In this document: positions 1 to 64,000 of the stretch, piece by piece | How positions within the stretch are numbered: position 1 is the first letter of the stretch | Layout of the letters: every line of letters begins with the position of its first letter | Notes under the pieces: model-generated | Told to the model about the DNA's origin: nothing | What the model saw: the letters and a program-made list of their open reading frames with translations, nothing else | The model's database searches: none | Program-made: the position numbers and the translations under genes | Source: an uncultured Lachnospiraceae bacterium | GTDB lineage: Bacteria; Bacillota; Clostridia; Lachnospirales; Lachnospiraceae | Length of the DNA: 64,000 nucleotides | Assembly (NCBI GenBank): GCA_910587955.1 | Contig: CAJUNN010000005.1 | Coordinates: 7,268-71,267, forward strand | Direction: 5' to 3'

Positions 1-199
1 GAATGGCAATCTCGCTGCCCCGGTTCAGAATATCAATCAAACGGCCGTAGAGAACGCCGTTGCGGACGGATATGGTAAAAAAGTTAAACGCAAAATTGCC
101 GGAAGCGGCATCGTACAGAATATTTACCGCCATCACCAGCACCATGCAGAATATGGGAAGAAACAAAGGCATCCCTGTAATCTTTTTCGCTTTATTCAT
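1..199 (-). CDS. Sugar ABC transporter permease, N-terminal fragment; the gene runs off the left edge
   Basis: A reverse-strand ATG at 197-199 reads MNKAKKITGMPLFLPIFCMVLVMAVNILYDAASGNF..., a hydrophobic TM-like start. It overlaps the stop of the upstream ATPase gene by 8 nt (ATGAATAA). It is missing from the ORF track because it is truncated. Confidence 0.5.
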   Translation of the reverse strand, partial: MNKAKKITGMPLFLPIFCMVLVMAVNILYDAASGNFAFNFFTISVRNGVLYGRLIDILNRGSEIAI

Positions 200-1712
200 T
201 CGCGCCACCTCCCGCGATTGCTTTCATCACGCTCTCCTGGGTCAAACTCTCGGTAATCTCTCCCACCTTTGCTCCGTCCCGGAGAACTGCCATCTTCGTA
301 CAGGTACGAAGCATTTCTTCTATCTCGGAAGAGATAAAGATAATTCCCTTTCCTTCCTTCGCCAGCTTCAGCACCAGCTTTTGAATCTCCGTCTTGGTAC
401 CGATGTCGATTCCTCGGGTAGGCTCATCCAGGATCAGGAAATCCGGATCCGTTGCCAGCCAGCGTCCCAGAATCACCTTCTGCTGGTTTCCGCCGGACAG
501 CTGCCGGATCAGGGTCTCCCGGCTGGCCGTCTTGATTTGAAGCATTTCTATGTATTTGTCCGCCAGTTCTATCTGTTCCTTCATGGACAGAAGCCGGAAC
601 ATTCCCCGCTTAGCCTGCAGGGCCAGGATAATATTCTCACGCACAGATAAATCGCCGATGATTCCCTCCGCTTTCCGGTCATCCGGCAGAAGGCCCATAC
701 CCAGATTCATGGCATCAATGGGCGCATGAATCTTCGCTTCTTTCCCGTCCACTTTCAAAGTTCCGGTCTGATTCTTATCTGCTCCGTAAATAACTCTTGC
801 CAGCTCGCTGCGCCCGGAACCAAGAAGTCCCGTCAGGCCCACCACCTCGCCTTTATGAACCTTCAGATCAAAGGGTTTGATGGTTCCCTTGTGACTCATG
901 CCTTGGGCGTCAATGAGAATATCCGCATCGCCAAATACCGGGGATTCTTCTGACTTGATGGACGCCAAATCATCAAAGTCTTTCCCCATCATGGCAGCTA
1001 CCAGCTTCACCCTGGGAAGCTCTGCGATCGGGTATTCTCCCACCAGCTGTCCGTTCCGCAGCACCGTAATGCGATCGCAGACCGCGTACACCTGCTCCAG
1101 GAAATGGGTGACAAAGACAATGCCCACGCCCTTTTCCCGCAGCTGCCGCATGAGACGGAACAGCTTCTCCACCTCGTTGTCGTCCAGGGACGAGGTAGGC
1201 TCATCCAGAATCAGCACCTTACAGTCCATATCCACCGCACGGGCAATGGCGATCATTTGCTGCAGGGCCAGGGAATACTCTTCCAGATTCCGGGTTACGT
1301 CAATCTTCATATCCAGGTCCGCCATGATAGCTTCCGATTTCTTCACCATAGTTTTCCAGTCAATGGTCCCAAGCCTTGTCTTCGGCTCCCTGCCAATAAA
1401 CAGATTCTCCGCCACACTTAAATTCGGGCAGAGGTTTACCTCCTGGTACACGGTGGAAATACCCTTCTTCTGGGCATCCAGCGTAGAATGATTTACCACA
1501 GGGCCTTCGATGCCCTCCACATGAATCTCACCGGCCTCAAATGCGTTGATACCGGTCAGACATTTAATAAGCGTTGATTTACCTGCGCCGTTCTCCCCCA
1601 TCAGCGCATGAATCTCACCTTTTCGCAAGGTAAAATCCACATTATCAAGAGCCTTCACTCCTGGGAAAGTCATGGATATGCCGCGCATGGTCAATACTAC
1701 ATGATTGTCCAT
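192..1712 (-). CDS. CUT2-family monosaccharide ABC transporter ATP-binding protein with two fused ABC domains
   Basis: 506 aa with Walker A GENGAGKST, signature LSGGNQQK and a second ABC half. The length and layout match MglA/RbsA/AraG/YtfR-type sugar importers. Confidence 0.9.
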   Translation of the reverse strand: MDNHVVLTMRGISMTFPGVKALDNVDFTLRKGEIHALMGENGAGKSTLIKCLTGINAFEAGEIHVEGIEGPVVNHSTLDAQKKGISTVYQEVNLCPNLSVAENLFIGREPKTRLGTIDWKTMVKKSEAIMADLDMKIDVTRNLEEYSLALQQMIAIARAVDMDCKVLILDEPTSSLDDNEVEKLFRLMRQLREKGVGIVFVTHFLEQVYAVCDRITVLRNGQLVGEYPIAELPRVKLVAAMMGKDFDDLASIKSEESPVFGDADILIDAQGMSHKGTIKPFDLKVHKGEVVGLTGLLGSGRSELARVIYGADKNQTGTLKVDGKEAKIHAPIDAMNLGMGLLPDDRKAEGIIGDLSVRENIILALQAKRGMFRLLSMKEQIELADKYIEMLQIKTASRETLIRQLSGGNQQKVILGRWLATDPDFLILDEPTRGIDIGTKTEIQKLVLKLAKEGKGIIFISSEIEEMLRTCTKMAVLRDGAKVGEITESLTQESVMKAIAGGGANE

Positions 1713-1738
1713 CCTATTACATCCTTTCCGTTGAGAAA

Positions 1739-1766
1739 GGGGAGGCCCGTTTTCACCAGCCTCCCC
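1739..1766 (-). terminator. Intercistronic GC-rich hairpin between the binding-protein and ATPase genes; partial terminator or mRNA stabiliser
   Basis: ggggaggc (1739-1746) pairs with gcctcccc (1759-1766). On the minus strand the stem is followed by TTTCTC. The position directly after the SBP gene is typical for SBP-enriching attenuation. Confidence 0.35.
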
Positions 1767-1822
1767 AGCTGCCAGCTGCTCCTTGTTTTCGCCCGGAATA
1801 CTTCCCGCCGGCGTGAAATCAA

Positions 1823-2923
1823 TTAGTACTGTGCCGCAATAATCTCATCTGTTACAACCGTCAAATTCTGGGTCTCACCGTTTACTTCGATACTGGAAAG
1901 AATATCCTCGTTTACAAACCAGTGCTCTTCCATGTAAACTTCCTTCTCCGGTGTTCCGCCGCTTGCCAGAGTCTTGATAACTTCCTCTACAAAAGGAGCT
2001 GCCAGCGGGTTGCACTCAAAGTCTGCGTTGATGTCGCCGGATTTTACAAACTCAAGACCGGCCGAGCAGGCGTCAAAGGAAATCAGAATCACATCGCCGT
2101 TTACGCCGTAGGAAACGCCGGCCTGCTTCATAGCATCCATAGCACCGAAAGCTTCGTTATCGTTCTGGCATACAACTACATTGAATTTTCCTTCATAGGA
2201 CTTGCAGTAGGACTCCATTACCTCTGCTCCGCCGTCCTGTGTGAAATCTCCGCTCTGAGAATCCAGGATGGTCCATCCTTCTCTGTCGGCAATCTCTTTG
2301 AAGCCTTCCGTACGTCCGATGGTTGCGGATGCGCCGGTGGAACCTTCGATTACAAGTGCGTTAATCTCCGTAATGCCCTTCTCTGCCGCATAAGCCTTCA
2401 GCCACTCGCCTGCCGCAAGACCCTCTGTCTTGAAGTTGGAGCCTACCCAGGATACATACTTGTCGGAATCATCAATGGTACGGTCGATTACAATAACCGG
2501 GATTCCGGCATCCTCGCACTCAGTCAGTACGGTGTCCCAACCGGTGGAAACAATGGGGTCGATGATGATGTAGTCTACATCCTGCTCAATAAATCCGCGG
2601 ACCGCCTCCAGCTGTACAGCGGAATCATTGTCACAGTCTACGAACTGAAGGTCGTAGCCGTTCTCTGCGGAAAAGACATCCTGGCAGGACTTGGTAGAAG
2701 CGGTACGCCAGTCGGATTCGTGTCCTACCTGTGCGAAACCAATGGTGATCACGTCGCCGGATGCTGCAGGCGCCTCCGTCTCCGGAGCCTCGGCGTCATT
2801 TCCTGCAGGCGCTTCCGTCTCGGCAGGTGCCTGAGCCGGCGCCTCTTCCTTGGAACCGCAGCCTGCCAGCATAGTGGCCGTCATAGCTGCGCACAGCAGT
2901 AAACCAATAAGTTTTCTTTTCAT
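1823..2923 (-). CDS. Sugar ABC transporter substrate-binding lipoprotein (PBP type I, YtfQ/RbsB-like)
   Basis: Signal peptide plus lipobox (LLCAAMTATMLAGCGS) and an Ala/Glu/Pro-rich linker, then a periplasmic-binding fold. It sits in an operon with the ABC ATPase and permease. Confidence 0.85.
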   Translation of the reverse strand: MKRKLIGLLLCAAMTATMLAGCGSKEEAPAQAPAETEAPAGNDAEAPETEAPAASGDVITIGFAQVGHESDWRTASTKSCQDVFSAENGYDLQFVDCDNDSAVQLEAVRGFIEQDVDYIIIDPIVSTGWDTVLTECEDAGIPVIVIDRTIDDSDKYVSWVGSNFKTEGLAAGEWLKAYAAEKGITEINALVIEGSTGASATIGRTEGFKEIADREGWTILDSQSGDFTQDGGAEVMESYCKSYEGKFNVVVCQNDNEAFGAMDAMKQAGVSYGVNGDVILISFDACSAGLEFVKSGDINADFECNPLAAPFVEEVIKTLASGGTPEKEVYMEEHWFVNEDILSSIEVNGETQNLTVVTDEIIAAQY

Positions 2924-3046
2924 GATGAAAAGCCTCCCTGTTCTTTTTTAGCCGGTCTTTTTTTGGCTATGCCATAATATTACAGGGATCCGGATTTTCA
3001 GGATACGGAGATCCTTCGGAATTAGGTTCAGTTTTTTACTAATTTT

Positions 3047-3092
3047 TGAACAAACCATGAACAAAGTTTGTTTTTTTACGGAAAAAGTTCAT
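3047..3092. promoter_or_regulatory. Direct repeat TGAACAAA x2 (11-bp phasing) plus an inverted GTTCA; candidate regulator-binding site upstream of the ABC operon
   Basis: tgaacaaa occurs at 3047-3054 and 3058-3065, with an inverted agttcat at 3086-3092. The sites lie in the 173-bp gap upstream of the SBP gene and next to the YesMN-type two-component genes. Confidence 0.3.
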
Positions 3093-3096
3093 AAAT

Positions 3097-4551
3097 TTAC
3101 GCCATATCCTCAATATCCTCTGCCGGAATCACCGCCTGCACTTCCGTCCACTCCCCATAGACACTGTCCAAAGCCAGGCCGTATTCCGGCCCATAGTTGA
3201 GCCGGAGCCTCTGCTGAATGTTAAAGAGGCCGAAGCCGGATGGGTCCTTGAGATCCAGCTCTCCGCTGACAATGCGCCGCACCCGGTTAAGTTTCTCCGG
3301 CTCCATGCCTTTTCCGTTGTCCCATACAGAAAAAACCAGTTTGCTTCCCTGCCGTTTCCCGGTCACCCGGATACGTCCCATGCCGCGCTTATTTTTAATA
3401 CCGTGGTACAGGGCATTTTCTACCATGGGCTGCAGGGTCAGCTTGAGAATCCGGTACTGGTACAGTTCTTCCGGAATGCAGATTTCATAATCCAGAATGT
3501 CCCGGTAACGGAATTTTTGAATCTGCAGATAGCTGCGGATATGGGCTTCCTCCTCCTGCACGGAAATATAGTCCCGTCCTTTGCTTAAGGTAGTGCGGAA
3601 AAAGTCCGAGAGGGCAGATACCATCATCACCACCTGTTCTTTCTCGCCTGCCTCTGCCAGCCAGATAATGGTGTCCAGGGTATTGTAGAGAAAATGGGGA
3701 TTGATCTGGGCCTGCAAAAGCTTTAATTCCGTGGCCCGCAGGTTCAGCTGCTCCACCCGGATATCCTCCACCAGATTGCCGATGCGCTCTACCATCTGGT
3801 TGAAGCTGGCGTTTAAAACAGCCAGTTCATCTCCGCTTCCTTCCCTGGCACGTACCGCAAAATCTCCGCTCCCGGCCAGGGCCGTCACTTCGCAGAGATT
3901 TCGTATGGGTTCCGTGATGCCTGTCATAATCCTGCGGCTGATAAACAAGGCGCCTGCCAGAATCACCGCAAAGATTCCGCCCCCCATCCACACAGCCTGA
4001 TCTACATCCGCCCGGATTCCCTCCCGCAGGGCCTCCAGGTTGGTCGTCTCATAGTAAATATATTTCTGTATCTGTTCCTGAATCAGCTCCGTAAGAATAC
4101 GGATATTCAGATCCAGGCGCCCCATATTGATGTCGTAGGAGCCGCCGGCCAGAGCATCCGCTTCAATCTCTTCCACCCGGTCTTCCAGGGTATTCAGGCT
4201 TTTCAAAATCCCTTTCAGCCGGTTTCTGGCGTAATCGGCATCCGCTGTCTCGTAAAGTCCCTGGAAAACCTCTCTGGCTTCCTCAATCATCAGATGGGGC
4301 TGCTCCGTATCCACCAGCTCTTCCGCCCGTTCTGCGTTAGCCACAATGATATACATGATGTAATCAATGTCTTTTTTGAAATCAATGTTGTAGGCATTTG
4401 CCTTGGAAATATTTTCCACAACCGCATCGTACCGCAGCGAAAACTGCCGGACCAGAGACAACAGATAGACAATCATCACAGTCAGCGGTATCAGGCAGAC
4501 CAGAAGGAGCATATTCAAGCGCTTTTTGATTGAAGAATCCTTTTTCCACAT
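3097..4551 (-). CDS. Sensor histidine kinase, YesM/LytS-type (TM, HAMP, His_kinase, HATPase_c)
   Basis: N-terminal TM segment, a second TM followed by a HAMP-like region, H-box INPHFLYNTLDTI, and ATPase motifs NALYHG and WDNGKGM. Confidence 0.85.
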   Translation of the reverse strand: MWKKDSSIKKRLNMLLLVCLIPLTVMIVYLLSLVRQFSLRYDAVVENISKANAYNIDFKKDIDYIMYIIVANAERAEELVDTEQPHLMIEEAREVFQGLYETADADYARNRLKGILKSLNTLEDRVEEIEADALAGGSYDINMGRLDLNIRILTELIQEQIQKYIYYETTNLEALREGIRADVDQAVWMGGGIFAVILAGALFISRRIMTGITEPIRNLCEVTALAGSGDFAVRAREGSGDELAVLNASFNQMVERIGNLVEDIRVEQLNLRATELKLLQAQINPHFLYNTLDTIIWLAEAGEKEQVVMMVSALSDFFRTTLSKGRDYISVQEEEAHIRSYLQIQKFRYRDILDYEICIPEELYQYRILKLTLQPMVENALYHGIKNKRGMGRIRVTGKRQGSKLVFSVWDNGKGMEPEKLNRVRRIVSGELDLKDPSGFGLFNIQQRLRLNYGPEYGLALDSVYGEWTEVQAVIPAEDIEDMA

Positions 4552-4585
4552 AATTTTTCCTCCGGCCGCAGCTTGCTAAATACTG

Positions 4586-6199
4586 CTAGGCCTTCGCCCG
4601 GAATTCTCTGGGCGTACATTCCTGGGTCTTCTTGAAAAGATAACTGAAATAATGAGGGTCCCGGTAACCTACCGCAAAGGCGATCTCCGCCGTCTTCATA
4701 GAAGTGCTGCGCAAAAGCTCTCTGGCCTTTTCCATCCGAACAGAAGTAAGAAACTCAATAAAGGTCTGTCCTGTCTCCTGGCTGAAAATGGTGCTGAAAT
4801 GGTTGGGACTTAGATTCACGCTGGCAGCCGTCATATTCAGGGAGATCTCCTCATTGTCAAAATTCTGCTCGATAAAGCTCTTGGCATCCTTTAAAAGAGA
4901 ACTGTATTTCTTCTGAGACACCGTCTCCCGTATTTCCAGGACTGCCTCCAGCACCCGGTTTAAATATTCCTTGGTCTGTTCTGCCGTGGCAAACACGGCT
5001 GTCATGTTCTGAAAATCCCCGCAGCGCTCGATCAGCTCTCCGGCCGGAAACCCCAGCTGCTGTACCTGGGCGGCGGCCGTAAAATAAAAATCCATCGTCA
5101 CATACTGCCGGAACAAGAGGGACTGAACATTCTTCTCCCCCAGGCTGTTGAAATATTCGTCCAGGAAATGGCGGGACTGGCTTTTTAATCCTGTCTTTAG
5201 AAAATTTTCCAGGACCTTCCGGTCCATCCGGTCTGCGTTGAGTGCCGCCAGACGAAACTCCTCCGCATCCGGAATTTGCGCCTCTTCCCGGCCGCTCTCA
5301 ATAATCTGGTTCCGTTCCTTAAGATAGCGGTAGGCAAAGGCCCGGTTTGCCTCCTCAAAACAGCGGTTCAGTTCGCTTAAACGTCCCACAGGCACGCCGA
5401 GGCCTCCGAAGTACTCTACCTTTCCATAGGAGCGGATGGTGCTCTGCAGCTGATTAAGAAATTCCTGCTGCTGCTCTTCCAATCCCCTGTTCTCTGTCTC
5501 TTTCAGGACAAAAGCCCATCCCTCCAGGCCCAGCTCCACCATCAAAGCCCCGGGAATCTTCTCCGTCATCTCCTCGATCGCCCTTGTAACCGTATTCTGC
5601 TCCTCAGAGTAAGCCTCCATCTCCCCGCCGGAGAAAATCTGAAACAAAAGAATATTGTAGCGGTTGGCAGCCAGCTCCAAGCCGATCTCCCGCCCCTCTT
5701 TGAGAAGGGCCGACACCGATTTATTCCCCGACACCAGGCTCCGGAAAAATTTCTGTCTGGCAAGCTGGGTATTCTCCAGGCGTTCCCGCTCAAACGTCTT
5801 TAAAAACTGCCGCTGTTCCTGCTCTTCCTCCACCAGCTTTCCCACCTTTTTCACTGCTTCCAGAAGCTGCGCCCCGGATACAGGCTTAACCAGATAATCC
5901 GTAATGCCGATGCTGATTCCCTCCTTGGCATATTCGAACTCGTCGTAACCGCTTAAGACAATGATTTTCATATCCGGCATTTCCTGCTTTACCAGACGGC
6001 TCAATTCCAGCCCGTCCATAAAAGGCATCCGTATATCCGTGATCAGAATATCCGGCCGTGTCTTCTGAATGAGGGGATAGGCCATCTCTCCGTCGCTGGC
6101 TTCCCCGGCAAAAGAAAAACCCTCCTGCTCCCAGGGAATGTTGTTCTTGATGCCCTCCCGCATTACCACTTCATCTTCTACCAGAAATACTTTCAGCAT
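4586..6199 (-). CDS. Response regulator with a C-terminal AraC-type HTH (YesN-like)
   Basis: Receiver domain (MLKVFLVEDE ... DILITDIRMPFMDG) and a C-terminal AraC/XylS HTH (GYRDPHYFSYLFKK). Confidence 0.85.
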   Translation of the reverse strand: MLKVFLVEDEVVMREGIKNNIPWEQEGFSFAGEASDGEMAYPLIQKTRPDILITDIRMPFMDGLELSRLVKQEMPDMKIIVLSGYDEFEYAKEGISIGITDYLVKPVSGAQLLEAVKKVGKLVEEEQEQRQFLKTFERERLENTQLARQKFFRSLVSGNKSVSALLKEGREIGLELAANRYNILLFQIFSGGEMEAYSEEQNTVTRAIEEMTEKIPGALMVELGLEGWAFVLKETENRGLEEQQQEFLNQLQSTIRSYGKVEYFGGLGVPVGRLSELNRCFEEANRAFAYRYLKERNQIIESGREEAQIPDAEEFRLAALNADRMDRKVLENFLKTGLKSQSRHFLDEYFNSLGEKNVQSLLFRQYVTMDFYFTAAAQVQQLGFPAGELIERCGDFQNMTAVFATAEQTKEYLNRVLEAVLEIRETVSQKKYSSLLKDAKSFIEQNFDNEEISLNMTAASVNLSPNHFSTIFSQETGQTFIEFLTSVRMEKARELLRSTSMKTAEIAFAVGYRDPHYFSYLFKKTQECTPREFRAKA

Positions 6200-6265
6200 G
6201 TTCTCTCTCCATCCGCAGCCAAAAAGAGAGGACGCGCATGGTGACTCTTCACAATATGCACATCC

Positions 6266-6335
6266 TCTATTTTCAGTTCTCCATACGCCCTCTCTGCATT
6301 CTGCACCGGGCTTTTGCTGTTTTTAGTTCCGCAGG
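6266..6335 (-). repeat. Degenerate single copy of the dispersed leader repeat family
   Basis: cagttctccatacgccctc ... ctgtttttagttccgcag resembles the units at 14442-14660. Its distal end overlaps the last codons of the kinase gene (…CTGCGGAACTAA). Confidence 0.4.
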
Positions 6336-7921
6336 CTCTCCACCGCCGCCCGCTCAATGGCAAGTCCTGCCGTGTAGCGCTCAATAAAGGCATCGAAGCC
6401 TTCCACATCCGCCGCATCCGGCTCTGCCTTCACGCCTGTCTCTCCTGCAAATACTTTCTCCCGGAGATAAGCACCCAGGCTTTCCCCTTCCTCCCGGTGC
6501 TTCCTATAAGCTGCCAGCAGGGCAATGCCCCAGGCTCCGCCTTCCCCGGCTGTCTCCATGACTACTACCGGAACGTTCATGGCCGCAGCCACGATTTTCT
6601 GTCCCACGCCCTTGGTTTTGAATAACCCGCCATGGCCCAGAACCTCATCCGCCTGCACACCTTCTTCCTTGAACAGGATATCCAGTCCTGTCTTCAAAGC
6701 GCCCAGGGCTGTGAAAAGATGAACCCTCATAAAGTTGGCAAGAGTAAAGCGGCTCTCCGGCCTGCGCACAAAGAGCGGACGTCCCTCCTCAAAGCCCGTA
6801 AGATGCTCGCCGGAAAAGTAATTGTAGGCCAGAAGGCCGCCACAGTCCGGATCTCCGTCCAAAGCCTTGTTATAGAGGGTTCCAAAGAGCTTATTCATAT
6901 CCACTTCCACGCCGAAGCTCTCTGCAAACTCCTTAAAGAGGCCCACCCAGGCATTCAAATCCGAGGTGCAGTTGTTGCAGTGGACCATACCCACCAGGCT
7001 GCCGTCCGGCGTGGTCACCATGTCAATCTCCGGGTGTACCTTTTTCAGCTCATGCTCCAGGACAATCATGGCAAAGACGGAGGTGCCCGCAGAAATATTT
7101 CCCGTGCGCTGCTTCACGCTGTTGGTGGCTGCCATACCCGTGCCGGCGTCTCCTTCCGGCGGACAGCAGGGAATCCCTGCCTGAAGCTCGCCCGATACAT
7201 CCAGAAGCTTTGCACCCTCCTCCGTCAGTGCCCCGGCATCTTCGCCGGCACAGAGAACCTCCGGAAGAATCCGGGAAAGCTTCCAGGGATATTCTTTATC
7301 TGCAATCAGAGTGTCAAACTGATCTATCATACGACCGTAGAATTTCTTCGTCCCGGTATCGATGGGAAACATGCCGGAGGCTTCCCCTATGCCCATCACT
7401 CTTTTCCCTGTAAGTTTCCAGTGAATATAACCGGAAAGGGTAGTCATATAGTCAATCCGGGGCAGATGCTCCTCCCCGTTCAATACCGCCTGATACAGAT
7501 GTGCAATGCTCCACCGCTGAGGAATCTGATAATTGAAAAGCTTTGTCAATTCCTCAGATGCCTGTCCGGTAATGGTATTTCTCCAGGTACGGAAAGGAAC
7601 CAGCTGGTTTCCCTCCTTGTCAAACACCAGATACCCGTGCATCATGGCACTGATTCCCAAGGCTCCCACTGTAGTAAGCTTTACGCCGTACCGCTCCTGC
7701 ACATCCGCTTTCAGGGCCTGATAGCTTCCCCGAAGGCCTTTCCAGACTTCCTCCAGAGCATAGGTCCAGATGCCGTTCTCAAGCTGGTTCTCCCAGTCGT
7801 AGCTTCCGCTGGCAATGGGCTTGTGGGCCTCGTCAATCAGCACCGCCTTGATCCGGGTGGAGCCCAGCTCAATGCCAAGGGCTGTCTTTCCCTCTAAAAT
7901 TGCCTGCTTTAAATCACTCAT
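6323..7921 (-). CDS. FGGY-family carbohydrate kinase, probable ribulokinase of the clostridial (AraK-like) type
   Basis: 532 aa with the FGGY N-terminal motif [14 protein letters not shown]. It lies immediately downstream of araA in the same orientation. Confidence 0.75.
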
Positions 7922-8152
7922 AGCGACCTCCTATTCCAGTTCCGCATCGCCCTCTCAAAGCCCCTTTTCTGGCAGCATTTCCGGCCGCACTGCGTCCGGA
8001 AACCCTGCCGGGCTTTGTTCGGGAACTTGCTGATTCCAGTTCCGCTCCATCCCTGCTGCGCCTTCTTACCGGCAGAGACTCCAGCCGCATTCTGCTTCCG
8101 GAATCTCTGCCGGGCGCTTCCGGGATTTCGCTGTTTTGATTCCAGTTCTCGT
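7922..8152 (-). repeat. Two tandem units of the dispersed structured repeat, filling the whole araA-kinase gap
   Basis: Each unit starts attccagttccgc on the plus strand. Unit 2 contains the perfect 10-bp arms ccggcagaga (8069-8078) and tctctgccgg (8104-8113). The minus-strand end reads GCGGAACTGGAATAGGAGGTCGCTATG. Confidence 0.8.
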
Positions 8153-9640
8153 TTATCGGAAGGCAACGGAGTTCCAGAGCAGTTCGTTCTTCAGGCTGCG
8201 GATGGTGGTGTCCTTGTCTATGTATACGGTCTCGATTCCCATGGCTGCCGCCCAGTCACCCAGCTGCTCTGCCGTCAGGTCGTAGGTAAAGGCCGTATGG
8301 TGGGCACCCCCTGCCAGAATCCAGCTCTCCGCTCCTGTAGCCAGGCTGGGCTGGGGTGTCCAGAATGCGGTGGCTACGGGAAGCTTTGGCATGGGCTTCT
8401 CCACCTTCTTGCAGTCTACCGTATTGATAATCAGGCGGAAACGGTTCCCCAGATCGATGAGAGATGCCGCAATGCCCGTGCCCGCCTTGGAAGTAAATAC
8501 CAGACGTGCCGGATCCTCCCGGTCTCCCATGGTAAGGGGATTTACCTTGATGCCGATGGGGCCTTCCGCAATGCTGGGGCAGACCTCCAGCATATGTGCC
8601 TGGAGGATTCCCTCCTTGCCCGGCACCAGATTGTAGGTATAATCTTCCATAAAAGAGGTTCCCTTGGCGTCTTTCATGCCTTCTGTCATAATTTTCATCA
8701 GGCGCACCATGGCCGCAGTCTTCCAGTCACCCTCTCCACCGAAGCCGTATCCTTTTTCCATCAGGCGCTGGATCGCCAGGCCCGGAAGCTGCTTTAAAGC
8801 CCCCAGATCACCGAAATGGGTCACGATGGCCTGATAGTTTTTCTCCTTCAGGAAGCGCTCAAAGCCAAGCTCAATCTGAGCCTGCACCGCCACGTGTTTC
8901 TTAAATTCCTCCGGATCCCTGCCTTCCAACAAGATCTCATATTTATCATAATATTCTTCTACCAAAGTGTCAACGTCGCCTTTTGCCGTCTCCTGGACAT
9001 ATTCTGCAATTTCATTGACCGGATAAGCATCGATTTCCCAGCCGAACTTGATCTGGGCCTCCACTTTATCACCCTCGGTAACGGCTACGTTCCGCATATT
9101 GTCTGCCACACGCACTACACGGATATGACTGCTTTCCATGATTCCTACCGCAGTCCGCATCCAGGAGGCAATTCTTCCGATGACCCCTTTGTCCGCCCAA
9201 TGACCCACAATCACCTTGCGCTCAATTCCCATACGGCTGACAATATGTCCGTACTCCCGGTCTCCGTGGGCTGACTGGTTCTCGTTCATAAAATCCATAT
9301 CAATGGTATCATAGGGAATTTCTTCATTAAACTGCGTATGCAGATGCAGCAGAGGCTTGCGGTACTCCTGCAGGCCCAGAATCCAGGATTTGGCCGGAGA
9401 AAACGTGTGCATCCAGGTAATCACGCCTGCACATTCCTCATCTCCATTGGCTTCGTTGAAGGTTCTGCGGATCAGCTCGTTGGTAATCAAGGTGGGCTTC
9501 CACACAATCTCATAGGGCAAAAGCCCGGACTCGTTCAGATGCTCCACGATTTTTTTTGAGTGCTCCGCCACATGGGCCAGGCATTCATCCCCGTATAAAT
9601 CCTGGGACCCGGTTGCAAACCAAAACTTGTAGTTTTTCAT
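8153..9640 (-). CDS. araA: L-arabinose isomerase
   Basis: 495 aa. MKNYKFWFATGSQDLYG... and ITWMHTFSPAK are characteristic of AraA, and the length matches. Confidence 0.95.
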   Translation of the reverse strand: MKNYKFWFATGSQDLYGDECLAHVAEHSKKIVEHLNESGLLPYEIVWKPTLITNELIRRTFNEANGDEECAGVITWMHTFSPAKSWILGLQEYRKPLLHLHTQFNEEIPYDTIDMDFMNENQSAHGDREYGHIVSRMGIERKVIVGHWADKGVIGRIASWMRTAVGIMESSHIRVVRVADNMRNVAVTEGDKVEAQIKFGWEIDAYPVNEIAEYVQETAKGDVDTLVEEYYDKYEILLEGRDPEEFKKHVAVQAQIELGFERFLKEKNYQAIVTHFGDLGALKQLPGLAIQRLMEKGYGFGGEGDWKTAAMVRLMKIMTEGMKDAKGTSFMEDYTYNLVPGKEGILQAHMLEVCPSIAEGPIGIKVNPLTMGDREDPARLVFTSKAGTGIAASLIDLGNRFRLIINTVDCKKVEKPMPKLPVATAFWTPQPSLATGAESWILAGGAHHTAFTYDLTAEQLGDWAAAMGIETVYIDKDTTIRSLKNELLWNSVAFR

Positions 9641-9693
9641 CTCTTTGACCTCCTATTCCGGTTCCGTAATTCTCCTACCAGAGAATTACTGTT
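9641..9693 (-). repeat. Short remnant of the leader repeat (hairpin plus shared SD tail) upstream of araA
   Basis: The minus strand reads GTAATTCTCtggtagGAGAATTAC GGAACCGGAATAGGAGGTCAAAGAGATG. The tail is the same as at the full-length repeat loci. Confidence 0.5.
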
Positions 9694-10818
9694 TTAAAGT
9701 TCCGTAGTGCCACCAATTTTCTTTACGGAATCCCGTTCCACCAGCCGGGCCTCAAACTCATACGTGCAGCCCGGAATGCCGGTGCGTATCATGGAAAGAA
9801 GCATCTCTGCCGCCTTTTCTCCCAAGGCCTCTTTCGGATGATGAACGGATGTCAGCCCCACCTCACCGAGAACTGCCAGATCCGTGTTATCTACGCTGAC
9901 CACAGAAACATCCCCCGGAACCGAAATCCCGTGCCGTTTCCAGATCTCCATCACCTCGAAAGCCGCGCTGTCATTGTAGCACAGCACCCCCGTACAGGAA
10001 CCCAGGCGCTCTGCAACTGCCTGTTCCAGCCTTCCGAATGCGAGCGTATCCTCTGTGTCAAACCACAAAATCCCATCCTCGCAGGGACGGATTCCCGCAT
10101 CCCGGACAGCCTCCATAAATCCCCGGTAACGCCGGATCCCCTGCCCGTCGTCCCGCTTAAAGAGCCCTCCCAGCTTCCGGTGTCCGTGCTCTATCAGATA
10201 TTGGGCAGCACACCGGCCTGCCATTTCATCCTGCAGGGCTACCATGGGGCAGGTTAGCTCGGGATAAGAACTATTCAGAAAAAGAATGGGAATCTTCCGG
10301 CTCTGCAGTTCCCGGTAAAGGGCCAGATTGGGATTGGGAAGAGCGCTCCGGGTAGTCTCAATGATAAGTCCGCCCAAATCCTGCTTCAGCAAATCCGCAA
10401 GCACAGCCTCCTCCCTCCAGATCCGGTTATTGGTAAAGGCAATCTGCACCTGAAAACCCTGATCTGAGAGCACTTTTTCAATTCCCCGGATAATCCGCGG
10501 AAAAATGTAATTGTCCACATATGTAGTGACTACGGCAATCCGGCGGCTCCGGGACTTTTCCTCTGCCTCGGCATCCGTCACAAAAGTCCCGCTTCCCTGA
10601 CGGCTGCGCACGAAACCCTGTCTCTCCAGCACACCCAAAGCTCTCCGCACCGTCTGGCGGCTCACAGAAAACTGCGCCTGCAGCTCCTGCTCCGAGGGAA
10701 GCTTCTTCCCCGGCTGATAGAATCCCTCTGCAATTTTCTGCTGCAGCCACTCTGCCAGCATTTGATATTTCGGCATCTGTCCTGTATCTCTTTCTTTTTT
10801 TCTTTCATCATAATACAT
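9694..10818 (-). CDS. araR: AraR-type transcriptional repressor (GntR-family wHTH fused to a LacI/PBP-type sugar-binding domain)
   Basis: N-terminal GntR HTH (LPSEQELQAQFSVSRQTVRRAL) and a C-terminal periplasmic-binding-like domain. It is adjacent to araA. Confidence 0.8.
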   Translation of the reverse strand: MYYDERKKERDTGQMPKYQMLAEWLQQKIAEGFYQPGKKLPSEQELQAQFSVSRQTVRRALGVLERQGFVRSRQGSGTFVTDAEAEEKSRSRRIAVVTTYVDNYIFPRIIRGIEKVLSDQGFQVQIAFTNNRIWREEAVLADLLKQDLGGLIIETTRSALPNPNLALYRELQSRKIPILFLNSSYPELTCPMVALQDEMAGRCAAQYLIEHGHRKLGGLFKRDDGQGIRRYRGFMEAVRDAGIRPCEDGILWFDTEDTLAFGRLEQAVAERLGSCTGVLCYNDSAAFEVMEIWKRHGISVPGDVSVVSVDNTDLAVLGEVGLTSVHHPKEALGEKAAEMLLSMIRTGIPGCTYEFEARLVERDSVKKIGGTTEL

Positions 10819-10867
10819 TCTAACTCTGGATACAAGAACAACCTCTTATCTCCCGCACATCTTTGTC

Positions 10868-11103
10868 TAAATTTGTATCTTTAATATAAATTTGTACTTT
10901 TTTGTGTGGTTTTCCGCATTCGGCAAGTTGATTTTAAGAAAATCCTTTTACTTTTGGTTACTTTATGACAGCATCGCTTCTTTATACTTTATATATACAT
11001 GTTTTTATACAAAGTGTCAATATGTATTGCATAATTTTTGTACTTTCTTTCAATTATTTTTACGGTTCATTTTAAAATTTGTATTTAATAAATTTAAATA
11101 CAA
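10868..11103. promoter_or_regulatory. AT-rich araR upstream region with repeated AAATTTGTA(C/T) half-sites; candidate AraR operators
   Basis: aaatttgtat at 10869-10878, aaatttgtac at 10888-10897, atttttgtac at 11034-11043, and aaatttgtat at 11075-11084 facing atacaa at 11098-11103. Confidence 0.3.
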
Positions 11104-11120
11104 GTTAATATATGATATAC

Positions 11121-11150
11121 AAAAAAGACCGCCGGGTCTTCCCGGCGATC
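11121..11150 (-). terminator. Rho-independent terminator of mscS
   Basis: The minus strand reads GATCGCCGGGaagaCCCGGCGGTC followed by TTTTTTG, directly after the mscS stop codon. Confidence 0.75.
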
Positions 11151-11162
11151 TTTCTCTTTTTG

Positions 11163-12023
11163 TCACTCCTGCCGGACATGCACATCCAGCTGATTGAAAG
11201 GAATTTCAATCCCGTTTTCATCGAAAGCCAGCTTCACAGCTTCCGTCATCTCCCATTTCGCCATCCAGTAATCTTCCGGGCGGACCCAGAAGCGGACCTT
11301 CAGCATCACGGCACTGTCTGCCAGCTCTGACACCACCGCCAAACGCTCCTCATCCTGCAGAATCCTTGCATCCTGCTCCAAAAGCTTCATGCACACTTCC
11401 TTCGCTCTTCTCAGATCCGCCGCATAAGAAATTCCCACATCAATGTCCAGCCTGCGCTTCTCCTGGGCTGTCACATTGATAAGGCTGCTGTCAGCCAGGG
11501 CTCCGTTTGGGATCACCACCTTGCGGTTATCCGGGGTGAGAAGACTGGTATAGATCATCTCAATCTGGGAAACGGTCCCTTCCAGGTCCCCCTGGATAAT
11601 GTAATCCCCCACCTTAAAGGGTTTCACCATCAGAATGAGAACGCCCCCTGCAAAATTGGAAAGGCTCCCCTGGAGAGCCAGGCCTGCGGCAAGCCCTGCA
11701 GAGCCTGCCAAAGCTATCACGGATGCCGTGTCCACGCCAAAGCCCGAGGCTATCAGCATCACCAGCACAAAGTACAGAAAAGCTTTTAAAAGGGAGTCAA
11801 TAAACTGCACCAACCCCGTATCCGCCCCGGCCCGTTCCATGGAGCGCCGCACCAGCCGGCGCACCAGCTTAATCAGCCGGGAACTAATAAAAAATACCAG
11901 AAGGGCAATCAGCACCTTCAAGCCGAAGGACACTACCCCCGGAAGATATTGATCCATATACGCCTGTGCTCGGTCTATTTCCTCTGTAATCGCTTCCAAT
12001 TCCTGACCTTCGCTCTGCTGCAT
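11163..12023 (-). CDS. mscS: Small-conductance mechanosensitive channel (MscS family)
   Basis: 286 aa with three TM helices, then the conserved MscS beta-domain (PFKVGDYI ... IPN). Confidence 0.85.
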   Translation of the reverse strand: MQQSEGQELEAITEEIDRAQAYMDQYLPGVVSFGLKVLIALLVFFISSRLIKLVRRLVRRSMERAGADTGLVQFIDSLLKAFLYFVLVMLIASGFGVDTASVIALAGSAGLAAGLALQGSLSNFAGGVLILMVKPFKVGDYIIQGDLEGTVSQIEMIYTSLLTPDNRKVVIPNGALADSSLINVTAQEKRRLDIDVGISYAADLRRAKEVCMKLLEQDARILQDEERLAVVSELADSAVMLKVRFWVRPEDYWMAKWEMTEAVKLAFDENGIEIPFNQLDVHVRQE

Positions 12024-12085
12024 CCCGCTTTTCTCCTACTCTATGCCTTTTTCTTTCTCTTTTATGCCGGAAAGCCCGCAGAATT

Positions 12086-14422
12086 TTATCTTGGGCCGTT
12101 TCCTTCTTTTTTTGTTCCTGCCGTCCCGGCCCCTTTCCCGGAACCGGACGCCGGCTTTCCGGCTGCTTTTGCAGATTTTGCCTTTGCGGCTTTCGCCTTC
12201 ACAGGTATCTTTTCCGGCGTACAGGAGAACACGGCAATTCCCATGGGGGGAACCGTAATCTCAATGGAATTCTCCTGCCCGTCGCACTCGGATTTCTTTG
12301 ACAGCTTTGCACGCTTGTTCCGCACATTGCTTCCGCCGTAGATCTCACTGTCGCTGTTAAAAATTTCCTTATAGCGTCCTTCAAAGGGTACGCCGATTTT
12401 ATGCTTCTCATAGATCAGAGGCGAGAAATTGCATACCACCAAAAGCGTCTCCTTCGCTTCCCCGGCCTGCCGGGTAAACACCAGCATATTCTCATTGGCC
12501 GAGATATTGTTGATCCAGGTAAAGCCCTCCGGCAGGCAGTCCTGCTCATACAGTGCCGGATGTGCCAGGCAGAAATGGTTCAGGTCCTTCACATAATCGT
12601 GCATATTGCTGTGATCCTGATACTCAAGAAGCTCCCAGTCCAGTCCTATATTCTCGTTCCACTCTTCAAAGGGCGCATAATCCTGCCCCATAAAGAGCAG
12701 TTTCTTTCCCGGATGGGTCATCATATAGCCGTAGACTGCCCGCAGATTGTTCAGCTGGGAATCCCGGTCTCCCGGCATCTTTCCCACCAGTGAGCTCTTC
12801 CCGTGCACCACTTCGTCGTGGGACAGGCTTAATATAAAGTTTTCACTGTAAGCATAAATCATGCTGAAGGTCAATTCTCCGTGATGATAAGCCCGGAACA
12901 CCGGATCGTACTGCATATAACCCAGAAAATCATTCATCCAGCCCATATTCCATTTGAAGTCAAAGCCCAGGCCGTTTTCCTCTACGCTTCCCGTGACCTT
13001 GGGCCATGCCGTCGATTCCTCTGCAATGAGAAGAGCTCCGTTCTTTTGTTTCCGGAAAATGGAATTTAAGTGCTTCAAAAATTCCATGGCTTCCAGATTT
13101 TCATTCCCGCCGTACATGTTGGCCACCCATTCTCCATCCTGTTTCCCGTAATCCAGATACAGCATGGATGCCACCGCATCCATACGGATGCCGTCTGCGT
13201 GGTAAACTTTTGTCCAGAACAGTGCGTTGGCAATGAGGAAATTTTTCACTTCCGGACGGCCGTAATTGTAGATCAGCGTTCCCCAATGGGGATGTGCTCC
13301 CTGCCTGGGATCGTAATGCTCATAGAGGCAGGTTCCGTCAAAAGCCGCCAGGCCAAAAGCATCCCTGGGGAAATGGGCCGGCACCCAGTCCAGAATGACG
13401 CCGATCCCCTGACCGTGCATATAATCCATAAAATACATAAAATCTTCCGGCGATCCGTACCGGGCTGTGGGCGCATAGTATCCCGTCACCTGATAACCCC
13501 AGGAAGCGTCTAAAGGATGCTCCATCACCGGCATCAGCTCCACATGGGTATATCCCATCTCTTTGACATAATCTGCAAGCTGGGGCGCCAGTTCCCGGTA
13601 GGTATAAAATTCCCGGCCGGAATCCTCCTCCGGCTTCTTCCAGGATCCCAGGTGCACTTCATAGATCAGCATGGGCGACTTCTGGTAGTCCGTCTTTTTC
13701 CGCTGTTCCAGCCATTCGCCGTCCTTCCACTCGTATCCCCTTAAGTCCGCCACTACGGAAGCCGTATTGGGCCTAAGCTCCGCCCGGTTGGCGTACGGGT
13801 CTGCCTTTAACATGGGAAGGCCGCTTCTGGTCTTAATTTCGTATTTATAAGTTTCCCCCGGCTCCAGCCCGGGAATAAACAGTTCAAAAATACCGGCCCC
13901 CTCAATCCTGCGCATGGGATGCCGCCGTCCGTCCCACAGGTTAAAGTCTCCTACCACGCTGACCCGGCTGGCGTCCGGAGCCCAGACTGCAAAGTAAACC
14001 CCCTGCGTACCCTTTATGGTCTGTGGATGGGCTCCCAGCTTCTCATAGATGGTATAATGAATTCCGGCTGCAAACTTGTCCAGATCCTGCACCGAAAACG
14101 CCTTGGGCTCAAAGCGGTAGGGATCCTCCAGATCCTGCACCGTTCCGTTATCATACTCTACCCGGTAAAAATAATCCGGAATGCTCTTTCCCGGCAGAAG
14201 CACCGCAAAAAATCCGGCTTCATCCGCCATCTCCATGGGATACTGTTTTCCGCTTTTACGTATTTCCGCCGTCATCTTCACTGCCGTAGGGCAGAAAGCC
14301 TGAACCAGAATCCCTCCGTCCACCTTGTGCGCCCCCAGTATTTCCTGGGGCTCGTCCTCCTCCGAATACACCAGCGCCTCAATCCGAGGCCAGTTCATCA
14401 AATCATACAGTTTTGCATCCAT
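12086..14422 (-). CDS. glgB: 1,4-alpha-glucan branching enzyme with a Lys/Ala-rich C-terminal tail
   Basis: GH13 regions DGIRMDAV, AEESTAWP and LSHDEVVHGK. The start is set at MDAKLYD (ATG at 14420-14422, preceded by GAAAGGA). The longer track ORF would run through the upstream repeat. Confidence 0.93.
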   Translation of the reverse strand: MDAKLYDLMNWPRIEALVYSEEDEPQEILGAHKVDGGILVQAFCPTAVKMTAEIRKSGKQYPMEMADEAGFFAVLLPGKSIPDYFYRVEYDNGTVQDLEDPYRFEPKAFSVQDLDKFAAGIHYTIYEKLGAHPQTIKGTQGVYFAVWAPDASRVSVVGDFNLWDGRRHPMRRIEGAGIFELFIPGLEPGETYKYEIKTRSGLPMLKADPYANRAELRPNTASVVADLRGYEWKDGEWLEQRKKTDYQKSPMLIYEVHLGSWKKPEEDSGREFYTYRELAPQLADYVKEMGYTHVELMPVMEHPLDASWGYQVTGYYAPTARYGSPEDFMYFMDYMHGQGIGVILDWVPAHFPRDAFGLAAFDGTCLYEHYDPRQGAHPHWGTLIYNYGRPEVKNFLIANALFWTKVYHADGIRMDAVASMLYLDYGKQDGEWVANMYGGNENLEAMEFLKHLNSIFRKQKNGALLIAEESTAWPKVTGSVEENGLGFDFKWNMGWMNDFLGYMQYDPVFRAYHHGELTFSMIYAYSENFILSLSHDEVVHGKSSLVGKMPGDRDSQLNNLRAVYGYMMTHPGKKLLFMGQDYAPFEEWNENIGLDWELLEYQDHSNMHDYVKDLNHFCLAHPALYEQDCLPEGFTWINNISANENMLVFTRQAGEAKETLLVVCNFSPLIYEKHKIGVPFEGRYKEIFNSDSEIYGGSNVRNKRAKLSKKSECDGQENSIEITVPPMGIAVFSCTPEKIPVKAKAAKAKSAKAAGKPASGSGKGAGTAGTKKEGNGPR

Positions 14423-14436
14423 CCCCTTGATCCTTT

Positions 14437-14660
14437 CATTACTAGTTCCGCATACGCCCTCCCTGCGCTCCTTCCCTAGAAAGACTTCCGGCCACACAAA
14501 CATGCGTCCGTAACTCTTTCTATGCGCTGTTCGGGCTTCTGCTGTTTCCAGTTCCGCATACGCCCTCCCTGCGCTCCTTCCCTAGAAAGACTTCCGGCCG
14601 CACAAACATGCGTCCGCAACTCTTTCTATGCGCTGTTCGGGCTCCTGCTGTTTTCAGTTC
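14437..14660 (-). repeat. Two near-identical tandem units (about 105 nt) of the dispersed structured repeat
   Basis: The sequence (c/t)agttccgcatacgccctccctgcgctccttccctagaaagacttccggcc(a/g)cacaaacatgcgtccg(t/c)aactctttctatgcgctgttcgggct(t/c)ctgctgttt is repeated twice. It fills the gap between the Cof hydrolase stop and glgB. Confidence 0.85.
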
Positions 14661-15460
14661 TAGATCAGCCCGTACCGCTTAAGGGCCCGGTAAACCCCAT
14701 CTTCCCAGATGCCCTCCGTCCGGTAACTGGCTGCCTTAAGTACGTTCTGCTCAGCATTTCCCATGGCTGTTCCATACTGTACATATTGTAACATCTCCAG
14801 GTCGTTTGGTCCATCCCCAAATGCGTATGTACAAGAAATCGGAAGCTTAAGATGTTTAAGAAGCACCTGGATTCCGTCCGCTTTGTTTATGCCCTTAGGC
14901 ATCATCTCCACGAAAGCCGCCCTCTCATAGCAGGCCAGGGTAAAATGTTCCCCCAGGGCAAACGCTTTCTCCAAAGCCGGAAATCGTTCCTCTTCATAAT
15001 AGAAGATTGTCATCTTGCTGGCCCGGTCGGAATCCTCCTCCATCTCCTTTACCCGGTCCGGATATTCCCGGTGAAGCCGTTCCAGAACCCGGAAGTACTT
15101 GCCGGCCTCCCCGTCTCCACGGTAGCTGATATACTCCGGTCCCTCCAGAACCACGCAGCATTCTCTTTTCTCCAGTTTCCGGACAGTCTCTCCCTGCAAA
15201 GGCTGTTTCAGAAGAACGCTCCGCAGTACCTCCCCCTGAAACTCTACGTACGCACCGGCTCCGCCGATGATTCCCGAAAATCCCAGATCCAGGATTTCCG
15301 GAAAAAGAGTTGCCTTGGGCCTTCCGCTGCACACCACCGGAATATGGCCGTTCTCCTTTAAGAGACGGATGGCAGTTCTGGTACTGTCCGGCGTCCCTTT
15401 TCCCATCTCAAAGATGGTCCCGTCAATATCAAAAAATACAATGCTTTTCTCCTGGTTCAT
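14660..15460 (-). CDS. Cof-type HAD-IIB family hydrolase (sugar-phosphate phosphatase-like)
   Basis: Motifs FFDIDGTI and GDGPNDLEM. The start overlaps the ligA stop (ATGA). Confidence 0.8.
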   Translation of the reverse strand: MNQEKSIVFFDIDGTIFEMGKGTPDSTRTAIRLLKENGHIPVVCSGRPKATLFPEILDLGFSGIIGGAGAYVEFQGEVLRSVLLKQPLQGETVRKLEKRECCVVLEGPEYISYRGDGEAGKYFRVLERLHREYPDRVKEMEEDSDRASKMTIFYYEEERFPALEKAFALGEHFTLACYERAAFVEMMPKGINKADGIQVLLKHLKLPISCTYAFGDGPNDLEMLQYVQYGTAMGNAEQNVLKAASYRTEGIWEDGVYRALKRYGLI

Positions 15461-17406
15461 AGTGCCAAAAACTCCTCCTCTGTAAGAATGGGTATTCCCA
15501 GTTCCTTTGCTTTTTTATTTTTGGAAGAACCGGATGCGGCATCGTTGTTGATAAGATAATCCGTCTTTTTGGTTACGCTGCCGGTCACTTTTCCGCCTTT
15601 TGATTCAATCAGCTCCTGAAGCTCTCTGCGGTTTTCAAACCGGGTCAAGCTTCCGGTTATCACAAAGATCTTTCCCTGAAAGCTCCCCTCTCCCGGTTCT
15701 GCAGGTTCCTTCTGAAGCTCCAGTTTATCAAGAAGCCGGTAAAAGCGCTCCTTATTCTCCGCATCCTGAAAATAATTCACGAAGCTGGAGGCGATTACGC
15801 CGCCCACTCCGTCAATGGCTGCCAGATCTTCCTCTGTGGCCGCCAGCATATGTTCCACATCATTGTCAAATTCCCTGCAGATAAGCTTTGCCACCGCCAG
15901 GCCGATATTTAAAATCCCCAAACTGTAAATCACCTTTGCCAGCGTAGTTTTCCGGGCTTTTTTTATACTCGCCATAAGGTTTTCATAGGATTTTTCCCCA
16001 AAGCCTTCCATCCCTACAATTTCTTCCCGCCACCGCTCCAGGCGGAAAATATCTGCAAACTCGTGGATAAAACCCCGGGCAATAAATTTTTCCAGGGAAG
16101 CTTCCGAAAGCCCCTCCACGTTTAAAGCATCCCTGCTCACCAGCAGGGTAAAAGATTTGATTTTCTTGGCCTGGCATTCTCCGTTGGTACAGTAGAGGGA
16201 TTCCACATCATTGACTTTCCGGATCTCTGTAGCCCCGCCGCACACAGGACAGGTTTCCGGAATATCCTTAAGACCGCTCCGGGTCCGGTTTTCCGCAATC
16301 TGGGGGATAATCATATTAGCCTTGTAAACCTCTATGGTGTCTCCAATCCCCAGCTCCAGGGAACGCAGAATGCTGACGTTGTGGACGCTGGCCCGGCTGA
16401 CCGTGGTTCCCTCCAGCTCCACGGGTTCAAAAATAGCCACCGGGTTGATAAGCCCTGTCCGGGAAGGACTCCACGCAATCTCCAAAAGCTTGGTCTCCCG
16501 GATTTCATCCGCCCATTTAAAGGCCATGGAATCCCTGGGGAATTTGGAAGTCCTGCCAAGGGAGTTTCCATAGGAAATGTCATCGTAAAGAGCCACCAGA
16601 CCGTCTGACGGAAAATCGTTTTTTTCAATCCGTCCTGCAAAACGGCCCACCGCCTCTTCAAGATTTTCCTCTGTCACCACTTCATATTCTACGGTCTCAA
16701 AACCCTGGCGCTTCAGCCACAGAAACTCCTGTTCATGAGAATTCTGGAAATCAACTCCTTCCGCCCGCACCAGGGAAAAGGCAAAGAAATTGACATTTCT
16801 GCCGGCTGTAATCTCGTTGTTCAGCTGCCGCACGGATCCGCTGCAGAGATTTCTGGGATTTTTGTATTTCGCCTCTGTATCGGGAATTTCCTGGTTGATC
16901 CGCTCAAATTCCCGGTAGCCAATCACCGCCTCTCCCCGCAGAACCAGTTCTCCCGCAAAAGAAATCTTAAGGGGAAGGTTTTGGAACACCCGGGCGTTGT
17001 TTGTGATCACTTCTCCTACCTCACCGTTTCCCCTGGTGACAGCCTTGAAAAGCTGTCCATCCCGGTAGGTGAGCACAATGGTCAACCCGTCCAGCTTCCA
17101 GGACAGAAGCGTCCGGCGGGGGCCCACCCACTCTTTCAGCGTTTCCACATCTTTTGTCTTATCCAGGGAGAGCATGGGACGCTCGTGGCGCTCCTTGGGC
17201 AGTTCGCTCAAAACCTCATACCCCACCCGGAGGGTAGGACTTCCTGAAAGGATAACGCCCGTCTCCCGTTCCAGGGCCTCCAGCTCGTCATAAAGCCTGT
17301 CATATTCGAAATTACTCATGATTTCCCTGGCTTCCTGATAGTAAGTACGGGCGGCCTGATTCAAAAGCCCTGCCAGCTCTTTCATTCTCTCCTTTTTCTC
17401 TTCCAT
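15457..17406 (-). CDS. ligA: NAD-dependent DNA ligase
   Basis: 649 aa with adenylation motif KLDG (SWKLDGLT), Zn finger CPVCGG...C, HhH region and a C-terminal BRCT domain. Confidence 0.95.
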   Translation of the reverse strand: MEEKKERMKELAGLLNQAARTYYQEAREIMSNFEYDRLYDELEALERETGVILSGSPTLRVGYEVLSELPKERHERPMLSLDKTKDVETLKEWVGPRRTLLSWKLDGLTIVLTYRDGQLFKAVTRGNGEVGEVITNNARVFQNLPLKISFAGELVLRGEAVIGYREFERINQEIPDTEAKYKNPRNLCSGSVRQLNNEITAGRNVNFFAFSLVRAEGVDFQNSHEQEFLWLKRQGFETVEYEVVTEENLEEAVGRFAGRIEKNDFPSDGLVALYDDISYGNSLGRTSKFPRDSMAFKWADEIRETKLLEIAWSPSRTGLINPVAIFEPVELEGTTVSRASVHNVSILRSLELGIGDTIEVYKANMIIPQIAENRTRSGLKDIPETCPVCGGATEIRKVNDVESLYCTNGECQAKKIKSFTLLVSRDALNVEGLSEASLEKFIARGFIHEFADIFRLERWREEIVGMEGFGEKSYENLMASIKKARKTTLAKVIYSLGILNIGLAVAKLICREFDNDVEHMLAATEEDLAAIDGVGGVIASSFVNYFQDAENKERFYRLLDKLELQKEPAEPGEGSFQGKIFVITGSLTRFENRRELQELIESKGGKVTGSVTKKTDYLINNDAASGSSKNKKAKELGIPILTEEEFLAL

Positions 17407-17526
17407 AACAGCCTCCTATTACAGTTCCGCAGCTTCCCTACAAGCCCCCTTACCTGGAAGGATTTCCTGACCCTGCGTGTCCGGATATCCTTCCGGTGCT
17501 TTCCGGGTAGCTGCTGATTCTACTTT
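17407..17526 (-). repeat. Single unit of the dispersed structured repeat, forming the ligA leader
   Basis: attacagttccgcagcttccc ... ctggaaggat / atccttccgg ... gctgctgattc. The minus-strand end reads GCGGAACTGTAATAGGAGGCTGTTATG. Confidence 0.7.
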
Positions 17527-18264
17527 TCAGCCAGCCGAACCGCGCAGAAGCGCCTCCAGCTCCTCCATTTCTTTTTGGGTAACTTTGCGCCAGGTCCCCG
17601 GTTTCATGCCTTTCAGTTCAATGTTCAGAATCCGGATCCGCTTCAAAGATACCACCTCAAACCCCAGGGTCCCGCACATTCTGCGGATCTGCCGGTTCAG
17701 CCCCTGGGTGAGAATTATGCGGAAATCAAACCTCCCGGTTTTTTCCACCTGACAGGGCCTGGTCACAGCATCCAGAAGTACCTTTCCCTGCTCCGCTTTC
17801 CGGATGCGTACCCCCTTTCTCATCCGCTCCAGAAACTCTTCCGTCACCGGCCGGTCGACCGTGACCAGATACTCCTTTTCGTGGTAATTGGAGGCTTTCA
17901 TGATCCGGTTAACCAGGCTCCCGTCGTTGGTCATTAAAATCAATCCTTCTGAATCTTTATCCAGCCTTCCCACCGGATAGACCCGGATGGGATATCCCAC
18001 AAAATCCACAATATTGCGCCGCTCCCGCCGATCCGCAGTGCTAACCACTCCGGGGGGCTTATAGACCGCCAGCAAAATCCGCTCCTCCCGGCTTTCCACG
18101 GCTTTTCCGTCCACCGCAACCTCCTGTTCCCGCCGGATCCGCATTCCGGTCACTGCAGGGTTTCCGTCCACCGTCACCTTCCCCGCCTCTATCAGTCTGT
18201 CCGCCTCCCGGCGGGAACATACGCCCGCCTCGCTTAAGTATTTATTTAAGCGTACTTCTTCCAT
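17527..18264 (-). CDS. rRNA pseudouridine synthase, RsuA/RluB/RluF family (S4 domain plus catalytic domain)
   Basis: S4 motif RLNKYLSEAGVCSRREADRLI and catalytic GRLDKDSEGLILMTNDG. The start is set at MEEVRLNKY (ATG at 18262-18264, SD AAGAGGA). Confidence 0.85.
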   Translation of the reverse strand: MEEVRLNKYLSEAGVCSRREADRLIEAGKVTVDGNPAVTGMRIRREQEVAVDGKAVESREERILLAVYKPPGVVSTADRRERRNIVDFVGYPIRVYPVGRLDKDSEGLILMTNDGSLVNRIMKASNYHEKEYLVTVDRPVTEEFLERMRKGVRIRKAEQGKVLLDAVTRPCQVEKTGRFDFRIILTQGLNRQIRRMCGTLGFEVVSLKRIRILNIELKGMKPGTWRKVTQKEMEELEALLRGSAG

Positions 18265-18278
18265 AATGAGAATCCTCT

Positions 18279-19073
18279 TTACTTTCCTAAACATGACATC
18301 ACGTGATTCCAAAACGACTCTTTAAAATATTCCAAAAGAAACAGGGGGATCCCGTTCAAAATGCCCACCACACGGTTGAAACATACAAAATGGTCCCACT
18401 GTGCCTCGTAAATCTTGGCCTGTGTCAGATTTTGCAAAAATTCTCTATATGTAGGTATGGACTCCTTGTAATCTACAATCAAATGAGCCCGTTTTACCGA
18501 AGCCCGGCAGGCCACTTCCCAGCGTTCTCTCGAGATCCGGCGGAAATCCCGGAATTCCAGTTCTTCCGCCACCTCCCGCTTATACGCTTCTCCCACATCC
18601 AGGGAAACATAAAAATTTCTGTAATCTTCAGTTTCGCTGTGGATCTCCCGCAGGGATTCTACCATGGGATAAGAAATATACAGTTTACCGTTTTCCGTCT
18701 CATTATCAAAGGTATCCAACAATTCCCGGATCACATTCCGGCTTCGATATTTTAAAGGAAGATTATTGTTGTGGGCATCGTAGTCAAAAAACAAATATAC
18801 CTCCGAAAAATCTCTGGATGAATACCCTTCCAAAAGCTTTCCTGCTTCCGGACTCATTTCTCGGACTACATCGATAACATCAATAGAAAAATTATTTTCC
18901 CTAAGCTTATTCCAGATCATATAAATGTTTCCACAGGCAGGGAAAGAAATCACCACGGTCTCCGCCACCTCCCGGAAAAACACTTCCTGCATTTTTTCCA
19001 CCAGCGTTTTTTCTGTTTTTTCCCCTTCGTAAATGATAGCAATGTGATTTCTTCTATTTCTCATCAAATGCAC
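18279..19073 (-). CDS. RloB-like / Toprim-like putative nuclease, partner of the upstream ATPase
   Basis: N-terminal IAIIYEGEKTE (as I recall it, the RloB hallmark is CEGxxTE) and a later acidic LFFDYD (DxD-like), which fits a Toprim Glu + DxD arrangement. It overlaps the ATPase gene by 11-20 nt. Local GC is about 40% against about 55% in the flanks. Confidence 0.55.
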   Translation of the reverse strand: MHLMRNRRNHIAIIYEGEKTEKTLVEKMQEVFFREVAETVVISFPACGNIYMIWNKLRENNFSIDVIDVVREMSPEAGKLLEGYSSRDFSEVYLFFDYDAHNNNLPLKYRSRNVIRELLDTFDNETENGKLYISYPMVESLREIHSETEDYRNFYVSLDVGEAYKREVAEELEFRDFRRISRERWEVACRASVKRAHLIVDYKESIPTYREFLQNLTQAKIYEAQWDHFVCFNRVVGILNGIPLFLLEYFKESFWNHVMSCLGK

Positions 19074-20160
19074 CCGCTTTATACATCTTCTGTATATTGT
19101 GAGCCTGCCGCAGGGCTTTCACTGTACGGTCTGCAAAAGAACTGATTTGATTATCTTTAAGCTCAAAATAACAGTCTGGCCGAAGCAGTTCATTGCTAAT
19201 CAGATCCGTGTTGTGGGATGTAAAAATAATCTGTGCTTCCAGAGAAACTAGCTTCCGGACCACAGCCTCCGCCAATTCATAATGATAAAATGCGTCAAAC
19301 TCGTCAATAAATACGAAAGACATTTCTTTCATCTGCAAATACCACAAAAAGAGGAATGCAAGCGCCCTGGTCCCGCTGGACCACACATCCTGGAAAAGAA
19401 CTGCTTTATTCTTATGAATGCAGTAAAGGTTTTTATCTTCCTCATCCTCTCCCACTGTCAATTTTACGTCAATTCCGAAATCATGAAGAAACTCCTGAAG
19501 CTCCTCCACCGCATCCATCTCCACAAGGTTCTTTCCGATGCTCCCTATCCGGTTACAATATCCCGCATAGCAACTTCCTTCTGCGCTGCTAAACCAAAGC
19601 ATCCGCTCCACAAACTGTACGAACTGCAGAAAAGTCCTGCTGTCCGCATCACTCTTATCCGGCACAGTATTTCTAGCTACATACTTCACCAAGGAAATGG
19701 AACCATCCCACAGCTCCAAATTTAGCTGTTCCGTTCCTTTTAAGCTGACTTTTGCTTCGCATCCCTGATCTGCAGACAGCACTTCCCGGTGATTGATAGT
19801 TATTTTTTCCCTTAATACCTTTTCCGGCTCTTCCTTCTCATAGTAATAAGTCAGAATATTTGAATCAAAGCAAAAGACATATTCAAAGCGGACCAGGCGA
19901 TCGTTTCCGTCCAAATTCATATAATGCCGTCTTTGTTTCAGCACATTATGGGAAGTATCCGTAAGATGAAGCAGTAAATCCATCATTGCATATCCCAAAT
20001 TTGACTTTCCGGACGCATTCTCCCCATATACAATGGCATTTTTCAAAATTCCTCCAGGCACAAGGTTTTCGTGAAATTCGTAATTTTTTACATTGCTCAA
20101 ATCCCAGACAAACTCATCTCGGAAATTTCGGTAATTCTGCACCTTAAACTTTTGCAGCAT
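19054..20160 (-). CDS. ABC-type AAA ATPase (AAA_15/AAA_21-like; AriA/AbiLi/PtuA-like architecture)
   Basis: Walker A GENASGKSN, ABC signature-like SSGTRAL, Walker B FVFIDEFD and H-loop TSHN. The N-terminus MLQKFKVQNYRNF is typical of SMC/RecF-like defence ATPases. The start is set at the ATG at 20158-20160, preceded by GGGGGTGAAAAG. Confidence 0.7.
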   Translation of the reverse strand: MLQKFKVQNYRNFRDEFVWDLSNVKNYEFHENLVPGGILKNAIVYGENASGKSNLGYAMMDLLLHLTDTSHNVLKQRRHYMNLDGNDRLVRFEYVFCFDSNILTYYYEKEEPEKVLREKITINHREVLSADQGCEAKVSLKGTEQLNLELWDGSISLVKYVARNTVPDKSDADSRTFLQFVQFVERMLWFSSAEGSCYAGYCNRIGSIGKNLVEMDAVEELQEFLHDFGIDVKLTVGEDEEDKNLYCIHKNKAVLFQDVWSSGTRALAFLFLWYLQMKEMSFVFIDEFDAFYHYELAEAVVRKLVSLEAQIIFTSHNTDLISNELLRPDCYFELKDNQISSFADRTVKALRQAHNIQKMYKAGAFDEK

Positions 20161-20278
20161 CTTTTCACCCCCTATTTCTTTTAGCATAGCACACCCCATT
20201 CATTTTCTCAATCTATTTTGTGCTTTTCCTACGCTGTCTATGCAATTTTTTTACACTTATGGAGAAATCTTTTTACAA

Positions 20279-20313
20279 CGAGAAACGATGCAGCCATGGC
20301 TACATCGTTTCTA
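20279..20313 (-). terminator. Hairpin downstream of gdhA; probable terminator with a weak U-tract
   Basis: gaaacgatgcagc catg gctacatcgtttc forms a 13-bp stem with one G-U/mismatch. The trailing sequence on the minus strand is TCGTTGTAAAAAG. Confidence 0.4.
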
Positions 20314-20351
20314 CAAAACAACTCCTGTTTTCTTTTCGGAATAACTACTTC

Positions 20352-22293
<1,942 letters not shown>

Positions 22294-22521
22294 AAAAATG
22301 TCTCCTCCTTTTGGGACACGCCCGAAAGCGTCTTCCCGCATGTCTTTCTTCTCTTTAGAATACGGAATTTTTCTTCTTTTATTCTTACTTCTGCCGATAT
22401 AATTATTAGAAGGATACATTTTCCTTTCATTCGGTTGCACGGAGCGGTTTTACCTGCGGGCAAAATTCCCTCCTTACAACATAAAAATCAGGTATCCATG
22501 TACCAGAAAGGAGTTGAAAAC

Positions 22522-23388
22522 ATGTCAATCAGTGCAGTATCCGGTTACAACACCGGAAACGAATACCAGAAATGGGTGGATCAGGCAGCCGCCGACGCGG
22601 AAGCCCTGGAGAACCGTCTGGGTATCAAAACCTCTGAAACCACAGAGAGTTCCAGCACCTCAGAAACCAAGGACAGTACCTCGTCCAGCACAAGTTCGTC
22701 CAGTACCAGCACATCAATCAACCGGAATTCCAGTACTTCTACGTTCCTGCTTACCTACAAGAATTCTCTGACTTCCCTGGAAACCACGGCAGACAAACTT
22801 CGGCTTGGCAACAAAAACAATGTATTTGCCAAATACGAAACTGCCCTCAAAGACCTTTCCCGGGCCAGCACAGACGAAGATAAGGCAAAAGCACAGAAAG
22901 CGGTAGATGCGGCAAAGGACGACATTGTAGCTGCAATCAAAGATTTTGCAGAATCCTACAACAACGCCGTTTCCTTTTTAGAGAGCAATTCCGGCCGTAG
23001 CAATGCGGTAAATTCCCAGCTCGCTTCCCTGAAGCGTGCCCTGACCACCGGGGACGCTATGGCGCGCATTGGCTTAAGCATTGACAAGTCCGGGAAACTG
23101 CAGGTGGATGAGAAGAAGCTGAAACAGACTCTGGACGAGAACTACGCCTCCGTAAAAGATATTATGGGCGGCCAGTTCGGTATTGCAGAACGGGCAGCTA
23201 CCAAAGCCTCCGACATACTGGACAATGCCTCTGTGGAGCGTATTGCCGGCATTTCCGAGTCCGAAGCAGGTTCCGCTTCTGCAGATTCCCTGGATTACTG
23301 GACCATCTTCTCCGGTTTCGCAACCAGCGGGGCATACAACCTCAGCAACTATTATGCAGTAGGTTCTATGCTGAACACTGTCGTATAG
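22522..23388 (+). CDS. Hypothetical protein with a Ser/Thr-rich tract and a FliD (flagellar cap) C-terminal-like segment
   Basis: ATG at 22522, preceded by AAAGGAG. A low-complexity SSSTSETKDSTSSSTSSSSTSTS run is present. GLSIDKSGKLQVDEKKLKQTLDENYASVKDIMGG resembles the conserved FliD segment. Confidence 0.45.
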   Translation: MSISAVSGYNTGNEYQKWVDQAAADAEALENRLGIKTSETTESSSTSETKDSTSSSTSSSSTSTSINRNSSTSTFLLTYKNSLTSLETTADKLRLGNKNNVFAKYETALKDLSRASTDEDKAKAQKAVDAAKDDIVAAIKDFAESYNNAVSFLESNSGRSNAVNSQLASLKRALTTGDAMARIGLSIDKSGKLQVDEKKLKQTLDENYASVKDIMGGQFGIAERAATKASDILDNASVERIAGISESEAGSASADSLDYWTIFSGFATSGAYNLSNYYAVGSMLNTVV

Positions 23389-23418
23389 GGCCTGTTTTAC
23401 GGGACAACCGAAAAGGAT

Positions 23419-23456
23419 CAAAAAGGAGAACGGCTTCCAAACCGTTCTCCTTTTTG
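23419..23456. terminator. Bidirectional rho-independent terminator between convergent genes
   Basis: aaaaaggagaacgg (23420-23433) pairs with ccgttctccttttt (23442-23455). The A-run and T-run flanks allow termination on both strands. Confidence 0.7.
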
Positions 23457-23500
23457 ATGCCTTATGAATTGCCGGCATCACGGCAAATGCAAATTTACGC

Positions 23501-24592
23501 TTACTCCAAAAATTCCGTCATGCAGTAACATTCTTTCCCGTTGTAGTTGATCTTGCTCCAGCCGTCCCCGTAACTCTCAATCTGGGTCACATGCTCACCC
23601 TGATATGCCGTTCCCAGGTTTTCCGCTTCCGTGCTGGGCTGGGCACGCAGACGCACGCTCTCTGTAAAACGGGTCTCCCGGTTCTGGGCGGTAGCCTCTC
23701 CGCCTGTCTCCGGCTCCTCTTCGGGCTCTTCCTCCGGCTGTTCTTCCGCGGGCGGTTCCTCCGGCTGCTCTTCCGGATTCTCCGCAGGCTCTTCTGACGG
23801 AGCCTCCTCTTCCGGTGTTTCCTCGCCGGCCTTTGCGTAGCGCTCTTCCCTTCTTACCAGATCCTCATCCGAAGCCTTTGCGGCCTCATATTTCTCCTTT
23901 ACCTCTGCCCTAAGCTTCTGAACATCTTCTCCTTCAATAACAGACTCCACATAAGCGTTCAGTTCCTCGCCGGCTTCCTGATTGAAAATCACCAGGCTGC
24001 CCTCCTCATTCGTATAAACATACTGGAATTCCAGGCCGGGAGCCGGAGTCTCGATCTGGGCAAACTTCAATTCATAATAAACGAATACCATATAGGAACC
24101 GTCTTCCATTCCCTTCTTGGTATAGCAGGAAATATTCTGATAGCCTTCCACCACGTCCCTGGAAGTAAGGATTTTCTTAATCTCTTCTTCGCTTATCTGA
24201 TCCACAAGTCCGGTCAGGCTGTCCATATCCCCCGCCGCCATAGAATCATAGTACTGCTGAATCAGGGCATTGACCTCCGGATGGGCGTCCTTTTCCAAGG
24301 GGTTCGACTCTTTCAGCAGGTCTCCCGGGTTCACCATGGTAGTTCCCACAGCGCCTCCCTCCTGCTTCTCTGCTTCCGCCGCTTCCTTGGAACCTGTATC
24401 TTCATCTTTCGCTACATCCGCCTTGGTCTCCACATTCTCTTCTTTGTCTTTTCCCGTGAAATTGACAATGGCCGCAACTCCCAGGCAGAGCAGAATACAT
24501 CCCACTGCAATCTGGCGCTTATATTTTACAATCACGCCTCCTACATTGTCCTTGCTGAATAATTCTCTGAACCCATCTATGGAAAATTTCAT
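23501..24592 (-). CDS. Membrane-anchored protein with an acidic Pro/Glu-rich linker and a C-terminal bacterial SH3 domain
   Basis: TM helix IAVGCILLCLGVAAIV, a PEEEAPSEEPAENPEEQPEEPPAEEQPEEEPEEEPE tract, and a C-terminal VRLRAQPSTEAENLGTAYQGEHVTQIESYGDGWSKINYNGKECY that is SH3b-like. Confidence 0.6.
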   Translation of the reverse strand: MKFSIDGFRELFSKDNVGGVIVKYKRQIAVGCILLCLGVAAIVNFTGKDKEENVETKADVAKDEDTGSKEAAEAEKQEGGAVGTTMVNPGDLLKESNPLEKDAHPEVNALIQQYYDSMAAGDMDSLTGLVDQISEEEIKKILTSRDVVEGYQNISCYTKKGMEDGSYMVFVYYELKFAQIETPAPGLEFQYVYTNEEGSLVIFNQEAGEELNAYVESVIEGEDVQKLRAEVKEKYEAAKASDEDLVRREERYAKAGEETPEEEAPSEEPAENPEEQPEEPPAEEQPEEEPEEEPETGGEATAQNRETRFTESVRLRAQPSTEAENLGTAYQGEHVTQIESYGDGWSKINYNGKECYCMTEFLE

Positions 24593-24745
24593 AAGATCCT
24601 CCTGTAATCTTCCTATTAGTCACATCCGCTTAATAATTGTAACATTTTCGTAACAAAATGTATTGTAGCAAACTTACAGGAAAAAGGCAACCGTTAATTG
24701 TGACAAATCTGTGATTTTTTTGCAATTTCCAGCAAGCACCAGCAC

Positions 24746-25654
24746 TTAAGAATGTTCAATTAGGGAAAGCTGTCCGGATTCCGGGGAATAAAGATAGATA
24801 TTGTCTGACAGTATTTCTGTATTGCGCACTTGGGTGGCATTGATATCCCGTACCATTGCCAGCAGCTCCTCTGCCTCCGGAACTGCGGATACGGGAACGG
24901 CAATGACCTCATGAATACTGCTGGGAAGCAGGTAATAGGCCTCCCCCACCCTAGCTTCGCAGGCTTTCAGTATTCCGCCATAGAGAATGCTTGCAGCTCC
25001 CAGGGATTTTCTGGAGTTGGTCAGCACATACATGGGAAGCTCGTCTTCCCCGTCCTCCCCTGCGCCGCCGTTTCCGGGTTCCCAGGACAATTCCCGGAGT
25101 ACTTCCCCCATAGGCCTTAGCTCCGCGGGCAGCAGGCGCCTGGAATTATCCCTGGCATCCCGGTACAATTCACCGCAGGTAATGTGCCACATCTTAAGAT
25201 GGCTGTTTCGGATAAGAACCGTAGCATTTCCCACAGGCGTGTCTGCCAGAAGGCAGTAAAACACAATGGCCAGATCCAGGAACGGAAGATGGGGAATCTT
25301 TTCCAAGAGCTCCCGGTTCTTCTCATAATTGATCAGCTTATACACCACTGTGGGCTGTATTTTCCGGTAGTCCGCGAAAAAATCCACGTCGAAGCGCTCC
25401 ATGAAAGCACAGTCCTCACAGCACTCCAGAATCTGCTGGCAGATACCCGGAAAAGACCGCCCGGCCAAATAATCCTGGTAACAGGAATCCAGGTAAATCA
25501 TAGGGGCCACACGCCTTCCCTGTTTGCGGACAGAAAGCCCCTCCATGCACACGCCGTTGTTTTTCTCCATGAGGGTCATGCTCAATTCTGTTCCGTCAGG
25601 CAGGGCTTCCCGCAAAAAGCCTGTCACGGAACTTTTAAATTCTTGATAATTCAT
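24746..25654 (-). CDS. DUF5688-like protein
   Basis: MNYQEFKSSV..., ...MYVLTN..., and LLPSSIHEVIAVP ... INATQV match my recollection of the DUF5688 family layout. Confidence 0.5.
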   Translation of the reverse strand: MNYQEFKSSVTGFLREALPDGTELSMTLMEKNNGVCMEGLSVRKQGRRVAPMIYLDSCYQDYLAGRSFPGICQQILECCEDCAFMERFDVDFFADYRKIQPTVVYKLINYEKNRELLEKIPHLPFLDLAIVFYCLLADTPVGNATVLIRNSHLKMWHITCGELYRDARDNSRRLLPAELRPMGEVLRELSWEPGNGGAGEDGEDELPMYVLTNSRKSLGAASILYGGILKACEARVGEAYYLLPSSIHEVIAVPVSAVPEAEELLAMVRDINATQVRNTEILSDNIYLYSPESGQLSLIEHS

Positions 25655-25804
25655 TTCTTCATCCTTTCTCTTTCTTATCCTTTTTGGGGATTGCCGCAGC
25701 GAAACGCTGCATTTGAATATTAGACAAATTCAGTATAAAGGAAAAAATTTCCTTTGGCAAGAAGTTTATATTTTTTTAAGAATTTTCTTTTTTTAAGAAA
25801 TGAC

Positions 25805-25833
25805 TTGCACATTTTCCAATTTTGTTGTAGAAT
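25805..25833 (+). promoter_or_regulatory. Sigma-A-type promoter of the tRNA-Arg gene
   Basis: TTGCAC (25805-25810), a 17-nt spacer, then TAGAAT (25828-25833), about 47 nt upstream of the tRNA. Confidence 0.5.
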
Positions 25834-25880
25834 ACTTCATGGTGCAAGGTTTATCTCCTTTCGCGCCGCATACATTTTTT

Positions 25881-25953
25881 GCATCTGTAGCTCAGTGGAT
25901 AGAGCACTGGCCTCCGACGCCAGGTGCCGCTAGTTCGAATCTAGTCAGATGCA
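25881..25953 (+). tRNA. tRNA-Arg (anticodon CCG); CCA not encoded
   Basis: Folded by hand as a cloverleaf: acceptor GCATCTG/CAGATGC, D arm GCTC/GAGC, anticodon stem CTGGC/GCCAG with loop CTCCGAC, and T arm GCTAG-TTCGAAT-CTAGT. Confidence 0.9.
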
Positions 25954-25958
25954 GCTAA

Positions 25959-26007
25959 AGCCCCCGCACAGGAATCCAAATGGTTTCCTGTGCGGGGGCT
26001 GTCGTTT
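25959..26007 (+). terminator. Long hairpin terminator after tRNA-Arg
   Basis: agcccccgcacaggaa (25959-25974) pairs with ttcctgtgcgggggct (25985-26000), followed by gtcgttt, a weak T-tract. Confidence 0.6.
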
Positions 26008-26069
26008 ACAGACATGTTTCAGACGCTTAACCCGCCAAAACCTTTTTGGGAAAGAAGGTATGAAGCACC

Positions 26070-26972
26070 ATGAGGTTTTCTTCCTTTCTATATTTTGCTG
26101 CTTTCGGCATCAAGACAATTCTATTTAAGAAAAAGGCGCCGATTCTCGGCACTGTGATTGTCACGGACAAATGCAATCTCAAATGCAGGCACTGTTCCGT
26201 CAATAACATTACGGCAGTTGTCCACCCCTATAAGCAAATCCGGCAGGAAATGTGCACGCTTTATGATATGGGAGTCCGCATTCTCTTCTTCTGCGGAGGA
26301 GAGACGTTCTTTTGGAGAGACGGAAATTATACCCTGCGGGATTTAGTAATAGAAGCAAAAGAAATGGGCTTCCTCATTGTCAACGTGGTTACAAACGGTA
26401 CGTTCCCTATTGATTTGCCGGAAGCGGATTTGATTCTTCTAAGCCTGGACGGTGACAGAGAGCGCCACAATGCAGTCCGCGGCGATACCTATGATACCAT
26501 CATGGAACATGTCGAAAACGCGTCGTCCGATAATATCTGCTTCTACATGGCCGTCAACCAGATCAACAAGGACGCAGTCCGCGATGTCTGTATCGCCGCC
26601 CGTGATACCAGACACGTGCGGGCCGTATCTTTTAATTTCCACACGCCCTATCCGGACACCAGGAAGCTTGCACTCTCCAGAGCGGAAAAACAGCAGTGCT
26701 GTGAAACCATTCTTAAGATGATAAAAGAGGGCGCACCTGTTTTTAATCTAAAAAGTGCATTCCCGTATGTGGTTGAAAATCGTTTCCCCACACCCTGCTT
26801 CCAATGCGTGGTCATAGAAAACGGAAAAGTTTCTACCTGCGGACGCTGCATAGAAGTGCCCGGACTCTGTGAGGAATGCGGTTATTTCTTTGTGGCCGAA
26901 TACACCCTTTTGTTCCGGGGAAACCTAAAAATCATCCTGGAGATGCTAGGTACCTATCTCAAATATATTTAG
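26070..26972 (+). CDS. Radical SAM enzyme with an N-terminal hydrophobic segment and a Cys-rich C-terminal (SPASM/twitch- or HpnH-like) region
   Basis: CxxxCxxC motif CNLKCRHC, GGE motif FFCGGETFFW, and C-terminal CFQC...CGRC...CEECGYF. GC is about 42-45%. Confidence 0.8.
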   Translation: MRFSSFLYFAAFGIKTILFKKKAPILGTVIVTDKCNLKCRHCSVNNITAVVHPYKQIRQEMCTLYDMGVRILFFCGGETFFWRDGNYTLRDLVIEAKEMGFLIVNVVTNGTFPIDLPEADLILLSLDGDRERHNAVRGDTYDTIMEHVENASSDNICFYMAVNQINKDAVRDVCIAARDTRHVRAVSFNFHTPYPDTRKLALSRAEKQQCCETILKMIKEGAPVFNLKSAFPYVVENRFPTPCFQCVVIENGKVSTCGRCIEVPGLCEECGYFFVAEYTLLFRGNLKIILEMLGTYLKYI

Positions 26973-26979
26973 GAGAAGT

Positions 26980-28233
26980 ATGCGTATTATAACAAACCTG
27001 ACAAGAATGTGGCTGACCCGTTCCCCCAAACCCTTCCGGTTCAAAAATGAGTACGACCAGCCCCTGTCTTTTTCGGACTGCGAAAATTTAGGGCTCTATG
27101 TGCATATCCCTTTTTGTGAAAGTATCTGTAATTTCTGCCCATACTGTAAGGTTCCATACTCCCCGGAGTTATGCAGCCGGTACATAGATGCCCTCCTTCG
27201 GGAAATCCATCTGGCAGGCAGCCGGCAAAAAGGCAGAAAGATTGCGACCAGCCTGTACTTCGGCGGAGGCACTCCGGCTCTTGCCGCCGGACGTCTCAAG
27301 GAAATTATCGACACCGTCCAAACGTACTTTATCCTCACAGACGGGATCGGAATCGAGCTTCATCCGGACAACGTAACCGTTTCCGTTCTGCAGACCTTAA
27401 AAAACGCAGGCGTAACAAAAATCAGTATCGGTATCCAGTCCTTCCAAAAGAAATTCCGGGACGTTTTAAACCGGACCTCGATCCATATCCCTGCTTTAAA
27501 GGAGGCATTATCGGAAATTCCTTTTGAAACGGTTTCCATGGATTTCATTTTTGCCCTGCCGGACCAGACGTTTGCAGATCTGAAGGCAGATATTGACACT
27601 GCTTTCCAAAACGGCGCAAATCATGTGGCAATTTACCCGTTCATTGATTTTACTTTTACCTCAAGCCCGGTCCCGGCCATGTCAAAAAAAGAAAAGCACG
27701 CTTTGCTGGACGCAATAACGGCTTACTGTACAAAAAGGGCGTACATCCGCACTTCTATTTGGACATTTTCCAATGACAAAGAGGCCGGGTATTCTTCCAT
27801 GACCAGGGATACGTTTCTGGGCTTTGGCTGTTCCGCAGCCACCCTTTTGAAAAGACAGTTTAAAATCAACACCTTTTCTATCGAAGCTTACTGTAAACGA
27901 ATTGATGAAGGAAAGCTTCCTACTTCATTGACGACCCGTTTTTCCCTGCGCCAGCGCATGGTTTATTATTTGTTCTGGACTGCATACAGCACCAAAATAA
28001 GTTCCGGGGATTTTGAGAAATTCTTCGGCGTACCGTTAAAAAGAATGTATGGACTGGAATTGCAAATAGCAAAACTGCTGGGTTTTATTACAGAAAAAGA
28101 CGGGGAATACCGCCTGACGCCCAAAGGTGCCTTTTACTTCCACTACTACGAAAACTTCTATACGCTTTCGTATATTGACAAAATGTGGTCAATCATGAGA
28201 AAAGAAGCGTTTCCGCAGAAAATAGAGCTATAA
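26980..28233 (+). CDS. HemN-like (class C-type) radical SAM enzyme
   Basis: LYVHIPFCESICNFCPYC, GGGTP, and a HemN_C-like C-terminus. It is translationally coupled to the preceding rSAM gene: the stop TAG lies inside the SD AGGAGAAG, 7 nt before the ATG. Confidence 0.8.
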   Translation: MRIITNLTRMWLTRSPKPFRFKNEYDQPLSFSDCENLGLYVHIPFCESICNFCPYCKVPYSPELCSRYIDALLREIHLAGSRQKGRKIATSLYFGGGTPALAAGRLKEIIDTVQTYFILTDGIGIELHPDNVTVSVLQTLKNAGVTKISIGIQSFQKKFRDVLNRTSIHIPALKEALSEIPFETVSMDFIFALPDQTFADLKADIDTAFQNGANHVAIYPFIDFTFTSSPVPAMSKKEKHALLDAITAYCTKRAYIRTSIWTFSNDKEAGYSSMTRDTFLGFGCSAATLLKRQFKINTFSIEAYCKRIDEGKLPTSLTTRFSLRQRMVYYLFWTAYSTKISSGDFEKFFGVPLKRMYGLELQIAKLLGFITEKDGEYRLTPKGAFYFHYYENFYTLSYIDKMWSIMRKEAFPQKIEL

Positions 28234-28279
28234 AAACAGGGCTGCCCGCCCCGCGGTCCAGCCCTTATGTCTCTTTCCC

Positions 28280-28837
28280 TTATACTCTGGAGAGATACTC
28301 TCCGGAACGGGTGTCAATCTTAATTTTGTCTCCCTGCTCCACAAACAGAGGCACATATACGGTCGCTCCCGTCTCCACAACGGCAGGCTTGGTAGCTCCG
28401 GTAGCCGTATCCCCTTTGAAGCCCGGCTCCGTGTCGGTGATCTCCAGCTCCACAAAGAGAGGCGGCTCTACGGCAAACACATTGCCGTTGTAAGAGCAAA
28501 CCTTGCACATCTCGTTCTCTTTTACAAACTTCAGGGCGTCGCCGATGTCGTCGGAGTTCAAAGCGATCTGATCGTAGGTCTCTGTATTCATAAAGTGGAA
28601 CAAATCTCCGTCGGAATACAGATACTGCATATCCACCCGGTCAATCCGCGCTGCCGGAAACTTCTCCGTGGGGCGGAAGGTCTTCTCAACCACACCTCCG
28701 TTGATGATGTTTTTCAACTTGGTTCTAACAAAAGCAGCACCCTTGCCCGGTTTTACGTGCTGAAACTCCATGATCTGATAAACATTGCCCTCGATCTCGA
28801 GCGTAATTCCGTTTCTAAAATCTCCTGCTGAAATCAT
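28280..28837 (-). CDS. efp: Elongation factor P
   Basis: 185 aa with the EF-P hallmark [21 protein letters not shown]. Confidence 0.95.
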
Positions 28838-28980
28838 TCTTAACTTTTCCTCCTACTGTCCTGGCGCAGTTTTCCCTGCACCGTGCAAATTATATGCTCT
28901 ATTCTATAATAAATTTCTCTGCTTTTCAAGCATTTTGTCTCCGGCTTGTCAAAATTGCCGCTTCCCGCCTGTACACTTGC

Positions 28981-30054
28981 TCAAAGCTCCAGCAATTCCT
29001 TGACGGAAGAAGTCAGGTTCCGGCAGCCTGTCTCCGTTACCACCACCATGTCCTCAATGCGCACGCCGCCCACGCCGGGCACGTAAATCCCAGGCTCCAC
29101 GGTCACAATCATCCCGGGCTTCAAAACTGTTTCGTCCCGCGGGGAGAGCGCCGGGCGCTCGTGAATCTCCAATCCCACACTGTGTCCCAGGCCGTGTCCG
29201 AAATAAGCTCCGTAGCCGGCCTTCTCGATGACGCTTCTGGCCGTCCTGTCTGCCTCCGCTCCGGTCATTCCCGCCCGCAGCTTAAAAAGAGCCGTCTGCT
29301 GGGCTTCCAGAACAATCCGGTACAGCTCCTTCTGCCGTTCCCCCGCCCTGCCGATTACCACCGTTCGGGTCATATCCGAGCAGTACCCGTGATACCTGCA
29401 TCCGAAATCCAGGGTAACAAGCTCTCCCGGCTCAAGTCTTTTCTCTGTAGGTACTGCGTGAGGCATGGCTGAATGGAGGCCGGAAGCCACAATGGTATCA
29501 AAGCTCTTATCTTCCGCCCCCTGAGAGCGCATAAAATATTCCAGGCGGGCCGCCGTCTCAAGCTCCGTCACCCCAGGAGCCAGCTGTCCCAGAATATAGG
29601 AAAAAGCCGCATCCCCAATCTGCTCGGCCTTAGCCAGCAGTTCTATCTCCTCTTCGCTTTTCTGCACCCGCAGCATAGACAGGGCATCTCCCAGGGGAAT
29701 CCAACGTTCCTCCGAAATTCCGGCCTCTTCCTGGAGCTTGCGCACGGTCCGGTAAAGCATAGACCCGTCCTCAAAGCCAAGCCTTCCCACGCCGTCCTCT
29801 CTAAGAAGTTCTTTAAGCAGCTGTCCGTATCCCCGCTTTCCGGCAATGGAGCGGACCTCAAGGCCTCCGCTCTCCTCCTCTGCCTGCAGGGTATAGCGGC
29901 TGTCCGTCAGGATAACCCCATGCTTCCCGGAAAGGTACAGGTAACTCTCCGTTCCGGCAAACCCGCAGAGATAGCGGATATTGGCCGGAGATGATACTAG
30001 TACCGCATCTACATCTTTACTTTGCTGAATTTCTTTCCATCGTTCTAACCGCAT
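28981..30054 (-). CDS. pepP: Xaa-Pro aminopeptidase/dipeptidase (M24B family)
   Basis: Metal-ligand motifs HGLGHSVGLEIHE and TVEPGIY..GVGGVRIED. The pepP-efp neighbourhood is conserved in Firmicutes. Confidence 0.88.
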   Translation of the reverse strand: MRLERWKEIQQSKDVDAVLVSSPANIRYLCGFAGTESYLYLSGKHGVILTDSRYTLQAEEESGGLEVRSIAGKRGYGQLLKELLREDGVGRLGFEDGSMLYRTVRKLQEEAGISEERWIPLGDALSMLRVQKSEEEIELLAKAEQIGDAAFSYILGQLAPGVTELETAARLEYFMRSQGAEDKSFDTIVASGLHSAMPHAVPTEKRLEPGELVTLDFGCRYHGYCSDMTRTVVIGRAGERQKELYRIVLEAQQTALFKLRAGMTGAEADRTARSVIEKAGYGAYFGHGLGHSVGLEIHERPALSPRDETVLKPGMIVTVEPGIYVPGVGGVRIEDMVVVTETGCRNLTSSVKELLEL

Positions 30055-30056
30055 GA

Positions 30057-30566
30057 TTATACACTCCTACCGTGCTTTTTCCGCTCATAAAAATACAGCA
30101 CCACCTTCTCCGGATACCGTTTCAAAACAATCTGAATCTCCTCTTTTGGATCCATAGGCTTAACCAGAATGGAATAGAGGCCTGTCCGGTTGGCTCCCCA
30201 CACATCCGTAAAGAGCTGATCCCCCACAAACAGTGTCCGGGAAAGAGAGGTTCCCATTTTCTCCATCCCCTCCCGATACCCCTTGCGCCCCGGTTTTCCG
30301 GCCTTGAATACATAGGGCGTTTGAAGGGCCCCGGCAAAAGGCGTTACCCTGGGCTCCTTGTTGTTGGATATAAGGCAGGTAGAAAATCCCATCCCGTGCA
30401 GGCGCTCAAAAAGCCGGATGCTGCGCTCCTGGGCAGGAGCATCGTGGGGAACCAAGGTATTGTCAATATCAAAAAGGATTCCCCGGAAACCTCTCTCATA
30501 TAAGTTCTCAAAGTCAATTTCATAGACGGAATCCACATATTCCGTAGGATAAAATTTTTTAAGCAT
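30057..30566 (-). CDS. YqeG-family HAD-IIIA phosphatase
   Basis: Motifs GILFDIDNTLVPHD, LISNN and FVGDQLFTDV. The start is set at MLKKFYPTEY (ATG at 30564-30566), overlapping the upstream stop by 8 nt. Confidence 0.8.
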   Translation of the reverse strand: MLKKFYPTEYVDSVYEIDFENLYERGFRGILFDIDNTLVPHDAPAQERSIRLFERLHGMGFSTCLISNNKEPRVTPFAGALQTPYVFKAGKPGRKGYREGMEKMGTSLSRTLFVGDQLFTDVWGANRTGLYSILVKPMDPKEEIQIVLKRYPEKVVLYFYERKKHGRSV

Positions 30567-31467
30567 GCTCCTGCTTCCTTCCCTGATACTCCGCCACCAG
30601 GATACCGCCCACAATCAAAACTGCTCCTGCGGCTCCTGCCCCCGTGACGGGCTCATCCAGCACGGCTGCGGCCGCCACCATAGTCACAAACGGATTGAGA
30701 TAAATGTAATTGTTTGTATTGACCACCCCGATACGCTTGATGGCCACATTCCACAGCACATAGCAAAGGGCGCTTCCCAGCACTCCCAGAAACAGCAGGC
30801 AGAAAAGCAGGGTCGGCTGTTTTAAAGGCCAAAGAGGAGGCAGTCCCTTTCCCCGCAAAGCCGCAGGCGCCGTCAAAAGCACGGCGTAAAAAACCATTTT
30901 CCGCGTCAGCACCATATTGTTGTAAAGCCGGATATACGTTTTCAGCAGAACGGAATACACCGCCCAGGACAGAGCCGCCATCAGGGAGAGCAGATCTCCC
31001 AGAGGATTCAGCTTCAGCACATAGGCGCCGTTGAACACCACAAGGGCCACTCCCGTGATAGCGATGAAAAATCCGGCCCAGGTGCCGGGGCCCATCTTCT
31101 CATCTCCTGTAAAGACGTGAGCCAGGATAGCCGTAAAAATCGGTGCTGCCGCCAGGATAATGCTCACATTGGAGGCCAGCGTATAGGTGAGGGCCGTATT
31201 TTCAAAGAAATAGTAAAAAGTCACTCCGGAGAGGGACAGGGAAAAAATTCCCAGTTCATCCCGAAGGTTTTCCGGCCGTTTGGGCTTCCCTGCCAGAAAC
31301 AGCAGCACTGCCCAGGCAATCAGAAAGCGCATCAGCATAATCTGAAGGGCGTCATAAGCGCCCAAAAGAGTCTTGGTGGCCACAAAAGTGGTTCCCCAGA
31401 CGGTAATGGTAATCAGGGCCAGAAGATGCCCCAGTGCTTTGCTTTTTGCGTCTGTCTCTGTCATCAT
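30559..31467 (-). CDS. DMT superfamily (EamA-like) transporter
   Basis: About 10 predicted TM helices in two EamA-type halves. The start is set at MMTETDAK (ATG at 31465-31467, GGAG 7 nt upstream). The longer track ORF runs through a perfect hairpin. Confidence 0.8.
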   Translation of the reverse strand: MMTETDAKSKALGHLLALITITVWGTTFVATKTLLGAYDALQIMLMRFLIAWAVLLFLAGKPKRPENLRDELGIFSLSLSGVTFYYFFENTALTYTLASNVSIILAAAPIFTAILAHVFTGDEKMGPGTWAGFFIAITGVALVVFNGAYVLKLNPLGDLLSLMAALSWAVYSVLLKTYIRLYNNMVLTRKMVFYAVLLTAPAALRGKGLPPLWPLKQPTLLFCLLFLGVLGSALCYVLWNVAIKRIGVVNTNNYIYLNPFVTMVAAAAVLDEPVTGAGAAGAVLIVGGILVAEYQGRKQEHA

Positions 31468-31479
31468 GTCCGCTCCGCA

Positions 31480-31518
31480 ATGCCCCGGACAGACATCTGG
31501 CACGTCTGTCCGGGGCAT
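31480..31518 (-). other. Perfect 15-bp stem hairpin between nrdR and the DMT transporter gene
   Basis: atgccccggacagac (31480-31494) pairs with gtctgtccggggcat (31504-31518) around a 9-nt loop. No U-tract follows on the minus strand. Confidence 0.6.
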
Positions 31519-31544
31519 CTTGGTTTCTCCCGTCTTTTGCTTCT

Positions 31545-31997
31545 CTATTTATCCAGCATTTTCTTCAATTCACTTAAAAACGTATTGACATCCTTAAATT
31601 CCCGGTACACGGAGGCAAACCGCACATAGGCCACTGAATCCAGATCTTTGAGCTTATCCATCACCAGCTCGCCGATGACGCTGCTCTCTACCTCCCGTTC
31701 CTCCCGGTTGAAGATCTCGCTCTCGATGGCATCCAGCACCGCACTGATCTCCTTTAAGGGAACCGGACGCTTATGGCAGGCCCTTAAGATGCCGTCCTCA
31801 ATCTTGCTCCTGTCATAAGGCTCCCGGTTATTGTCCTTTTTGATCACAATCACCGGAATGGTCTCAATCTTTTCATAGGTGGTGAAACGCTTCCCGCAGG
31901 CGTCGCAAAGGCGCCGGCGCCGGATAGAATTGTTGTCCTCTGCCGGTCTGGAATCAATAACTCTGGTATTCTCCTGGCTGCAAAACGGACACTTCAT
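31545..31997 (-). CDS. nrdR: Transcriptional repressor NrdR
   Basis: Zn ribbon MKCPFC...C..C plus an ATP-cone, 150 aa. Confidence 0.95.
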   Translation of the reverse strand: MKCPFCSQENTRVIDSRPAEDNNSIRRRRLCDACGKRFTTYEKIETIPVIVIKKDNNREPYDRSKIEDGILRACHKRPVPLKEISAVLDAIESEIFNREEREVESSVIGELVMDKLKDLDSVAYVRFASVYREFKDVNTFLSELKKMLDK

Positions 31998-32126
31998 AAC
32001 TACCTCCTATGACGCTGATGATCTCTGGTTTTCAGTATAGTATATTCCCGGCCTGCCTGTCAATGCACCCGGAACCTTTTTTTGCTCCCCGCATAGAATA
32101 AAGAAAGATCTGCCAAAGGAACACTT

Positions 32127-32375
32127 ATGACCTTCTGTGAATTAAGAGAAAAAGACGTAATCAATATCAAAGACTGCAAACGCCTGGGCTGTGTATCCGA
32201 TCTGGTCTTTGATCCCAAAAACGGCTGCATCCTGGCACTGATTACCTCCAGCAACGAAAAGCTCTGGGGACTTCTGGGAAAAGACTGTGAGTATGAAATC
32301 CCCTGGTGCAAAATCAAGCAGATCGGCCCGGACATTATCCTGGTAGAAATGGATCCGGAGAAGGATCGCCGCTAA
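32127..32375 (+). CDS. YlmC/YmxH-family sporulation protein (PRC-barrel)
   Basis: 82 aa. MTFCELREKDVINIKDCKRLGCVSDLVFD is typical of the family. Confidence 0.8.
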   Translation: MTFCELREKDVINIKDCKRLGCVSDLVFDPKNGCILALITSSNEKLWGLLGKDCEYEIPWCKIKQIGPDIILVEMDPEKDRR

Positions 32376-32902
32376 ATGTCCCCGTCTATCCGGAGCGGAA
32401 CACGCTCCTGAATATAGCCCCTCACATCCTCCCTGGCAATTCCCAGGGAAACGGAAAGCTCCGCATAGAGCTGGTCTTCCGCCGCATGAAAGTAGCGTTC
32501 GTCTACGGCAGTCACCTTCTTCCCTTTCGCTCTCCGATCCTGCTGCCGGAAATAGGAGGTCTTGATAATCCGGATCCACTCTCTGGGATCCCCGCTTCGG
32601 ATGGCTTCCCGGTAGCATTTCTCCCGCTGCTTATCATCCAGAACTGCAAGCTCCTCAATGGCGGGAATCTCATTTACCAAGGCATCGGCCTCCTCTTGGG
32701 TCATGACGGCCCGGATAACCACCTTTTCATTATCCACCGGGGTAAAAATCCGGTTTCCTTTCTGAAAACAGGGCGACAAAACATAGTAGAGACGGGTGCT
32801 CCCTGTCCCTGCAATGTCCGGCGCAGTGATATCCTCAATCTCACATACACCGGTGGTGCCGTATACAATATAGTTTCCTTTTTCAAACATAGAATCCTCC
32901 AT
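32372..32902 (-). CDS. CarD-family transcriptional regulator
   Basis: CarD_CdnL_TRCF N-terminal domain (FEKGNYIVYGTTGVCEIEDI). The start may be the MFEKG ATG 12 nt downstream. Confidence 0.85.
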   Translation of the reverse strand: MEDSMFEKGNYIVYGTTGVCEIEDITAPDIAGTGSTRLYYVLSPCFQKGNRIFTPVDNEKVVIRAVMTQEEADALVNEIPAIEELAVLDDKQREKCYREAIRSGDPREWIRIIKTSYFRQQDRRAKGKKVTAVDERYFHAAEDQLYAELSVSLGIAREDVRGYIQERVPLRIDGDI

Positions 32903-33076
32903 TCCTGTTTTGCAGAATCACGGCTTCTATGTTTTATAATAACAGAAAATTCTGGATTTATCTAATATTTTTTCATTATTTCAAAATCTTCGTTACATTT
33001 GCCCTAAAGACAGGGGGTGAAAATTAGGGATTTTGCCCAAAAACTCACGTCCGCTCCCGGAATTCCAGTCTCTCAT

Positions 33077-33943
33077 TTATATCTCTGCAATCTCATATTC
33101 CCTGCTGCCAAGACCCAGCTTTGCGGCCGCCTCCACCGTGTGAATGCCATTGCGGGACTCCATGCGCTCGATTAGGGAAGCCTTCCCGGGATCGGGGGAT
33201 CGGTACACTGCGTCCACGCAGGCCTGATCCAAGGCTACCGGGTCCAGGGAGGCGAAAACTCCGATGTCCGCCATCTCCGGTTCATGGGGGTTGGAATCAC
33301 AGTCACAGTCGATAGACAGACGGTTCGCCACATTGATATAGACGATATTTTCACTGCCCATGTACGCGATCACCGACTGATCCGCATCCGCCATACATTC
33401 CAGGAAGGAATCGTGATCCGCTGTCCACAGATTCTCCGGCTCTCCAACTCCGTGAATGTGGGCTTTTCCGTGGGCGGAAGCAATACCGATAGAAATATTT
33501 TTCAGGGCTCCGCCGAAACCGCCCATCATATGCCCTTTAAAATGGGACAGCACCAGCATAGAATCATAATTTTTAAAATGGGAGCCCACATAGTTTTCCG
33601 TAAGATGAAATCCGCCTGTGACAGGCAGGGCAATCTCTCCCTCCTCATCCATAATGTCGCAGGGTGCAATCCGGGTAAATCCATGCTCTTCCATGGCCTT
33701 CCAGTGTTCCGGCGTGGTATTCCTTCTTCCTTCATAGGCTGTATTGCATTCCACAATGGTTCCCTGCACCTCGGCAACCAGTGCCTGAATCAAGGACGGT
33801 TTCAGATAATTGTGGCCGCCCGGCTCTCCGCTGGAAAGCTTTACCGCAACCTTTCCCTTCAAAGTCCTTCCCATCGCGCGGTAGAGTTTTGAAAGCGCCT
33901 CCGGGGTAATCTCCTTCGTAAAATAAACGGTTGATTTTTCCAT
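33077..33943 (-). CDS. DUF362 domain protein (COG2768-like)
   Basis: VYFTKE..., SSGEPGG and LSHFKGHMMGGFGGALKNISIG match the DUF362 pattern. The start is set at MEKSTVYF with AAGGAG 8 nt upstream. Confidence 0.7.
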   Translation of the reverse strand: MEKSTVYFTKEITPEALSKLYRAMGRTLKGKVAVKLSSGEPGGHNYLKPSLIQALVAEVQGTIVECNTAYEGRRNTTPEHWKAMEEHGFTRIAPCDIMDEEGEIALPVTGGFHLTENYVGSHFKNYDSMLVLSHFKGHMMGGFGGALKNISIGIASAHGKAHIHGVGEPENLWTADHDSFLECMADADQSVIAYMGSENIVYINVANRLSIDCDCDSNPHEPEMADIGVFASLDPVALDQACVDAVYRSPDPGKASLIERMESRNGIHTVEAAAKLGLGSREYEIAEI

Positions 33944-33967
33944 CTGTCTATACTCCTTTCCCATTCT

Positions 33968-35116
33968 TTATTTTCCAAACATACCGGCCGCCCGCTTCAT
34001 ATTTTCCATAACCGGAACTTGAAAAGGACAGCGCTTCTCGCAGGAACCGCAGCCTACACATTCTCCGGCTTTGTGTTCCAGGACTGCATAATGCTCCCGC
34101 ACGGTCTCCGGGATTTCCCCCTGGGCCGCTGCCAGATTGAGAAACTTCGTCACCAACGCCACATCGATCCCCTTGGGACAGGGGGCACAGTGGCCGCAGT
34201 ACATACAATGTCCCTTCCAGCTGATCCTAGGAAAGCCGGCTAAAGCCGCCGCATAATCCTTCTGGCTCTCCTCCGCCTCCTCATAAGCGGCACTCGCCTC
34301 CAGCTCGGAAATCGTCCGGGCCCCGGACATGACGGAGGCCACAGCCGGCCGGGTCAGGGCATAGTGGATGCACTGATACAAAGTCAGGGCTTTGCCCGCA
34401 GGAGACAGCTCCCCGTTCAAAAGATCTCCTCCTCCGAAAGCCTTCATCACGGTTATCCCCACTCCCAGACGCTGGCAGGTCTCATAGAGGGCCTGACGCT
34501 GGGGATCCATATTCACCAGAGGCTTTTCGTAATTTTTTCCGTCCCAGAGGGCCTCCACATCCTCATTGGCTGGAAGCAGATCATAGCAGGGATTGACGCT
34601 GAACATGAGGATATCCACCAGGCCGCTGTTTACCGCAGCCAGAGCCGCCTCCGGGTTATGGCTGGACATGCCGATACAGCCAATCTTTCCCTCTGCCTTT
34701 AGCTCCAGGGCATAACCCATCACATCCCCCTTTTGGATCTCTTCCCAGTCCTTTAAGGAATCCACATAGTGAATCATGCCAATCTCCACCCGATCTGTCT
34801 CCAGGCGCCGCAGCTGATCCGCAAAGCCCTCCTTTACCTCTGAAATCTCCCTGGTCCGCTTATATTGGCCATCCTTCCAGACGGAGCAGAGATGAGCCTG
34901 AAGGATAAATTTTTCCCTGCGTCCTTTAAGGGCCGCACCCAGATTGGAGCGTACCTCCGGGTCCGGGGTGTACAAATCCAGGCAGTTGACGCCCCACTCC
35001 TCCATTTTATCCACAAAAGCTCTTGTCTCCTCTGCGGATTTTCCCACAAGGCCCTCGCATCCCATTCCGATTTCACTCATAGTAAGGCCGGTACGGCCTG
35101 CTCTGCGATACTTCAT
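33968..35116 (-). CDS. Aldo/keto reductase fused to a C-terminal 4Fe-4S ferredoxin-type domain
   Basis: AKR N-terminus MKYRRAGRTGLTMSEIGMGCEG and two Cys clusters, CMYCGHCAPCP and CVGCGSCEKRCP. Confidence 0.85.
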   Translation of the reverse strand: MKYRRAGRTGLTMSEIGMGCEGLVGKSAEETRAFVDKMEEWGVNCLDLYTPDPEVRSNLGAALKGRREKFILQAHLCSVWKDGQYKRTREISEVKEGFADQLRRLETDRVEIGMIHYVDSLKDWEEIQKGDVMGYALELKAEGKIGCIGMSSHNPEAALAAVNSGLVDILMFSVNPCYDLLPANEDVEALWDGKNYEKPLVNMDPQRQALYETCQRLGVGITVMKAFGGGDLLNGELSPAGKALTLYQCIHYALTRPAVASVMSGARTISELEASAAYEEAEESQKDYAAALAGFPRISWKGHCMYCGHCAPCPKGIDVALVTKFLNLAAAQGEIPETVREHYAVLEHKAGECVGCGSCEKRCPFQVPVMENMKRAAGMFGK

Positions 35117-35262
35117 ATATCTTGTCCCCCTATTCCAGTTCCCCTATTCTAGTTCCGCATACGCCCTCCAGGCACCCCTCCCTTAGAAAGAATTTCAGCC
35201 GTAAAAATACACGGCCGCAATTCTTTCTGGGCGCCTTCCGGGCTTCTGCTGTTTTGATTATA
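35117..35262 (-). repeat. One unit of the dispersed structured repeat with a duplicated SD-tail motif
   Basis: The minus-strand end reads GCGGAACTAGAATAGGGGAACTGGAATAGGGGGACAAGATATATG. The body tagaaagaatttcagccg...cggccgcaattctttct forms the central hairpin. Confidence 0.75.
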
Positions 35263-35390
35263 ACAGTTGAAGTCCGCTTTAAGTCAAATACTTTCTGCGG
35301 AAGAGACCGGCCGTGCACACATGCTCCGTCTTGACTTTGCAGCCCCAACCTTTTACAATATTATTTATACAAAACGAGGGGGAAAATCTT

Positions 35391-35807
35391 ATGAGCTGGA
35401 GCGACAAATGTATCGCGGCCCTTGCCGAAAAGAAACTGTTTGAAAATTCCGGTCACAGAACCCGGTTTAAGGAGCTGCTGGACTGCTACGCAGACTATCC
35501 TTTTTTCAACCGGGGCCTGTGCAAGTGCATGTACCTGTCCGCTTGGGACGAGGAACACTTCTGTATTATGCTCGAAACGCTTATGAGCATGAGCCTGGGC
35601 CAGGAGCGGAACACAGACGACATGCGGATTCAGGGCGACGTTCTCGCCGGGGATGAGCCCACCCCCGACTACTACATGTACCAGCTCTCCAACGCCTTTC
35701 TGGACGGCGCACCTTTCCGCCTCAGCCCCGACGCAGATATTGATCCCGAAAAGCGCTATACCATCCGGCAGGCTCTCCGGGCCGCCGAAGTCATCGATAG
35801 CATCTAG
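35391..35807 (+). CDS. Hypothetical protein (138 aa)
   Basis: ATG at 35391, preceded by GAGGGGG. I recognise no family. Confidence 0.5.
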   Translation: MSWSDKCIAALAEKKLFENSGHRTRFKELLDCYADYPFFNRGLCKCMYLSAWDEEHFCIMLETLMSMSLGQERNTDDMRIQGDVLAGDEPTPDYYMYQLSNAFLDGAPFRLSPDADIDPEKRYTIRQALRAAEVIDSI

Positions 35808-35810
35808 TGC

Positions 35811-37967
35811 TCAGCAAACGGTAAATACCGCCACAGACCGGGGACGCATAATAAACTGACCGTCAATGCGGATTTCTTCGCCGCTCCGGTAAAAGAAGCG
35901 GCCCTCTCCGTCTCCGTAAGTGTGAACGTTCAAATGCCACGTCCCTGCCATATAAATCTGTGGAAGGCGGATTTCCACATTCTCCCAATAGGAATTGATT
36001 ATCATATACACCACATCATCCCGGCCTTTTTCCAAATCATATCCCGTAAAGCAGACACCGAATACGTGGGCATTCTCCAGAAAATTCTTCCGGATTCCGT
36101 CTGCCCCGTATACCCGGAGCCCTTCCATGCCGCAGACCGCATCGGGCAATTTCTTCCGGATTACAGGATGCTGATAGCGGAAATCTATCATAAATTTGAA
36201 AAATTCAAACAATTCCCGGTTTTTCTTCAAAAGCTCCCAATCCAGCCAGGAAATCTCATTGTCATGACAATAGCAGTTATTGTTGCCGTACTGGGTATTT
36301 CCAAATTCATCCCCGGCAAGAAACATCGGCGTCCCCCTGCTGCACATCAAAACCGCACAGGCATTGCGTATCATGCGGAACCGGAGTTTTAAAATCTCCG
36401 GATCTTCCGTCTCCCCTTCCGCTCCGCAGTTCCAGCTCCGGTTGTTGTCGGATCCGTCCGTATTGTTCCAGCCGTTGCTTTCATTGTGCTTCTCATTGTA
36501 AGAATAGAGATCGTAGAGAGAAAACCCGTCGTGACAGGTAAAAAAGTTCACACAGGAATTATACCCTGCGTAAGTACCGCTTTCATTCGTCCCATGGCCT
36601 CCATACATATCTACAGAGCCCACAATGCTCCAGGCCGTATCCCGGGCCATATAATTATCTCCTTTCAGGAAACTGCGCAGGGCGTCCCGGTACCTTCCGT
36701 TCCACTCGGCCCAGCGCCTGCTTGCCGGAAACCGGCCCACCTGATACAAGCCGCCCGCATCCCAGGCCTCCGCAATAAGCTTGACCCTGCTCAGAATGGG
36801 ATCATAAGCCAGACTGCGCAGAAGAGGCGGATTGCTGATGGGAGAGCCGTCCTCATTCCTTCCAAGAATGCTTGCCAGATCAAAGCGGAATCCGTCTACC
36901 CGGTAGCTCACCGTCCAGTACCGCAGGCATTCCAGAATCAGCTGGTGAACGATGGGATGATTGCAGTTTAATGTATTTCCGCAGCCGCTGAAATTGTAAT
37001 AATTGCCCTCCGGCGTAAGCATATAATACACTTTATTGTCGAAACCTTTGAAGCAAAAGGTGGGGCCGTGTTCATTTCCTTCCGCCGTGTGATTAAACAC
37101 CACATCCAGGATCACTTCAATTCCGTTTTCGTGAAGTTCCTTGATCAGCTCCTTTAATTCCGTCCCTTCCCGGTTATACTCCCGGGCCGAAGTATAGTTG
37201 GTGTTGGGCGCAAAAAAACCGATGGAATTATACCCCCAGTAATCCAGAAGCTTCTCTCCGCCTACTTCCCTGGAATTCATGGTCTCATCAAAGGCAAAGA
37301 TCGGCATTAATTCCACGGCATTGATTCCCAGCTCCTTTAGGTACGGAATTTTCTCCCTTAGCCCCGCAAAGGTCCCAGGATGCTTCACTCCGGAAGAAGG
37401 ATGCTTAGTATACCCGCGCACATGCAGCTCATAAATTACCAGATCACTCAATTCCCTGGAGGACTGGGGCATGTCTCCCCAGTCAAAAATATCTTTCACT
37501 ACTCTGCCCCGGTATCCCCGGCTCCGGTGCTCTCCCCAGCGTCCCTGTCTGGTGACCACCCTCGCATAAGGGTCCAAAAGTACCCGCTTCCTGTCAAAAA
37601 TCATACCTTCCTTTGGATCATAGGGACCTCCCACCCGGTAGGCATACTCGAATTTTTCAATATCCAGTCCAAACACAATCATGGAATAAACATCCCCGAT
37701 TTTGTATTCGTCCGGAAAGGGAAGCTCCGCATAAGGCTCTTCTTCCCCCTCATGAAACAGCAGCAGCTCACAGGAAGTCCCAAAATGGGTATGCACCGTG
37801 AAACTCACTCCATTGGGCAGAGCCATGGCTCCGTTTACATCAAAGAGACCGGGCCTTACGGGATAGCCCCCGCTCATTCCCATAGGCGTCATGGTAATGG
37901 TATATTCAGGAACAAACCTTTGTGTGTAATATTTCAAATTTTTCCCTTCACTCTCCTTTCCCGGCAT
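35811..37967 (-). CDS. glgX: Glycogen debranching enzyme / isoamylase (GH13, GlgX-type)
   Basis: Motifs DGFRFDLASIL, LIAEAWD and FFTCHDGFSLYD. The exact start is uncertain: ATG at 37967 lacks an SD, and an in-frame TTG 30 nt downstream follows GAAGGG. The track ORF start at 38021 lies inside a terminator hairpin. Confidence 0.88.
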   Translation of the reverse strand: MPGKESEGKNLKYYTQRFVPEYTITMTPMGMSGGYPVRPGLFDVNGAMALPNGVSFTVHTHFGTSCELLLFHEGEEEPYAELPFPDEYKIGDVYSMIVFGLDIEKFEYAYRVGGPYDPKEGMIFDRKRVLLDPYARVVTRQGRWGEHRSRGYRGRVVKDIFDWGDMPQSSRELSDLVIYELHVRGYTKHPSSGVKHPGTFAGLREKIPYLKELGINAVELMPIFAFDETMNSREVGGEKLLDYWGYNSIGFFAPNTNYTSAREYNREGTELKELIKELHENGIEVILDVVFNHTAEGNEHGPTFCFKGFDNKVYYMLTPEGNYYNFSGCGNTLNCNHPIVHQLILECLRYWTVSYRVDGFRFDLASILGRNEDGSPISNPPLLRSLAYDPILSRVKLIAEAWDAGGLYQVGRFPASRRWAEWNGRYRDALRSFLKGDNYMARDTAWSIVGSVDMYGGHGTNESGTYAGYNSCVNFFTCHDGFSLYDLYSYNEKHNESNGWNNTDGSDNNRSWNCGAEGETEDPEILKLRFRMIRNACAVLMCSRGTPMFLAGDEFGNTQYGNNNCYCHDNEISWLDWELLKKNRELFEFFKFMIDFRYQHPVIRKKLPDAVCGMEGLRVYGADGIRKNFLENAHVFGVCFTGYDLEKGRDDVVYMIINSYWENVEIRLPQIYMAGTWHLNVHTYGDGEGRFFYRSGEEIRIDGQFIMRPRSVAVFTVC

Positions 37968-37977
37968 GGCGCCGTTC

Positions 37978-38019
37978 AAAAAACGCGGGAGACAATCCCT
38001 TTTCAAGCTTGTCTCCCGC
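37978..38019 (-). terminator. Intrinsic terminator located in the glgX leader
   Basis: The minus strand reads GGGAGACAA gcttgaaaaggga TTGTCTCCC GCG TTTTTT (stems at 38009-38017 and 37987-37995, T-run at 37978-37983). Confidence 0.7.
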
Positions 38020-38051
38020 ACAAATGCACACAGGACTTTTATTTGTTCGTT

Positions 38052-38080
38052 ATTATACTTATTTTAAAGGAAAACGTCAA
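38052..38080 (-). promoter_or_regulatory. Consensus sigma-A promoter upstream of the glgX leader terminator
   Basis: On the minus strand: TTGACG (38075-38080), a 17-nt spacer, then TATAAT (38052-38057). Confidence 0.65.
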
Positions 38081-38183
38081 ATGGTTTACCGAAAAATACA
38101 AATAGATTGTAAAAACCGATAAAAACATTCTTAAAATATCCGATTGTCCGTCTTGCGAAAACATCTATGCCGCACAAACTTCT

Positions 38184-38211
38184 TTTGCAAAACAAAAAAA
38201 TATGGTATACT
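38184..38211 (+). promoter_or_regulatory. metA promoter
   Basis: TTTGCA (38184-38189), a 16-nt spacer, then TATACT (38206-38211) preceded by TGG, an extended -10-like element. Confidence 0.5.
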
Positions 38212-38266
38212 GAACGAAACAGTCTCTGTTTCCGGGAACAAGACAAAAGAAAGAGAGTGAAGCATT

Positions 38267-39184
38267 ATGCCGATTAAAGTAGCAAGCGATCTGCCGGTCC
38301 GGGCGATTCTGGAAAGGGAAAATATATTCGTTATGGATGAAACGAGAGCCCTAAACCAGGATATCCGGCCTTTGAAAATAGGAATATTAAATCTCATGCC
38401 CTTAAAAGAGGATACGGAGCTGCAGCTTCTGCGTTCTCTGTCCAACACCCCCCTGCAGCTGGACATTACCTTTTTAACGGTCAGCTCCCACGAATCCAAA
38501 AACACAGCCCAGAGCCATATTAACAAATTTTATGAACCCTTCTGCCAAGTGAAAAAACGCCGGTTCGACGGACTGATCATCACCGGCGCTCCGGTGGAGC
38601 AGATGGAGTTTGAAAAGGTAGACTACTGGGATGAACTGGTGGAAATTATGGACTGGGCCGAAACCCACGTCACCTCCACCTTCTTTATCTGCTGGGGCGC
38701 CCAGGCTGCCCTGTATCACTACTACGGCCTAAAAAAACAGCTTCTGCCCCAAAAGCTGTTCGGCCTGTACCGCCACCGGGTACAAAACCGGAAAGAACCT
38801 CTGATCCGGGGTTTCGATGACGAATTTCTTGCTCCCCACTCCCGCCACACCACCGTGGACTCAGAGGCCATCCGCTCCTGCAGCTCCCTTACTGTCCTGG
38901 CAGAGTCCGACGAAGCAGGGATCTTTATCGCTATGGCAGAAAAGGGCCGCAAAATCTTTGTCTTTGGGCACCCGGAATACGACCGCCTCACCCTTCAGAA
39001 AGAATACGTGCGGGATAAGGAAAAAGGCTTGGATATAAAGACACCAAAGGATTATTTCAAAGACAATGACAGCAGCAGCCAGCCGCTGCTTATGTGGCGG
39101 GCCCATGCCAACGCGCTGTACACCAACTGGATCAATTATTACGTGTACCAGCTTACGCCTTACCAGTGGGAGGATGAGGAGTAA
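38267..39184 (+). CDS. metA: Homoserine O-acyltransferase (MetA family)
   Basis: MPIKVASDLPVRAILERENIFVM ... IGILNLMP is the MetA hallmark. 305 aa. Confidence 0.9.
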   Translation: MPIKVASDLPVRAILERENIFVMDETRALNQDIRPLKIGILNLMPLKEDTELQLLRSLSNTPLQLDITFLTVSSHESKNTAQSHINKFYEPFCQVKKRRFDGLIITGAPVEQMEFEKVDYWDELVEIMDWAETHVTSTFFICWGAQAALYHYYGLKKQLLPQKLFGLYRHRVQNRKEPLIRGFDDEFLAPHSRHTTVDSEAIRSCSSLTVLAESDEAGIFIAMAEKGRKIFVFGHPEYDRLTLQKEYVRDKEKGLDIKTPKDYFKDNDSSSQPLLMWRAHANALYTNWINYYVYQLTPYQWEDEE

Positions 39185-39230
39185 TATCTATTTTCCCTGA
39201 CATACACAATACGATAAAAAGGATACCATC

Positions 39231-39994
39231 ATGTTAGCATTTATAGATGAAAGCGGCTACCCAAGACCTACGGATTCTACAAAAAATCCTATTCTTCTTG
39301 CTGTGTGCATTCATGAATCAGACATAAAACCTATCACAAACCAAATTTATAAACTAAAAGAATCTATTTACGGAAAACAAGATGAAATTAAATCCACCAA
39401 ATTAATACGAGAAGCAACAATTACCAAAAACCGTACAAACAATATGTAGATTCTCTGGTAAACTTGCTGGAAAATTTCAATATTACCATTTTTGCAATTA
39501 TTATGGACAAACCCGATAAAGAAATTGTAACCCCAGACAACCATTTGCCCAAACAATACTATCTTTTAATGAAAAAAATCGAATTTTTCTGTACCCATCA
39601 CCACTACGGAAAAGCCTTGCTAATCTATGACGAAGTCCATGAAGAAGCAGATCGAAAAATAGCAGCTGCACTGACAGGTTTTCTTTTCAAATCACAGCTT
39701 GGAAAAACATTCCGCCACATATTAGAAATGCCTCTCTTTGTCAGTTCCTCTGTTACCGTTTCGATACAACTGGCGGACATTTTTGCAGGTATTTTGCGGC
39801 ATTATTATGAAAACCATTTAGATACCTCAGAACCATCTACAGAATTTCATCAATGGCTCTTTGAGCTTTTTCAAAAACTACAATCACACACAGAAAACAA
39901 TAAGCAGCCCGGAACTTGTTTTATAGAATATGGATTTCAAAAAATAGGAAAAAACTTTTCTTATCCAATTTCCAAAAATGAAAATCCTTCTTGA
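39231..39994 (+). pseudogene. DUF3800-family gene interrupted by a frameshift at an A5 run
   Basis: The N-terminal piece (39231-39449) starts MLAFIDESGYP. The C-terminal piece is in another frame and contains IQLADIFAG. Extended upstream, the second frame reads ...NYQKPYKQYVDSLVNLLENFNITIFAIIMDKP, so the two frames join around ccaaaaacc (39424-39432). GC is about 35%. Confidence 0.65.
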
Positions 39995-40018
39995 CAACAA
40001 CTCTAATTTTTATATAAT
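39991..40018 (+). promoter_or_regulatory. Near-consensus sigma-A promoter immediately after the DUF3800 stop codon
   Basis: TTGACA (39991-39996), a 16-nt spacer, then TATAAT (40013-40018). It is embedded in the inverted repeat acaactctaatt (39997-40008) / aattagagttgt (40021-40032). Confidence 0.5.
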
Positions 40019-40066
40019 AGAATTAGAGTTGTATGTTGTTCCGTCCTGGAGCTGCACACTGCTTGT

Positions 40067-40117
40067 TAAAAACGAATTTATCGCATCTGCAGATTAGCAG
40101 ATGCGATTTCGTTTTTT
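40067..40117. terminator. Bidirectional rho-independent terminator; ends the cob operon and the plus-strand transcript
   Basis: aaaaacgaa-ttt-atcgcatctgc agatta gcagatgcgat-ttcgtttttt forms an 11-bp core stem (40080-40090 / 40097-40107) with A-run and T-run flanks. Confidence 0.8.
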
Positions 40118-40128
40118 ACATAAACGAG

Positions 40129-40653
40129 TCAAAACTCAATCCCTTCCCGCGCCGCAATCCCCTGTTCAAAGGGATGCTTCCGCTTCCGGATCTCGGACAC
40201 ATAATCTGCCAGATCAAGAAGCTCCGGCGCGGGCTCCCGTCCCGTAAGGACAATCTCCAGGCCCTCCGGCTTTCCGCGCAGAAACGCAAGCACCCGTTCC
40301 CGATCCACAAGTTCATGGTTATAGGCTGCGATCAGCTCGTCCATCACCAGCAGGAAAGCCCCGTTCTGCGCTTCCCCGGCAGCACGTTCAAAAAGCGCCC
40401 TGTAAGCCTTTGCAGCCGCTTCTCTTTGTTCTTTCTTCATATTCCAGAAAAATCCGAACTGCTCCTCACACACCGCCACCTGCACTTTGGGAAGCTGTCT
40501 CAAAATATTCAGCTCCGAGGAGGTCCCGTCCTTTAAAAACTGTGCCAGAACCACCGGCCTTCCGCTGCCTGCCGCCCGCAGGGCCAGTCCCATGGCAGCC
40601 GTCGTCTTTCCCTTGCCGTCTCCGCAGTAAATGTGAATACAGGATTTTTTCAT
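40129..40653 (-). CDS. cobO: Cob(I)yrinic acid a,c-diamide adenosyltransferase
   Basis: IHIYCGDGKGKTTAAMGLALRA P-loop of the CobA/CobO/BtuR family. The start is set at MKKSCIHIY. Confidence 0.88.
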   Translation of the reverse strand: MKKSCIHIYCGDGKGKTTAAMGLALRAAGSGRPVVLAQFLKDGTSSELNILRQLPKVQVAVCEEQFGFFWNMKKEQREAAAKAYRALFERAAGEAQNGAFLLVMDELIAAYNHELVDRERVLAFLRGKPEGLEIVLTGREPAPELLDLADYVSEIRKRKHPFEQGIAAREGIEF

Positions 40654-40684
40654 AGATACTCCTTTCTCCGTGCTCTCCTGGTGT

Positions 40685-41641
40685 CTACAAAGCCAGCGCA
40701 AAACCTACCAGAATCACCGCTGCCAGCACCGCCGTACCGTACAAAAGCCGGTTCACCCGGCGGATGTCCTCCGGCTCCACTGGCCGCAGAGGATCTCCGA
40801 TGGTAGGTTTCTCATACAGCTTTCCAAAATAACAGGCGTTTCCTGCAAGCCGGACACCCAGAGCCCCGGCAGCAGCCGCTTCCGTGTGGGCGGAATTGGG
40901 ACTGGCATGGTTCTTCCGGTCCCTCCGGTAAATCCGCCAGGCGCCTTTCCCGTCCAGCCTTACAAAAGGACTCACCAGAACAAAAAGAACCCCGGAAAGA
41001 CGGGCGGGAATAAAATTCAGCACATCATCCAGGCGGGCAGAAAAGCGTCCCAGATAAAGATAGGCCTCATTTTTATAGCCCACCATAGAATCCAAGGTAT
41101 TGACCGCCTTGTAGAAAAAGCCGAGAACCGGGCCGCCCAGGGCCAGAAAAATCATAGGTGCAATCACACCGTCTGAGGTATTCTCAGCCACCGTCTCTAC
41201 CGCCGCTTTGGCGACCTCCTCCTCCGTCAATTCCAATGTATCCCGCCCCACAATCATAGAAACTGCCTGCCGGGCCTTCTCCAAATCTCCCTCCTGCAAA
41301 GCCGCATACACCTTCATGCTCTCGCTTTTCAGGGACTTCACGGCCAGAAGCTGGTAATCCCAGAAAACGCCCAGCCCAAAGGCAAGTCCCGGATGAATCC
41401 GGGCCGCCAGCAAAAGAACCAGCAGAGGAACGCCTGCGGAAATAACCGTCACAGACAAGCCCAGGCATACGCCTGCTGCCAGCTCCCCTTTCTCCGTCCG
41501 GGGAAACAGCTTTCGAAAGACAGCCTCCAGCTTGGAAATAAGAAGTCCTATCAGGCGGATCGGATGGTAAAGCCAATAGGGATCACCGAAGATCAGATCC
41601 AGAAGAAGCCCCAGGATCAGGATCAAAACCGTTTGTCTCAT
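40685..41641 (-). CDS. cbiB: Adenosylcobinamide-phosphate synthase
   Basis: LLLDLIFGDPYWLYHPIRLIG is the CbiB/CobD hallmark. It is a multi-TM protein. Confidence 0.9.
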   Translation of the reverse strand: MRQTVLILILGLLLDLIFGDPYWLYHPIRLIGLLISKLEAVFRKLFPRTEKGELAAGVCLGLSVTVISAGVPLLVLLLAARIHPGLAFGLGVFWDYQLLAVKSLKSESMKVYAALQEGDLEKARQAVSMIVGRDTLELTEEEVAKAAVETVAENTSDGVIAPMIFLALGGPVLGFFYKAVNTLDSMVGYKNEAYLYLGRFSARLDDVLNFIPARLSGVLFVLVSPFVRLDGKGAWRIYRRDRKNHASPNSAHTEAAAAGALGVRLAGNACYFGKLYEKPTIGDPLRPVEPEDIRRVNRLLYGTAVLAAVILVGFALAL

Positions 41642-42206
41642 AAAGCTTCACGCCTCCTTCGTCCGTCTCGTCCCACCAGGTGCAAAAGCCCTTTCCGTTT
41701 TTCACCTGCCAGTGGTAAAAATCATGTCTGGGAACGGCATATGCTTCCAGAATGCTCATAATCGTCCCCCCGTGCACCACAAAGGCCGCCCGCCGTTTCT
41801 TTGTCCTTTGGATTTCCTTTAAGGCCTCCACAAAGCCTTCCCTGCACCGTGTGCGGAAATCCGCTCCGCTCTCCCCTCCCGGAAACGGCAGGCTCCCCCC
41901 GCTGTCCACCCAGGCCTGGTAAGCCGGATTTTCTGCCAGCTCCAGGTAATTCTTATTCTCAAACTCCCCGAAATCACACTCCCGGAGTTTTTCTATAAAA
42001 TAGACGGGAACGCCCGGCCATAAAATTCCGGCTGTCTGTACACACCGCCGCATAGGACTTGCGTAGACGGCTTCCACCTCCGGACAGCGGTACCGCCTGA
42101 GAGCAGCCCGGCCGGCCGGGCTCAAGCTTTCGTCTGTAGTCCCCACATAGCGTCCCAGCTCATTTCCGGGTGTGTGGCCGTGCCGGACCAGATACAGCTC
42201 AATCAT
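41583..42206 (-). CDS. cobC: Alpha-ribazole phosphatase (histidine phosphatase family)
   Basis: LYLVRHGHTPGN (RHG motif). It sits within the cob operon. Confidence 0.8.
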   Translation of the reverse strand: MIELYLVRHGHTPGNELGRYVGTTDESLSPAGRAALRRYRCPEVEAVYASPMRRCVQTAGILWPGVPVYFIEKLRECDFGEFENKNYLELAENPAYQAWVDSGGSLPFPGGESGADFRTRCREGFVEALKEIQRTKKRRAAFVVHGGTIMSILEAYAVPRHDFYHWQVKNGKGFCTWWDETDEGGVKLYETNGFDPDPGASSGSDLR

Positions 42207-42585
42207 GTTTGATCACCATGCCGATTCCGCAGATCACCCGGTGCACCTCCCGGGCCTCTTTTGCCAGGGCACAGCAGACGCGCCCCGCCTGCTCCCGGTA
42301 TTCCCGGTCAAAGGCATCCGCCGGAACTACACCGCAGCCAAGCTCATCGGCAATCACCACCACGTCCGGATTCCGCCCGGCAAGCTCTTTCGCCAGCTCT
42401 GATACGCCCCGGCCTTCCTCCAGGCAGCGGCGGATGTAGGCGTGAAAATGAAGTACGGCCCCTGCAGAGAAAATTTCCTCCCAGCCGCAGGAGCCTCCGT
42501 CCGTAAAATCCTTCTCTCTCAGCGAAAATTTCTCCTTCGCATAGGCCTTCTTTCCCTGGAAAGCGCCTCCCACAATCAATATCAT
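42199..42585 (-). CDS. Truncated CobU-like protein with a degenerate P-loop and no central His region
   Basis: The N-terminus MILIVGGAFQGKKAY compares with GGSGSGKS in the full copy. The C-terminus VVVIADELGCGVVPADAFDREYREQAGRV...ICGIGMVIK matches the CobU C-terminal half. It is only 128 aa. Confidence 0.65.
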   Translation of the reverse strand: MILIVGGAFQGKKAYAKEKFSLREKDFTDGGSCGWEEIFSAGAVLHFHAYIRRCLEEGRGVSELAKELAGRNPDVVVIADELGCGVVPADAFDREYREQAGRVCCALAKEAREVHRVICGIGMVIKHD

Positions 42586-42598
42586 ACAATCCCCTTTA

Positions 42599-43360
42599 TC
42601 AGAATTTTCCTGCCAGATAGACAGCCGCAGCCATCACCAGCTCGCAGATCTGCAGGAAAGCTCCCGCCAGATCCCCGCTGATTCCCCCAAACTGTTTTTT
42701 CGACATGCAGTAATACCATACAAAGGTAAGCCAGGCCCCGAAGCAGGCCGCAGCTCCCGGCTTCACATCTGCCAGGCACATGTACCCGGCCGCCAGAACC
42801 AAAAGCACATACATGGAAATCTCCACGCACCGCTCCCGGGAAGCATCGGAAAACGCAGCCACCGTACCGTCCTGCCTGGCCGGAGGAAACGCCGCCACTG
42901 CCAGAGCGCTGAAACTCCTGGAAACCACAAAGCCCCCCGCAAGCACCAGGGCCTGTTCCGTGCTGATCTCGCTCCAGATCCCTAAAAGAGCCAGAAAATA
43001 GCAGCAGGCAGTAATCACTGCAAAGGCCCCCGCATGGGAATCCTTTAAAATTTCCAGCTTCCGCTCCCGGGTCTGGTATGAACTCAAGGCATCCGCCGTA
43101 TCCAAAAGTCCGTCCAGATGGATGCCTCCTGTCACAAGCACCGGAATCAGCACATACCCTGCCCCCCGAAGAAGGCTTCCCGCCTTTAGCCAGGCGGCAG
43201 CGTGGCCCCAAAGGATTACAAAAGCTCCGATTACAATCCCGATAAGCGGAAAAAAGCACATGGCATAGCGCATATTCTCTTCCTTCCACTCTGCCCGGGG
43301 CATCGGAATTTTAGAATACATGGCAAATGCAATTTTAAAGCTGTTCCACAACCGGCTCAT
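42599..43360 (-). CDS. cobS: Adenosylcobinamide-GDP ribazoletransferase (cobalamin synthase)
   Basis: SFKIAFAMYSKIPMP... is a CobS N-terminal hallmark. It is a polytopic membrane protein. Confidence 0.9.
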   Translation of the reverse strand: MSRLWNSFKIAFAMYSKIPMPRAEWKEENMRYAMCFFPLIGIVIGAFVILWGHAAAWLKAGSLLRGAGYVLIPVLVTGGIHLDGLLDTADALSSYQTRERKLEILKDSHAGAFAVITACCYFLALLGIWSEISTEQALVLAGGFVVSRSFSALAVAAFPPARQDGTVAAFSDASRERCVEISMYVLLVLAAGYMCLADVKPGAAACFGAWLTFVWYYCMSKKQFGGISGDLAGAFLQICELVMAAAVYLAGKF

Positions 43361-43889
43361 TTACAGCCTCCTTTTGATGCAGCAGGATTCCGCAGACCAC
43401 CTCTGTCACCTGATCGGCTTCTTTGGATAGCTCCGCGTTAATCTCTCCCAGACAGCGCCGGTACTGCTCCGTTGTTTCATCATATGCCGCACCGTCGCAA
43501 AAAATATCATTGGTAACTGCCGCCAGATGGCAGCACCGGTCCCGCAGGGCACGTACTCCCTGTACCACAGCCGGGAGGGTTCCCTCCCCGGCCCCGTCCT
43601 CTGCGAACATCTCGTTGGCCGCCAGATTGGACAGGCATTCCAGCAGCACCACGCCCCGGCTGGGGAGCTTTAACTCCTCTAAGTTCCGGTAGCACTCAAT
43701 GGTCTCAAATCCCTTGCCCTCCCTAAGCTTCTGATGGCGCAGGATACGCCTGCGTCCTTCCTCCCCCCAGGGTTCCATGGTAGCCACATAATAGAGGGGA
43801 AGATGCTCCTTTGCTCCCCAGGACACGGCCAGGTTTTCCGCATACTCCGATTTTCCGCTCCCGCTTCCTCCTACAATCAGCGCAAACAT
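43335..43889 (-). CDS. cobU: Adenosylcobinamide kinase / adenosylcobinamide-phosphate guanylyltransferase
   Basis: MFALIVGGSGSGKSEYAE P-loop and RRILRHQKLR (His region). The start is set at the ATG at 43887-43889, overlapping the cbiA stop by 13 nt. Confidence 0.88.
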   Translation of the reverse strand: MFALIVGGSGSGKSEYAENLAVSWGAKEHLPLYYVATMEPWGEEGRRRILRHQKLREGKGFETIECYRNLEELKLPSRGVVLLECLSNLAANEMFAEDGAGEGTLPAVVQGVRALRDRCCHLAAVTNDIFCDGAAYDETTEQYRRCLGEINAELSKEADQVTEVVCGILLHQKEAVNEPVVEQL

Positions 43890-45247
43890 GAGGCTCCCCC
43901 GCAACATTCCAGAAAATTTTTTGCCGCCTGGGGATTGGAGTAAAAGAACAGGTGGGGAAAGCCTGCATACAGGGTCAAAGTCCCGTGTACACAGCTCCAG
44001 TTTCTCTGGCGCAAAGGCTTTTCCGCCCTCATGCTTCCGCCGCTGTCCCCGCTCTCCCAATAGTGAAACTCATGGCCGCGGATTCTTCCCCCTTTGCTCA
44101 GCAGCATCTGATCTTCCAAGGATTTCAGCATTACATAGCCAAAGCGGGACAGCTTCCCCGTGCGGTAGGCATGCGCATCCACCACCCCGGCCATAGGATA
44201 TGATTTTCCGTCCTCTCCCTCCAGGCTCCGGTGCAGATAAAGAAAGCCTCCGCACTCGGCAATACAGGGAAGTCCCCCCTGCACCGCCTTTTGGACAGCT
44301 CTGCACATAGAAGCATTCCCGCTTAACTGCTCCGCGTACAATTCCGGATAACCACCGCTTAAAATCAAGCCTTCACAGCCCTTAGGAAGCTCTTTATCCC
44401 TAAGGGGGGAAAACTCCAAAAACTCTGCACCCAGCTCCTCCAAAAGCCGCAGATTATCCCGGTAAGTAAAGCAGAAGGCCTCATCCCTGGCCAGGGCAAT
44501 GCGCAGTTTCTTTCTGCCGACCGGCCCGGGCAGGCTGGGAGCCGTATACTCCAGAGCCGGAGCCTCGTAGGCCATAGCCATAAGGGCGTCCAGATCCAGG
44601 CTTTTTTCCAAAACCCCGGCCAGCTTTCCAAGCTTCTCCCGGAGATCTTTAATTTCCTCCGGCATCACCAGCCCCAAATGGCGGCTCTCCCAGGCCAGTT
44701 CCGGCAGCCTGGGAACGTATCCAAGCACCCGCACGGGAAGCCGCATCTCAATGAGCTCCTTCATGTCGGGATAGACGGAGGGAGACATCTGGTTTAAAAT
44801 CACGCCCCGGATCCTCCTGGGATGCTCGTATTCCACAAACCCCTGAATCAGCGGGATGACGGACAGGCTTAAGCCCCGGCAGTTCACCACCAGTACCACC
44901 GGCATATCAAGGGCCTTGGCCACATCTGCGGAGCTGGCCTCCGTGGAAATTCCCCCCAGGCCGTCGTAATAGCCCATCACGCCCTCCGCTACGGAAATTT
45001 CCGCCTGCTGCGCTTCCTGGCTGAAAAGATAGCGGGTGGTTTCCCGCCCCGTAAAAAACGTATCCAGATTTCCCGAACGCGTCCCGATCACATGGCTGTG
45101 AAACATGGGATCGATATAATCGGGCCCGCACTTAAAAGAGGCCACCCGGTATCCCCGGTTTACCAAGGCCTGTAGAATCCCGCAGGTCACAAGCGTCTTT
45201 CCGCTTCCGCTGGCAGGCGCGGCCAGCATAATTCTCGGCAGTCTCAT
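43877..45247 (-). CDS. cbiA: Cobyrinic acid a,c-diamide synthase
   Basis: APASGSGKT P-loop and a C-terminal GATase with AECGGFLYL. Confidence 0.92.
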   Translation of the reverse strand: MRLPRIMLAAPASGSGKTLVTCGILQALVNRGYRVASFKCGPDYIDPMFHSHVIGTRSGNLDTFFTGRETTRYLFSQEAQQAEISVAEGVMGYYDGLGGISTEASSADVAKALDMPVVLVVNCRGLSLSVIPLIQGFVEYEHPRRIRGVILNQMSPSVYPDMKELIEMRLPVRVLGYVPRLPELAWESRHLGLVMPEEIKDLREKLGKLAGVLEKSLDLDALMAMAYEAPALEYTAPSLPGPVGRKKLRIALARDEAFCFTYRDNLRLLEELGAEFLEFSPLRDKELPKGCEGLILSGGYPELYAEQLSGNASMCRAVQKAVQGGLPCIAECGGFLYLHRSLEGEDGKSYPMAGVVDAHAYRTGKLSRFGYVMLKSLEDQMLLSKGGRIRGHEFHYWESGDSGGSMRAEKPLRQRNWSCVHGTLTLYAGFPHLFFYSNPQAAKNFLECCGGASCLR

Positions 45248-47263
45248 TTACTCTCTCCCCTGACGATCCCGGCCGTTTCCCTGTCCGGCAAAAATATACA
45301 CGGGATTTTGTCCTGTCATCAAATGGTAATTTCCGAGGGTTTTCGCTTTCGCCACCTGTACCTGCAGAATCTCCACATCTTCAAAAGGAAGCTCCCTCAG
45401 ACACCGGGAGGCTTCCCCCACCGTCTCCAGGGTAACGGCATTTATTACCACCCGCACACTTGGATTTTTCCGAAGCAATACCTCCAGAATTTCCTTTAGG
45501 TTTCCGGAGGAACCGCCGATAAAGGCGTGTGTTGGCGCAGGCAGGGCTTCAAGAGCCTCCGGTGCTTCCCCCTCCACCACCTCCACATGGGAGACCCTAA
45601 ACTTCCTGGCATTCTCCCGTATAAGCCCGGCAGCCTCCCGGTTTCTCTCAACAGCCCACACCCGCCCCTTTGGGGTCTGCAGGGCCGCTTCTACGGAAAC
45701 GGATCCGGTCCCCGCCCCCACGTCATAGACCTGGGAGTTCTCTTGAAGGCGCAGCTTGGCTACCGAGAGACAGCGGATCTCGCTTTTGGTCATAGGAGCC
45801 CCGCCCCGGAGAAATTCTTCATCGGGAATGCACAGGGCCGTTCCCCCGCAAAAATCCGGATTCTCTATTAAGGCCGCGCAGAGACCATCAAAATCCTGCG
45901 TCAAAAGCTCCTCCGGCCTTCCCCGGACGATGCGCTCTTTGGGATAGTGCAGCTGCTCCCCTACCGTCACCTCCGTCCGGTCCAGGCCGTATTCCAGCAG
46001 CTCTTCGCAGAGGTTTTTCACCGAATCCCTTCCGCCCAGCAGGGTAAAGGTCCGAAAATTTCCCCGGACGGCTGCTATCAGATTCTCCCTGCGTCCGTGG
46101 ACGCTCATCAGCCTCACATCCTCCCAGGAAATCTTCAGCCGGCTGCAGAGATAAGCCGCCGAAGAAACCCCCGGCAGCAGCTCTACCGAAAAGCCCGCCT
46201 GCTCAAAGGCCGTCCGCAGGCGCTTTGCCCCGCTGTAAAACCCCACGTCCCCGGAGAGGGCCACCGCAGCCTTTTGGTACTCCCTATGTTTCAGAAGCCA
46301 GTCCGTCATCACCTCCGGGTCATAGGCATCCAGAAGAGGCTTCCTCAGATCCCGGAGGCTCTCCAGCATCCGCCCCGCCCCAAGGATACAGTCCGCATCC
46401 CGGAAAGCCCGGCGTACCTCCTCTGTCATATTTTCCGGCACACCCATGCCGATTCCGGCCAAAACAACGGTCCGCTTCTCTTCCGGCCGGGCCGGAGCCG
46501 TTTTTAAGGAAAAGCGTTTCTGCAGTGTGCGGATGCCCTCCTCCACGGAAACTCCGGCCTGCTCCGGCGGGCGTCCCACGAGAATCACGCCGGCTCCCGC
46601 TTGGCGGGCCGCAGACAGCTTTTCCGCAAAGCCCCCTGCTTTCCCCGATTCCTTCGTTACCAGCCAGGATGCCCCGATCTGCCGGAGCATGGCCAGATTC
46701 AATTCCTCGGAAAAAGGCCCCTGCATGCCAATCACATGAGAGCCGGGAAATCCAAGCTCTGCACAGTGGGCTGCGGCCTCCGGGGAGGGCAGCACCCGGG
46801 CAAAGACCCGCTCCCGGAAATCCGGAAGCTGTGTAAAGCGGTGAAGCTCCTTGCTTCCCGTAGTCACCAGCACCCGGCCCGGCAAGACGGCAAGACGGCG
46901 GACCGCCTCTTCCACACTCCCTGTCACAATACAGTTTTCATCGGAAAGAGACGCCTGCGGGCGGATGAAGCGTAAATACCCGCACCCCGTATTTTCACAG
47001 GCTTCCCGGATATTTGCAGATACCTCCGCCGCATAAGGATGGGTCGCGTCCAGTACCAAAGGACAGCCCTCCCGCCGAAAGAGGCCTTCCATCTCCTCCC
47101 TGCTTAAGCGCCCCCGCAGCACCTCCAGGCTTCCACCCTCCTGCGCCAGCTCCCGGCCGTACTCCGTGGCCACGCACGCCAGGGTCTCCACCCCTTCGTC
47201 TGCCAGCCACCGGCTGATTTCCCTTCCCTCTGTAGTTCCTGCAAATACAATAATCTGTCTCAT
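45248..47263 (-). CDS. cbiJET: Tri-domain fusion: cobalt-precorrin-6A reductase (CbiJ) + CbiE + CbiT (C5,C15-methyltransferase/decarboxylase)
   Basis: The N-terminus MRQIIVFAGTTEGRE is CbiJ/CobK-like. The middle VVLAGIGMGVPENMT is the CbiE tetrapyrrole methylase domain. The C-terminal VYDVGAGTGSVSVEA is the SAM-MT motif of CbiT. The start is set at the ATG at 47261-47263. Confidence 0.85.
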   Translation of the reverse strand: MRQIIVFAGTTEGREISRWLADEGVETLACVATEYGRELAQEGGSLEVLRGRLSREEMEGLFRREGCPLVLDATHPYAAEVSANIREACENTGCGYLRFIRPQASLSDENCIVTGSVEEAVRRLAVLPGRVLVTTGSKELHRFTQLPDFRERVFARVLPSPEAAAHCAELGFPGSHVIGMQGPFSEELNLAMLRQIGASWLVTKESGKAGGFAEKLSAARQAGAGVILVGRPPEQAGVSVEEGIRTLQKRFSLKTAPARPEEKRTVVLAGIGMGVPENMTEEVRRAFRDADCILGAGRMLESLRDLRKPLLDAYDPEVMTDWLLKHREYQKAAVALSGDVGFYSGAKRLRTAFEQAGFSVELLPGVSSAAYLCSRLKISWEDVRLMSVHGRRENLIAAVRGNFRTFTLLGGRDSVKNLCEELLEYGLDRTEVTVGEQLHYPKERIVRGRPEELLTQDFDGLCAALIENPDFCGGTALCIPDEEFLRGGAPMTKSEIRCLSVAKLRLQENSQVYDVGAGTGSVSVEAALQTPKGRVWAVERNREAAGLIRENARKFRVSHVEVVEGEAPEALEALPAPTHAFIGGSSGNLKEILEVLLRKNPSVRVVINAVTLETVGEASRCLRELPFEDVEILQVQVAKAKTLGNYHLMTGQNPVYIFAGQGNGRDRQGRE

Positions 47264-47283
47264 ATGCGTCTCCTGCTGCTGTT

Positions 47284-48327
47284 TTAAAACCGTACCCGGT
47301 ACTCCGTCAGGGCCGCGGCCGCCGTTACGCCGTTTTTCGCCTGCTTGCGCTTGAAAAGCTTCTTCTGGCCGGACGCCTTCAAAGCGCAGCGCTCGCACAC
47401 GTTCCCCACTCCTGTCACCGACTGGACAAACTCTGACTCTGAAAATCCGTCTTCACAGATTACGGGCTCCAATTCCTCCCTGCTGTAGGTGAGAAGGGGA
47501 ACACCCAAATCCCGGCAAAACTCCAAAAGCCCCGGCTCCTCTTTTTTCAGATCAATGGATGCCGCCCGGACAATGCTGTGCATGGAAATGCCGCTCTCCC
47601 CAAGAAGCTCCCCGACCGCATCCGCAATCTGTTCCTTTGACGCTCCCTTCCTGCACCCGATGCCAAGCACAGTTATCCGGGGAACCAGATGCAGGGTTTC
47701 CGGAAAGATGCTGCACGCATCATCCAAGGCAATGCTGATCCCAATGTTCCCCCCCTTCCCAAGGGACAATTCCTTTGGAATCCTGCCGGAAACTTCAAAT
47801 TCACTGTGCAGGCCCACCACACGGTTTTCCAGAATCTCTGCCGAAATCCGTTTGGCAAGAGCCAGATTGTCCAGATAAAGGTTCTCCCGGCGGGCGTAAT
47901 CATCTACGGAAAACCGTTTTCCTACATCCGTAGCCGTGGTAATCACCGGTACGGCGCTGCACAGAGACGCCACTTCCCCTGCCAGCTCATTGGCCCCTCC
48001 CAGGTGCCCGGACAAAAGGGAAATGACGTAATTGGCCTGATCGTCCATACAGAGAACCGCCGGGTCCTCCGCCTTGCTCTTTACAAAAGGAGCGATGGCC
48101 CGCACGGCAATGCCTGCGGCCCCGATAAAGATCAGGGCGTCGCAGGAGGCAAACTGCTCCCCGGTCCAGGTTCCCAGGGATTCTTCCACTGGCTGCACCT
48201 GCCAGTCCCGGGCTTCTCTTCCTTTCCCCCAGGCCGTGCATTCATGACCTGTCTGTCTCATGAAACCCGTAATTTTCTTTGCATATCTGCAGCCCTCACG
48301 GCTGAATCCGATAACCGCCAGCTTCAT
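47284..48327 (-). CDS. cbiG: Cobalt-precorrin-5A hydrolase
   Basis: 347 aa with CbiG N/mid/C domain layout, between cbiD and cbiJ. Confidence 0.85.
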   Translation of the reverse strand: MKLAVIGFSREGCRYAKKITGFMRQTGHECTAWGKGREARDWQVQPVEESLGTWTGEQFASCDALIFIGAAGIAVRAIAPFVKSKAEDPAVLCMDDQANYVISLLSGHLGGANELAGEVASLCSAVPVITTATDVGKRFSVDDYARRENLYLDNLALAKRISAEILENRVVGLHSEFEVSGRIPKELSLGKGGNIGISIALDDACSIFPETLHLVPRITVLGIGCRKGASKEQIADAVGELLGESGISMHSIVRAASIDLKKEEPGLLEFCRDLGVPLLTYSREELEPVICEDGFSESEFVQSVTGVGNVCERCALKASGQKKLFKRKQAKNGVTAAAALTEYRVRF

Positions 48328-49487
48328 ATGCCTTCCCCTCTCTGTTCCATCCCGGCCTCGTCTGCTATGCGCTCCAGCAGTGCCTCTGCTCCTGCCGTCT
48401 CTCCCAAAACGCCCAGCTTCATAGAAAAGGTTATAATTTCGCAGGAAAGCATTCCTCCGCTTCTATGATTTATATAGAATTTCATCCGTTCCAAAAGCCG
48501 TTCGGTGACAGCCTCCAAAAGCCCCTGCTCCTTGAGAATCTCCAGAGCCTCCTCCGTGGTTATACACTCCATCAGCGCCTGAACCGTCTCCTTTTTGGCT
48601 CCCAGCACTGCCGCATGGGCCGTGAGAATCTCCATGCGGCCATCGGCGTTCCGGGAATGGGTATTCATAATCCCCGCCGCCGCCTTCACAAGCTTTCCTA
48701 TATGGCCTGCCAGCAGAATCCCTTTGGCCCCGTATTCCGCCGCGGCGTCCACAGCCTCCCCCAGGTAATTGCTGTATTTCACAGACTGCCGGGACAGCCC
48801 CGGATACCTGGTATCCAGAAACGTAAGCCCGTAATTTCCAGGGACAAGAAGCAGATACTCCTTCCCTCCGGCCGCCTTTACCCGGAGTTCCGCGCGGATG
48901 GTCTCAATCAGGGCCGCCTCGCTCATAGGCTCCACAATCCCGCTGGTCCCGAGAACCGAGAGGCCTCCCCGGATTCCCAATCTGGGATTAAAGGTCTTTT
49001 CTGCCAGCTCTTCCCCGCCGGGAATAAAAATCAATACGGACAAACCGCCTTCATATCCGAAGCGGGCGCAGATCTTCTCCACTCCCTCCCGGATCATCTG
49101 CCTGGGCACCCGGTTGATGGCCGCGCTGCCCACCGGCTGCTCCAGCCCCGGCCGCGTCACCCGGCCCACGCCTTCGCCTCCGTCGATCGCGATTTCCGGC
49201 TTCCGTATTTTCCTGACTCTGGCATAAACCGTAAGCCCGTCCGTCACATCCGGATCGTCCCCCGCATCTTTGCGTATGCCGCAGCAGGCCTCCACCGGGG
49301 ACAAACAGGCATCCAGCACCTCCAGATGCAAGGCAATTCCCTTAGGCGTCATCAGCTCTACTTCCGCAGCCGGTTCCCCGGACAAAAGCATCCGGGCCGC
49401 CGCCTTGGCCGCCGCCGCCGCACAGGAGCCTGTGGTGTAGCCCAGGCGCAGGGTTTGATTGTTTTTATACACATACCGTTCCAGCAT
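48324..49487 (-). CDS. cbiD: Cobalt-precorrin-5B (C1)-methyltransferase
   Basis: LRLGYTTGSCAAAAAKAA is a CbiD hallmark. Confidence 0.92.
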   Translation of the reverse strand: MLERYVYKNNQTLRLGYTTGSCAAAAAKAAARMLLSGEPAAEVELMTPKGIALHLEVLDACLSPVEACCGIRKDAGDDPDVTDGLTVYARVRKIRKPEIAIDGGEGVGRVTRPGLEQPVGSAAINRVPRQMIREGVEKICARFGYEGGLSVLIFIPGGEELAEKTFNPRLGIRGGLSVLGTSGIVEPMSEAALIETIRAELRVKAAGGKEYLLLVPGNYGLTFLDTRYPGLSRQSVKYSNYLGEAVDAAAEYGAKGILLAGHIGKLVKAAAGIMNTHSRNADGRMEILTAHAAVLGAKKETVQALMECITTEEALEILKEQGLLEAVTERLLERMKFYINHRSGGMLSCEIITFSMKLGVLGETAGAEALLERIADEAGMEQRGEGI

Positions 49488-49523
49488 AACGTCTCTCCCA
49501 GCAGTCCGTCGTTCCTGCCGCCT

Positions 49524-50591
49524 TTAGTTTAGATGCTCGTAGGCCTCCACCTTGCCGTCGTTCCAGCCGGGCAGGCCGTAGTAAAGGGCCAGGGCATATT
49601 TGTAAAGACTGTAAGCCGTCACCGCCCCCGTACCCTCTCCCAGGTGCATGCCGCCGTAGATCACGGCCTCCATCCCCAAAGCATCCAGCATCATCTTCCC
49701 TGCCGGCTCGGCGGAACAGTGGGTGGGAACCATATAAGGCTTGCAGGCAGGCACGAGCCTCACCGCCCCGTAAGCCGCCACCGCAGAAATAAAGCCGTCA
49801 ATGAGCGCCGGGATCCTCCAGACGGCCGCTCCGATGTAGCAGCCCATCATCCCGGCGATATCCAGGCTCCCCACCTTGGACAGCACATCCAGAATATCTT
49901 CTCTCTTCGGGCGGTTCACCTCAATGGCCTTTTCAATCACCTGGATTTTATGCCTGAGCCCCTCACTGGAAAGCCCGGCTCCCCGCCCGGTCATCTCTGC
50001 CGGATCCCGGGAGAGAAGGACCGAGGCCATGGCCGAACTGGGGGTGGTATTTCCGATCCCCATCTCCCCGGTGATGATCATCCGGCAGCCTTCCCGGTAC
50101 AGTTCCTCTACCGTACGGATCCCCACCAGAATTCCTTTCAGGGCTTCCTGTCTGGTCATGGCCGGCTCTTTTGCAATATTCCCCGTGCCGTAGCGCACCA
50201 CCCGGCTGCGGATGCGGGAATGCTTTCCCTCCGTCAGCATGCCGATATTTACCGGAATCACTTCAATCCCCTCCGTCTTTGCCATCACGCACACGGAAGA
50301 TATGCGATCCCCCATATTTTCCAGCACCTGGGCCGTCACCTCGCTGCCAGTCTGGCTGACGCCCTCCGCCACCACGCCGTTGTCCGCCCCCATAATGACC
50401 ACCATAGGTTTCTCCGGCCTGGGCTCGGCCGTCCCGTAAATTCCGGCCAGTTGAACCAGCATTTCCTCCAGCTTTCCCATCCCCCGAAGTGGTTTACATA
50501 ATGAATCCCAGTGATGCCAGGCTTTCTCCATGGCCTCTTCATCCAGAGGACGGATGCGTCCGGCATACTCCTCCAAAAGCTCCTGTTCCAT
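49524..50591 (-). CDS. cobT: Nicotinate-nucleotide--dimethylbenzimidazole phosphoribosyltransferase
   Basis: ITGEMGIGNTTPSSA is a CobT hallmark. 355 aa. Confidence 0.9.
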   Translation of the reverse strand: MEQELLEEYAGRIRPLDEEAMEKAWHHWDSLCKPLRGMGKLEEMLVQLAGIYGTAEPRPEKPMVVIMGADNGVVAEGVSQTGSEVTAQVLENMGDRISSVCVMAKTEGIEVIPVNIGMLTEGKHSRIRSRVVRYGTGNIAKEPAMTRQEALKGILVGIRTVEELYREGCRMIITGEMGIGNTTPSSAMASVLLSRDPAEMTGRGAGLSSEGLRHKIQVIEKAIEVNRPKREDILDVLSKVGSLDIAGMMGCYIGAAVWRIPALIDGFISAVAAYGAVRLVPACKPYMVPTHCSAEPAGKMMLDALGMEAVIYGGMHLGEGTGAVTAYSLYKYALALYYGLPGWNDGKVEAYEHLN

Positions 50592-50609
50592 TTCCCTCTG
50601 TCCTTCCCT

Positions 50610-51239
50610 TTACTTTTGATACAGCATGGCATTGCAGACGGCGGCAGCAATGTTGCTTCCCCCTTTGCGTCCCTTTGGCACAATGTAGGGAACTCCTGCC
50701 GTCATAATCAGTTCCTTGGCTTCCACCACATTCACAAAACCTACCGGCGCGCCGATGATCAGCACCGGCCGGATGCTTCCCTCCTGAATGAGCTCAAAAA
50801 GCCGGATAAGGGCCGTAGGCGCATTCCCCACTGCAATCACCAGTTCCCCGGAAAGCCCGGCGGCCCGATCCATGCAGACGGCTGCCCTGGTGCATCCCTT
50901 CCGGGCCGCCTCCTCTGCCACCTCCGGCGCATCCATAAAGCAGTGCACCTCCCCGCCGTACTCCGCAAGCCTCTTTTTGTTGATGCCTGAAGCGGCCATA
51001 CGGGTATCCGTCACAATGGAGGCGCCTCTTTTCAAAGCCTCCACCCCAATCTTTGCGGCATCTTTTGAAAAGCAGAGGTTCCTGGCATAGTCAAAGTCCG
51101 CCGAGGTGTGAATGCAGCGCTTAACAATGGAAAATTCCGGTTCCGGCCAGGTTTCCCCCTGAAGCTCCTGCCGGATGATTTCCATGCTCCTAGCCTCAAT
51201 GTCCGCCGGTTTTACCAGTTCAATTCTTTCTAACATCAT
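50610..51239 (-). CDS. cbiC: Cobalt-precorrin-8 methylmutase
   Basis: 209 aa with CbiC/CobH pattern (IEARSMEIIRQEL ... HTSADFDY ... GNAPTAL). Confidence 0.9.
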   Translation of the reverse strand: MMLERIELVKPADIEARSMEIIRQELQGETWPEPEFSIVKRCIHTSADFDYARNLCFSKDAAKIGVEALKRGASIVTDTRMAASGINKKRLAEYGGEVHCFMDAPEVAEEAARKGCTRAAVCMDRAAGLSGELVIAVGNAPTALIRLFELIQEGSIRPVLIIGAPVGFVNVVEAKELIMTAGVPYIVPKGRKGGSNIAAAVCNAMLYQK

Positions 51240-52741
51240 TCACCTCCAAAAACAATCCCATAGATTTTTTCCATATACAGGGACCTGCGTACAAGGTCCG
51301 CCAGCTTGTCATATTCCTGCTGCTTATGGGCTTCCGGATCAAAATGCCAGTCCCTGGGTTCCAGTCCTTTCCGGATCCGCAGGCGGTTGACCACCAGAGA
51401 CGCCAGATCCCCGGAGTCAAAAATGCCATGCAGATAAGTGCCGAAGACGGTTCCCACGGCATTCCCCAAGCCATCCGCCCGCCCGTCCTCCAGACGGATG
51501 GTCTCCTGGCAGCGCCCCAAATTCCAGGTGCGTCCCATGTGAATCTCATAACCCAGCACATCTTTTCCGGTGGTGCTGTAGGGCACGTCCTCCTCCCGGA
51601 TCACGCAGCCACTGATCCGGGTCCGCGTCTTGCCCCTGCCGAAGACGGTCCGGGCATTCAAAAGCCCCATGCCCTGCATGACGCCCCCATGCTCCACATG
51701 TTCCGGATCCTCCAAAAGCTCTCCCAGCATCTGGTAGCCCCCGCAGATTCCCACCACGGGAGTTTTTCTTTGGGCCCGGGACACCACTGCCCGCTCCATG
51801 CCGGACCTCCGCATCCACTCCAGATCGTCCATGGTATTCTTGGTTCCCGGAAGCAGGATGAGATCGGGAGATCCCAGCCTCCCCGCCTCCTTCACATAGC
51901 GCAGGGACACGCCCTCCATGCGCTCAAACACATTGAAATCAGTAAAATTGGAAATATGGGGCAGGCAGACAACCGCAATGTCAATGCCTTCTCCCGCCTC
52001 CCGGTGGTTCAGCCGCTCGGAAAGACTGTCCTCGTCGTCCAGATCCAGAGTCTCCATAGGCACCACTCCCATAACCGGAATTCCCGTTCTCTCCTCAATC
52101 ATCTTAAGGCCCGGTTTCAGAATCTCCCTGTCGCCCCGGAATTTATTGATGATAAATCCCTTGATCCGTTTCTGCTCTTCCTCCTCCAGAAGCTTCACGG
52201 TCCCGTAGAGGGAGGCGAAAACGCCCCCGCGGTCAATGTCCCCGGCCAGAAGCACCGGAGCGTCCGCAATCCGGGCCATTCCCATATTAACAATGTCATT
52301 TTCCTTTAAATTGATCTCTGCCGGACTTCCCGCCCCCTCGATAACAATAATATCATAGGCGGAAGAAAGACGGCCAAAGGCTTTCTCAATCTCCGGAATC
52401 AGCTCTTTCTTGTGGGCATAGTAATCCATGGCATTCTGATTGCCCCGGACTTCTCCGTTTACAATCACCTGGCTGCCTGACTGGCTGGTAGGCTTTAAAA
52501 GAATGGGATTCATATCTACCGTGGGCTCAATCCCGGCTGCCTCCGCCTGCATAGCCTGGGCGCGCCCAATCTCCAGCCCTTCCCTGGTAATATAGGAATT
52601 GAGTGCCATGTTCTGGGATTTAAACGGCGCAGTCCGGTATCCGTCCTGCATAAAAACCCGGCACAGTCCGGCAACCAGAAAGCTTTTTCCCGCATTGGAC
52701 ATGGTCCCCTGCACCATAATGACTTTTGCCTTATGTTCCAT
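51236..52741 (-). CDS. cbiP: Cobyric acid synthase
   Basis: IMVQGTMSNAGKS P-loop and a C-terminal GATase ICGGYQMLG. The start is set at MEHKAKVIMVQG, overlapping the cobD stop by 11 nt. Confidence 0.92.
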   Translation of the reverse strand: MEHKAKVIMVQGTMSNAGKSFLVAGLCRVFMQDGYRTAPFKSQNMALNSYITREGLEIGRAQAMQAEAAGIEPTVDMNPILLKPTSQSGSQVIVNGEVRGNQNAMDYYAHKKELIPEIEKAFGRLSSAYDIIVIEGAGSPAEINLKENDIVNMGMARIADAPVLLAGDIDRGGVFASLYGTVKLLEEEEQKRIKGFIINKFRGDREILKPGLKMIEERTGIPVMGVVPMETLDLDDEDSLSERLNHREAGEGIDIAVVCLPHISNFTDFNVFERMEGVSLRYVKEAGRLGSPDLILLPGTKNTMDDLEWMRRSGMERAVVSRAQRKTPVVGICGGYQMLGELLEDPEHVEHGGVMQGMGLLNARTVFGRGKTRTRISGCVIREEDVPYSTTGKDVLGYEIHMGRTWNLGRCQETIRLEDGRADGLGNAVGTVFGTYLHGIFDSGDLASLVVNRLRIRKGLEPRDWHFDPEAHKQQEYDKLADLVRRSLYMEKIYGIVFGGE

Positions 52742-53840
52742 CCGCTTCACTCCTGTTTTCCTTCCCTGCAATCTCTCTAAGGACCCCCAGAAACACTTCA
52801 TTCTCTTCTGCCGTGCGCACGGCGGCCCGGTAATGCTCCTCCGTGAGGCCCCGGTAATTGGCGCAGCTCCGCAGAAGAATTCCCCGCTCCAGCAGCTTTT
52901 CACAGAGATTTTTCTCTCCCGGCGCCCGGAAACAAAGATAGTTGGCCCTCCCGTCGCAGACGAAAAAGCCCAGCCTTTCAAGCTCCGCTTTCATCCGCTT
53001 CCGCTCCCGTTCTATGAGGCAAAACGTCCGTTCCCGAAACCCGGCCGCCTGCAGGGCTCCCAGCCCCGCCGCCTGCGCAGGCACCGACACGGCCCAGGGC
53101 TGCCCGGCTTTTTCCATCCCTGCCAGCAGCTCCCGATCCGCAGACATTACATAGCCCAAACGCAGGCCCGGCATGGCATAGAGCTTTGTAAAAGATTTGA
53201 GAATCACCAAATTGGGATACCGCTTAAGACAGTCTCCCAGGGTATACTCCCGCTGCTCCGGCACAAAATCCAGAAAGCACTCGTCCAAAAAGACCCGCAC
53301 TCCCAGGGCCTGGGCCCGGTCTGCCAGAGCCGTCAGAAGCTCCCGGCCGGTCAAAAGCCCCGTTGGATTATTGGGATTGCAGAGAAAAATCAGATCCAAA
53401 TCCTCTGTGACGGCCGAAAGAATATCCTCCCGGACCGCAAGGTCTTCTCCCAGACTCCAGCGGCGGATCTCTGCCCCCGCCTGGACAAGGGCTTCTTCAT
53501 ACTCTGCAAAGGCCGGCGCCGTCACCAGAGCCTTCCCCGGCTTTAAGGCATACACAAGGCGGTAGATAAGATCCGCCCCTCCGTTCCCGCACAAGATCTC
53601 TTCCGGATCCCTTCCCTCAGCCTCTGCAATGGCTTTGCAAAGCTTCCGGCAAAAGGGATCCGGGTAGTGCTGTGCTTCCGAAATCCCTGCAAGAACCGCC
53701 TCGCGCACCTGGCGGGGCATCCCCAGAGGATTGATATTGGCGGAGAAATCCAGCAGTTCTTCCGGCCTCTTTCCGCTTTTCACGGAAGCTCCCAGACGAT
53801 CCCCCCCGTGAACGGCCTCCCGGCACTTTACACGCTTCAT
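52731..53840 (-). CDS. cobD: L-threonine-O-3-phosphate decarboxylase (class I/II aminotransferase fold)
   Basis: HGGD..., NPNNPTG, and the PLP-lysine context SFTKLYAMPGLRLGY. The ATG at 53838-53840 overlaps the upstream stop (ATGA). Confidence 0.85.
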   Translation of the reverse strand: MKRVKCREAVHGGDRLGASVKSGKRPEELLDFSANINPLGMPRQVREAVLAGISEAQHYPDPFCRKLCKAIAEAEGRDPEEILCGNGGADLIYRLVYALKPGKALVTAPAFAEYEEALVQAGAEIRRWSLGEDLAVREDILSAVTEDLDLIFLCNPNNPTGLLTGRELLTALADRAQALGVRVFLDECFLDFVPEQREYTLGDCLKRYPNLVILKSFTKLYAMPGLRLGYVMSADRELLAGMEKAGQPWAVSVPAQAAGLGALQAAGFRERTFCLIERERKRMKAELERLGFFVCDGRANYLCFRAPGEKNLCEKLLERGILLRSCANYRGLTEEHYRAAVRTAEENEVFLGVLREIAGKENRSEADGT

Positions 53841-56236
53841 GTTTCCCAGTCCTCTCGTATCACATCCCGGATTCCCTCCGCCGTGTAGACGGATGCACTC
53901 TTGTAGACCGGAATCCCCAAACGGCAGGCCGCCTTCTCCGTCACCGGACCAATACAAATGACCTTCGCCCGGACTCCGCCCGGATCCTTTACCATCCCTG
54001 CGAAAGCTTTTGCCGCCGAAGCGCTTGCCAGGGTAATGTAGTCCACCCGGGACAGCATCCGCTCCAGGGCTTCTTTCTTCCGCTCATCCGCTTCCGTACC
54101 GTAAAGGGGAACTGCCGTATAGGAAATACCAGCCGCCCTGCAGGCATCCGGAAGCTCCCCGGAAGCTTCCCGCGCCCGCAAAAGCAAAAGCCGGTCGCTC
54201 CCTGCAAGCTGCGGAATCCACTCCCGGGCCAAATCCGCACTGGAAAAACGGCTGGGAACAAAATCCGCATAGATTCCGTGTTCCTCCAAAGCCTCCCGGG
54301 TTCCCTGGCCGATGACGGCAAACTTCATAAAAGAAAGACGCCGCACATCCAATTTCCGTTCTTTCGCATACCGGAAAAACAGCTCCACGCCGTTTGCGCT
54401 GGTAAATACAATCCAGGTATAAGCCTCCAGTCTGTCAAAAGCCTGGTCTAATTCCGGGGTGACGAGAGCCTTTGTGCGGATCAGGCTTAAGGATACCGGC
54501 TCCGCCCCCTCCTTCTCAAAGACCTCCCGCTGCTTTTCGCACATAGACCGGGTTCCCGTGAGAAGAATCCTGGCTCCGAAAAGAGAGCCCCTGCCAAACC
54601 AGGACAACTCCTCCTTAAGGGACACCACTTGGCCTACCACCGTCACCGCAGGCGTCTTGATGCCCGCTTCCCGGGCCTTCCCGGCAATCTCGCAAAGTTT
54701 CCCGCACACGCATCTCTGCCGGGCCGTGGTCCCCTCCTGGATTACTGCCGCCGGCGTCTCCGGATCCTTTCCGTTGGCGATCAGCGCCTCCGCAATATGG
54801 GGCAGGCTTCCAAGCCCCATAAGAAAGACCAGGGTTCCCTCCTCCCGGGCCAGGGTAGCGTAGTCCAGGGCCGGTCCCTCCTTGCCACTGCTCTCATGCC
54901 CCGTAATTACATGAAAAGATGAGGCGAATTCCCGGTGCGTCACCGGAATTCCCCCATAGGCCGCAGCCGCATAGCAGGAAGACACGCCGGGAACCACTTC
55001 AAATTCAATCCCCGCTTTGTGAAGCTCCCAAGCTTCCTCTCCGCCTCTTCCGAAGATGAAGGGATCTCCCCCTTTCAGACGGGCAACGTTCTTTCCCTCC
55101 AGCGCCTTCTCAACCAGCAGCCTGTTTGTCTCCTCCTGTCTGAGATGATGATGAGAGGCCCGCTTTCCCGCGTAAATAAGCTCCGCATCTTCCCTGGCCT
55201 CATTGAGGGCGCAGTCTGTCCCCAGATTGTCATAGACAATCACGTCTGCCCTGCGGATACAGTCCAGGCATTTCCGGGTGAGAAGGCTTAAGTCTCCCGG
55301 CCCGGCCCCCAGAAGCCAGACCTTTCCCTTCTTCACCTCTTGGGCCATCCGTATTCCCAGGTCCTTAACTGTCCTCCGGGCATCCGCCTGCGGATCTGCG
55401 CCCTGAACACGTTCCCTGGCATAGGCATAGCGGGGGGACCTCCCGTCCCGGGCATACATGACCCGCATCTCAATCCCGTTCTCTCCCACCCGGCACAGGC
55501 CGGCCGCAGGCGCATTGCAGCTCCCGCCGATGGCAGACAAGAAGCTCCGCTCCGCTTCCAGCTCCAGGGCCGCCTGCTCACAGTGAATGGCTGCAAGAAC
55601 CTCCTCCATATGGCCCTTTGGGGCCTCCACAGCCAGAATCCCCTGTCCAGCGGCCGGAAGAAAGGTATCCGGATTTAGATACTCCAGACAGAAATTCTCC
55701 TCTTTTAGAAGTCCCAGCCGCGAAAGTCCCGCGGCCGCAAGCAGGATGCCGTCGTATTGCCCCTCCTGAAGCTTTCGGAGCCGGGTAAGGACATTTCCCC
55801 TAAGAAGCGCCACCCGGATCCCGGGATTGACAGCCTTCGCCTGCAGCTCTCTCCGCAGGGAACTGGTCCCCACCACGCTTCCGGCCGGCAGGTCCGAAAG
55901 GGCTCTGCCGTCCCTTGTTACAAATACATCCCGGCAGTCTGCCCGCTCCAGAACCGCACCGATGCACAGCCCTCGCGGGAACTCCATGGGCATATCTTTG
56001 GCGCTGTGAACTGCCAGATCGATTTCTCCCTTTAAAAGCGCTTCCTCCAGCTCTTTGGTAAAAACTCCCTTTCCTCCAAAGGAGGTGAGAGAGCGATCAA
56101 GAATCTCGTCTCCCCGGGTGGACAGCTCCATAAGCTCCACTTCCGCCTCCGGGAAAGCCGCCTCAATCTTTTGCTTTACCAGTTCTGTCTGCACCAGGGC
56201 CAGCCTGCTCTTTCTCGTACCGATTCGAATTCTCAT
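53837..56236 (-). CDS. hemC-cobA-hemD: Tri-domain fusion: hydroxymethylbilane synthase (HemC) + uroporphyrinogen-III C-methyltransferase (CobA) + uroporphyrinogen-III synthase (HemD)
   Basis: The N-terminus IRIGTRKSRLALVQT is HemC-like. The middle VWLLGAGPGDLSLLT ... is the SUMT domain. The C-terminal roughly 250 aa (ARILLTGTRSM...) are HemD-like. 799 aa in total. Confidence 0.85.
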   Translation of the reverse strand: MRIRIGTRKSRLALVQTELVKQKIEAAFPEAEVELMELSTRGDEILDRSLTSFGGKGVFTKELEEALLKGEIDLAVHSAKDMPMEFPRGLCIGAVLERADCRDVFVTRDGRALSDLPAGSVVGTSSLRRELQAKAVNPGIRVALLRGNVLTRLRKLQEGQYDGILLAAAGLSRLGLLKEENFCLEYLNPDTFLPAAGQGILAVEAPKGHMEEVLAAIHCEQAALELEAERSFLSAIGGSCNAPAAGLCRVGENGIEMRVMYARDGRSPRYAYARERVQGADPQADARRTVKDLGIRMAQEVKKGKVWLLGAGPGDLSLLTRKCLDCIRRADVIVYDNLGTDCALNEAREDAELIYAGKRASHHHLRQEETNRLLVEKALEGKNVARLKGGDPFIFGRGGEEAWELHKAGIEFEVVPGVSSCYAAAAYGGIPVTHREFASSFHVITGHESSGKEGPALDYATLAREEGTLVFLMGLGSLPHIAEALIANGKDPETPAAVIQEGTTARQRCVCGKLCEIAGKAREAGIKTPAVTVVGQVVSLKEELSWFGRGSLFGARILLTGTRSMCEKQREVFEKEGAEPVSLSLIRTKALVTPELDQAFDRLEAYTWIVFTSANGVELFFRYAKERKLDVRRLSFMKFAVIGQGTREALEEHGIYADFVPSRFSSADLAREWIPQLAGSDRLLLLRAREASGELPDACRAAGISYTAVPLYGTEADERKKEALERMLSRVDYITLASASAAKAFAGMVKDPGGVRAKVICIGPVTEKAACRLGIPVYKSASVYTAEGIRDVIREDWET

Positions 56237-56964
56237 ACCTCATACCCTCTCGGCGTAATCATACGGTTCCCGCTTACATACGTCTGGGAATTTCCAATCA
56301 GAACCACACTGAACATATCAATTTCCGCGTCTTTCAAGTGTTCCAGCGTGGTAATCTGCGCCCGCTCGTCTTTGCGGCCTGCATTGCGCACAATGCCCAC
56401 CGGCGTCTCCTTCTTCCGGTAGCTCATGAGAATCTTTGCCGCCTGCTCCACATACCCGGTCCGCTTTTTACTCTTGGGATTGTACAGGCAGACAATGAGA
56501 TCTCCCTGGCCGGCACAGTCTACCCGTTTCATAATGAGATCAAGAGGGGTCATCAGATCGCTTAAACTGATGACCGCAAAATCGTGCATCAAAGGAGCTC
56601 CCAGCACGGAAGCCGCCGCACTGGCCGCCGTAACGCCCGGCACTGTCTCAATTTCGATCTCCGCTCCCATCTCTTCCGCAACCTGGTAGATAATACCTGC
56701 CATACCGTAGATACCACTGTCCCCGGAGCTCACCATAGCCACGGTCTGTCCTTTCACCGCTTCCTCTACCGCCATGCGGCAGCGCTTTATCTCCTGCATC
56801 ATGGGTGTGGCCAGGTATGTTTTCTCCGGGAAATATTCCTTCAGCATATCTACATACGTGGTATACCCGGTTACGACATCCGCTTCCCGGATCACCCGGA
56901 TACATTTGTCAGTCATATGTTCATAGCCTCCCGGCCCAAAACCCACTACGTACAATTTTCCCAT
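56233..56964 (-). CDS. cbiH: Cobalt-factor III / precorrin-3B C17-methyltransferase
   Basis: LYVVGFGPGGYEHMT ... VSSGDSGIYGMAG is a CbiH/CobJ pattern. Confidence 0.9.
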   Translation of the reverse strand: MGKLYVVGFGPGGYEHMTDKCIRVIREADVVTGYTTYVDMLKEYFPEKTYLATPMMQEIKRCRMAVEEAVKGQTVAMVSSGDSGIYGMAGIIYQVAEEMGAEIEIETVPGVTAASAAASVLGAPLMHDFAVISLSDLMTPLDLIMKRVDCAGQGDLIVCLYNPKSKKRTGYVEQAAKILMSYRKKETPVGIVRNAGRKDERAQITTLEHLKDAEIDMFSVVLIGNSQTYVSGNRMITPRGYEV

Positions 56965-56980
56965 AAATTTGCGTCCTCTC

Positions 56981-58180
56981 TTATTCCTGACTCTCCGGCT
57001 CCCTGATACACCGGAAGAAACTTTTCAGTTCCTCTGGATCCGCCTGTTCCCGGATTCGGTAAAACAACTTATCGATGGCCTTCTCAAAGCCCTTTTTCTC
57101 TGCCTCTGCCAGCATCCATGCCTTGGTTTTCTCCATCTGGGGCACGGACCACTGGAAAATCATCCAGCGCATGAAATCTTCCGCATATTCCTGAAGAATC
57201 TCCCCTGCCTCCCGGGCCGCCCGCTTTTTGGCCAGATTGTTGGCCTTAGCCAGCTCCTCAAAATCATCCATATTAAAAAGGAAGGTCCTGGGTAGCTCTC
57301 CTATCCGCTCTTCAATGTCCACGGGAACCGCCAAATCCACAAACACCCGGACCTTATCCGTCCGAAGCCGCTCCTGCACCTTGGAACAAGCCATGGTATA
57401 GTGGGGACTGGCTGTGGCGCTGATAATCACATCCATTTCGTCCACATAGTTGTAACGCTCCCGGTAATCGATCACCGTACTGCTTTCGCTTTTAAAATGG
57501 GCATCGTGGCTCAGTGTCACACTGCGGATGGTGCTGTAAATACGGATCCCCTTCATACTGTATAGATTTTTCAGGACAATGCTGCCAATCTGCCCGGTTC
57601 CGCCAATTACCAGAACTTTCTTCCCGGCCAGATCTCCCAAAACCTCCTCCGCGGCTTTGATGGCCAAGGTAGCCGTAGACACGGAAGATTTGGACAAGTC
57701 CGTCTCTGTCTTAATCTTCTTGGCGCAGGTGACAGCATAGCGGAACAGGGTATTGAGATATTTTCCTGCCGTTCCCGTCTCCCTGGCCTGTTCATGGGCC
57801 TTCTTTACCTGCCCGAGTATCTGATCCTCTCCCACCACCATGGAATCCAGCCCTGCCGTCACGGAAAAGAGATGCCGCACTGCTTTCTCGTCCTGGTAGA
57901 AACGCAGGTAATCCGCAATATGCTCTGTCTTCAAGGCCCCTGCCTCCCGAAGAAGGATCTGCTGAAGCCTCTGGAACAGATTCTGCCTGCGGCCGGAATC
58001 CGCCGCATACACATAAATTTCGGTCCGGTTGCAGGTCGCAATCACCACGCATTCCTGCACGCCGCCCTCTTTCAGAAACGTAAGACCCAGCCGCTCCTGC
58101 TGCTCCTGTGTAAAAGCAAACAGCCTGCGGATCTCCAGCGGAGCCGTCTTGTGGCTGATGCTCAATAGCTGAATCCCCAT
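56981..58180 (-). CDS. hemA: Glutamyl-tRNA reductase
   Basis: LSISHKTAPLEIRR and ATCNRTEIY (catalytic Cys) are HemA hallmarks. Confidence 0.92.
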   Translation of the reverse strand: MGIQLLSISHKTAPLEIRRLFAFTQEQQERLGLTFLKEGGVQECVVIATCNRTEIYVYAADSGRRQNLFQRLQQILLREAGALKTEHIADYLRFYQDEKAVRHLFSVTAGLDSMVVGEDQILGQVKKAHEQARETGTAGKYLNTLFRYAVTCAKKIKTETDLSKSSVSTATLAIKAAEEVLGDLAGKKVLVIGGTGQIGSIVLKNLYSMKGIRIYSTIRSVTLSHDAHFKSESSTVIDYRERYNYVDEMDVIISATASPHYTMACSKVQERLRTDKVRVFVDLAVPVDIEERIGELPRTFLFNMDDFEELAKANNLAKKRAAREAGEILQEYAEDFMRWMIFQWSVPQMEKTKAWMLAEAEKKGFEKAIDKLFYRIREQADPEELKSFFRCIREPESQE

Positions 58181-58936
58181 TTACTCCTGTACTCCCTTTC
58201 GAAACTCATGCGTAAAAGTTTTGTCATACAATTTGGACAATTCATAATCGTCTCCCAGGAAATCTCCTACCACGGTCAAAGCCGTTTTGCAAATTCCCGC
58301 AGCCTTCACCTTGTCTGCAATGTCCCGAAGCGTTCCCCGGACAATTTTCTGGTCCTCCCAGGTTGCTTTGTAGACCACCGCTGCGGGCGTATCCTCCCGG
58401 TATGCCTGCCGCAGGGTGGACGCCAGCTCTTCTATCATCCCCACGCTCAGAAAAATAATCATGGTAGCCTGATGCCTGGCCAGATCCAGAAGCTTCTCTC
58501 CCTCCGGCATAGGGGTCCGCCCCTCCATCCGGGTGAGAATTACCGTCTGGCTCACGCCCGGCAGGGTGTATTCCTTTTTCAGCACTGCAGCAGCAGCCAG
58601 GAAAGAACTGACGCCCGGAATTACTTCGTATGCAATCCCCATACGCTCCAAGGCGTCCATCTGCTCCCGGTGCGCTCCGTATACGGCCGGATCCCCCGTG
58701 TGGACCCGGACCACCTTAAGCCCCTTCTCTTCCCCGTCCTTCATCACCGCCAGCACCTCTTCCAGATTCATACCGGCGCTGTTGTAAATAACCGCACCCT
58801 CCTTGGCGTCTGAAAGTACCTGGGGATTTACAAGAGACCCCGCATAAATAATAATATCCGCACTATCGATTAATTTTTTCCCTTTGATGGTCAGAAGCTC
58901 CGGATCTCCCGGTCCTGCCCCGATAAATGATACCAT
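58181..58936 (-). CDS. cbiF: Cobalt-precorrin-4 C11-methyltransferase
   Basis: MVSFIGAGPGDPELLT ... VRVHTGDPAVYG. The start is set at the ATG at 58934-58936. It is the first gene after the riboswitch. Confidence 0.9.
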   Translation of the reverse strand: MVSFIGAGPGDPELLTIKGKKLIDSADIIIYAGSLVNPQVLSDAKEGAVIYNSAGMNLEEVLAVMKDGEEKGLKVVRVHTGDPAVYGAHREQMDALERMGIAYEVIPGVSSFLAAAAVLKKEYTLPGVSQTVILTRMEGRTPMPEGEKLLDLARHQATMIIFLSVGMIEELASTLRQAYREDTPAAVVYKATWEDQKIVRGTLRDIADKVKAAGICKTALTVVGDFLGDDYELSKLYDKTFTHEFRKGVQE

Positions 58937-58959
58937 ATATCCACTCCCTGCCTTTTTTT

Positions 58960-59196
58960 CACATAAGTAAAGATCCGCACGCAAAGCGGATCTTTCCCTC
59001 TCTTTATCAGAACCGCTTTCCTCGGAAGCCTGTCTAACCCGCACAGAAAGCAGGTTTCCTGACTTACAGTTCTTTGCTTGGCCGCCCCTTCTCACGCTTC
59101 TGGCGCAATGGTTTCTTCGGACCTCACTCCCTGAATACAGTGACCGGATCGTTTGGGGCTCTCACCCAATTCCCTTTTCTGTGCCTTTTGGCACAC
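58960..59196 (-). promoter_or_regulatory. Cobalt/cobalamin-sensing riboswitch (aptamer about 59041-59184) with a terminator-like expression platform
   Basis: The minus strand reads GCACAGAAAAGGGAATTGGGTGAGAGCCCC...CCGGTCACTGTA...GTAAGTCAGGAAACCTGCTTTCTGTGC. P1 is CACAGAAAG/CTTTCTGTG, and the B12-box-like AGTCAGGAAACCTGC is present. A downstream hairpin AAAGATCCGC-tttgcgt-GCGGATCTTT (about 58962-58995) follows. Confidence 0.85.
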
Positions 59197-59237
59197 ACTT
59201 TCTGCTCTTCATAAATTTCTTTTTGATCTTTTTTAAC

Positions 59238-59266
59238 AGTTTAGCATATGGAAAGCTGTTCGTCAA
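59238..59266 (-). promoter_or_regulatory. Promoter of the cobalamin operon
   Basis: On the minus strand: TTGACG (59261-59266), a 17-nt spacer, then TGcTAAACT, an extended -10 with the hexamer at 59238-59243. Confidence 0.55.
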
Positions 59267-59341
59267 ACGTGAGATAAGAAAAAATATCTCCAGCCGGACA
59301 CCCCGGTTGGAGATACGAAAAATTCTTTTTCTCTTTCAATC

Positions 59342-59755
59342 TTACAGATCAATCTTTCCGGCGGCCTTGCCGTTCACTACATAGTATGCAGCCGAATCCT
59401 CAGGCTTTACATACACGTCCAGGCTCTTCAGGGAAGATGCGCGGTGACCTTCCGCCACCCAGGCATTTTTCGCCTGTTCTGCAATATCCTCCAACCGGAA
59501 CTCCTTTCCTGCAAACTGAATATATACGTTCTGGCTCGCCGCTTCCTTTTCTGCCTTCGTAGTTTTTGTCGTTTTGGGCGCAGCCTTTGCCGCAGCCTTT
59601 CTGGGTTCTGCCGTCTTCTTTGCAGGAGCTTTCTCTACCTTTACCGCTTCTTCCTTCACGGCACTTTCTTTTGCCGGGGCTGTTACGTTCTCTGTTTTAG
59701 CAGATACCGCTGCCGCCGTTTTCTTCGGTATCTCCGTTCCCTTCTTAGCAGTCAT
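59342..59755 (-). CDS. Lys/Ala-rich protein with a conserved C-terminal domain (DUF6465-like)
   Basis: The start is set at MTAKKG with SD GAGGAGG. The AKKTAEPRKAAAKAAPKTTKTTKAEK region is followed by VYIQFAGKEF...LDVYVKPEDSAAYYVVNGKAAGKIDL. Confidence 0.55.
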   Translation of the reverse strand: MTAKKGTEIPKKTAAAVSAKTENVTAPAKESAVKEEAVKVEKAPAKKTAEPRKAAAKAAPKTTKTTKAEKEAASQNVYIQFAGKEFRLEDIAEQAKNAWVAEGHRASSLKSLDVYVKPEDSAAYYVVNGKAAGKIDL

Positions 59756-59809
59756 TTTAATCCTCCTCAATACTTCTTCCAAGAAAAGTGAAAAATCACC
59801 AACGACTTT

Positions 59810-59838
59810 ATTATAATCCCTTTCCCCTTTTTATGCAA
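59810..59838 (-). promoter_or_regulatory. Promoter of the K/A-rich protein gene
   Basis: On the minus strand: TTGCAT (59833-59838), a 17-nt spacer, then TATAAT (59810-59815). Confidence 0.5.
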
Positions 59839-60007
59839 CGAAGCCGGAATATTTCTCCAAATCCATCAATTTTCCCCAGTATTTCCACTGTTTTCCGGAA
59901 AAGCGCCTATATATGAAAAAAACTCCGTCCGGCCCGCCGGGTAAAAATCACGAAAGAAGGCTCTTTTAAGAAGGCTGTCGTAAGCGAAAGCACAACAGAG
60001 CAGATAC

Positions 60008-61243
60008 CTATGTTAACATATGAATAAAAAGACCGCTGCGCAGTTTGGGCTCAAACCAGGTGGATTTCGGCGGCATCAGCCGTCCGGCGTCTGCAACGGC
60101 AAACAATTCTCCGATAGAGGTGGGATACATGGCAAAGGCTGCCTCCATATCCGTATGTACCCGGCGCTCCAGCTCTTCAAGGCCCCGGATGCCTCCCACG
60201 AAATCCACGCGCCGGTCGGTTCTGGGATCCCCGATGCCCAGAACCGGATGAAGCAGTTCTCTTTGAAGAACGGACACATCCAGTCCCTCCACCGGATCGC
60301 CGTCTGCATATTCCGGTTTTATGGTCAGAAGATACCAGCCCGTTTTCATACACAGGGAAATTTCTCCCTTTTTCCCGGGATGCCGGGGACCGGACAAAGG
60401 TTCCGTAATAAAGACCTTTCTCACCTGCTCCAGAAATTCTTCCTGGCTTAAGCCGTTCAGATCCCGCACCACCCGGTTGTAATCCATAATCATCAATTCA
60501 TCGTCCGGGAAAAGCACCGAGAGAAAGTAATTAAATTCTTCCTCCCCCGTATATGCCGGATGAGCGGCTCTGCGCATGGTTCCCACCCGGACTGCGGAAG
60601 CTGCCCGGTGATGTCCATCCGCAATGTACAGGGAATCCATGCCGGCAAAAGCATTCCGGATCTCTTCCACAGTCCCAGCCTCCTCTATCCGCCAGCCCCG
60701 GTGGCCGATTCCGTCCTCCGAAACAAAGGAAAACATCGGCGTCTTTTCTTTCTCCCGGGACAGGATCTTGCGGAGCACCGGATGGCTCCGGTAAGCCAAA
60801 AAGATAGGGCCCGTCTGAGCATCGCAGGCATCCACATGCCGGACCCGGTCTTCCTCCTTCTCCCGCCTGGTATTCTCATGCTTTTTAATACGGTTTTCCA
60901 GGTAATCATCCACGGAAGCACAGGCCACGATTCCCGTCTGGCTGCGGCCGTCCATGGTCAGTTCATACAGATAATAAGCATTTCCCTCATCACGGACAAA
61001 GGACCCATCCGTCTTCATTTCCTCCAAAAGTTCCCGTGCTTTCCCGTAAACCGGATCCCCGTACATATCTGCATCGGCGGGGAACTGGGTCTCCGGCCGG
61101 TCAATCCGCAGAAAGGAACGGGGATGTCCCGCCACCGCCTCTCTGGCCTCCGCCCGGCTGTACACATCGTAAGGCAGCGCCGCAATTTCCGGCTCTCTTC
61201 CCGGAGCCGGCCGTAGGGCTGCGAAAGGTCTAACGTCAGCCAT
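60008..61243 (-). CDS. DUF1015 domain protein
   Basis: 411 aa. The N-terminus MADVRPFAALRPAPG... and overall layout match my recollection of DUF1015. The start codon shares 1 nt with the serA stop (TGATG). Confidence 0.75.
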   Translation of the reverse strand: MADVRPFAALRPAPGREPEIAALPYDVYSRAEAREAVAGHPRSFLRIDRPETQFPADADMYGDPVYGKARELLEEMKTDGSFVRDEGNAYYLYELTMDGRSQTGIVACASVDDYLENRIKKHENTRREKEEDRVRHVDACDAQTGPIFLAYRSHPVLRKILSREKEKTPMFSFVSEDGIGHRGWRIEEAGTVEEIRNAFAGMDSLYIADGHHRAASAVRVGTMRRAAHPAYTGEEEFNYFLSVLFPDDELMIMDYNRVVRDLNGLSQEEFLEQVRKVFITEPLSGPRHPGKKGEISLCMKTGWYLLTIKPEYADGDPVEGLDVSVLQRELLHPVLGIGDPRTDRRVDFVGGIRGLEELERRVHTDMEAAFAMYPTSIGELFAVADAGRLMPPKSTWFEPKLRSGLFIHMLT

Positions 61244-62406
61244 CAGCAGATCACCCGCACTTTCAAAACCCCCGGAAGCGCCTCCAGCTTGCGGATCAGC
61301 TCCGGACTTACCCGGTTTTCCAGATCAAACATGGAATAGGCATAATCCCCCCGGCTCTTGTTGGTCATATTTCCGATGTTGTGGTTTTCCTCACCCAGAA
61401 TCACCGTAAATTTATTCAGCATATTTTTCACATTCTTATGACAGATGGCAATCCGGGCAGGATAGCTGGGCACTCCCATATCGCAGTCCGGATAGTTCAC
61501 GGAATTTTTAATGTTTCCGTGTTCCAGATAGCAGCGCACCTCTTTGACTGCCATGCGGGCGCAGTTTTCCTCCGCCTCTTCCGTAGAGGCTCCCAGATGG
61601 GGAATTACAATGGTTCCCTTGGCCCCTGCCGTCACCGGATTGGGGAAATCCGTCACATAGCGCTTCACCTTTCCGGTACGCAGAGCCATTACCATAGCAT
61701 CCTCATCCACCAGCAGATCCCTGGCAAAATTCAGGACCACCACGCCTTCTTTCATGCGGTTGATGGCATCCTGATTCAGCATTTTCTTTGTGCTCTCTAA
61801 AAGCGGCACATGGATGGTAATATAATCGCACTCCCGGTAAATATCATCCACGTTGGTAATATGCCGGATATTTCTGGAAAGATTCCAGGCTGCCTCCACG
61901 GAAATGTAGGGGTCATATCCCAGCACCTCCATGCCCAGGTGGGTAGCCGTGTTGGCCACCTGGACGCCGATGGCTCCAAGGCCGATGATACCCAGCTTCT
62001 TTCCCTGGATCTCATGGCCCGCAAACTGCTTCTTCTGCTTCTCGGAAAGCTTTGCAATCTCCTCGTTCTGCCGCTCGGACTGGACCCAGTTCACGCCTCC
62101 TATAATATCCCTGGATGCCATCAGAAGTCCGGCGATTACCAGCTCCTTCACGCCGTTTGCATTGGCTCCCGGAGTATTGAACACTACAATCCCCTGCTCC
62201 GCACACTTTCCCAGGGGAATGTTGTTGACTCCGGCTCCCGCCCGGGCAATGGTATGTAAATTCTTCGGCAGCTCCATATCGTGCATGGCTGCACTGCGGA
62301 CCAGGAGCGCATCGGCCTCCTCCAGCTCTTCCACCTGGACATACTCCCTGGTAAAGTGATCCAGGCCGAACTTTGCGATTGGATTCAGGCATTTGTATTT
62401 ATACAT
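61243..62406 (-). CDS. serA: D-3-phosphoglycerate dehydrogenase
   Basis: 2-hydroxyacid dehydrogenase fold (GIIGLGAIG NAD motif) and a C-terminal ACT-like domain. The start is set at MYKYKCLNP, overlapping the serC stop by 8 nt. Confidence 0.88.
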   Translation of the reverse strand: MYKYKCLNPIAKFGLDHFTREYVQVEELEEADALLVRSAAMHDMELPKNLHTIARAGAGVNNIPLGKCAEQGIVVFNTPGANANGVKELVIAGLLMASRDIIGGVNWVQSERQNEEIAKLSEKQKKQFAGHEIQGKKLGIIGLGAIGVQVANTATHLGMEVLGYDPYISVEAAWNLSRNIRHITNVDDIYRECDYITIHVPLLESTKKMLNQDAINRMKEGVVVLNFARDLLVDEDAMVMALRTGKVKRYVTDFPNPVTAGAKGTIVIPHLGASTEEAEENCARMAVKEVRCYLEHGNIKNSVNYPDCDMGVPSYPARIAICHKNVKNMLNKFTVILGEENHNIGNMTNKSRGDYAYSMFDLENRVSPELIRKLEALPGVLKVRVIC

Positions 62407-63490
62407 GGGCTTTCTTTTCCTCCTCAAATTTTCTCATAAACTCCACAAGGGCCGAAACGCCCTCCCTCGGCATGGCGTTGTAAATGCTTGCCCGCATGCC
62501 GCCCACACTCCGGTGGCCTTTCAGATTGACAAGACCGGCTTCCGCAGCCGCCTTCACAAATTCCGCATCTGTCTGGGCATCTCCCGTTACAAAGGGCACG
62601 TTCATCCAGGAACGGTCTTCCTTTCTTACCGTTCCCCGGAACAGCCTGCTCTCATCCAGGAAATTATAGAGGAGAGACGCCTTTTCCTCGTTGCGGGCTT
62701 TCATGGCCTCCAGGCCTCCCATTCTCTGAATCCACTTAAATACCTTGCCGCACATATAGATGCAGTAGGCGTTGGGCGTATTGTAAAGGGAATTGGCATC
62801 TGCATGGATTTTGTACTTCATATAGGTAGGAGTTCCCGGCAGGGTATCCTCTGTGATCAGATCTTCCCGGATAATTGCAATCACCATGCCGGCCGGGCCG
62901 ATATTCTTCTGCACGCCTCCATAAATAAGGCCGTATTTCTCCACATCCATGGGTTCTGAGAGAAAGCAGGAAGATACATCGGACACAAGAAGCTTTCCTT
63001 TGGTATTGGGAAGGGTGTGAAACTTGGTCCCGTAGATGGTATTGTTCTCGCAGATGTATACATAGTCTGCATCGGGGCTGATATCCAGATCCGAACAGTC
63101 CGGGATATAGGAAAAGGTTTCGTCCTCAGAGGAAGCAATTTTATTGGCCTTCCCGTAAATCTGCGCCTCTTTCCAGGCTTTTTTCGCCCACTGTCCCGTG
63201 ACAATGTAATCTGCTGTCCGGTTCTTCATCAGATTCATGGGGATCATGGCAAACTGCAAATGGGCTCCCCCCTGCAGAAACAGCACTTTATAATGGGCCG
63301 GAATGTGCAGCAGATCCCGGATATCCTGCTCCGCTTCGTTTAAAATATCCTCAAACACTTTGGAGCGGTGGGACATCTCCATCACGGACATCCCCGTTCC
63401 CCGGTAATCCAGCATCTCCTTTGCAGCTTCGTTTAATACCTCCTCCGGCAGTACCGCCGGGCCTGCCGAAAAATTATATACGCGCTTCAT
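62399..63490 (-). CDS. serC: Phosphoserine aminotransferase
   Basis: MKRVYNFSAGPAVLPEEVL is the SerC hallmark. 363 aa. Confidence 0.93.
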   Translation of the reverse strand: MKRVYNFSAGPAVLPEEVLNEAAKEMLDYRGTGMSVMEMSHRSKVFEDILNEAEQDIRDLLHIPAHYKVLFLQGGAHLQFAMIPMNLMKNRTADYIVTGQWAKKAWKEAQIYGKANKIASSEDETFSYIPDCSDLDISPDADYVYICENNTIYGTKFHTLPNTKGKLLVSDVSSCFLSEPMDVEKYGLIYGGVQKNIGPAGMVIAIIREDLITEDTLPGTPTYMKYKIHADANSLYNTPNAYCIYMCGKVFKWIQRMGGLEAMKARNEEKASLLYNFLDESRLFRGTVRKEDRSWMNVPFVTGDAQTDAEFVKAAAEAGLVNLKGHRSVGGMRASIYNAMPREGVSALVEFMRKFEEEKKAHV

Positions 63491-63848
63491 ACTATTGGGT
63501 CCTCCTATTCCAGTTCCGCAGAAATCCCTTCAGCACCCTTCCTGTAGAAAGACTTCCGGCCGCGCTGCGTCCGTAATTCTTTCTGGGCGCTGCTTGGATT
63601 TCTGCTGTTTTTGATTCCAGTTCCGCAGAAATCCCTTCCAACACCCTTCCTATAGAAGAATTTACAGCCGCCAGGCGCCTGCAAATCCTTCTGGGCGTTG
63701 TACGGGTTTCTGCTGTTTTTTTGATTCTAATTCCCAGTTCCGCAGAAATCCCTTCAGCACCCTTCCTGTAGAAAGACTTCCGGCCGCGCTGCGTCCGTAA
63801 TTCTTTCCGGGCGCTGCTTGGATTTCTGCTGTTTTTGATTCCAGTTAA
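63491..63848 (-). repeat. Three tandem units (about 107-123 nt) of the dispersed structured repeat, forming the serC leader
   Basis: Units lie at about 63507-63613, 63614-63723 and 63724-63846, each starting att(c)cagttccgcagaaatccc and ending ttctgctgttttt(tt)g. Units 1 and 3 differ by about 1 nt over their shared length, and unit 2 is diverged. Confidence 0.9.
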
Positions 63849-63902
63849 TGCACTTTATTTTACAGAATCGTTAAAAACATGTCAATGTAAAAAAGCAACA
63901 AA

Positions 63903-64000
63903 TCAGTCCCCGGAAACAACCTTTTTTTGCATTTCCTGATATTCCTTCCGGCGAAGTTCCTGTCCGACCATCACAAGGGCTGCCAAGCCTGCGGATGCGT
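63903..64000 (-). CDS. C-terminal fragment of an unidentified protein; the gene runs off the right edge
   Basis: The reverse frame ends ...ASAGLAALVMVGQELRRKEYQEMQKKVVSGD-stop (TGA at 63903-63905). It is too short to identify. Confidence 0.3.
   Translation of the reverse strand, partial: ASAGLAALVMVGQELRRKEYQEMQKKVVSGD

Follow-up and report, generated by a model that had tools for sequence, protein, structure and literature searches.

We identified a family of structured repeats of about 105 nt that has a defined anatomy, folds on the sense strand, is locked in position and orientation to the following gene, varies in copy number, evolves in concert and is lost from individual loci. A covariance model finds it only in Acetatifactor-like Lachnospiraceae of the mouse gut (124 units aligned); Rfam holds no match to it, and a literature search returned no description of it. 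Because the units stand, often in tandem, immediately 5' of ribosome-binding sites and always in gene orientation, are without an Rfam match and differ in number among strains, the family probably acts on mRNA. The reading that we favour, tentatively, is a cis-acting RNA cassette, co-transcribed in the leader or between cistrons, that would serve as stabiliser, processing site or insulator and spread by duplication and gene conversion.

Each unit runs from AAAACAGCAG through a long imperfect hairpin to CUGCGGAACUGGAAU, after which comes either the next unit or AGGAGG and a start codon. The 5' part is an A-rich single-stranded linker, GGAAU-C/A-AAAACA. The hairpin is stable and about 40 bp long; a 3x3 internal loop interrupts it, its 3' side bears a purine-rich bulge of about 7 nt, and its upper stem is conserved in sequence (AUUUaCGGAC...CCGGAAAU). 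Next comes an unpaired, GGA-rich box of 13 nt, GCGGAACUGGAAU, with the Shine-Dalgarno (SD) sequence and start codon immediately after; the consensus passes from CUGCGGAACUGGAAU directly into AGGAG, so that the box-to-SD offset is fixed. Box and SD together read GGAACU-GGAAUA-GGAGG, which places three GGA motifs at a spacing of 6 nt, and the bulge often supplies a fourth. The termini are asymmetric (AAAACAGCAG versus CUGCGGAACUGGAAU), and the unit ends have neither terminal inverted repeats outside the stem nor a variable target-site duplication.

To search the entire window, a stretch of 64,000 nucleotides from an uncultured Lachnospiraceae bacterium, we derived a covariance model from nine units and ran it with filters off. 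The window holds nine full units (68-114 bits) and two more that are mini or degenerate; together they occupy seven loci and lie without exception on the minus strand, which is that of the genes:

63857-63885, minus strand: promoter-like TTGACA-17-TAAAAT just 5' of the serC array; 11 of 12 consensus positions, a consensus match only.
63731-63842, minus strand: serC array, unit 1 of 3; GGAAUCAAAAACAGCAG, hairpin, CUGCGGAACUGG; model match 63731-63835, 110 bits; minimum free energy (MFE) -47.8 kcal/mol, z -7.0.
63614-63719, minus strand: serC array, unit 2 of 3; 107 bits; MFE -52.4, z -8.2; divergent in type, sharing about 62% identity with units 1 and 3.
63507-63611, minus strand: serC array, unit 3 of 3, SD-proximal; 114 bits; 99% identical to unit 1.
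63488-63506, minus strand: serC start; AGGAGG (63506-63501), 10-nt spacer and ATG (63490-63488), directly 3' of the box GCGGAACUGGAAU.
35146-35255, minus strand: AKR/Fe-S gene leader, single unit; 105 bits; MFE -57.1, z -6.8.
35114-35145, minus strand: AKR/Fe-S gene start; duplicated short box GAACUGGAAU (a 14-nt tandem repeat), AGGGGG, ATG.
17418-17520, minus strand: ligA leader, single unit; 78 bits; AGGAGG at 17417-17412, ATG at 17406.
14545-14660, minus strand: glgB array, unit 1 of 2; model match 14545-14654, 108 bits; tandem identity 96%.
14439-14548, minus strand: glgB array, unit 2 of 2, SD-proximal; model match 14439-14544, 89 bits; then GAAAGGA and ATG at 14422.
9638-9700, minus strand: araA mini-unit; AAAACAG, 10-bp hairpin, ACGGAACCGGAAU, AGGAGG and the araA ATG; model match 9655-9695, 24 bits.
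8033-8146, minus strand: FGGY-kinase array, unit 1 of 2; model match 8037-8137, 68 bits; MFE -52.7.
7919-8036, minus strand: FGGY-kinase array, unit 2 of 2; model match 7933-8036, 105 bits; AGGAGG at 7932-7927, ATG at 7921.
6270-6335, minus strand: degenerate mini-unit past the FGGY-kinase stop codon, CUGCGGAACUAA; model match 6270-6323, 27 bits.

The model search gave no further convincing copy in the window, a match at 20250-20331 being doubtful (25 bits). Programs that look for repeats pick out the family at these places too. The copies and the single orientation described in an earlier note on this DNA, that of the minus-strand genes, are both real, and Pfam bears out the six genes it named (FGGY kinase, AraA, GlgB, LigA, an AKR with an Fe-S domain, and SerC as Aminotran_5). 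That note had every copy abutting a start codon, which is the case at these six genes and not at 6266-6335, where no start codon adjoins, the response-regulator ATG lies about 65 nt further on and the fold is no better than those of shuffles. Nor does the proposed common tail GCGGAAC..AATAGGRGG end every locus, the glgB leader finishing in GCGGAACUAGUAAUGAAAGGA and the araA mini-unit having ACGGAACC; the distance from AGGAGG to ATG, given as 6-10 nt, measures 5-10 nt.

As had been proposed, every full unit in the window folds into a long imperfect hairpin (n = 9; MFE -43 to -57 kcal/mol; z -3.5 to -8.2 against shuffles), and covariation, together with the strand asymmetry of G-U pairs, confirms a structured family. 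Compensatory pairs occur at 14 of 31 positions among the nine window units, and in the alignment of 124 units double (compensatory) changes reach 30 of the 31 pairs. Pairing holds in 91% of pair cells, whereas shuffles reach 70% and slid controls 30-44%. The same constraint is visible among related copies within one genome, in which paired columns differ by 14.6% and unpaired columns by 26%, and pair-keeping double changes number 115 versus 83 pair-breaking single changes. G-U or U-G combinations (156) exceed A-C or C-A combinations (37) in the aligned units, which indicates that the helix forms on the sense strand. Three elements are invariant in sequence across genomes, namely AAACAGCAG, the upper stem AUUUaCGGAC..CCGGAAAU, which includes an A-G mismatch, and the box; the remaining stems covary freely. 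In the sense direction no U-tract follows the hairpin (the 9 nt after it hold 1.0 U on average). The family is not a sense-strand terminator, and it is neither CRISPR nor an IS element, as was already recognised. The SD is predicted to be unpaired with a probability of 0.63 in real units and 0.59 behind shuffled upstream sequence (p = 0.15), which is no gain in accessibility.

Start-codon bias, which it had been suggested to measure by a covariance-model scan of related genomes, was counted on 83 arrays. Of these, 65 lead straight into an SD, a start codon and an ORF of at least 100 aa, compared with 0/83 in mirror orientation and 4.7% of random positions (p about 1e-69). Arrays share the orientation of the gene that they precede, also at loci such as L036 (nrdR) and L073 whose neighbouring genes run the opposite way, and the downstream genes are functionally unrelated, Pfam revealing no common theme. 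Given this sense-strand lock and the fixed SD offset, the family effectively supplies the ribosome-binding context of unrelated genes, in agreement with the earlier reading. On the other side, a co-oriented upstream ORF ends within 150 nt of 76 out of 90 arrays, often at a distance of just 0-8 nt, too little to accommodate a terminator or promoter. Such close co-oriented pairs in the window are araA and the kinase, araR and araA, HAD and glgB, and rluB and ligA: kinase-array unit 1 begins a few nt past the araA stop codon, the flank GGAACUUUAA of the araA mini-unit contains the stop codon of the AraR-like gene, glgB-array unit 1 starts at the TAG of the HAD-hydrolase gene, and the ligA unit is preceded by the rluB-like gene, whose stop is at 17527. 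From these abutting stop codons we infer that units are co-transcribed with the flanking genes. The AKR/Fe-S unit begins 1 nt past a TATAAT hexamer read by eye (TTGACT-19 nt-TATAAT, 35287-35257), which the promoter scan did not call because of the 19-nt spacer.

Unit number differs among strains, and near-identical units occupy different loci of one genome, both of which support the earlier idea of a duplicating module. At three loci the number varies among conspecific strains, from 1 up to 3 or more; the glgB leader, for example, has 1, 2 or at least 3 depending on the strain. Within one genome, units at unrelated loci can be 98% (L053/L056), 90% (L027) or 89% (L014/L037) identical. Median unit identity is 0.63 within genomes and 0.48 between them, each genome having its own consensus, and units at orthologous loci of different species (identity 0.39-0.69) are no closer than random pairs (background median 0.48). 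Units are thus closer to others in their own genome than to those at the orthologous locus elsewhere, which points to concerted evolution. The cross-species dissimilarity of orthologous units fits turnover or mobility as well as it fits function.

Loss occurs as well. The SD-proximal glgB unit is kept in the sister species MGBC154005 (LigA is 92% identical between the two species sharing the unit), and the ligA unit hairpin has been removed there by a deletion between CGGAA repeats, identifying microhomology deletion as a route of loss. In a more distant relative the ligA unit is absent, the glgB leaders of other relatives retain only remnants, and the nrdR leader carries a unit in two species and none in the window species. 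Internally deleted mini-units and hairpin-less boxes are numerous. The units are dispensable locus by locus, sister species having lost them without obvious harm.

If the unit is a cassette acting in mRNA, it would be transcribed as part of the message, at the start of the leader or between cistrons, with its hairpin roughly where the footprint of the initiating ribosome has its 5' edge. In that place the hairpin might block 5'-to-3' decay of the RNase J type and shield the ribosome-binding site from what lies upstream. RNase Y or RNase III could cut at the A-rich linker or at the asymmetric bulge, in the manner of the RNase III sites between phage T7 cistrons, and a cut between tandem units would leave the upstream cistron with a 3' hairpin and the downstream cistron with a 5' hairpin, so that expression may be tuned by unit number. 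At the DNA level, arrays would grow by unequal recombination or slippage, gene conversion would act between loci, and deletions across the palindrome would bring about decay.

A serious rival, which we regard as possible if rather unlikely, is that the units are REPIN- or MITE-like selfish DNA whose hairpin is recognised in single-stranded DNA by a putative transposase (RAYT/IS200-type HUH or other), the units spreading and persisting as a population specific to each genome. SD adjacency would then reflect tolerance or a target preference, beside an existing box or in the stop-SD gap; since a looped-out hairpin would keep the stop-to-SD distance short, insertions would be nearly neutral and effects on expression incidental. 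Near-identical units at unrelated loci (up to 98%), genome-specific consensus sequences with higher identity within than between genomes, gain and tolerated loss between related species, and the many deleted mini-units and hairpin-less boxes are all compatible with this, as is the strand asymmetry, because hairpins in single-stranded DNA also tolerate G-T wobble. Selfish repeats normally pile up where they are neutral, convergent gene ends being an example, and no units were seen there. The asymmetric termini, the lack of inverted repeats beyond the stem and of a variable target-site duplication, the exact SD offset and the complete absence of mirror-oriented arrays also argue against it; orientation tracks the gene and not the local majority strand, which strand bias of the IS200/IS605 type would not yield. 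Unit-bearing loci totalling about 0.7 Mb, with 1311 ORFs, showed no recurrent transposase-like ORF family, a weak test. The earlier rejection of a REP-like nature was nevertheless too quick, as REPIN hairpins are of similar length and REPINs likewise show compensatory changes, cluster in tandem and form populations specific to a genome (PMC3116915).

It is more doubtful that the units are a docking platform through which a putative trans-acting RNA-binding factor, CsrA-like or another global regulator or a nuclease adaptor, governs the translation of a large regulon, with genome-specific variants reflecting co-evolution with that factor. The sequence invariance of AAACAGCAG, the upper stem and the box while other stems covary, and the box-only tandem repeats (CAAAGCGGAACUGGAAU, twice) directly 5' of SDs, would suit such a platform, and a conceptual precedent exists in TAACTGA repeats, which S1, Csp or CsrA have been suggested to recognise (PMC4679880). 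Against it, the downstream genes share no functional theme, and sister species lose units that nothing replaces. CsrA prefers GGA in hairpin loops, and the GGA motifs here lie outside them. Very improbable is a one-way terminator of antisense or convergent transcripts at gene starts that lets sense transcription pass: the opposite strand does present a strong hairpin and then UGUUUU(U), given the conserved A-run 5' of the stem (mean 5.3 U in the 9-nt antisense tail, at least 5 U in 76 of 114 units), and a terminator scan makes plus-strand calls inside units (9666-9689, 63582-63598 and 63806-63822, among others), but these come from sub-hairpins and never from whole units, the U-tract is short, interrupted and often UGUUUCCAG, and the conserved box, fixed SD offset and tandem arrays would go unexplained.

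Several known systems share part of this behaviour with the family, which we favour as a cassette acting in mRNA. TAACTGA heptamers of Beggiatoaceae, Cyanobacteria and Bacteroidetes, proposed as post-transcriptional sites, are likewise short direct repeats in variable number a few nt before the start codons of unrelated genes, although they lack a hairpin and belong to other phyla (PMC4679880). The box shows similar behaviour, as do box-only repeats (for instance GAACUGGAAU), and the AACUG common to both is probably coincidental.

Phage T7 and SP82 intercistronic RNase III sites, Bacillus 5' stabiliser hairpins and the cggR-gapA RNase Y site separate and stabilise cistrons. They resemble the units in that an asymmetric internal loop divides the lower from the upper stem, and in standing in one orientation between cistrons or at the mRNA 5' end, just before the next ribosome-binding site; they are few per genome, whereas the present family is dispersed and variable in copy number, with cleavage putative. 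BOX elements of Streptococcus pneumoniae are modular intergenic repeats of A-B-C architecture that affect the expression of neighbouring genes. They too have a variable number of internal tandem modules and a predicted stable RNA structure, but they lack sequence similarity to the units, do not adjoin SDs and are not strictly in gene-sense orientation.

The Correia (PMC2649163) and nemis repeats of Neisseria and ERIC/YPAL of Yersinia are about 100-150 nt long and co-transcribed with their neighbours; their RNA forms a long hairpin that RNase III can bind or cleave, changing mRNA stability. They are able to give adjacent genes expression signals, but they are true MITEs, with terminal inverted repeats, TA target duplication, both orientations, and promoters rather than ribosome-binding sites, whereas our units show one orientation, a fixed SD offset and no target duplication.

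The closest analogue at the DNA level is the REPIN, a REP doublet forming a hairpin and associated with RAYT transposases in Pseudomonas and Enterobacteria (PMC3116915). Unlike REPINs, which consist of two inverted short REPs with symmetric conserved ends, the present family has asymmetric ends, is sense-locked to the next gene, adjoins its SD, resides in a Firmicute and yielded no RAYT in a limited search. Both are many-copy, hairpin-forming intergenic repeats, about 70-110 nt long, and in both the hairpin arms often carry compensatory changes, near-identical units stand clustered in tandem, and the sequence populations are genome-specific and vertically inherited (PMC3116915).

Repeat finders recovered direct-repeat families and tandem arrays at the coordinates at which the earlier note had placed a repeat family, with tandem periods of 106 nt at 14444-14660 and of 108-116 nt at 63507-63846. 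On the minus strand, a full unit runs from (GGAAU)C/A-AAAACAGCAG through a long imperfect hairpin to CUGCGGAACUGGAAU, and is followed either by the next unit of the array or by AGGAGG, 5-10 nt and ATG. A covariance-model (CM) scan of the kind that the note had proposed, run across the entire window with filters off and with a model built from nine units, returned exactly nine full units (68-114 bits), 9/9 on the minus strand, together with weak matches at 6270-6323 and 9655-9695, the copies that had been called degenerate and a remnant, respectively; reverse-strand scores were far lower (38 vs 114 bits). The family occupies seven loci in the 64-kb window. Each unit is indeed a long hairpin, single units folding at -43 to -57 kcal/mol (z-scores -3.5 to -8.2), and Pfam agrees with the downstream genes as first named, which encode an FGGY kinase, AraA, GlgB, LigA, an aldo-keto reductase (AKR) with an Fe-S domain, and SerC; genes for an AraR-like regulator, a HAD hydrolase and an RluB-like pseudouridine synthase lie 5' of units. 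Some details need amendment. The tail motif reported for every locus is absent from the glgB leader, which ends GCGGAACUAGUAAUGAAAGGA, and from the araA mini-unit (ACGGAACC); the spacing between AGGAGG and ATG, given as 6-10 nt, is 5-10 nt; and the copies abut start codons, as claimed, except for the degenerate one at 6266-6335, which lies ~65 nt from the next start codon. A 25-bit CM match at 20250-20331 (minus strand), consisting of AAAACAGGAG and a hairpin without the 13-nt GGA-rich 3' end that we call the box, is situated between two minus-strand genes and is probably an unrelated hairpin, or else a very diverged relative.

Common fold of the units
Outer stem: GCA/UGC at its base is invariant
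3x3 internal loop: between the outer and the second stem
Second stem: between the 3x3 loop and the bulge
Purine-rich bulge of ~7 nt: confined to the 3' strand; ACAGGAA, AGGGAAGG, GGUAAGG and similar
Long upper stem: reaches the small loop

The stems vary yet stay complementary, as the first reading of the sequence had it: compensatory changes occur in 14/31 pairs among the nine window units, and other stems covary freely across genomes. In an alignment of 124 units from many genomes, which was fitted to the CM and is biased toward structure, 91% of cells were paired, compared with 70% in column shuffles and 30-44% when partners were slid by 1-3 columns, and double changes were found in 30/31 pairs (769 double-change cells vs 176 in shuffles). 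The slid controls and an independent MAFFT/RNAalifold result agree with the covariation in the fitted alignment. Furthermore, G-U/U-G pairs exceed A-C/C-A pairs (156 vs 37), which indicates that the helix is kept on the sense strand, whether in RNA or in ssDNA of the top strand. The upper-stem motif AUUUaCGGAC...CCGGAAAU is invariant across genomes, A-G mismatch included, as are AAACAGCAG and the 3' box. Among related copies within one genome, pair columns differ less than unpaired ones (14.6% vs 26%), pair-keeping double changes outnumber pair-breaking single changes (115 vs 83), and in the youngest copy pairs 12 single changes retain a wobble pair against 11 that break pairing. The pattern suggests that single copies are under selection to pair, and a similar picture could come from descent from several structured master lineages. 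Three further candidates were dropped: a K-turn in the asymmetric loop, which a 0x7 loop does not permit; extended complementarity of the box or P3 to the 16S 3' end, where positions covary freely; and a small ORF within units, which is inconsistent from unit to unit.

Among the matches listed, the consensus junction in the 96 arrays outside the window species is CUGCGGAACUGGAAU followed directly by AGGAG. A permissive context test (any start codon plus an ORF of at least 60 aa within 60 nt) was passed by 88/90 arrays and was dropped because random positions pass it at 49%. It was replaced by a strict test that requires a Shine-Dalgarno sequence (SD) within ~25 nt, a start codon 4-13 nt further and an ORF of at least 100 aa. 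This test was passed by 65/83 arrays among the matches listed, against 4.7% of random positions (p ~1e-69), with the unit end mostly 11-15 nt from the start codon, and in mirror orientation by 0/83. In loci with mixed gene orientation, the array tracks the gene and not the local majority strand. For example, nrdR is a lone plus-strand gene among minus-strand genes at a locus of another species (L036), and its unit is oriented with it; at a divergent junction (L073) unit orientation still follows the gene. Among the matches listed, 17/96 arrays lie in loci where <60% of gene bases are on the array's strand, and no sampled locus carries arrays on both strands.

A co-oriented upstream ORF ends <=150 nt away, and often 0-8 nt away, in 76/90 arrays among the matches listed, and window units start at or beside the stop codons of araA, araR, the HAD gene and rluB. 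A promoter scan inside units called none. With units placed at stop codons, no room for a terminator or promoter, and none called within, co-transcription is the natural reading. Promoter-like sites stand 5' of two window arrays: TTGACA-17-TAAAAT before the serC array, from the promoter scan, and TTGACT-19-TATAAT before the AKR unit, found by eye, whose last base is 1 nt before the unit.

The number of units at a given site varies between strains of one species, and the similarity of two units varies with their locations.

Units per array in conspecific strains
serC leader: 3, 3, 2 and 1
leuB-ilvD spacer: 1, 2 and ~3
glgB leader: 1, 2 and at least 3

Identity in the variable part of the unit
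Within one array: median 0.88
Different loci of one genome: median 0.63
Different genomes: median 0.48
Orthologous genes of different species (xylB-like, nrdR and others): 0.39-0.69, not above background

Among the matches listed, arrays have one unit (n=69), two (n=28), three (n=8) or four (n=1). Metagenome assemblies end or have scaffold gaps exactly at arrays (L005:1-77, L133:1-37), and N-runs stand at arrays in L001:3025-3124 and in L129 (glgB leader). The repeats break short-read assemblies, so that copy numbers from metagenome-assembled genomes (MAGs) are lower bounds. Each genome has its own consensus unit, the differences being compensatory stem changes, and two unrelated loci of one genome (L053 and L056) carry units that are 98% identical, the shared tract spanning box to box. 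The likeness within genomes, the genome-specific consensus and the near-identical units at unrelated loci together indicate concerted evolution of the units, by gene conversion, continuing copying, or both.

Sites also differ in how much of a unit they hold. An extra box precedes the first unit in 51/88 arrays among the matches listed and represents what is left, at the 3' end, of a mini-unit with an internal deletion; box repeats without a hairpin precede some SDs. The box as an independent, widespread leader motif was rejected, nearly all good boxes being part of a unit, or of units that the HMM missed. In MGBC154005, the sister species of the window species (LigA 92% identical), the ligA hairpin has been removed by a 66-nt deletion between two CGGAA repeats, and at glgB the SD-proximal unit is orthologous and conserved and the upstream unit belongs to another type. 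In more distant relatives, rluB/ligA lacks a unit and glgB keeps only remnants. The nrdR leader of the window (31998-32070, minus strand) carries AGGAGG and a promoter-like site of its own (TTGACA-17-TATACT) without a unit, and a unit is present at the same place in two other species (L033, L036). At filled sites, the cassette takes the place of the entire stretch from the upstream gene end to the SD and can even provide the upstream stop codon (GCG GAA CUG GAA UAA in L056; CUG CGG AAC UAA at window 6335). In addition, glgB gene calls (L125-L128; window 14423-14503) start at an ATG within the unit and give 805 aa, and the protein read from the conserved start MDAKLYDLMNWPRI has 778 aa; the public call is 27 aa too long, a false N-terminal extension of GlgB that arises from use of the ATG inside the unit by gene callers.

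Several other elements were seen near units or at their usual sites. In L135 (3882-4000), where LigA is 79% identical, the rluB-ligA spacer holds no unit and consists of an unrelated GC-rich hairpin plus AAGAAUAAGAAUAGCGGG, which may be either a decayed element or some other one. Units at L109:2700-2748 and 4160-4279 and in L043 upstream of 976 are preceded by another conserved tail (..GCCGUCGCGCAGCGACUU) and by longer mosaic sequence, which suggests additional subfamilies or BIME-like mosaics. In a locus with six units, L113:7425-7534 (minus strand) matches a group II intron domain (RF02001, 48 bits).

A scan of a genome collection with the pattern CAGCAG-N70-100-TGCGGAACTRGAAT yielded at least 114 blocks of 8 kb; the sample outside the window rests on the matches listed. 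Among these, all CM-positive blocks come from Lachnospiraceae, Acetatifactor or unclassified gut-bacterium assemblies, and carriers include Acetatifactor muris DSM 23669 (L047), isolates 1XD8-76 and 1XD21-13, and one MAG labelled Oscillospiraceae. In a check of 39 loci among the matches listed, pattern matches in other phyla and all five viral-contig loci gave no CM match, and the sole two CM matches were both in gut MAG loci (L103, L069). Pattern matches without CM support are in keeping with the few dozen chance matches estimated for the scan pattern. An identical SerC is encoded on mouse-gut metagenome contigs and in MAG GCA_948658015.1, and a LigA relative was found under the name 'Lachnospiraceae bacterium'.

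Rfam 15 at gathering thresholds has no family for the units in the window. What it reports there is a cobalamin riboswitch at 59032-59217 (minus strand, 99 bits), 5' of a minus-strand operon with cobalamin/tetrapyrrole biosynthesis genes (TP_methylase, GlutR, HemC/D-like, CbiA), and a single tRNA gene at 25881-25953 (plus strand, Rfam tRNA, 69 bits), although the minus strand carries most window genes. When the serC array and five unit-rich loci were scanned by E-value, the units gave only noise (MIR5565 at 22-24 bits vs a gathering score of 80). The searched full-text literature on Lachnospiraceae, Clostridia and Acetatifactor, which leaves subscription journals outside its coverage, describes no such repeat, so an earlier description may exist; the TAACTGA repeats of Beggiatoaceae were the only relevant analogue.

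In our best reading, held at somewhat less than even odds, the unit is a co-transcribed RNA cassette. Its hairpin stops 13 nt short of the SD, roughly where the footprint of an initiating ribosome has its 5' edge. In Firmicutes, RNase J-type 5'-to-3' decay is blocked by 5'-proximal hairpins, and RNase Y cuts single-stranded A/U-rich segments beside structures, as at the cggR-gapA site. Moreover, phages T7 and SP82 have intercistronic RNase III sites with a lower stem, an asymmetric bulge and an upper stem, which the units resemble in these three parts. The architecture of the unit (linker, stems and asymmetric bulge) is compatible with a putative RNase III/RNase Y processing site or a 5' stabiliser. 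We therefore propose three roles, inferring each functional step for units whose anatomy, sense-strand constraint, position and dynamics are observed: the unit might insulate the ribosome-binding site from upstream sequence; it might protect the downstream cistron from decay; and cleavage might occur in the linker or bulge, in which case tandem arrays would leave a protective hairpin on both products. The number of units might tune the effect. The SD was predicted by partition-function folding to be unpaired with a probability of 0.63 next to the real unit vs 0.59 next to a shuffled upstream sequence, a difference that is not significant and supports neither that the element frees the SD nor that it sequesters it. 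If the cassette acts on RNA, it would represent a rare bacterial repeat family with a nucleotide-fixed position relative to the ribosome-binding site, and a natural modular device setting cistron-specific mRNA stability and translation within operons, and copy number would explain expression differences between strains.

It is tempting to go further and speculate that, in one clade of gut Lachnospiraceae, much of the translation-start sequence has been made uniform by an RNA cassette that propagates itself and is composed of a linker, a hairpin that resists nucleases or can be processed, the GGA box and the SD. This cassette would co-evolve with a genome-specific trans-acting factor, and the strain-variable unit number would set cistron stability or translation. 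We regard this broader reading as rather unlikely; if true, the cassette would be a mobile 'RBS module' that has been domesticated, and would add a new post-transcriptional level to the organisation of the genome.

A selfish ssDNA-hairpin element of the REPIN kind offers the best-surviving alternative, one that we hold possible, if doubtful. Hairpin length, covariation, tandem clusters and genome-specific populations are common to REPINs and the units, and the gain and loss of units agrees with such an origin; however, it leaves unexplained the asymmetric ends, the 0/83 arrays in mirror orientation, the exact SD offset, and an orientation that tracks genes, not the replication strand. The two readings are not exclusive, and a mobile element may have been co-opted. 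If selfish, the units would constitute a REPIN-like replicator in Firmicutes whose specificity for gene sense and SD would have no precedent. Whether RNA-acting or selfish, the repeats provide a strain-typing marker for mouse-gut Lachnospiraceae. It seems improbable that the unit is a docking site for a trans-acting factor, a reading to which the three GGA motifs 6 nt apart (GGAACU-GGAAUA-GGAGG) and the invariant upper-stem sequence would lend themselves, and which has a conceptual precedent in the TAACTGA repeats (PMC4679880). A one-way antisense terminator is very improbable. On the opposite strand each unit presents a hairpin and then UGUUUU(U), averaging 5.3 U per 9 nt in 114 units, and is weakly terminator-like (plus-strand examples in the window at 9666-9689, 63582-63598 and 63806-63822). 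A sense-strand intrinsic terminator, in which a U-tract comes immediately after a GC-rich hairpin, was rejected: the tail is GGAACUGGAAU, and its 9 nt hold 1.0 U on average.

The units can be set against several known classes of repeat. Integron attC sites have R''/R' core sites (RYYYAAC ... GTTRRRY) in cassette arrays beside an integrase gene; neither unit end matches this core consensus on either strand, and units are dispersed before housekeeping genes. CRISPR arrays consist of identical repeats of ~24-48 nt with unique spacers of similar length, whereas the units are ~105-116 nt, lie head to tail with no spacers and are as little as 62% identical within an array, which upholds the earlier exclusion of CRISPR. 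Unlike MITEs such as Correia and ERIC, which have terminal inverted repeats and target-site duplications, either changing with the insertion site or fixed and short like TA, and are expected in both orientations relative to genes, units are flanked by unrelated sequence or by another 13-nt box from an internally deleted unit, replace the whole stop-to-SD interval without simple insertion when filled and empty sites are compared, and occur in mirror orientation in 0/83 arrays among the matches listed. REPINs are built of two inverted short REPs that form the hairpin; their conserved ends are symmetric and typically bear a GTAG-like 5' motif, and the RAYT gene of the same genome, which encodes a Y1 HUH transposase, is usually flanked by REP repeats. 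By contrast, the unit ends AAAACAGCAG and CUGCGGAACUGGAAU are not reverse complements beyond the GCAG/CUGC stem base, and no recurrent cluster or family of transposase-like ORFs occurs in the sampled 8-kb blocks around units. Units and REPINs have in common compensatory changes in the hairpin, clustering in tandem and populations specific to each genome (PMC3116915). The combination found here, of a repeat that is sense-locked, nucleotide-exact before the SD, tandem, copy-variable, concertedly evolving and frequent, has no match in Rfam or the searched literature; structured intergenic repeats as a kind are already known, from REP/REPIN, Correia, ERIC and BOX elements.

Follow-up and report, generated by a model that had tools for sequence, protein, structure and literature searches.

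A 64,000-nucleotide stretch of the genome of an uncultured Lachnospiraceae bacterium (the window) carries two overlapping genes of low GC content between gdhA and rluB, and the question raised by this locus is what such a pair does among housekeeping genes. The original prediction proposed a candidate anti-phage system resembling PARIS and AbiL, made of an ABC-type ATPase (gene A) and an RloB/Toprim-like partner (gene B). Our analysis showed that the pair is a real and plausible member of a catalogued candidate anti-phage family, PADLOC PDC-M12, and not a new kind of system.

A two-gene cassette between gdhA and rluB

The ORFs of the window place both genes on the minus strand between gdhA and rluB. 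The longest ORF of gene A runs from 20199 to 19054, and its likely start is the ATG at 20160, giving 368 aa, as judged from the ribosome-binding site GGGGGTGA and from the PADLOC profile alignment, which begins there. For gene B the longest ORF (19073-18279) opens with GTG, and the ATG at 19064, giving 261 aa, is the likely start. Gene A stops with a TAG at 19056-19054 and is overlapped by B by 11 nt (ATG start) or 20 nt (GTG start), so that the two starts reproduce the minus-strand overlap of 11-20 nt that had been described. The motifs quoted in the original prediction were likewise recovered, GENASGKSN, SSGTRAL, FVFIDEFD and TSHN in A and IAIIYEGEKTE and LFFDYD in B. When relatives were counted as cluster representatives (90% identity, E ≤ 0.001), 1762 for B and 4902 for A were found to be conserved over the full length, indicating that A and B are real genes and not chance ORFs. 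The representatives come mostly from gut-type Lachnospiraceae, Clostridiales and Muribaculum samples. The features of the locus are collected in Table 1.

Table 1. Positions in the window of the two genes, their motifs and the surrounding elements.
Feature	Position	Strand	Remarks
Gene A	19054..20160	-	368-aa ABC-type (Rad50/SMC-head-like) ATPase, PADLOC PDC-M12A
Walker A / P-loop GENASGKSN (A 46-54)	19999..20025	-	G46, N48, G51, K52 invariant
ABC signature SSGTRAL (A 261-267)	19360..19380	-	S261, G263, T264 invariant
Walker B and D-loop FVFIDEFD (A 282-289)	19294..19317	-	D286, E287, F288, D289 invariant
H-loop TSHN (A 314-317)	19210..19221	-	T314, H316, N317 invariant
Conserved C-terminal tail of A (~346-368, ...LRQAHNIQKMYKAGAF...)	19057..19125	-	from conservation and pLDDT
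Gene B	18279..19064	-	261-aa RloB-like putative Toprim-type nuclease, PADLOC PDC-M12B
IAIIYEGEKTE, putative Toprim catalytic Glu13	19011..19043	-	end of beta-1 (residues 7-13)
LFFDYD, putative metal-binding D94-x-D96	18777..18794	-	end of beta-3 (residues 88-94)
NETENGKLYISYPMVE, second acidic/basic cluster (E122, K127, E136)	18657..18704	-	around strand beta-4
Lys162 of B	18579..18581	-	invariant in 68 diverse representatives
Promoter-like site TTGAGA-17 nt-TATGCT (TG-extended)	20183..20211	-	consensus scan
Inverted repeat I3, 16-nt arms, 94% complementary	20281..20312		just past gdhA stop
Whole variable segment, 2,066 bp (promoter, A and B)	18287..20352	-	differs from sister species

The pair is flanked by gdhA, with an ELFV dehydrogenase domain, and by rluB, a pseudouridine synthase with S4 and PseudoU_synth_2 domains, followed by ligA; these domains agree with the housekeeping flanks named at the outset. 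The GC content was 42.3% for the pair, 56.0% for rluB, 55.4% for gdhA, 52.4% for the whole window and 50-52% for the 10-kb flanks, and GC3 was 0.47-0.48 for the pair against 0.65-0.67 for its neighbours. Taken together, these values show that the dip is real, although of the predicted contrast (about 40% against about 55%) the second figure is true of the immediate neighbours only. In all seven of the seven loci measured, the GC content of the pair was 6-17 points under that of the host DNA. No integrase, methylase or phage genes were found within ~8 kb on either side, as had been claimed, and the window holds no defence island around the pair.

Comparison of the rluB-gdhA interval between species revealed that the pair is accessory and not core, in line with the expectation from the sequence. 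It is missing from the syntenic site in sister species (L012 and L015), and in the sister species the whole interval holds another gene instead. Homology with L012 stops at window position 20353, the gdhA stop, and restarts at 18286, 22 nt before the rluB ATG. Strain-level presence or absence was not seen, as the pair and the same neighbours are present on all of the 24 longest contigs that share an identical rluB; an apparent variant in one of the loci (L001) proved to be only a different gene-caller start for B. The promoter-like site lies ~25 nt upstream of the ribosome-binding site of A, within the swapped segment, and its position alone is suggestive, since sites of this kind are no more numerous in the region than expected by chance. 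The inverted repeat, likely the terminator of gdhA, marks the upstream edge of the cassette. At the other edge, the stop of B and the start of rluB are 14 nt apart without a terminator between them, the region upstream of rluB having been replaced by the cassette. No flanking direct repeats or att-like sites were found around the cassette. We conclude that the pair is a horizontally acquired, self-contained two-gene cassette in a variable gdhA-rluB slot of a gut Lachnospiraceae bacterium.

The ATPase and its partner

Gene A matched the PADLOC profile PDC-M12A (PDLC04426) over its full length (E = 3e-132, 439.5 bits), with residues 14-380 of the long ORF aligned to profile positions 1-369 of 369. 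The match to AbiLi (PDLC02335) was also strong (E = 1.2e-41, profile positions 46-282 of 326), and AriA profiles were matched in segments only (PDLC02980, E = 9e-17, best stretch residues 266-334); AriA was among the best, weak matches of A to PDB sequences as well (E = 2.3e-3). The scores against Pfam AAA_21 (57.9 bits, gathering cut-off 27) and AAA_15 (37.0 bits, gathering cut-off 32.1) were above the cut-offs. In a Foldseek search with the AF2 model of A (pLDDT 86), Rad50 was the best structural match (4.3e-11), followed by the retron protein PtuA (2.5e-10) and SMC heads (~1e-8). The domain scores and the fold bear out the earlier description of A as an ABC/SMC-like ATPase, and the residues of its motifs that were invariant when assessed among 34-36 homologues are given in Table 1. 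The model of A is without a long coiled coil, and its insert consists of a beta-rich region and short helices.

The head-type fold of A is also what would be expected if the pair served in competition between mobile elements, the minimal SMC-like ATPase and the Toprim nuclease cutting incoming plasmid or other mobile DNA and not being aimed at lytic phages, loosely like Wadjet JetC/JetD or Gabija. The carriers of the family are themselves mobile (small plasmids, inoviruses and temperate phages), and the Gabija and OLD Toprim nucleases act on DNA (PMC11464382). However, at 368 aa A is without the hinge and the long coiled coil on which loop-extrusion sensing depends, JetA/JetB-like partners are absent, and the PADLOC profiles that rank next to PDC-M12 belong to AbiLi and AriA and not to Wadjet or Lamassu, which makes such a role distinctly unlikely.

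We also found that the C-terminal tail of A is highly conserved, with T346, K348, R351, H354, N355, K358, M359, Y360, G363 and F365 invariant, and that its residues 358-368 are modelled with pLDDT < 50. In one lineage (L088) in which A is reduced to 92 aa, the remnant keeps this tail. We regard the tail as a candidate partner-binding peptide.

Gene B matched PDC-M12B (PDLC04430) over its full length (E = 1.5e-71), residues 3-259 being aligned to profile positions 5-247 of 251. AbiLii (PDLC02337) was matched at only E = 7.7e-4 over 35 positions (26-60 of 170). The score against Pfam RloB (PF13707) was 16.6 bits, under the gathering cut-off of 31.5. RloB was the only Pfam family matched by the clade of B, below threshold in 21 of 40 close relatives and 18 of 68 diverse members; the best score in the family was 31.2 bits, and the matches span only the first ~110 of 195 profile positions. 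DUF4435 and Toprim_Old had no Pfam match in B at E up to 1, nor in the 40 close relatives (E ≤ 0.01) or the 68 diverse members (E ≤ 0.001). The view that B is RloB-like and not DUF4435-like was therefore correct in direction, RloB being the sole family matched, and at 16.6 against 31.5 bits it holds weakly. Judged by its sequence, B is a divergent, distantly RloB-like protein. No NCBIfam model matches A or B.

The AF2 model of B (pLDDT 90.5) consists of an N-terminal alpha/beta domain, which carries the Glu and DxD motifs, and a family-specific C-terminal helical domain. Its only significant fold match was a phage 'RloB-like protein' in BFVD (A0A8S5LTA7; E = 4.9e-4, probability 1.00, TM-score 0.38-0.45). 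A global Foldseek search of the PDB gave no significant match (best E = 0.016; GajA 0.4), and profile searches of PDB sequences with alignments of the B family returned nothing relevant, so that the Toprim fold of B is not confirmed against solved structures. RloB has been classed in the Toprim superfamily and has the same Glu and DxD (PMC12065111; PMC10440598). The putative Toprim fold of B thus rests on the placement of its motifs, on the weak RloB profile and fold matches and on the published analyses of RloB. Among 68 representatives at ~30% identity E13 and G14 are invariant; D94 is invariant too, and D96 is kept in at least 90% of sequences. In the cluster around beta-4, G126, P133, M134 and E136 are invariant, and E122, T123 and K127 are present in at least 90%.

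These properties leave room for a reading in which PDC-M12 is a mechanistically distinct ATPase and Toprim branch, where the short tail peptide of A would control B and the substrate or activation of B would be new for Toprim effectors. We consider it possible though doubtful. It draws on the model of B, which is confident yet has no significant match to solved structures, on the family-specific C-terminal helical domain and the extra invariant residues E122, E136 and K162, and on A as a minimal ABC head lacking the scaffold of coiled coils that AriA uses. It also draws on the tail of A, invariant yet unstructured, and on the one lineage that keeps an intact B together with only the last 92 residues of A, tail included.

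Family membership and distribution

Since the A and B profiles were matched end to end and the genes are adjacent, on the same strand and in A-then-B order, the pair belongs to PDC-M12, one of 145 'phage defence candidates' that had been found within BREX, DISARM or type I R-M loci (Payne et al. 2024 preprint, PADLOC-DB v2). It has the profiles, order and adjacency of that family and differs from it in nothing structural; the copy in the window stands alone between housekeeping genes and not within a BREX, DISARM or R-M locus. The full-length matches to both profiles, and that of A to AbiLi, uphold the idea of a PARIS/AbiL-like candidate defence system. As PDC-M12 was already catalogued, the pair is less novel than had been assumed. 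None of the papers in the literature collection searched names PDC-M12, and no phage-defence test of any member has been reported.

The family was found on 47 viral contigs; in 44 of them A directly precedes B, and the other three are cut at the contig end. The same order was seen at every other locus examined. In two lineages one of the partners is degraded: in L088 an intact B accompanies an A reduced to its last 92 residues, across many contigs, and in L104 A is intact and B is broken. Pairing is obligate down to ~25% identity. In Fusobacterium the pair is embedded directly after the BREX gene BrxC, in Escherichia it is the sole cargo of mobilizable plasmids of 4.0-4.4 kb, in filamentous Vibrio phages (inoviruses) it is present as well, and on tailed-phage contigs it forms a moron between core phage modules. 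The PDC-M12 profiles also match the pairs of the BREX-embedded Fusobacterium locus, the E. coli mini-plasmids and the Vibrio inoviruses. One Vibrio homologue had been tagged 'Paris_II__AAA_21' by its depositor.

This distribution bears on two other explanations. In the first, A and B would be a housekeeping DNA-repair pair, like RecF (ABC ATPase) with RecR (Toprim domain) or like Rad50/Mre11. The size of A is close to that of RecF, Rad50 is its best structural match and ligA is among the neighbours. Nevertheless, a RecF/RecR-like role was rejected because of the accessory distribution (sister species are without the pair at the syntenic site), of composition (GC and GC3 depart from those of the host) and of carriage on plasmids and phages, and none of the NCBIfam housekeeping models matches. 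B is also not known to have the helix-hairpin-helix and zinc-finger features of RecR, and altogether we hold a repair function to be exceedingly improbable.

In the second, the pair would be a toxin-antitoxin or addiction module, with B as the toxin and A as its neutraliser, stabilising a carrier element or locus without a dedicated anti-phage role. Its position as the only cargo of the small Escherichia plasmids is consistent with this, and the 14-nt gap to rluB, with the upstream region replaced and no terminator present, could hold the cassette there. A toxicity-neutralisation assay has validated one RloB-like toxin together with its AAA antitoxin (PMC10440598), and the AbiLii homologue of Fusobacterium nucleatum is toxic in E. 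coli (PMC3985639). On the other hand, AbiLi from F. nucleatum had no neutralising effect on AbiLii, and neither of the two lactococcal proteins, AbiLi or AbiLii, was toxic (PMC3985639). The lineages with a single intact partner are a poor fit to a simple toxin/antitoxin dependency, above all L088, whose B survives intact beside the 92-residue remnant of A on many contigs. Embedding in BREX and carriage as a phage moron fit defence or competition better than stabilisation. Furthermore, a single system can both behave as a toxin-antitoxin pair and cause abortive infection, as PARIS does (PMC13064643). A role in addiction alone is, on balance, rather unlikely.

Proposed function and relation to known systems

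The best explanation, to which we assign a probability of roughly 0.6, is that the locus is an acquired PDC-M12 cassette, most likely encoding a sensor ATPase and a nuclease effector of the PARIS/AbiL class. That the pair belongs to the family, keeps its motifs, occurs as an obligate pair, is mobile and is accessory is established by the data above; the nuclease activity, its substrate, the sensing step and the defence phenotype are inferred, and the most likely mechanism is drawn by analogy with PARIS (AriA/AriB), AbiL and RloAB. Translation of B would be coupled to that of A through the 11-nt overlap. A, as a compact ATPase of the Rad50/SMC-head type, would form an oligomer that holds the nuclease B inactive and senses infection. 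In response to a trigger from a phage or plasmid, and with ATP bound or hydrolysed, B would be released or activated. It would then cut nucleic acid in a metal-dependent manner, the target being tRNA or another RNA, by analogy with PARIS, or DNA, by analogy with Gabija and OLD. Arrest or death of the infected cell would follow and would block the spread of the invader. Experiments on relatives set a precedent for such a role, through the toxicity of F. nucleatum AbiLii in E. coli (PMC3985639), the neutralisation of an RloB-like toxin by its AAA partner (PMC10440598) and the protection of E. coli by a representative of HEC-01 (10.1101/2024.09.26.614923). Carriage on mobile elements and the BREX-embedded copy also speak for it. 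Against it stand the lack of protection by HEC-01 when first studied, the sub-threshold RloB matches of B and the absence of significant matches to solved Toprim structures, the location outside a defence island, the constant presence of the pair among contigs with an identical rluB, and the lineages with a single intact partner.

If PDC-M12 does function in defence or exclusion, such a system is widespread, ranging from gut bacteria and Fusobacterium to mini-plasmids of enterobacteria, inoviruses of Vibrio and tailed phages. The pair in the window provides a clean chromosomal example that stands alone and has exactly defined insertion boundaries, and the gdhA-rluB interval is an example of a housekeeping intergenic slot whose cargo differs between sister species. 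Among the 4-kb Escherichia plasmids is a native E. coli version of the pair (NZ_CP023904.1, 897-2796), so that the family is directly testable. For the field the step is incremental, adding one more ABC-ATPase and Toprim-class module and no new principle.

Among the known systems, the OLD-family nucleases and Gabija GajA also combine an ABC ATPase with a Toprim nuclease that uses Glu and DxD metal chemistry. In OLD (classes 1-3) and GajA, however, both domains are fused in one polypeptide, whereas A and B are two separate, overlapping genes; the fold search with the model of B placed GajA at no better than E = 0.4, and B has no Toprim_Old match. HEC-01, a candidate in which ATPase and Toprim are split, did not protect in the study that first examined it, and a representative of it protected E. 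coli (10.1101/2024.09.26.614923).

AbiL, RloAB and PARIS have been classed together as ATPase and Toprim systems (PMC11464382; PMC13064643). RloA/RloB, from type I R-M loci of Campylobacter, and the NetFlax pair D29 (AAA):D44 (RloB-like) also consist of an ATPase and an RloB-type protein. Pairs of the RloA/RloB type are embedded in restriction loci (PMC13064643; PMC10440598), and the D44:D29 pair of Clostridium algidicarnis is experimentally validated. The RloB matches of the clade of B stay below the Pfam gathering score.

AbiL of Lactococcus lactis (AbiLi/AbiLii) is likewise a bicistronic pair of an ABC ATPase and an RloB/Toprim-type protein. A fits the AbiLi type of ATPase (1.2e-41), whereas B does not fit the AbiLii type of partner (7.7e-4), and AbiLi/PARIS-i measured 453 aa in a structural superposition (PMC13064643) against the 368 aa of A. 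A tblastn search of plasmids with A gave no Lactococcus record.

For PARIS, the AriA profile is matched by A in segments and not over its full length. AriA has 464 aa, with coiled-coil insertions that build a hexamer (PMC11464382), and A is ~100 residues shorter; AriB has DUF4435/Toprim_Old, and B is without either match. What the pair in the window shares with PARIS is its logic, a separate ABC ATPase and a Toprim-class effector, often carried on mobile elements.

Gene pair and family assignment

The original prediction described two overlapping genes of low GC content on the minus strand among housekeeping genes, and this observation was confirmed. Both ORFs are present, encoding an ABC-type ATPase (A) and an RloB-like putative nuclease (B), and all of the motifs quoted for them were found. 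The ATG listed in the table is the most likely start of A because, as read from the sequence, it lies downstream of a GGGGGTGA ribosome-binding site and coincides with the first aligned position of the PADLOC profile. The genes overlap by 11 nt from the ATG of B, or by 20 nt from an alternative GTG at 19073, and 14 nt separate the B stop from the rluB ATG (18264). GC content was 0.38-0.46 across 18400-20400 compared with 0.53-0.57 in adjoining genes; per gene, the pair had 42.3% GC (GC3 0.47-0.48) and rluB and gdhA 55-56% (GC3 0.65-0.67). The neighbours were gdhA, an S4/PseudoU_synth_2 synthase, ligA, a Cof-type hydrolase and glgB, with no integrase, methylase or phage genes within about 8 kb of the pair in the window.

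Positions of the gene pair and of RNA features in the window
Feature	Position	Strand	Details
gene A	20160-19054	-	368 aa; ATG at 20160, TAG stop at 19056-19054
gene B	19064-18279	-	261 aa; most likely ATG at 19064, TAA stop at 18281-18279
cobalamin riboswitch	59032-59217	-	99.2 bits, full-length
tRNA-Arg (CCG)	25880-25955	+	only tRNA gene in the window

Searches against PADLOC-DB matched A to PDC-M12A (E = 3e-132) and B to PDC-M12B (E = 1.5e-71), each over its full length, and the identity of the pair as PDC-M12 by PADLOC criteria is nearly certain. Weaker matches of A were to AbiLi (1.2e-41), AriA (9e-17, partial), mad3 and HEC-01A; beyond PDC-M12B, B matched AbiLii alone, marginally (7.7e-4 over 35 profile positions). 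The PDC families are 145 'phage defence candidates' predicted from instances embedded within BREX, DISARM or type I R-M loci and termed untested by their authors (10.1101/2024.01.29.577857). The name PDC-M12 was not found in the literature searched, and papers testing PDC or HEC candidates left it out.

The window also carries an intergenic tandem repeat family with a unit of about 106-108 nt, at 14444-14660 (2.0 copies, 96% identity), ~35127-35229 and 63507-63846 (3.1 copies, 74%). The core sequence TAGAAAGACTTCCGGCC was counted 8 times, where chance predicts 0.17. Its copies form inverted pairs at a spacing of 29 nt, which makes every unit palindromic and REP- or MITE-like.

The ATPase and its RloB-like partner

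The predicted ABC/SMC-like character of A was borne out. The protein scored above the Pfam gathering thresholds for AAA_21 and AAA_15, and among 34-36 homologues Walker A (G46, N48, G51, K52), the signature (S261, G263, T264), Walker B/D-loop (D286-E287-F288-D289) and the H-loop H316 were invariant. Its AlphaFold model (pLDDT 86) matched the folds of Rad50 heads (E = 4e-11), the Septu/retron defence ATPase PtuA (2.5e-10) and SMC heads; by sequence, the nearest solved structures were SMC heads (1.3e-3) and AriA (2.3e-3). A is compact and lacks a long coiled coil. We also found that its C-terminal tail (window 19057-19125, residues about 346-368) is invariant family-wide, yet modelled at pLDDT below 50. 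Invariance together with low model confidence is typically seen in peptides that become ordered on binding a partner, and we therefore propose the tail as a candidate A-B interface.

B was harder to place. Its sole Pfam match was RloB, at 16.6 bits against a gathering score of 31.5. At family level, RloB matches came from 21 of 40 close relatives and from 18 of 68 diverse representatives, with a top score of 31.2 bits and coverage of B residues 9-137 and the first ~110 of 195 profile positions; neither DUF4435 nor Toprim_Old matched any of these family members. The proposal of an RloB-like rather than DUF4435-like partner thus stood as to the family, although every RloB score fell under the cut-off and the link, while consistent, is weak. 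Among the 68 representatives (~30% identity), E13, G14, D94, G126, P133, M134, E136 and K162 were invariant, and E18, D62, D96, E122, T123 and K127 were kept in at least 90%. In a confident model (pLDDT 90.5, pTM 0.90), E13 is placed at the end of beta-1, D94-x-D96 at the end of beta-3 and a NETExGKLYISYPMVE cluster around beta-4, with a family-specific helical domain (residues 179-257) after this alpha/beta motif region. The Glu/DxD placement is that published for Toprim and RloB (PMC12065111). Foldseek of the model against the PDB gave nothing significant (best E = 0.016, GajA 0.4), and profile searches of PDB sequences with the B family gave no match; the sole significant structural match was a phage protein labelled 'RloB-like' in BFVD (E = 4.9e-4). 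From motifs and model, B may be described as RloB-like but divergent, with an active-site pattern in the Toprim style; for the Toprim fold itself, support comes from motif geometry and literature rather than from direct confirmation. In addition, 12 of the 40 close homologues matched Pfam DUF5085 at scores under its cut-off of 30 bits (best 25.9 bits, E = 1.5e-5). These matches fall at residues ~109-166, where the NETExGKLYISYPMVE cluster lies, and DUF5085 and the Toprim-like core of B may share an unrecognised relationship.

Accessory and mobile distribution of the pair

The pair is accessory rather than core: two sister-species reference genomes, L012 and L015, share the gdhA...rluB-ligA synteny but have neither gene at this site. 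Identity of L012 to the window was 99% in gdhA and 92% in both rluB and ligA (L015 gdhA, 95%). Nucleotide homology with L012 stops exactly at the gdhA stop (20353) and restarts at 18286, so that a 2,066-bp segment (promoter-like site, A and B) occupies the site that holds 1,308 bp in L012. No direct repeats flanking the cassette were found. The L012 slot is occupied by an oppositely oriented gene of 338 aa (5765-6781, -), weakly Rpn-like (recombination-promoting nuclease/putative transposase; TIGR01784, 27.3 bits, under the cut-off of 52.1), and that of L015 by the two ORFs of a split Acyl_transf_3 gene (5918-7023, +). The pair seems to be fixed in this species-level lineage: all 24 of the longest contigs with identical rluB had the window's neighbours, and L001 was 99.99% identical to the window.

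Upstream of rluB, homology to the sister species is limited to the 22 nt preceding its ATG (window 18265-18286, compared with L012 6782-7000), and no terminator was found between B and rluB. The cassette therefore replaced the whole ancestral upstream region of rluB. This gene is probably now co-transcribed with the cassette, its transcription starting at the cassette promoter or inside B.

Elsewhere the A-then-B order and overlap were kept while the flanks changed completely. In Fusobacterium vincentii the pair directly follows BREX BrxC (BrxC E = 0; PDC-M12A 1.3e-151; PDC-M12B 2.1e-85); mobilizable Escherichia and Raoultella plasmids of 4.0-4.4 kb have it as their sole cargo; and filamentous Vibrio phages carry it, with the ATPase tagged 'Paris_II__AAA_21' by the depositor. 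B relatives occurred on 47 IMG/VR viral contigs, 44 with A directly upstream and 3 beginning inside B. On two tailed-phage contigs the pair is a moron, lying between a helicase and the small-terminase gene in one, and in the other between genes for head morphogenesis and the major capsid. In 7 of 7 loci measured, the pair lay 6-17 GC points under the surrounding DNA. Collectively, A-B pairing is obligate and the distribution accessory and mobile.

Two decay states were found. In a related bacterium (L088, 7733-8780; the same state on many contigs), the B homologue is intact (65% identity, with every invariant residue) and of A only the final 92 residues are left beside it, with gdhA, PadR and HTH/DUF6773 genes upstream. 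The A remnant (residues 277-368, 85% identity) begins at an internal Met and keeps Walker B, the H-loop and the invariant tail. In a Muribaculum sp. MAG (Bacteroidota; L104, 8001-9700), B is broken, with residues 1-48 and 114-257 in different frames and the DxD-bearing segment gone; the A homologue there, at 50% identity, implies transfer across phyla. Given both states, either B is harmless without full-length A, or the A tail alone is enough to restrain it.

Proposed mechanism and relation to known systems

Family membership, intact conserved catalytic-type motifs in both proteins and translational-coupling geometry are established for the pair. By analogy with PARIS (PMC11464382; PMC13064643), A would oligomerise and keep B inactive while surveying for a trigger; the trigger, with ATP binding or hydrolysis, would release or activate B, which would cut nucleic acid via Glu/DxD metal chemistry, and infection would then abort. 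We consider a defence or exclusion function likely, hold the PARIS-like details as tentative, and put the explanation as a whole at a probability of about 0.6. Experiments on relatives give a mixed picture. In E. coli, an AbiLii homologue from Fusobacterium nucleatum proved toxic and its own AbiLi did not neutralise it, and lactococcal AbiLi and AbiLii showed no toxicity (PMC3985639); a Clostridium algidicarnis RloB-like toxin was neutralised by its AAA partner (PMC10440598); and HEC-01 (ATPase and Toprim) failed to defend in one study and was partly protective in a second. The residual interest is modest, and lies in the defence phenotype, trigger and substrate and in whether the unmatched B fold hides a different mechanism.

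The suggestion of a PARIS/AbiL-like candidate system was upheld as to class, with both PDC-M12 profiles matched end to end, but the pair is less novel than was assumed, its family being already catalogued. It resembles PARIS, AbiL and RloAB in splitting an ABC ATPase from a Toprim-class effector, and differs from OLD and Gabija, which are ATPase-nuclease fusions. It falls outside PARIS, as B lacks DUF4435, the AriA matches of A are partial and A is ~100 residues shorter, and outside AbiL on the AbiLii side. The pair is a new member of a catalogued candidate family and no new kind of system.
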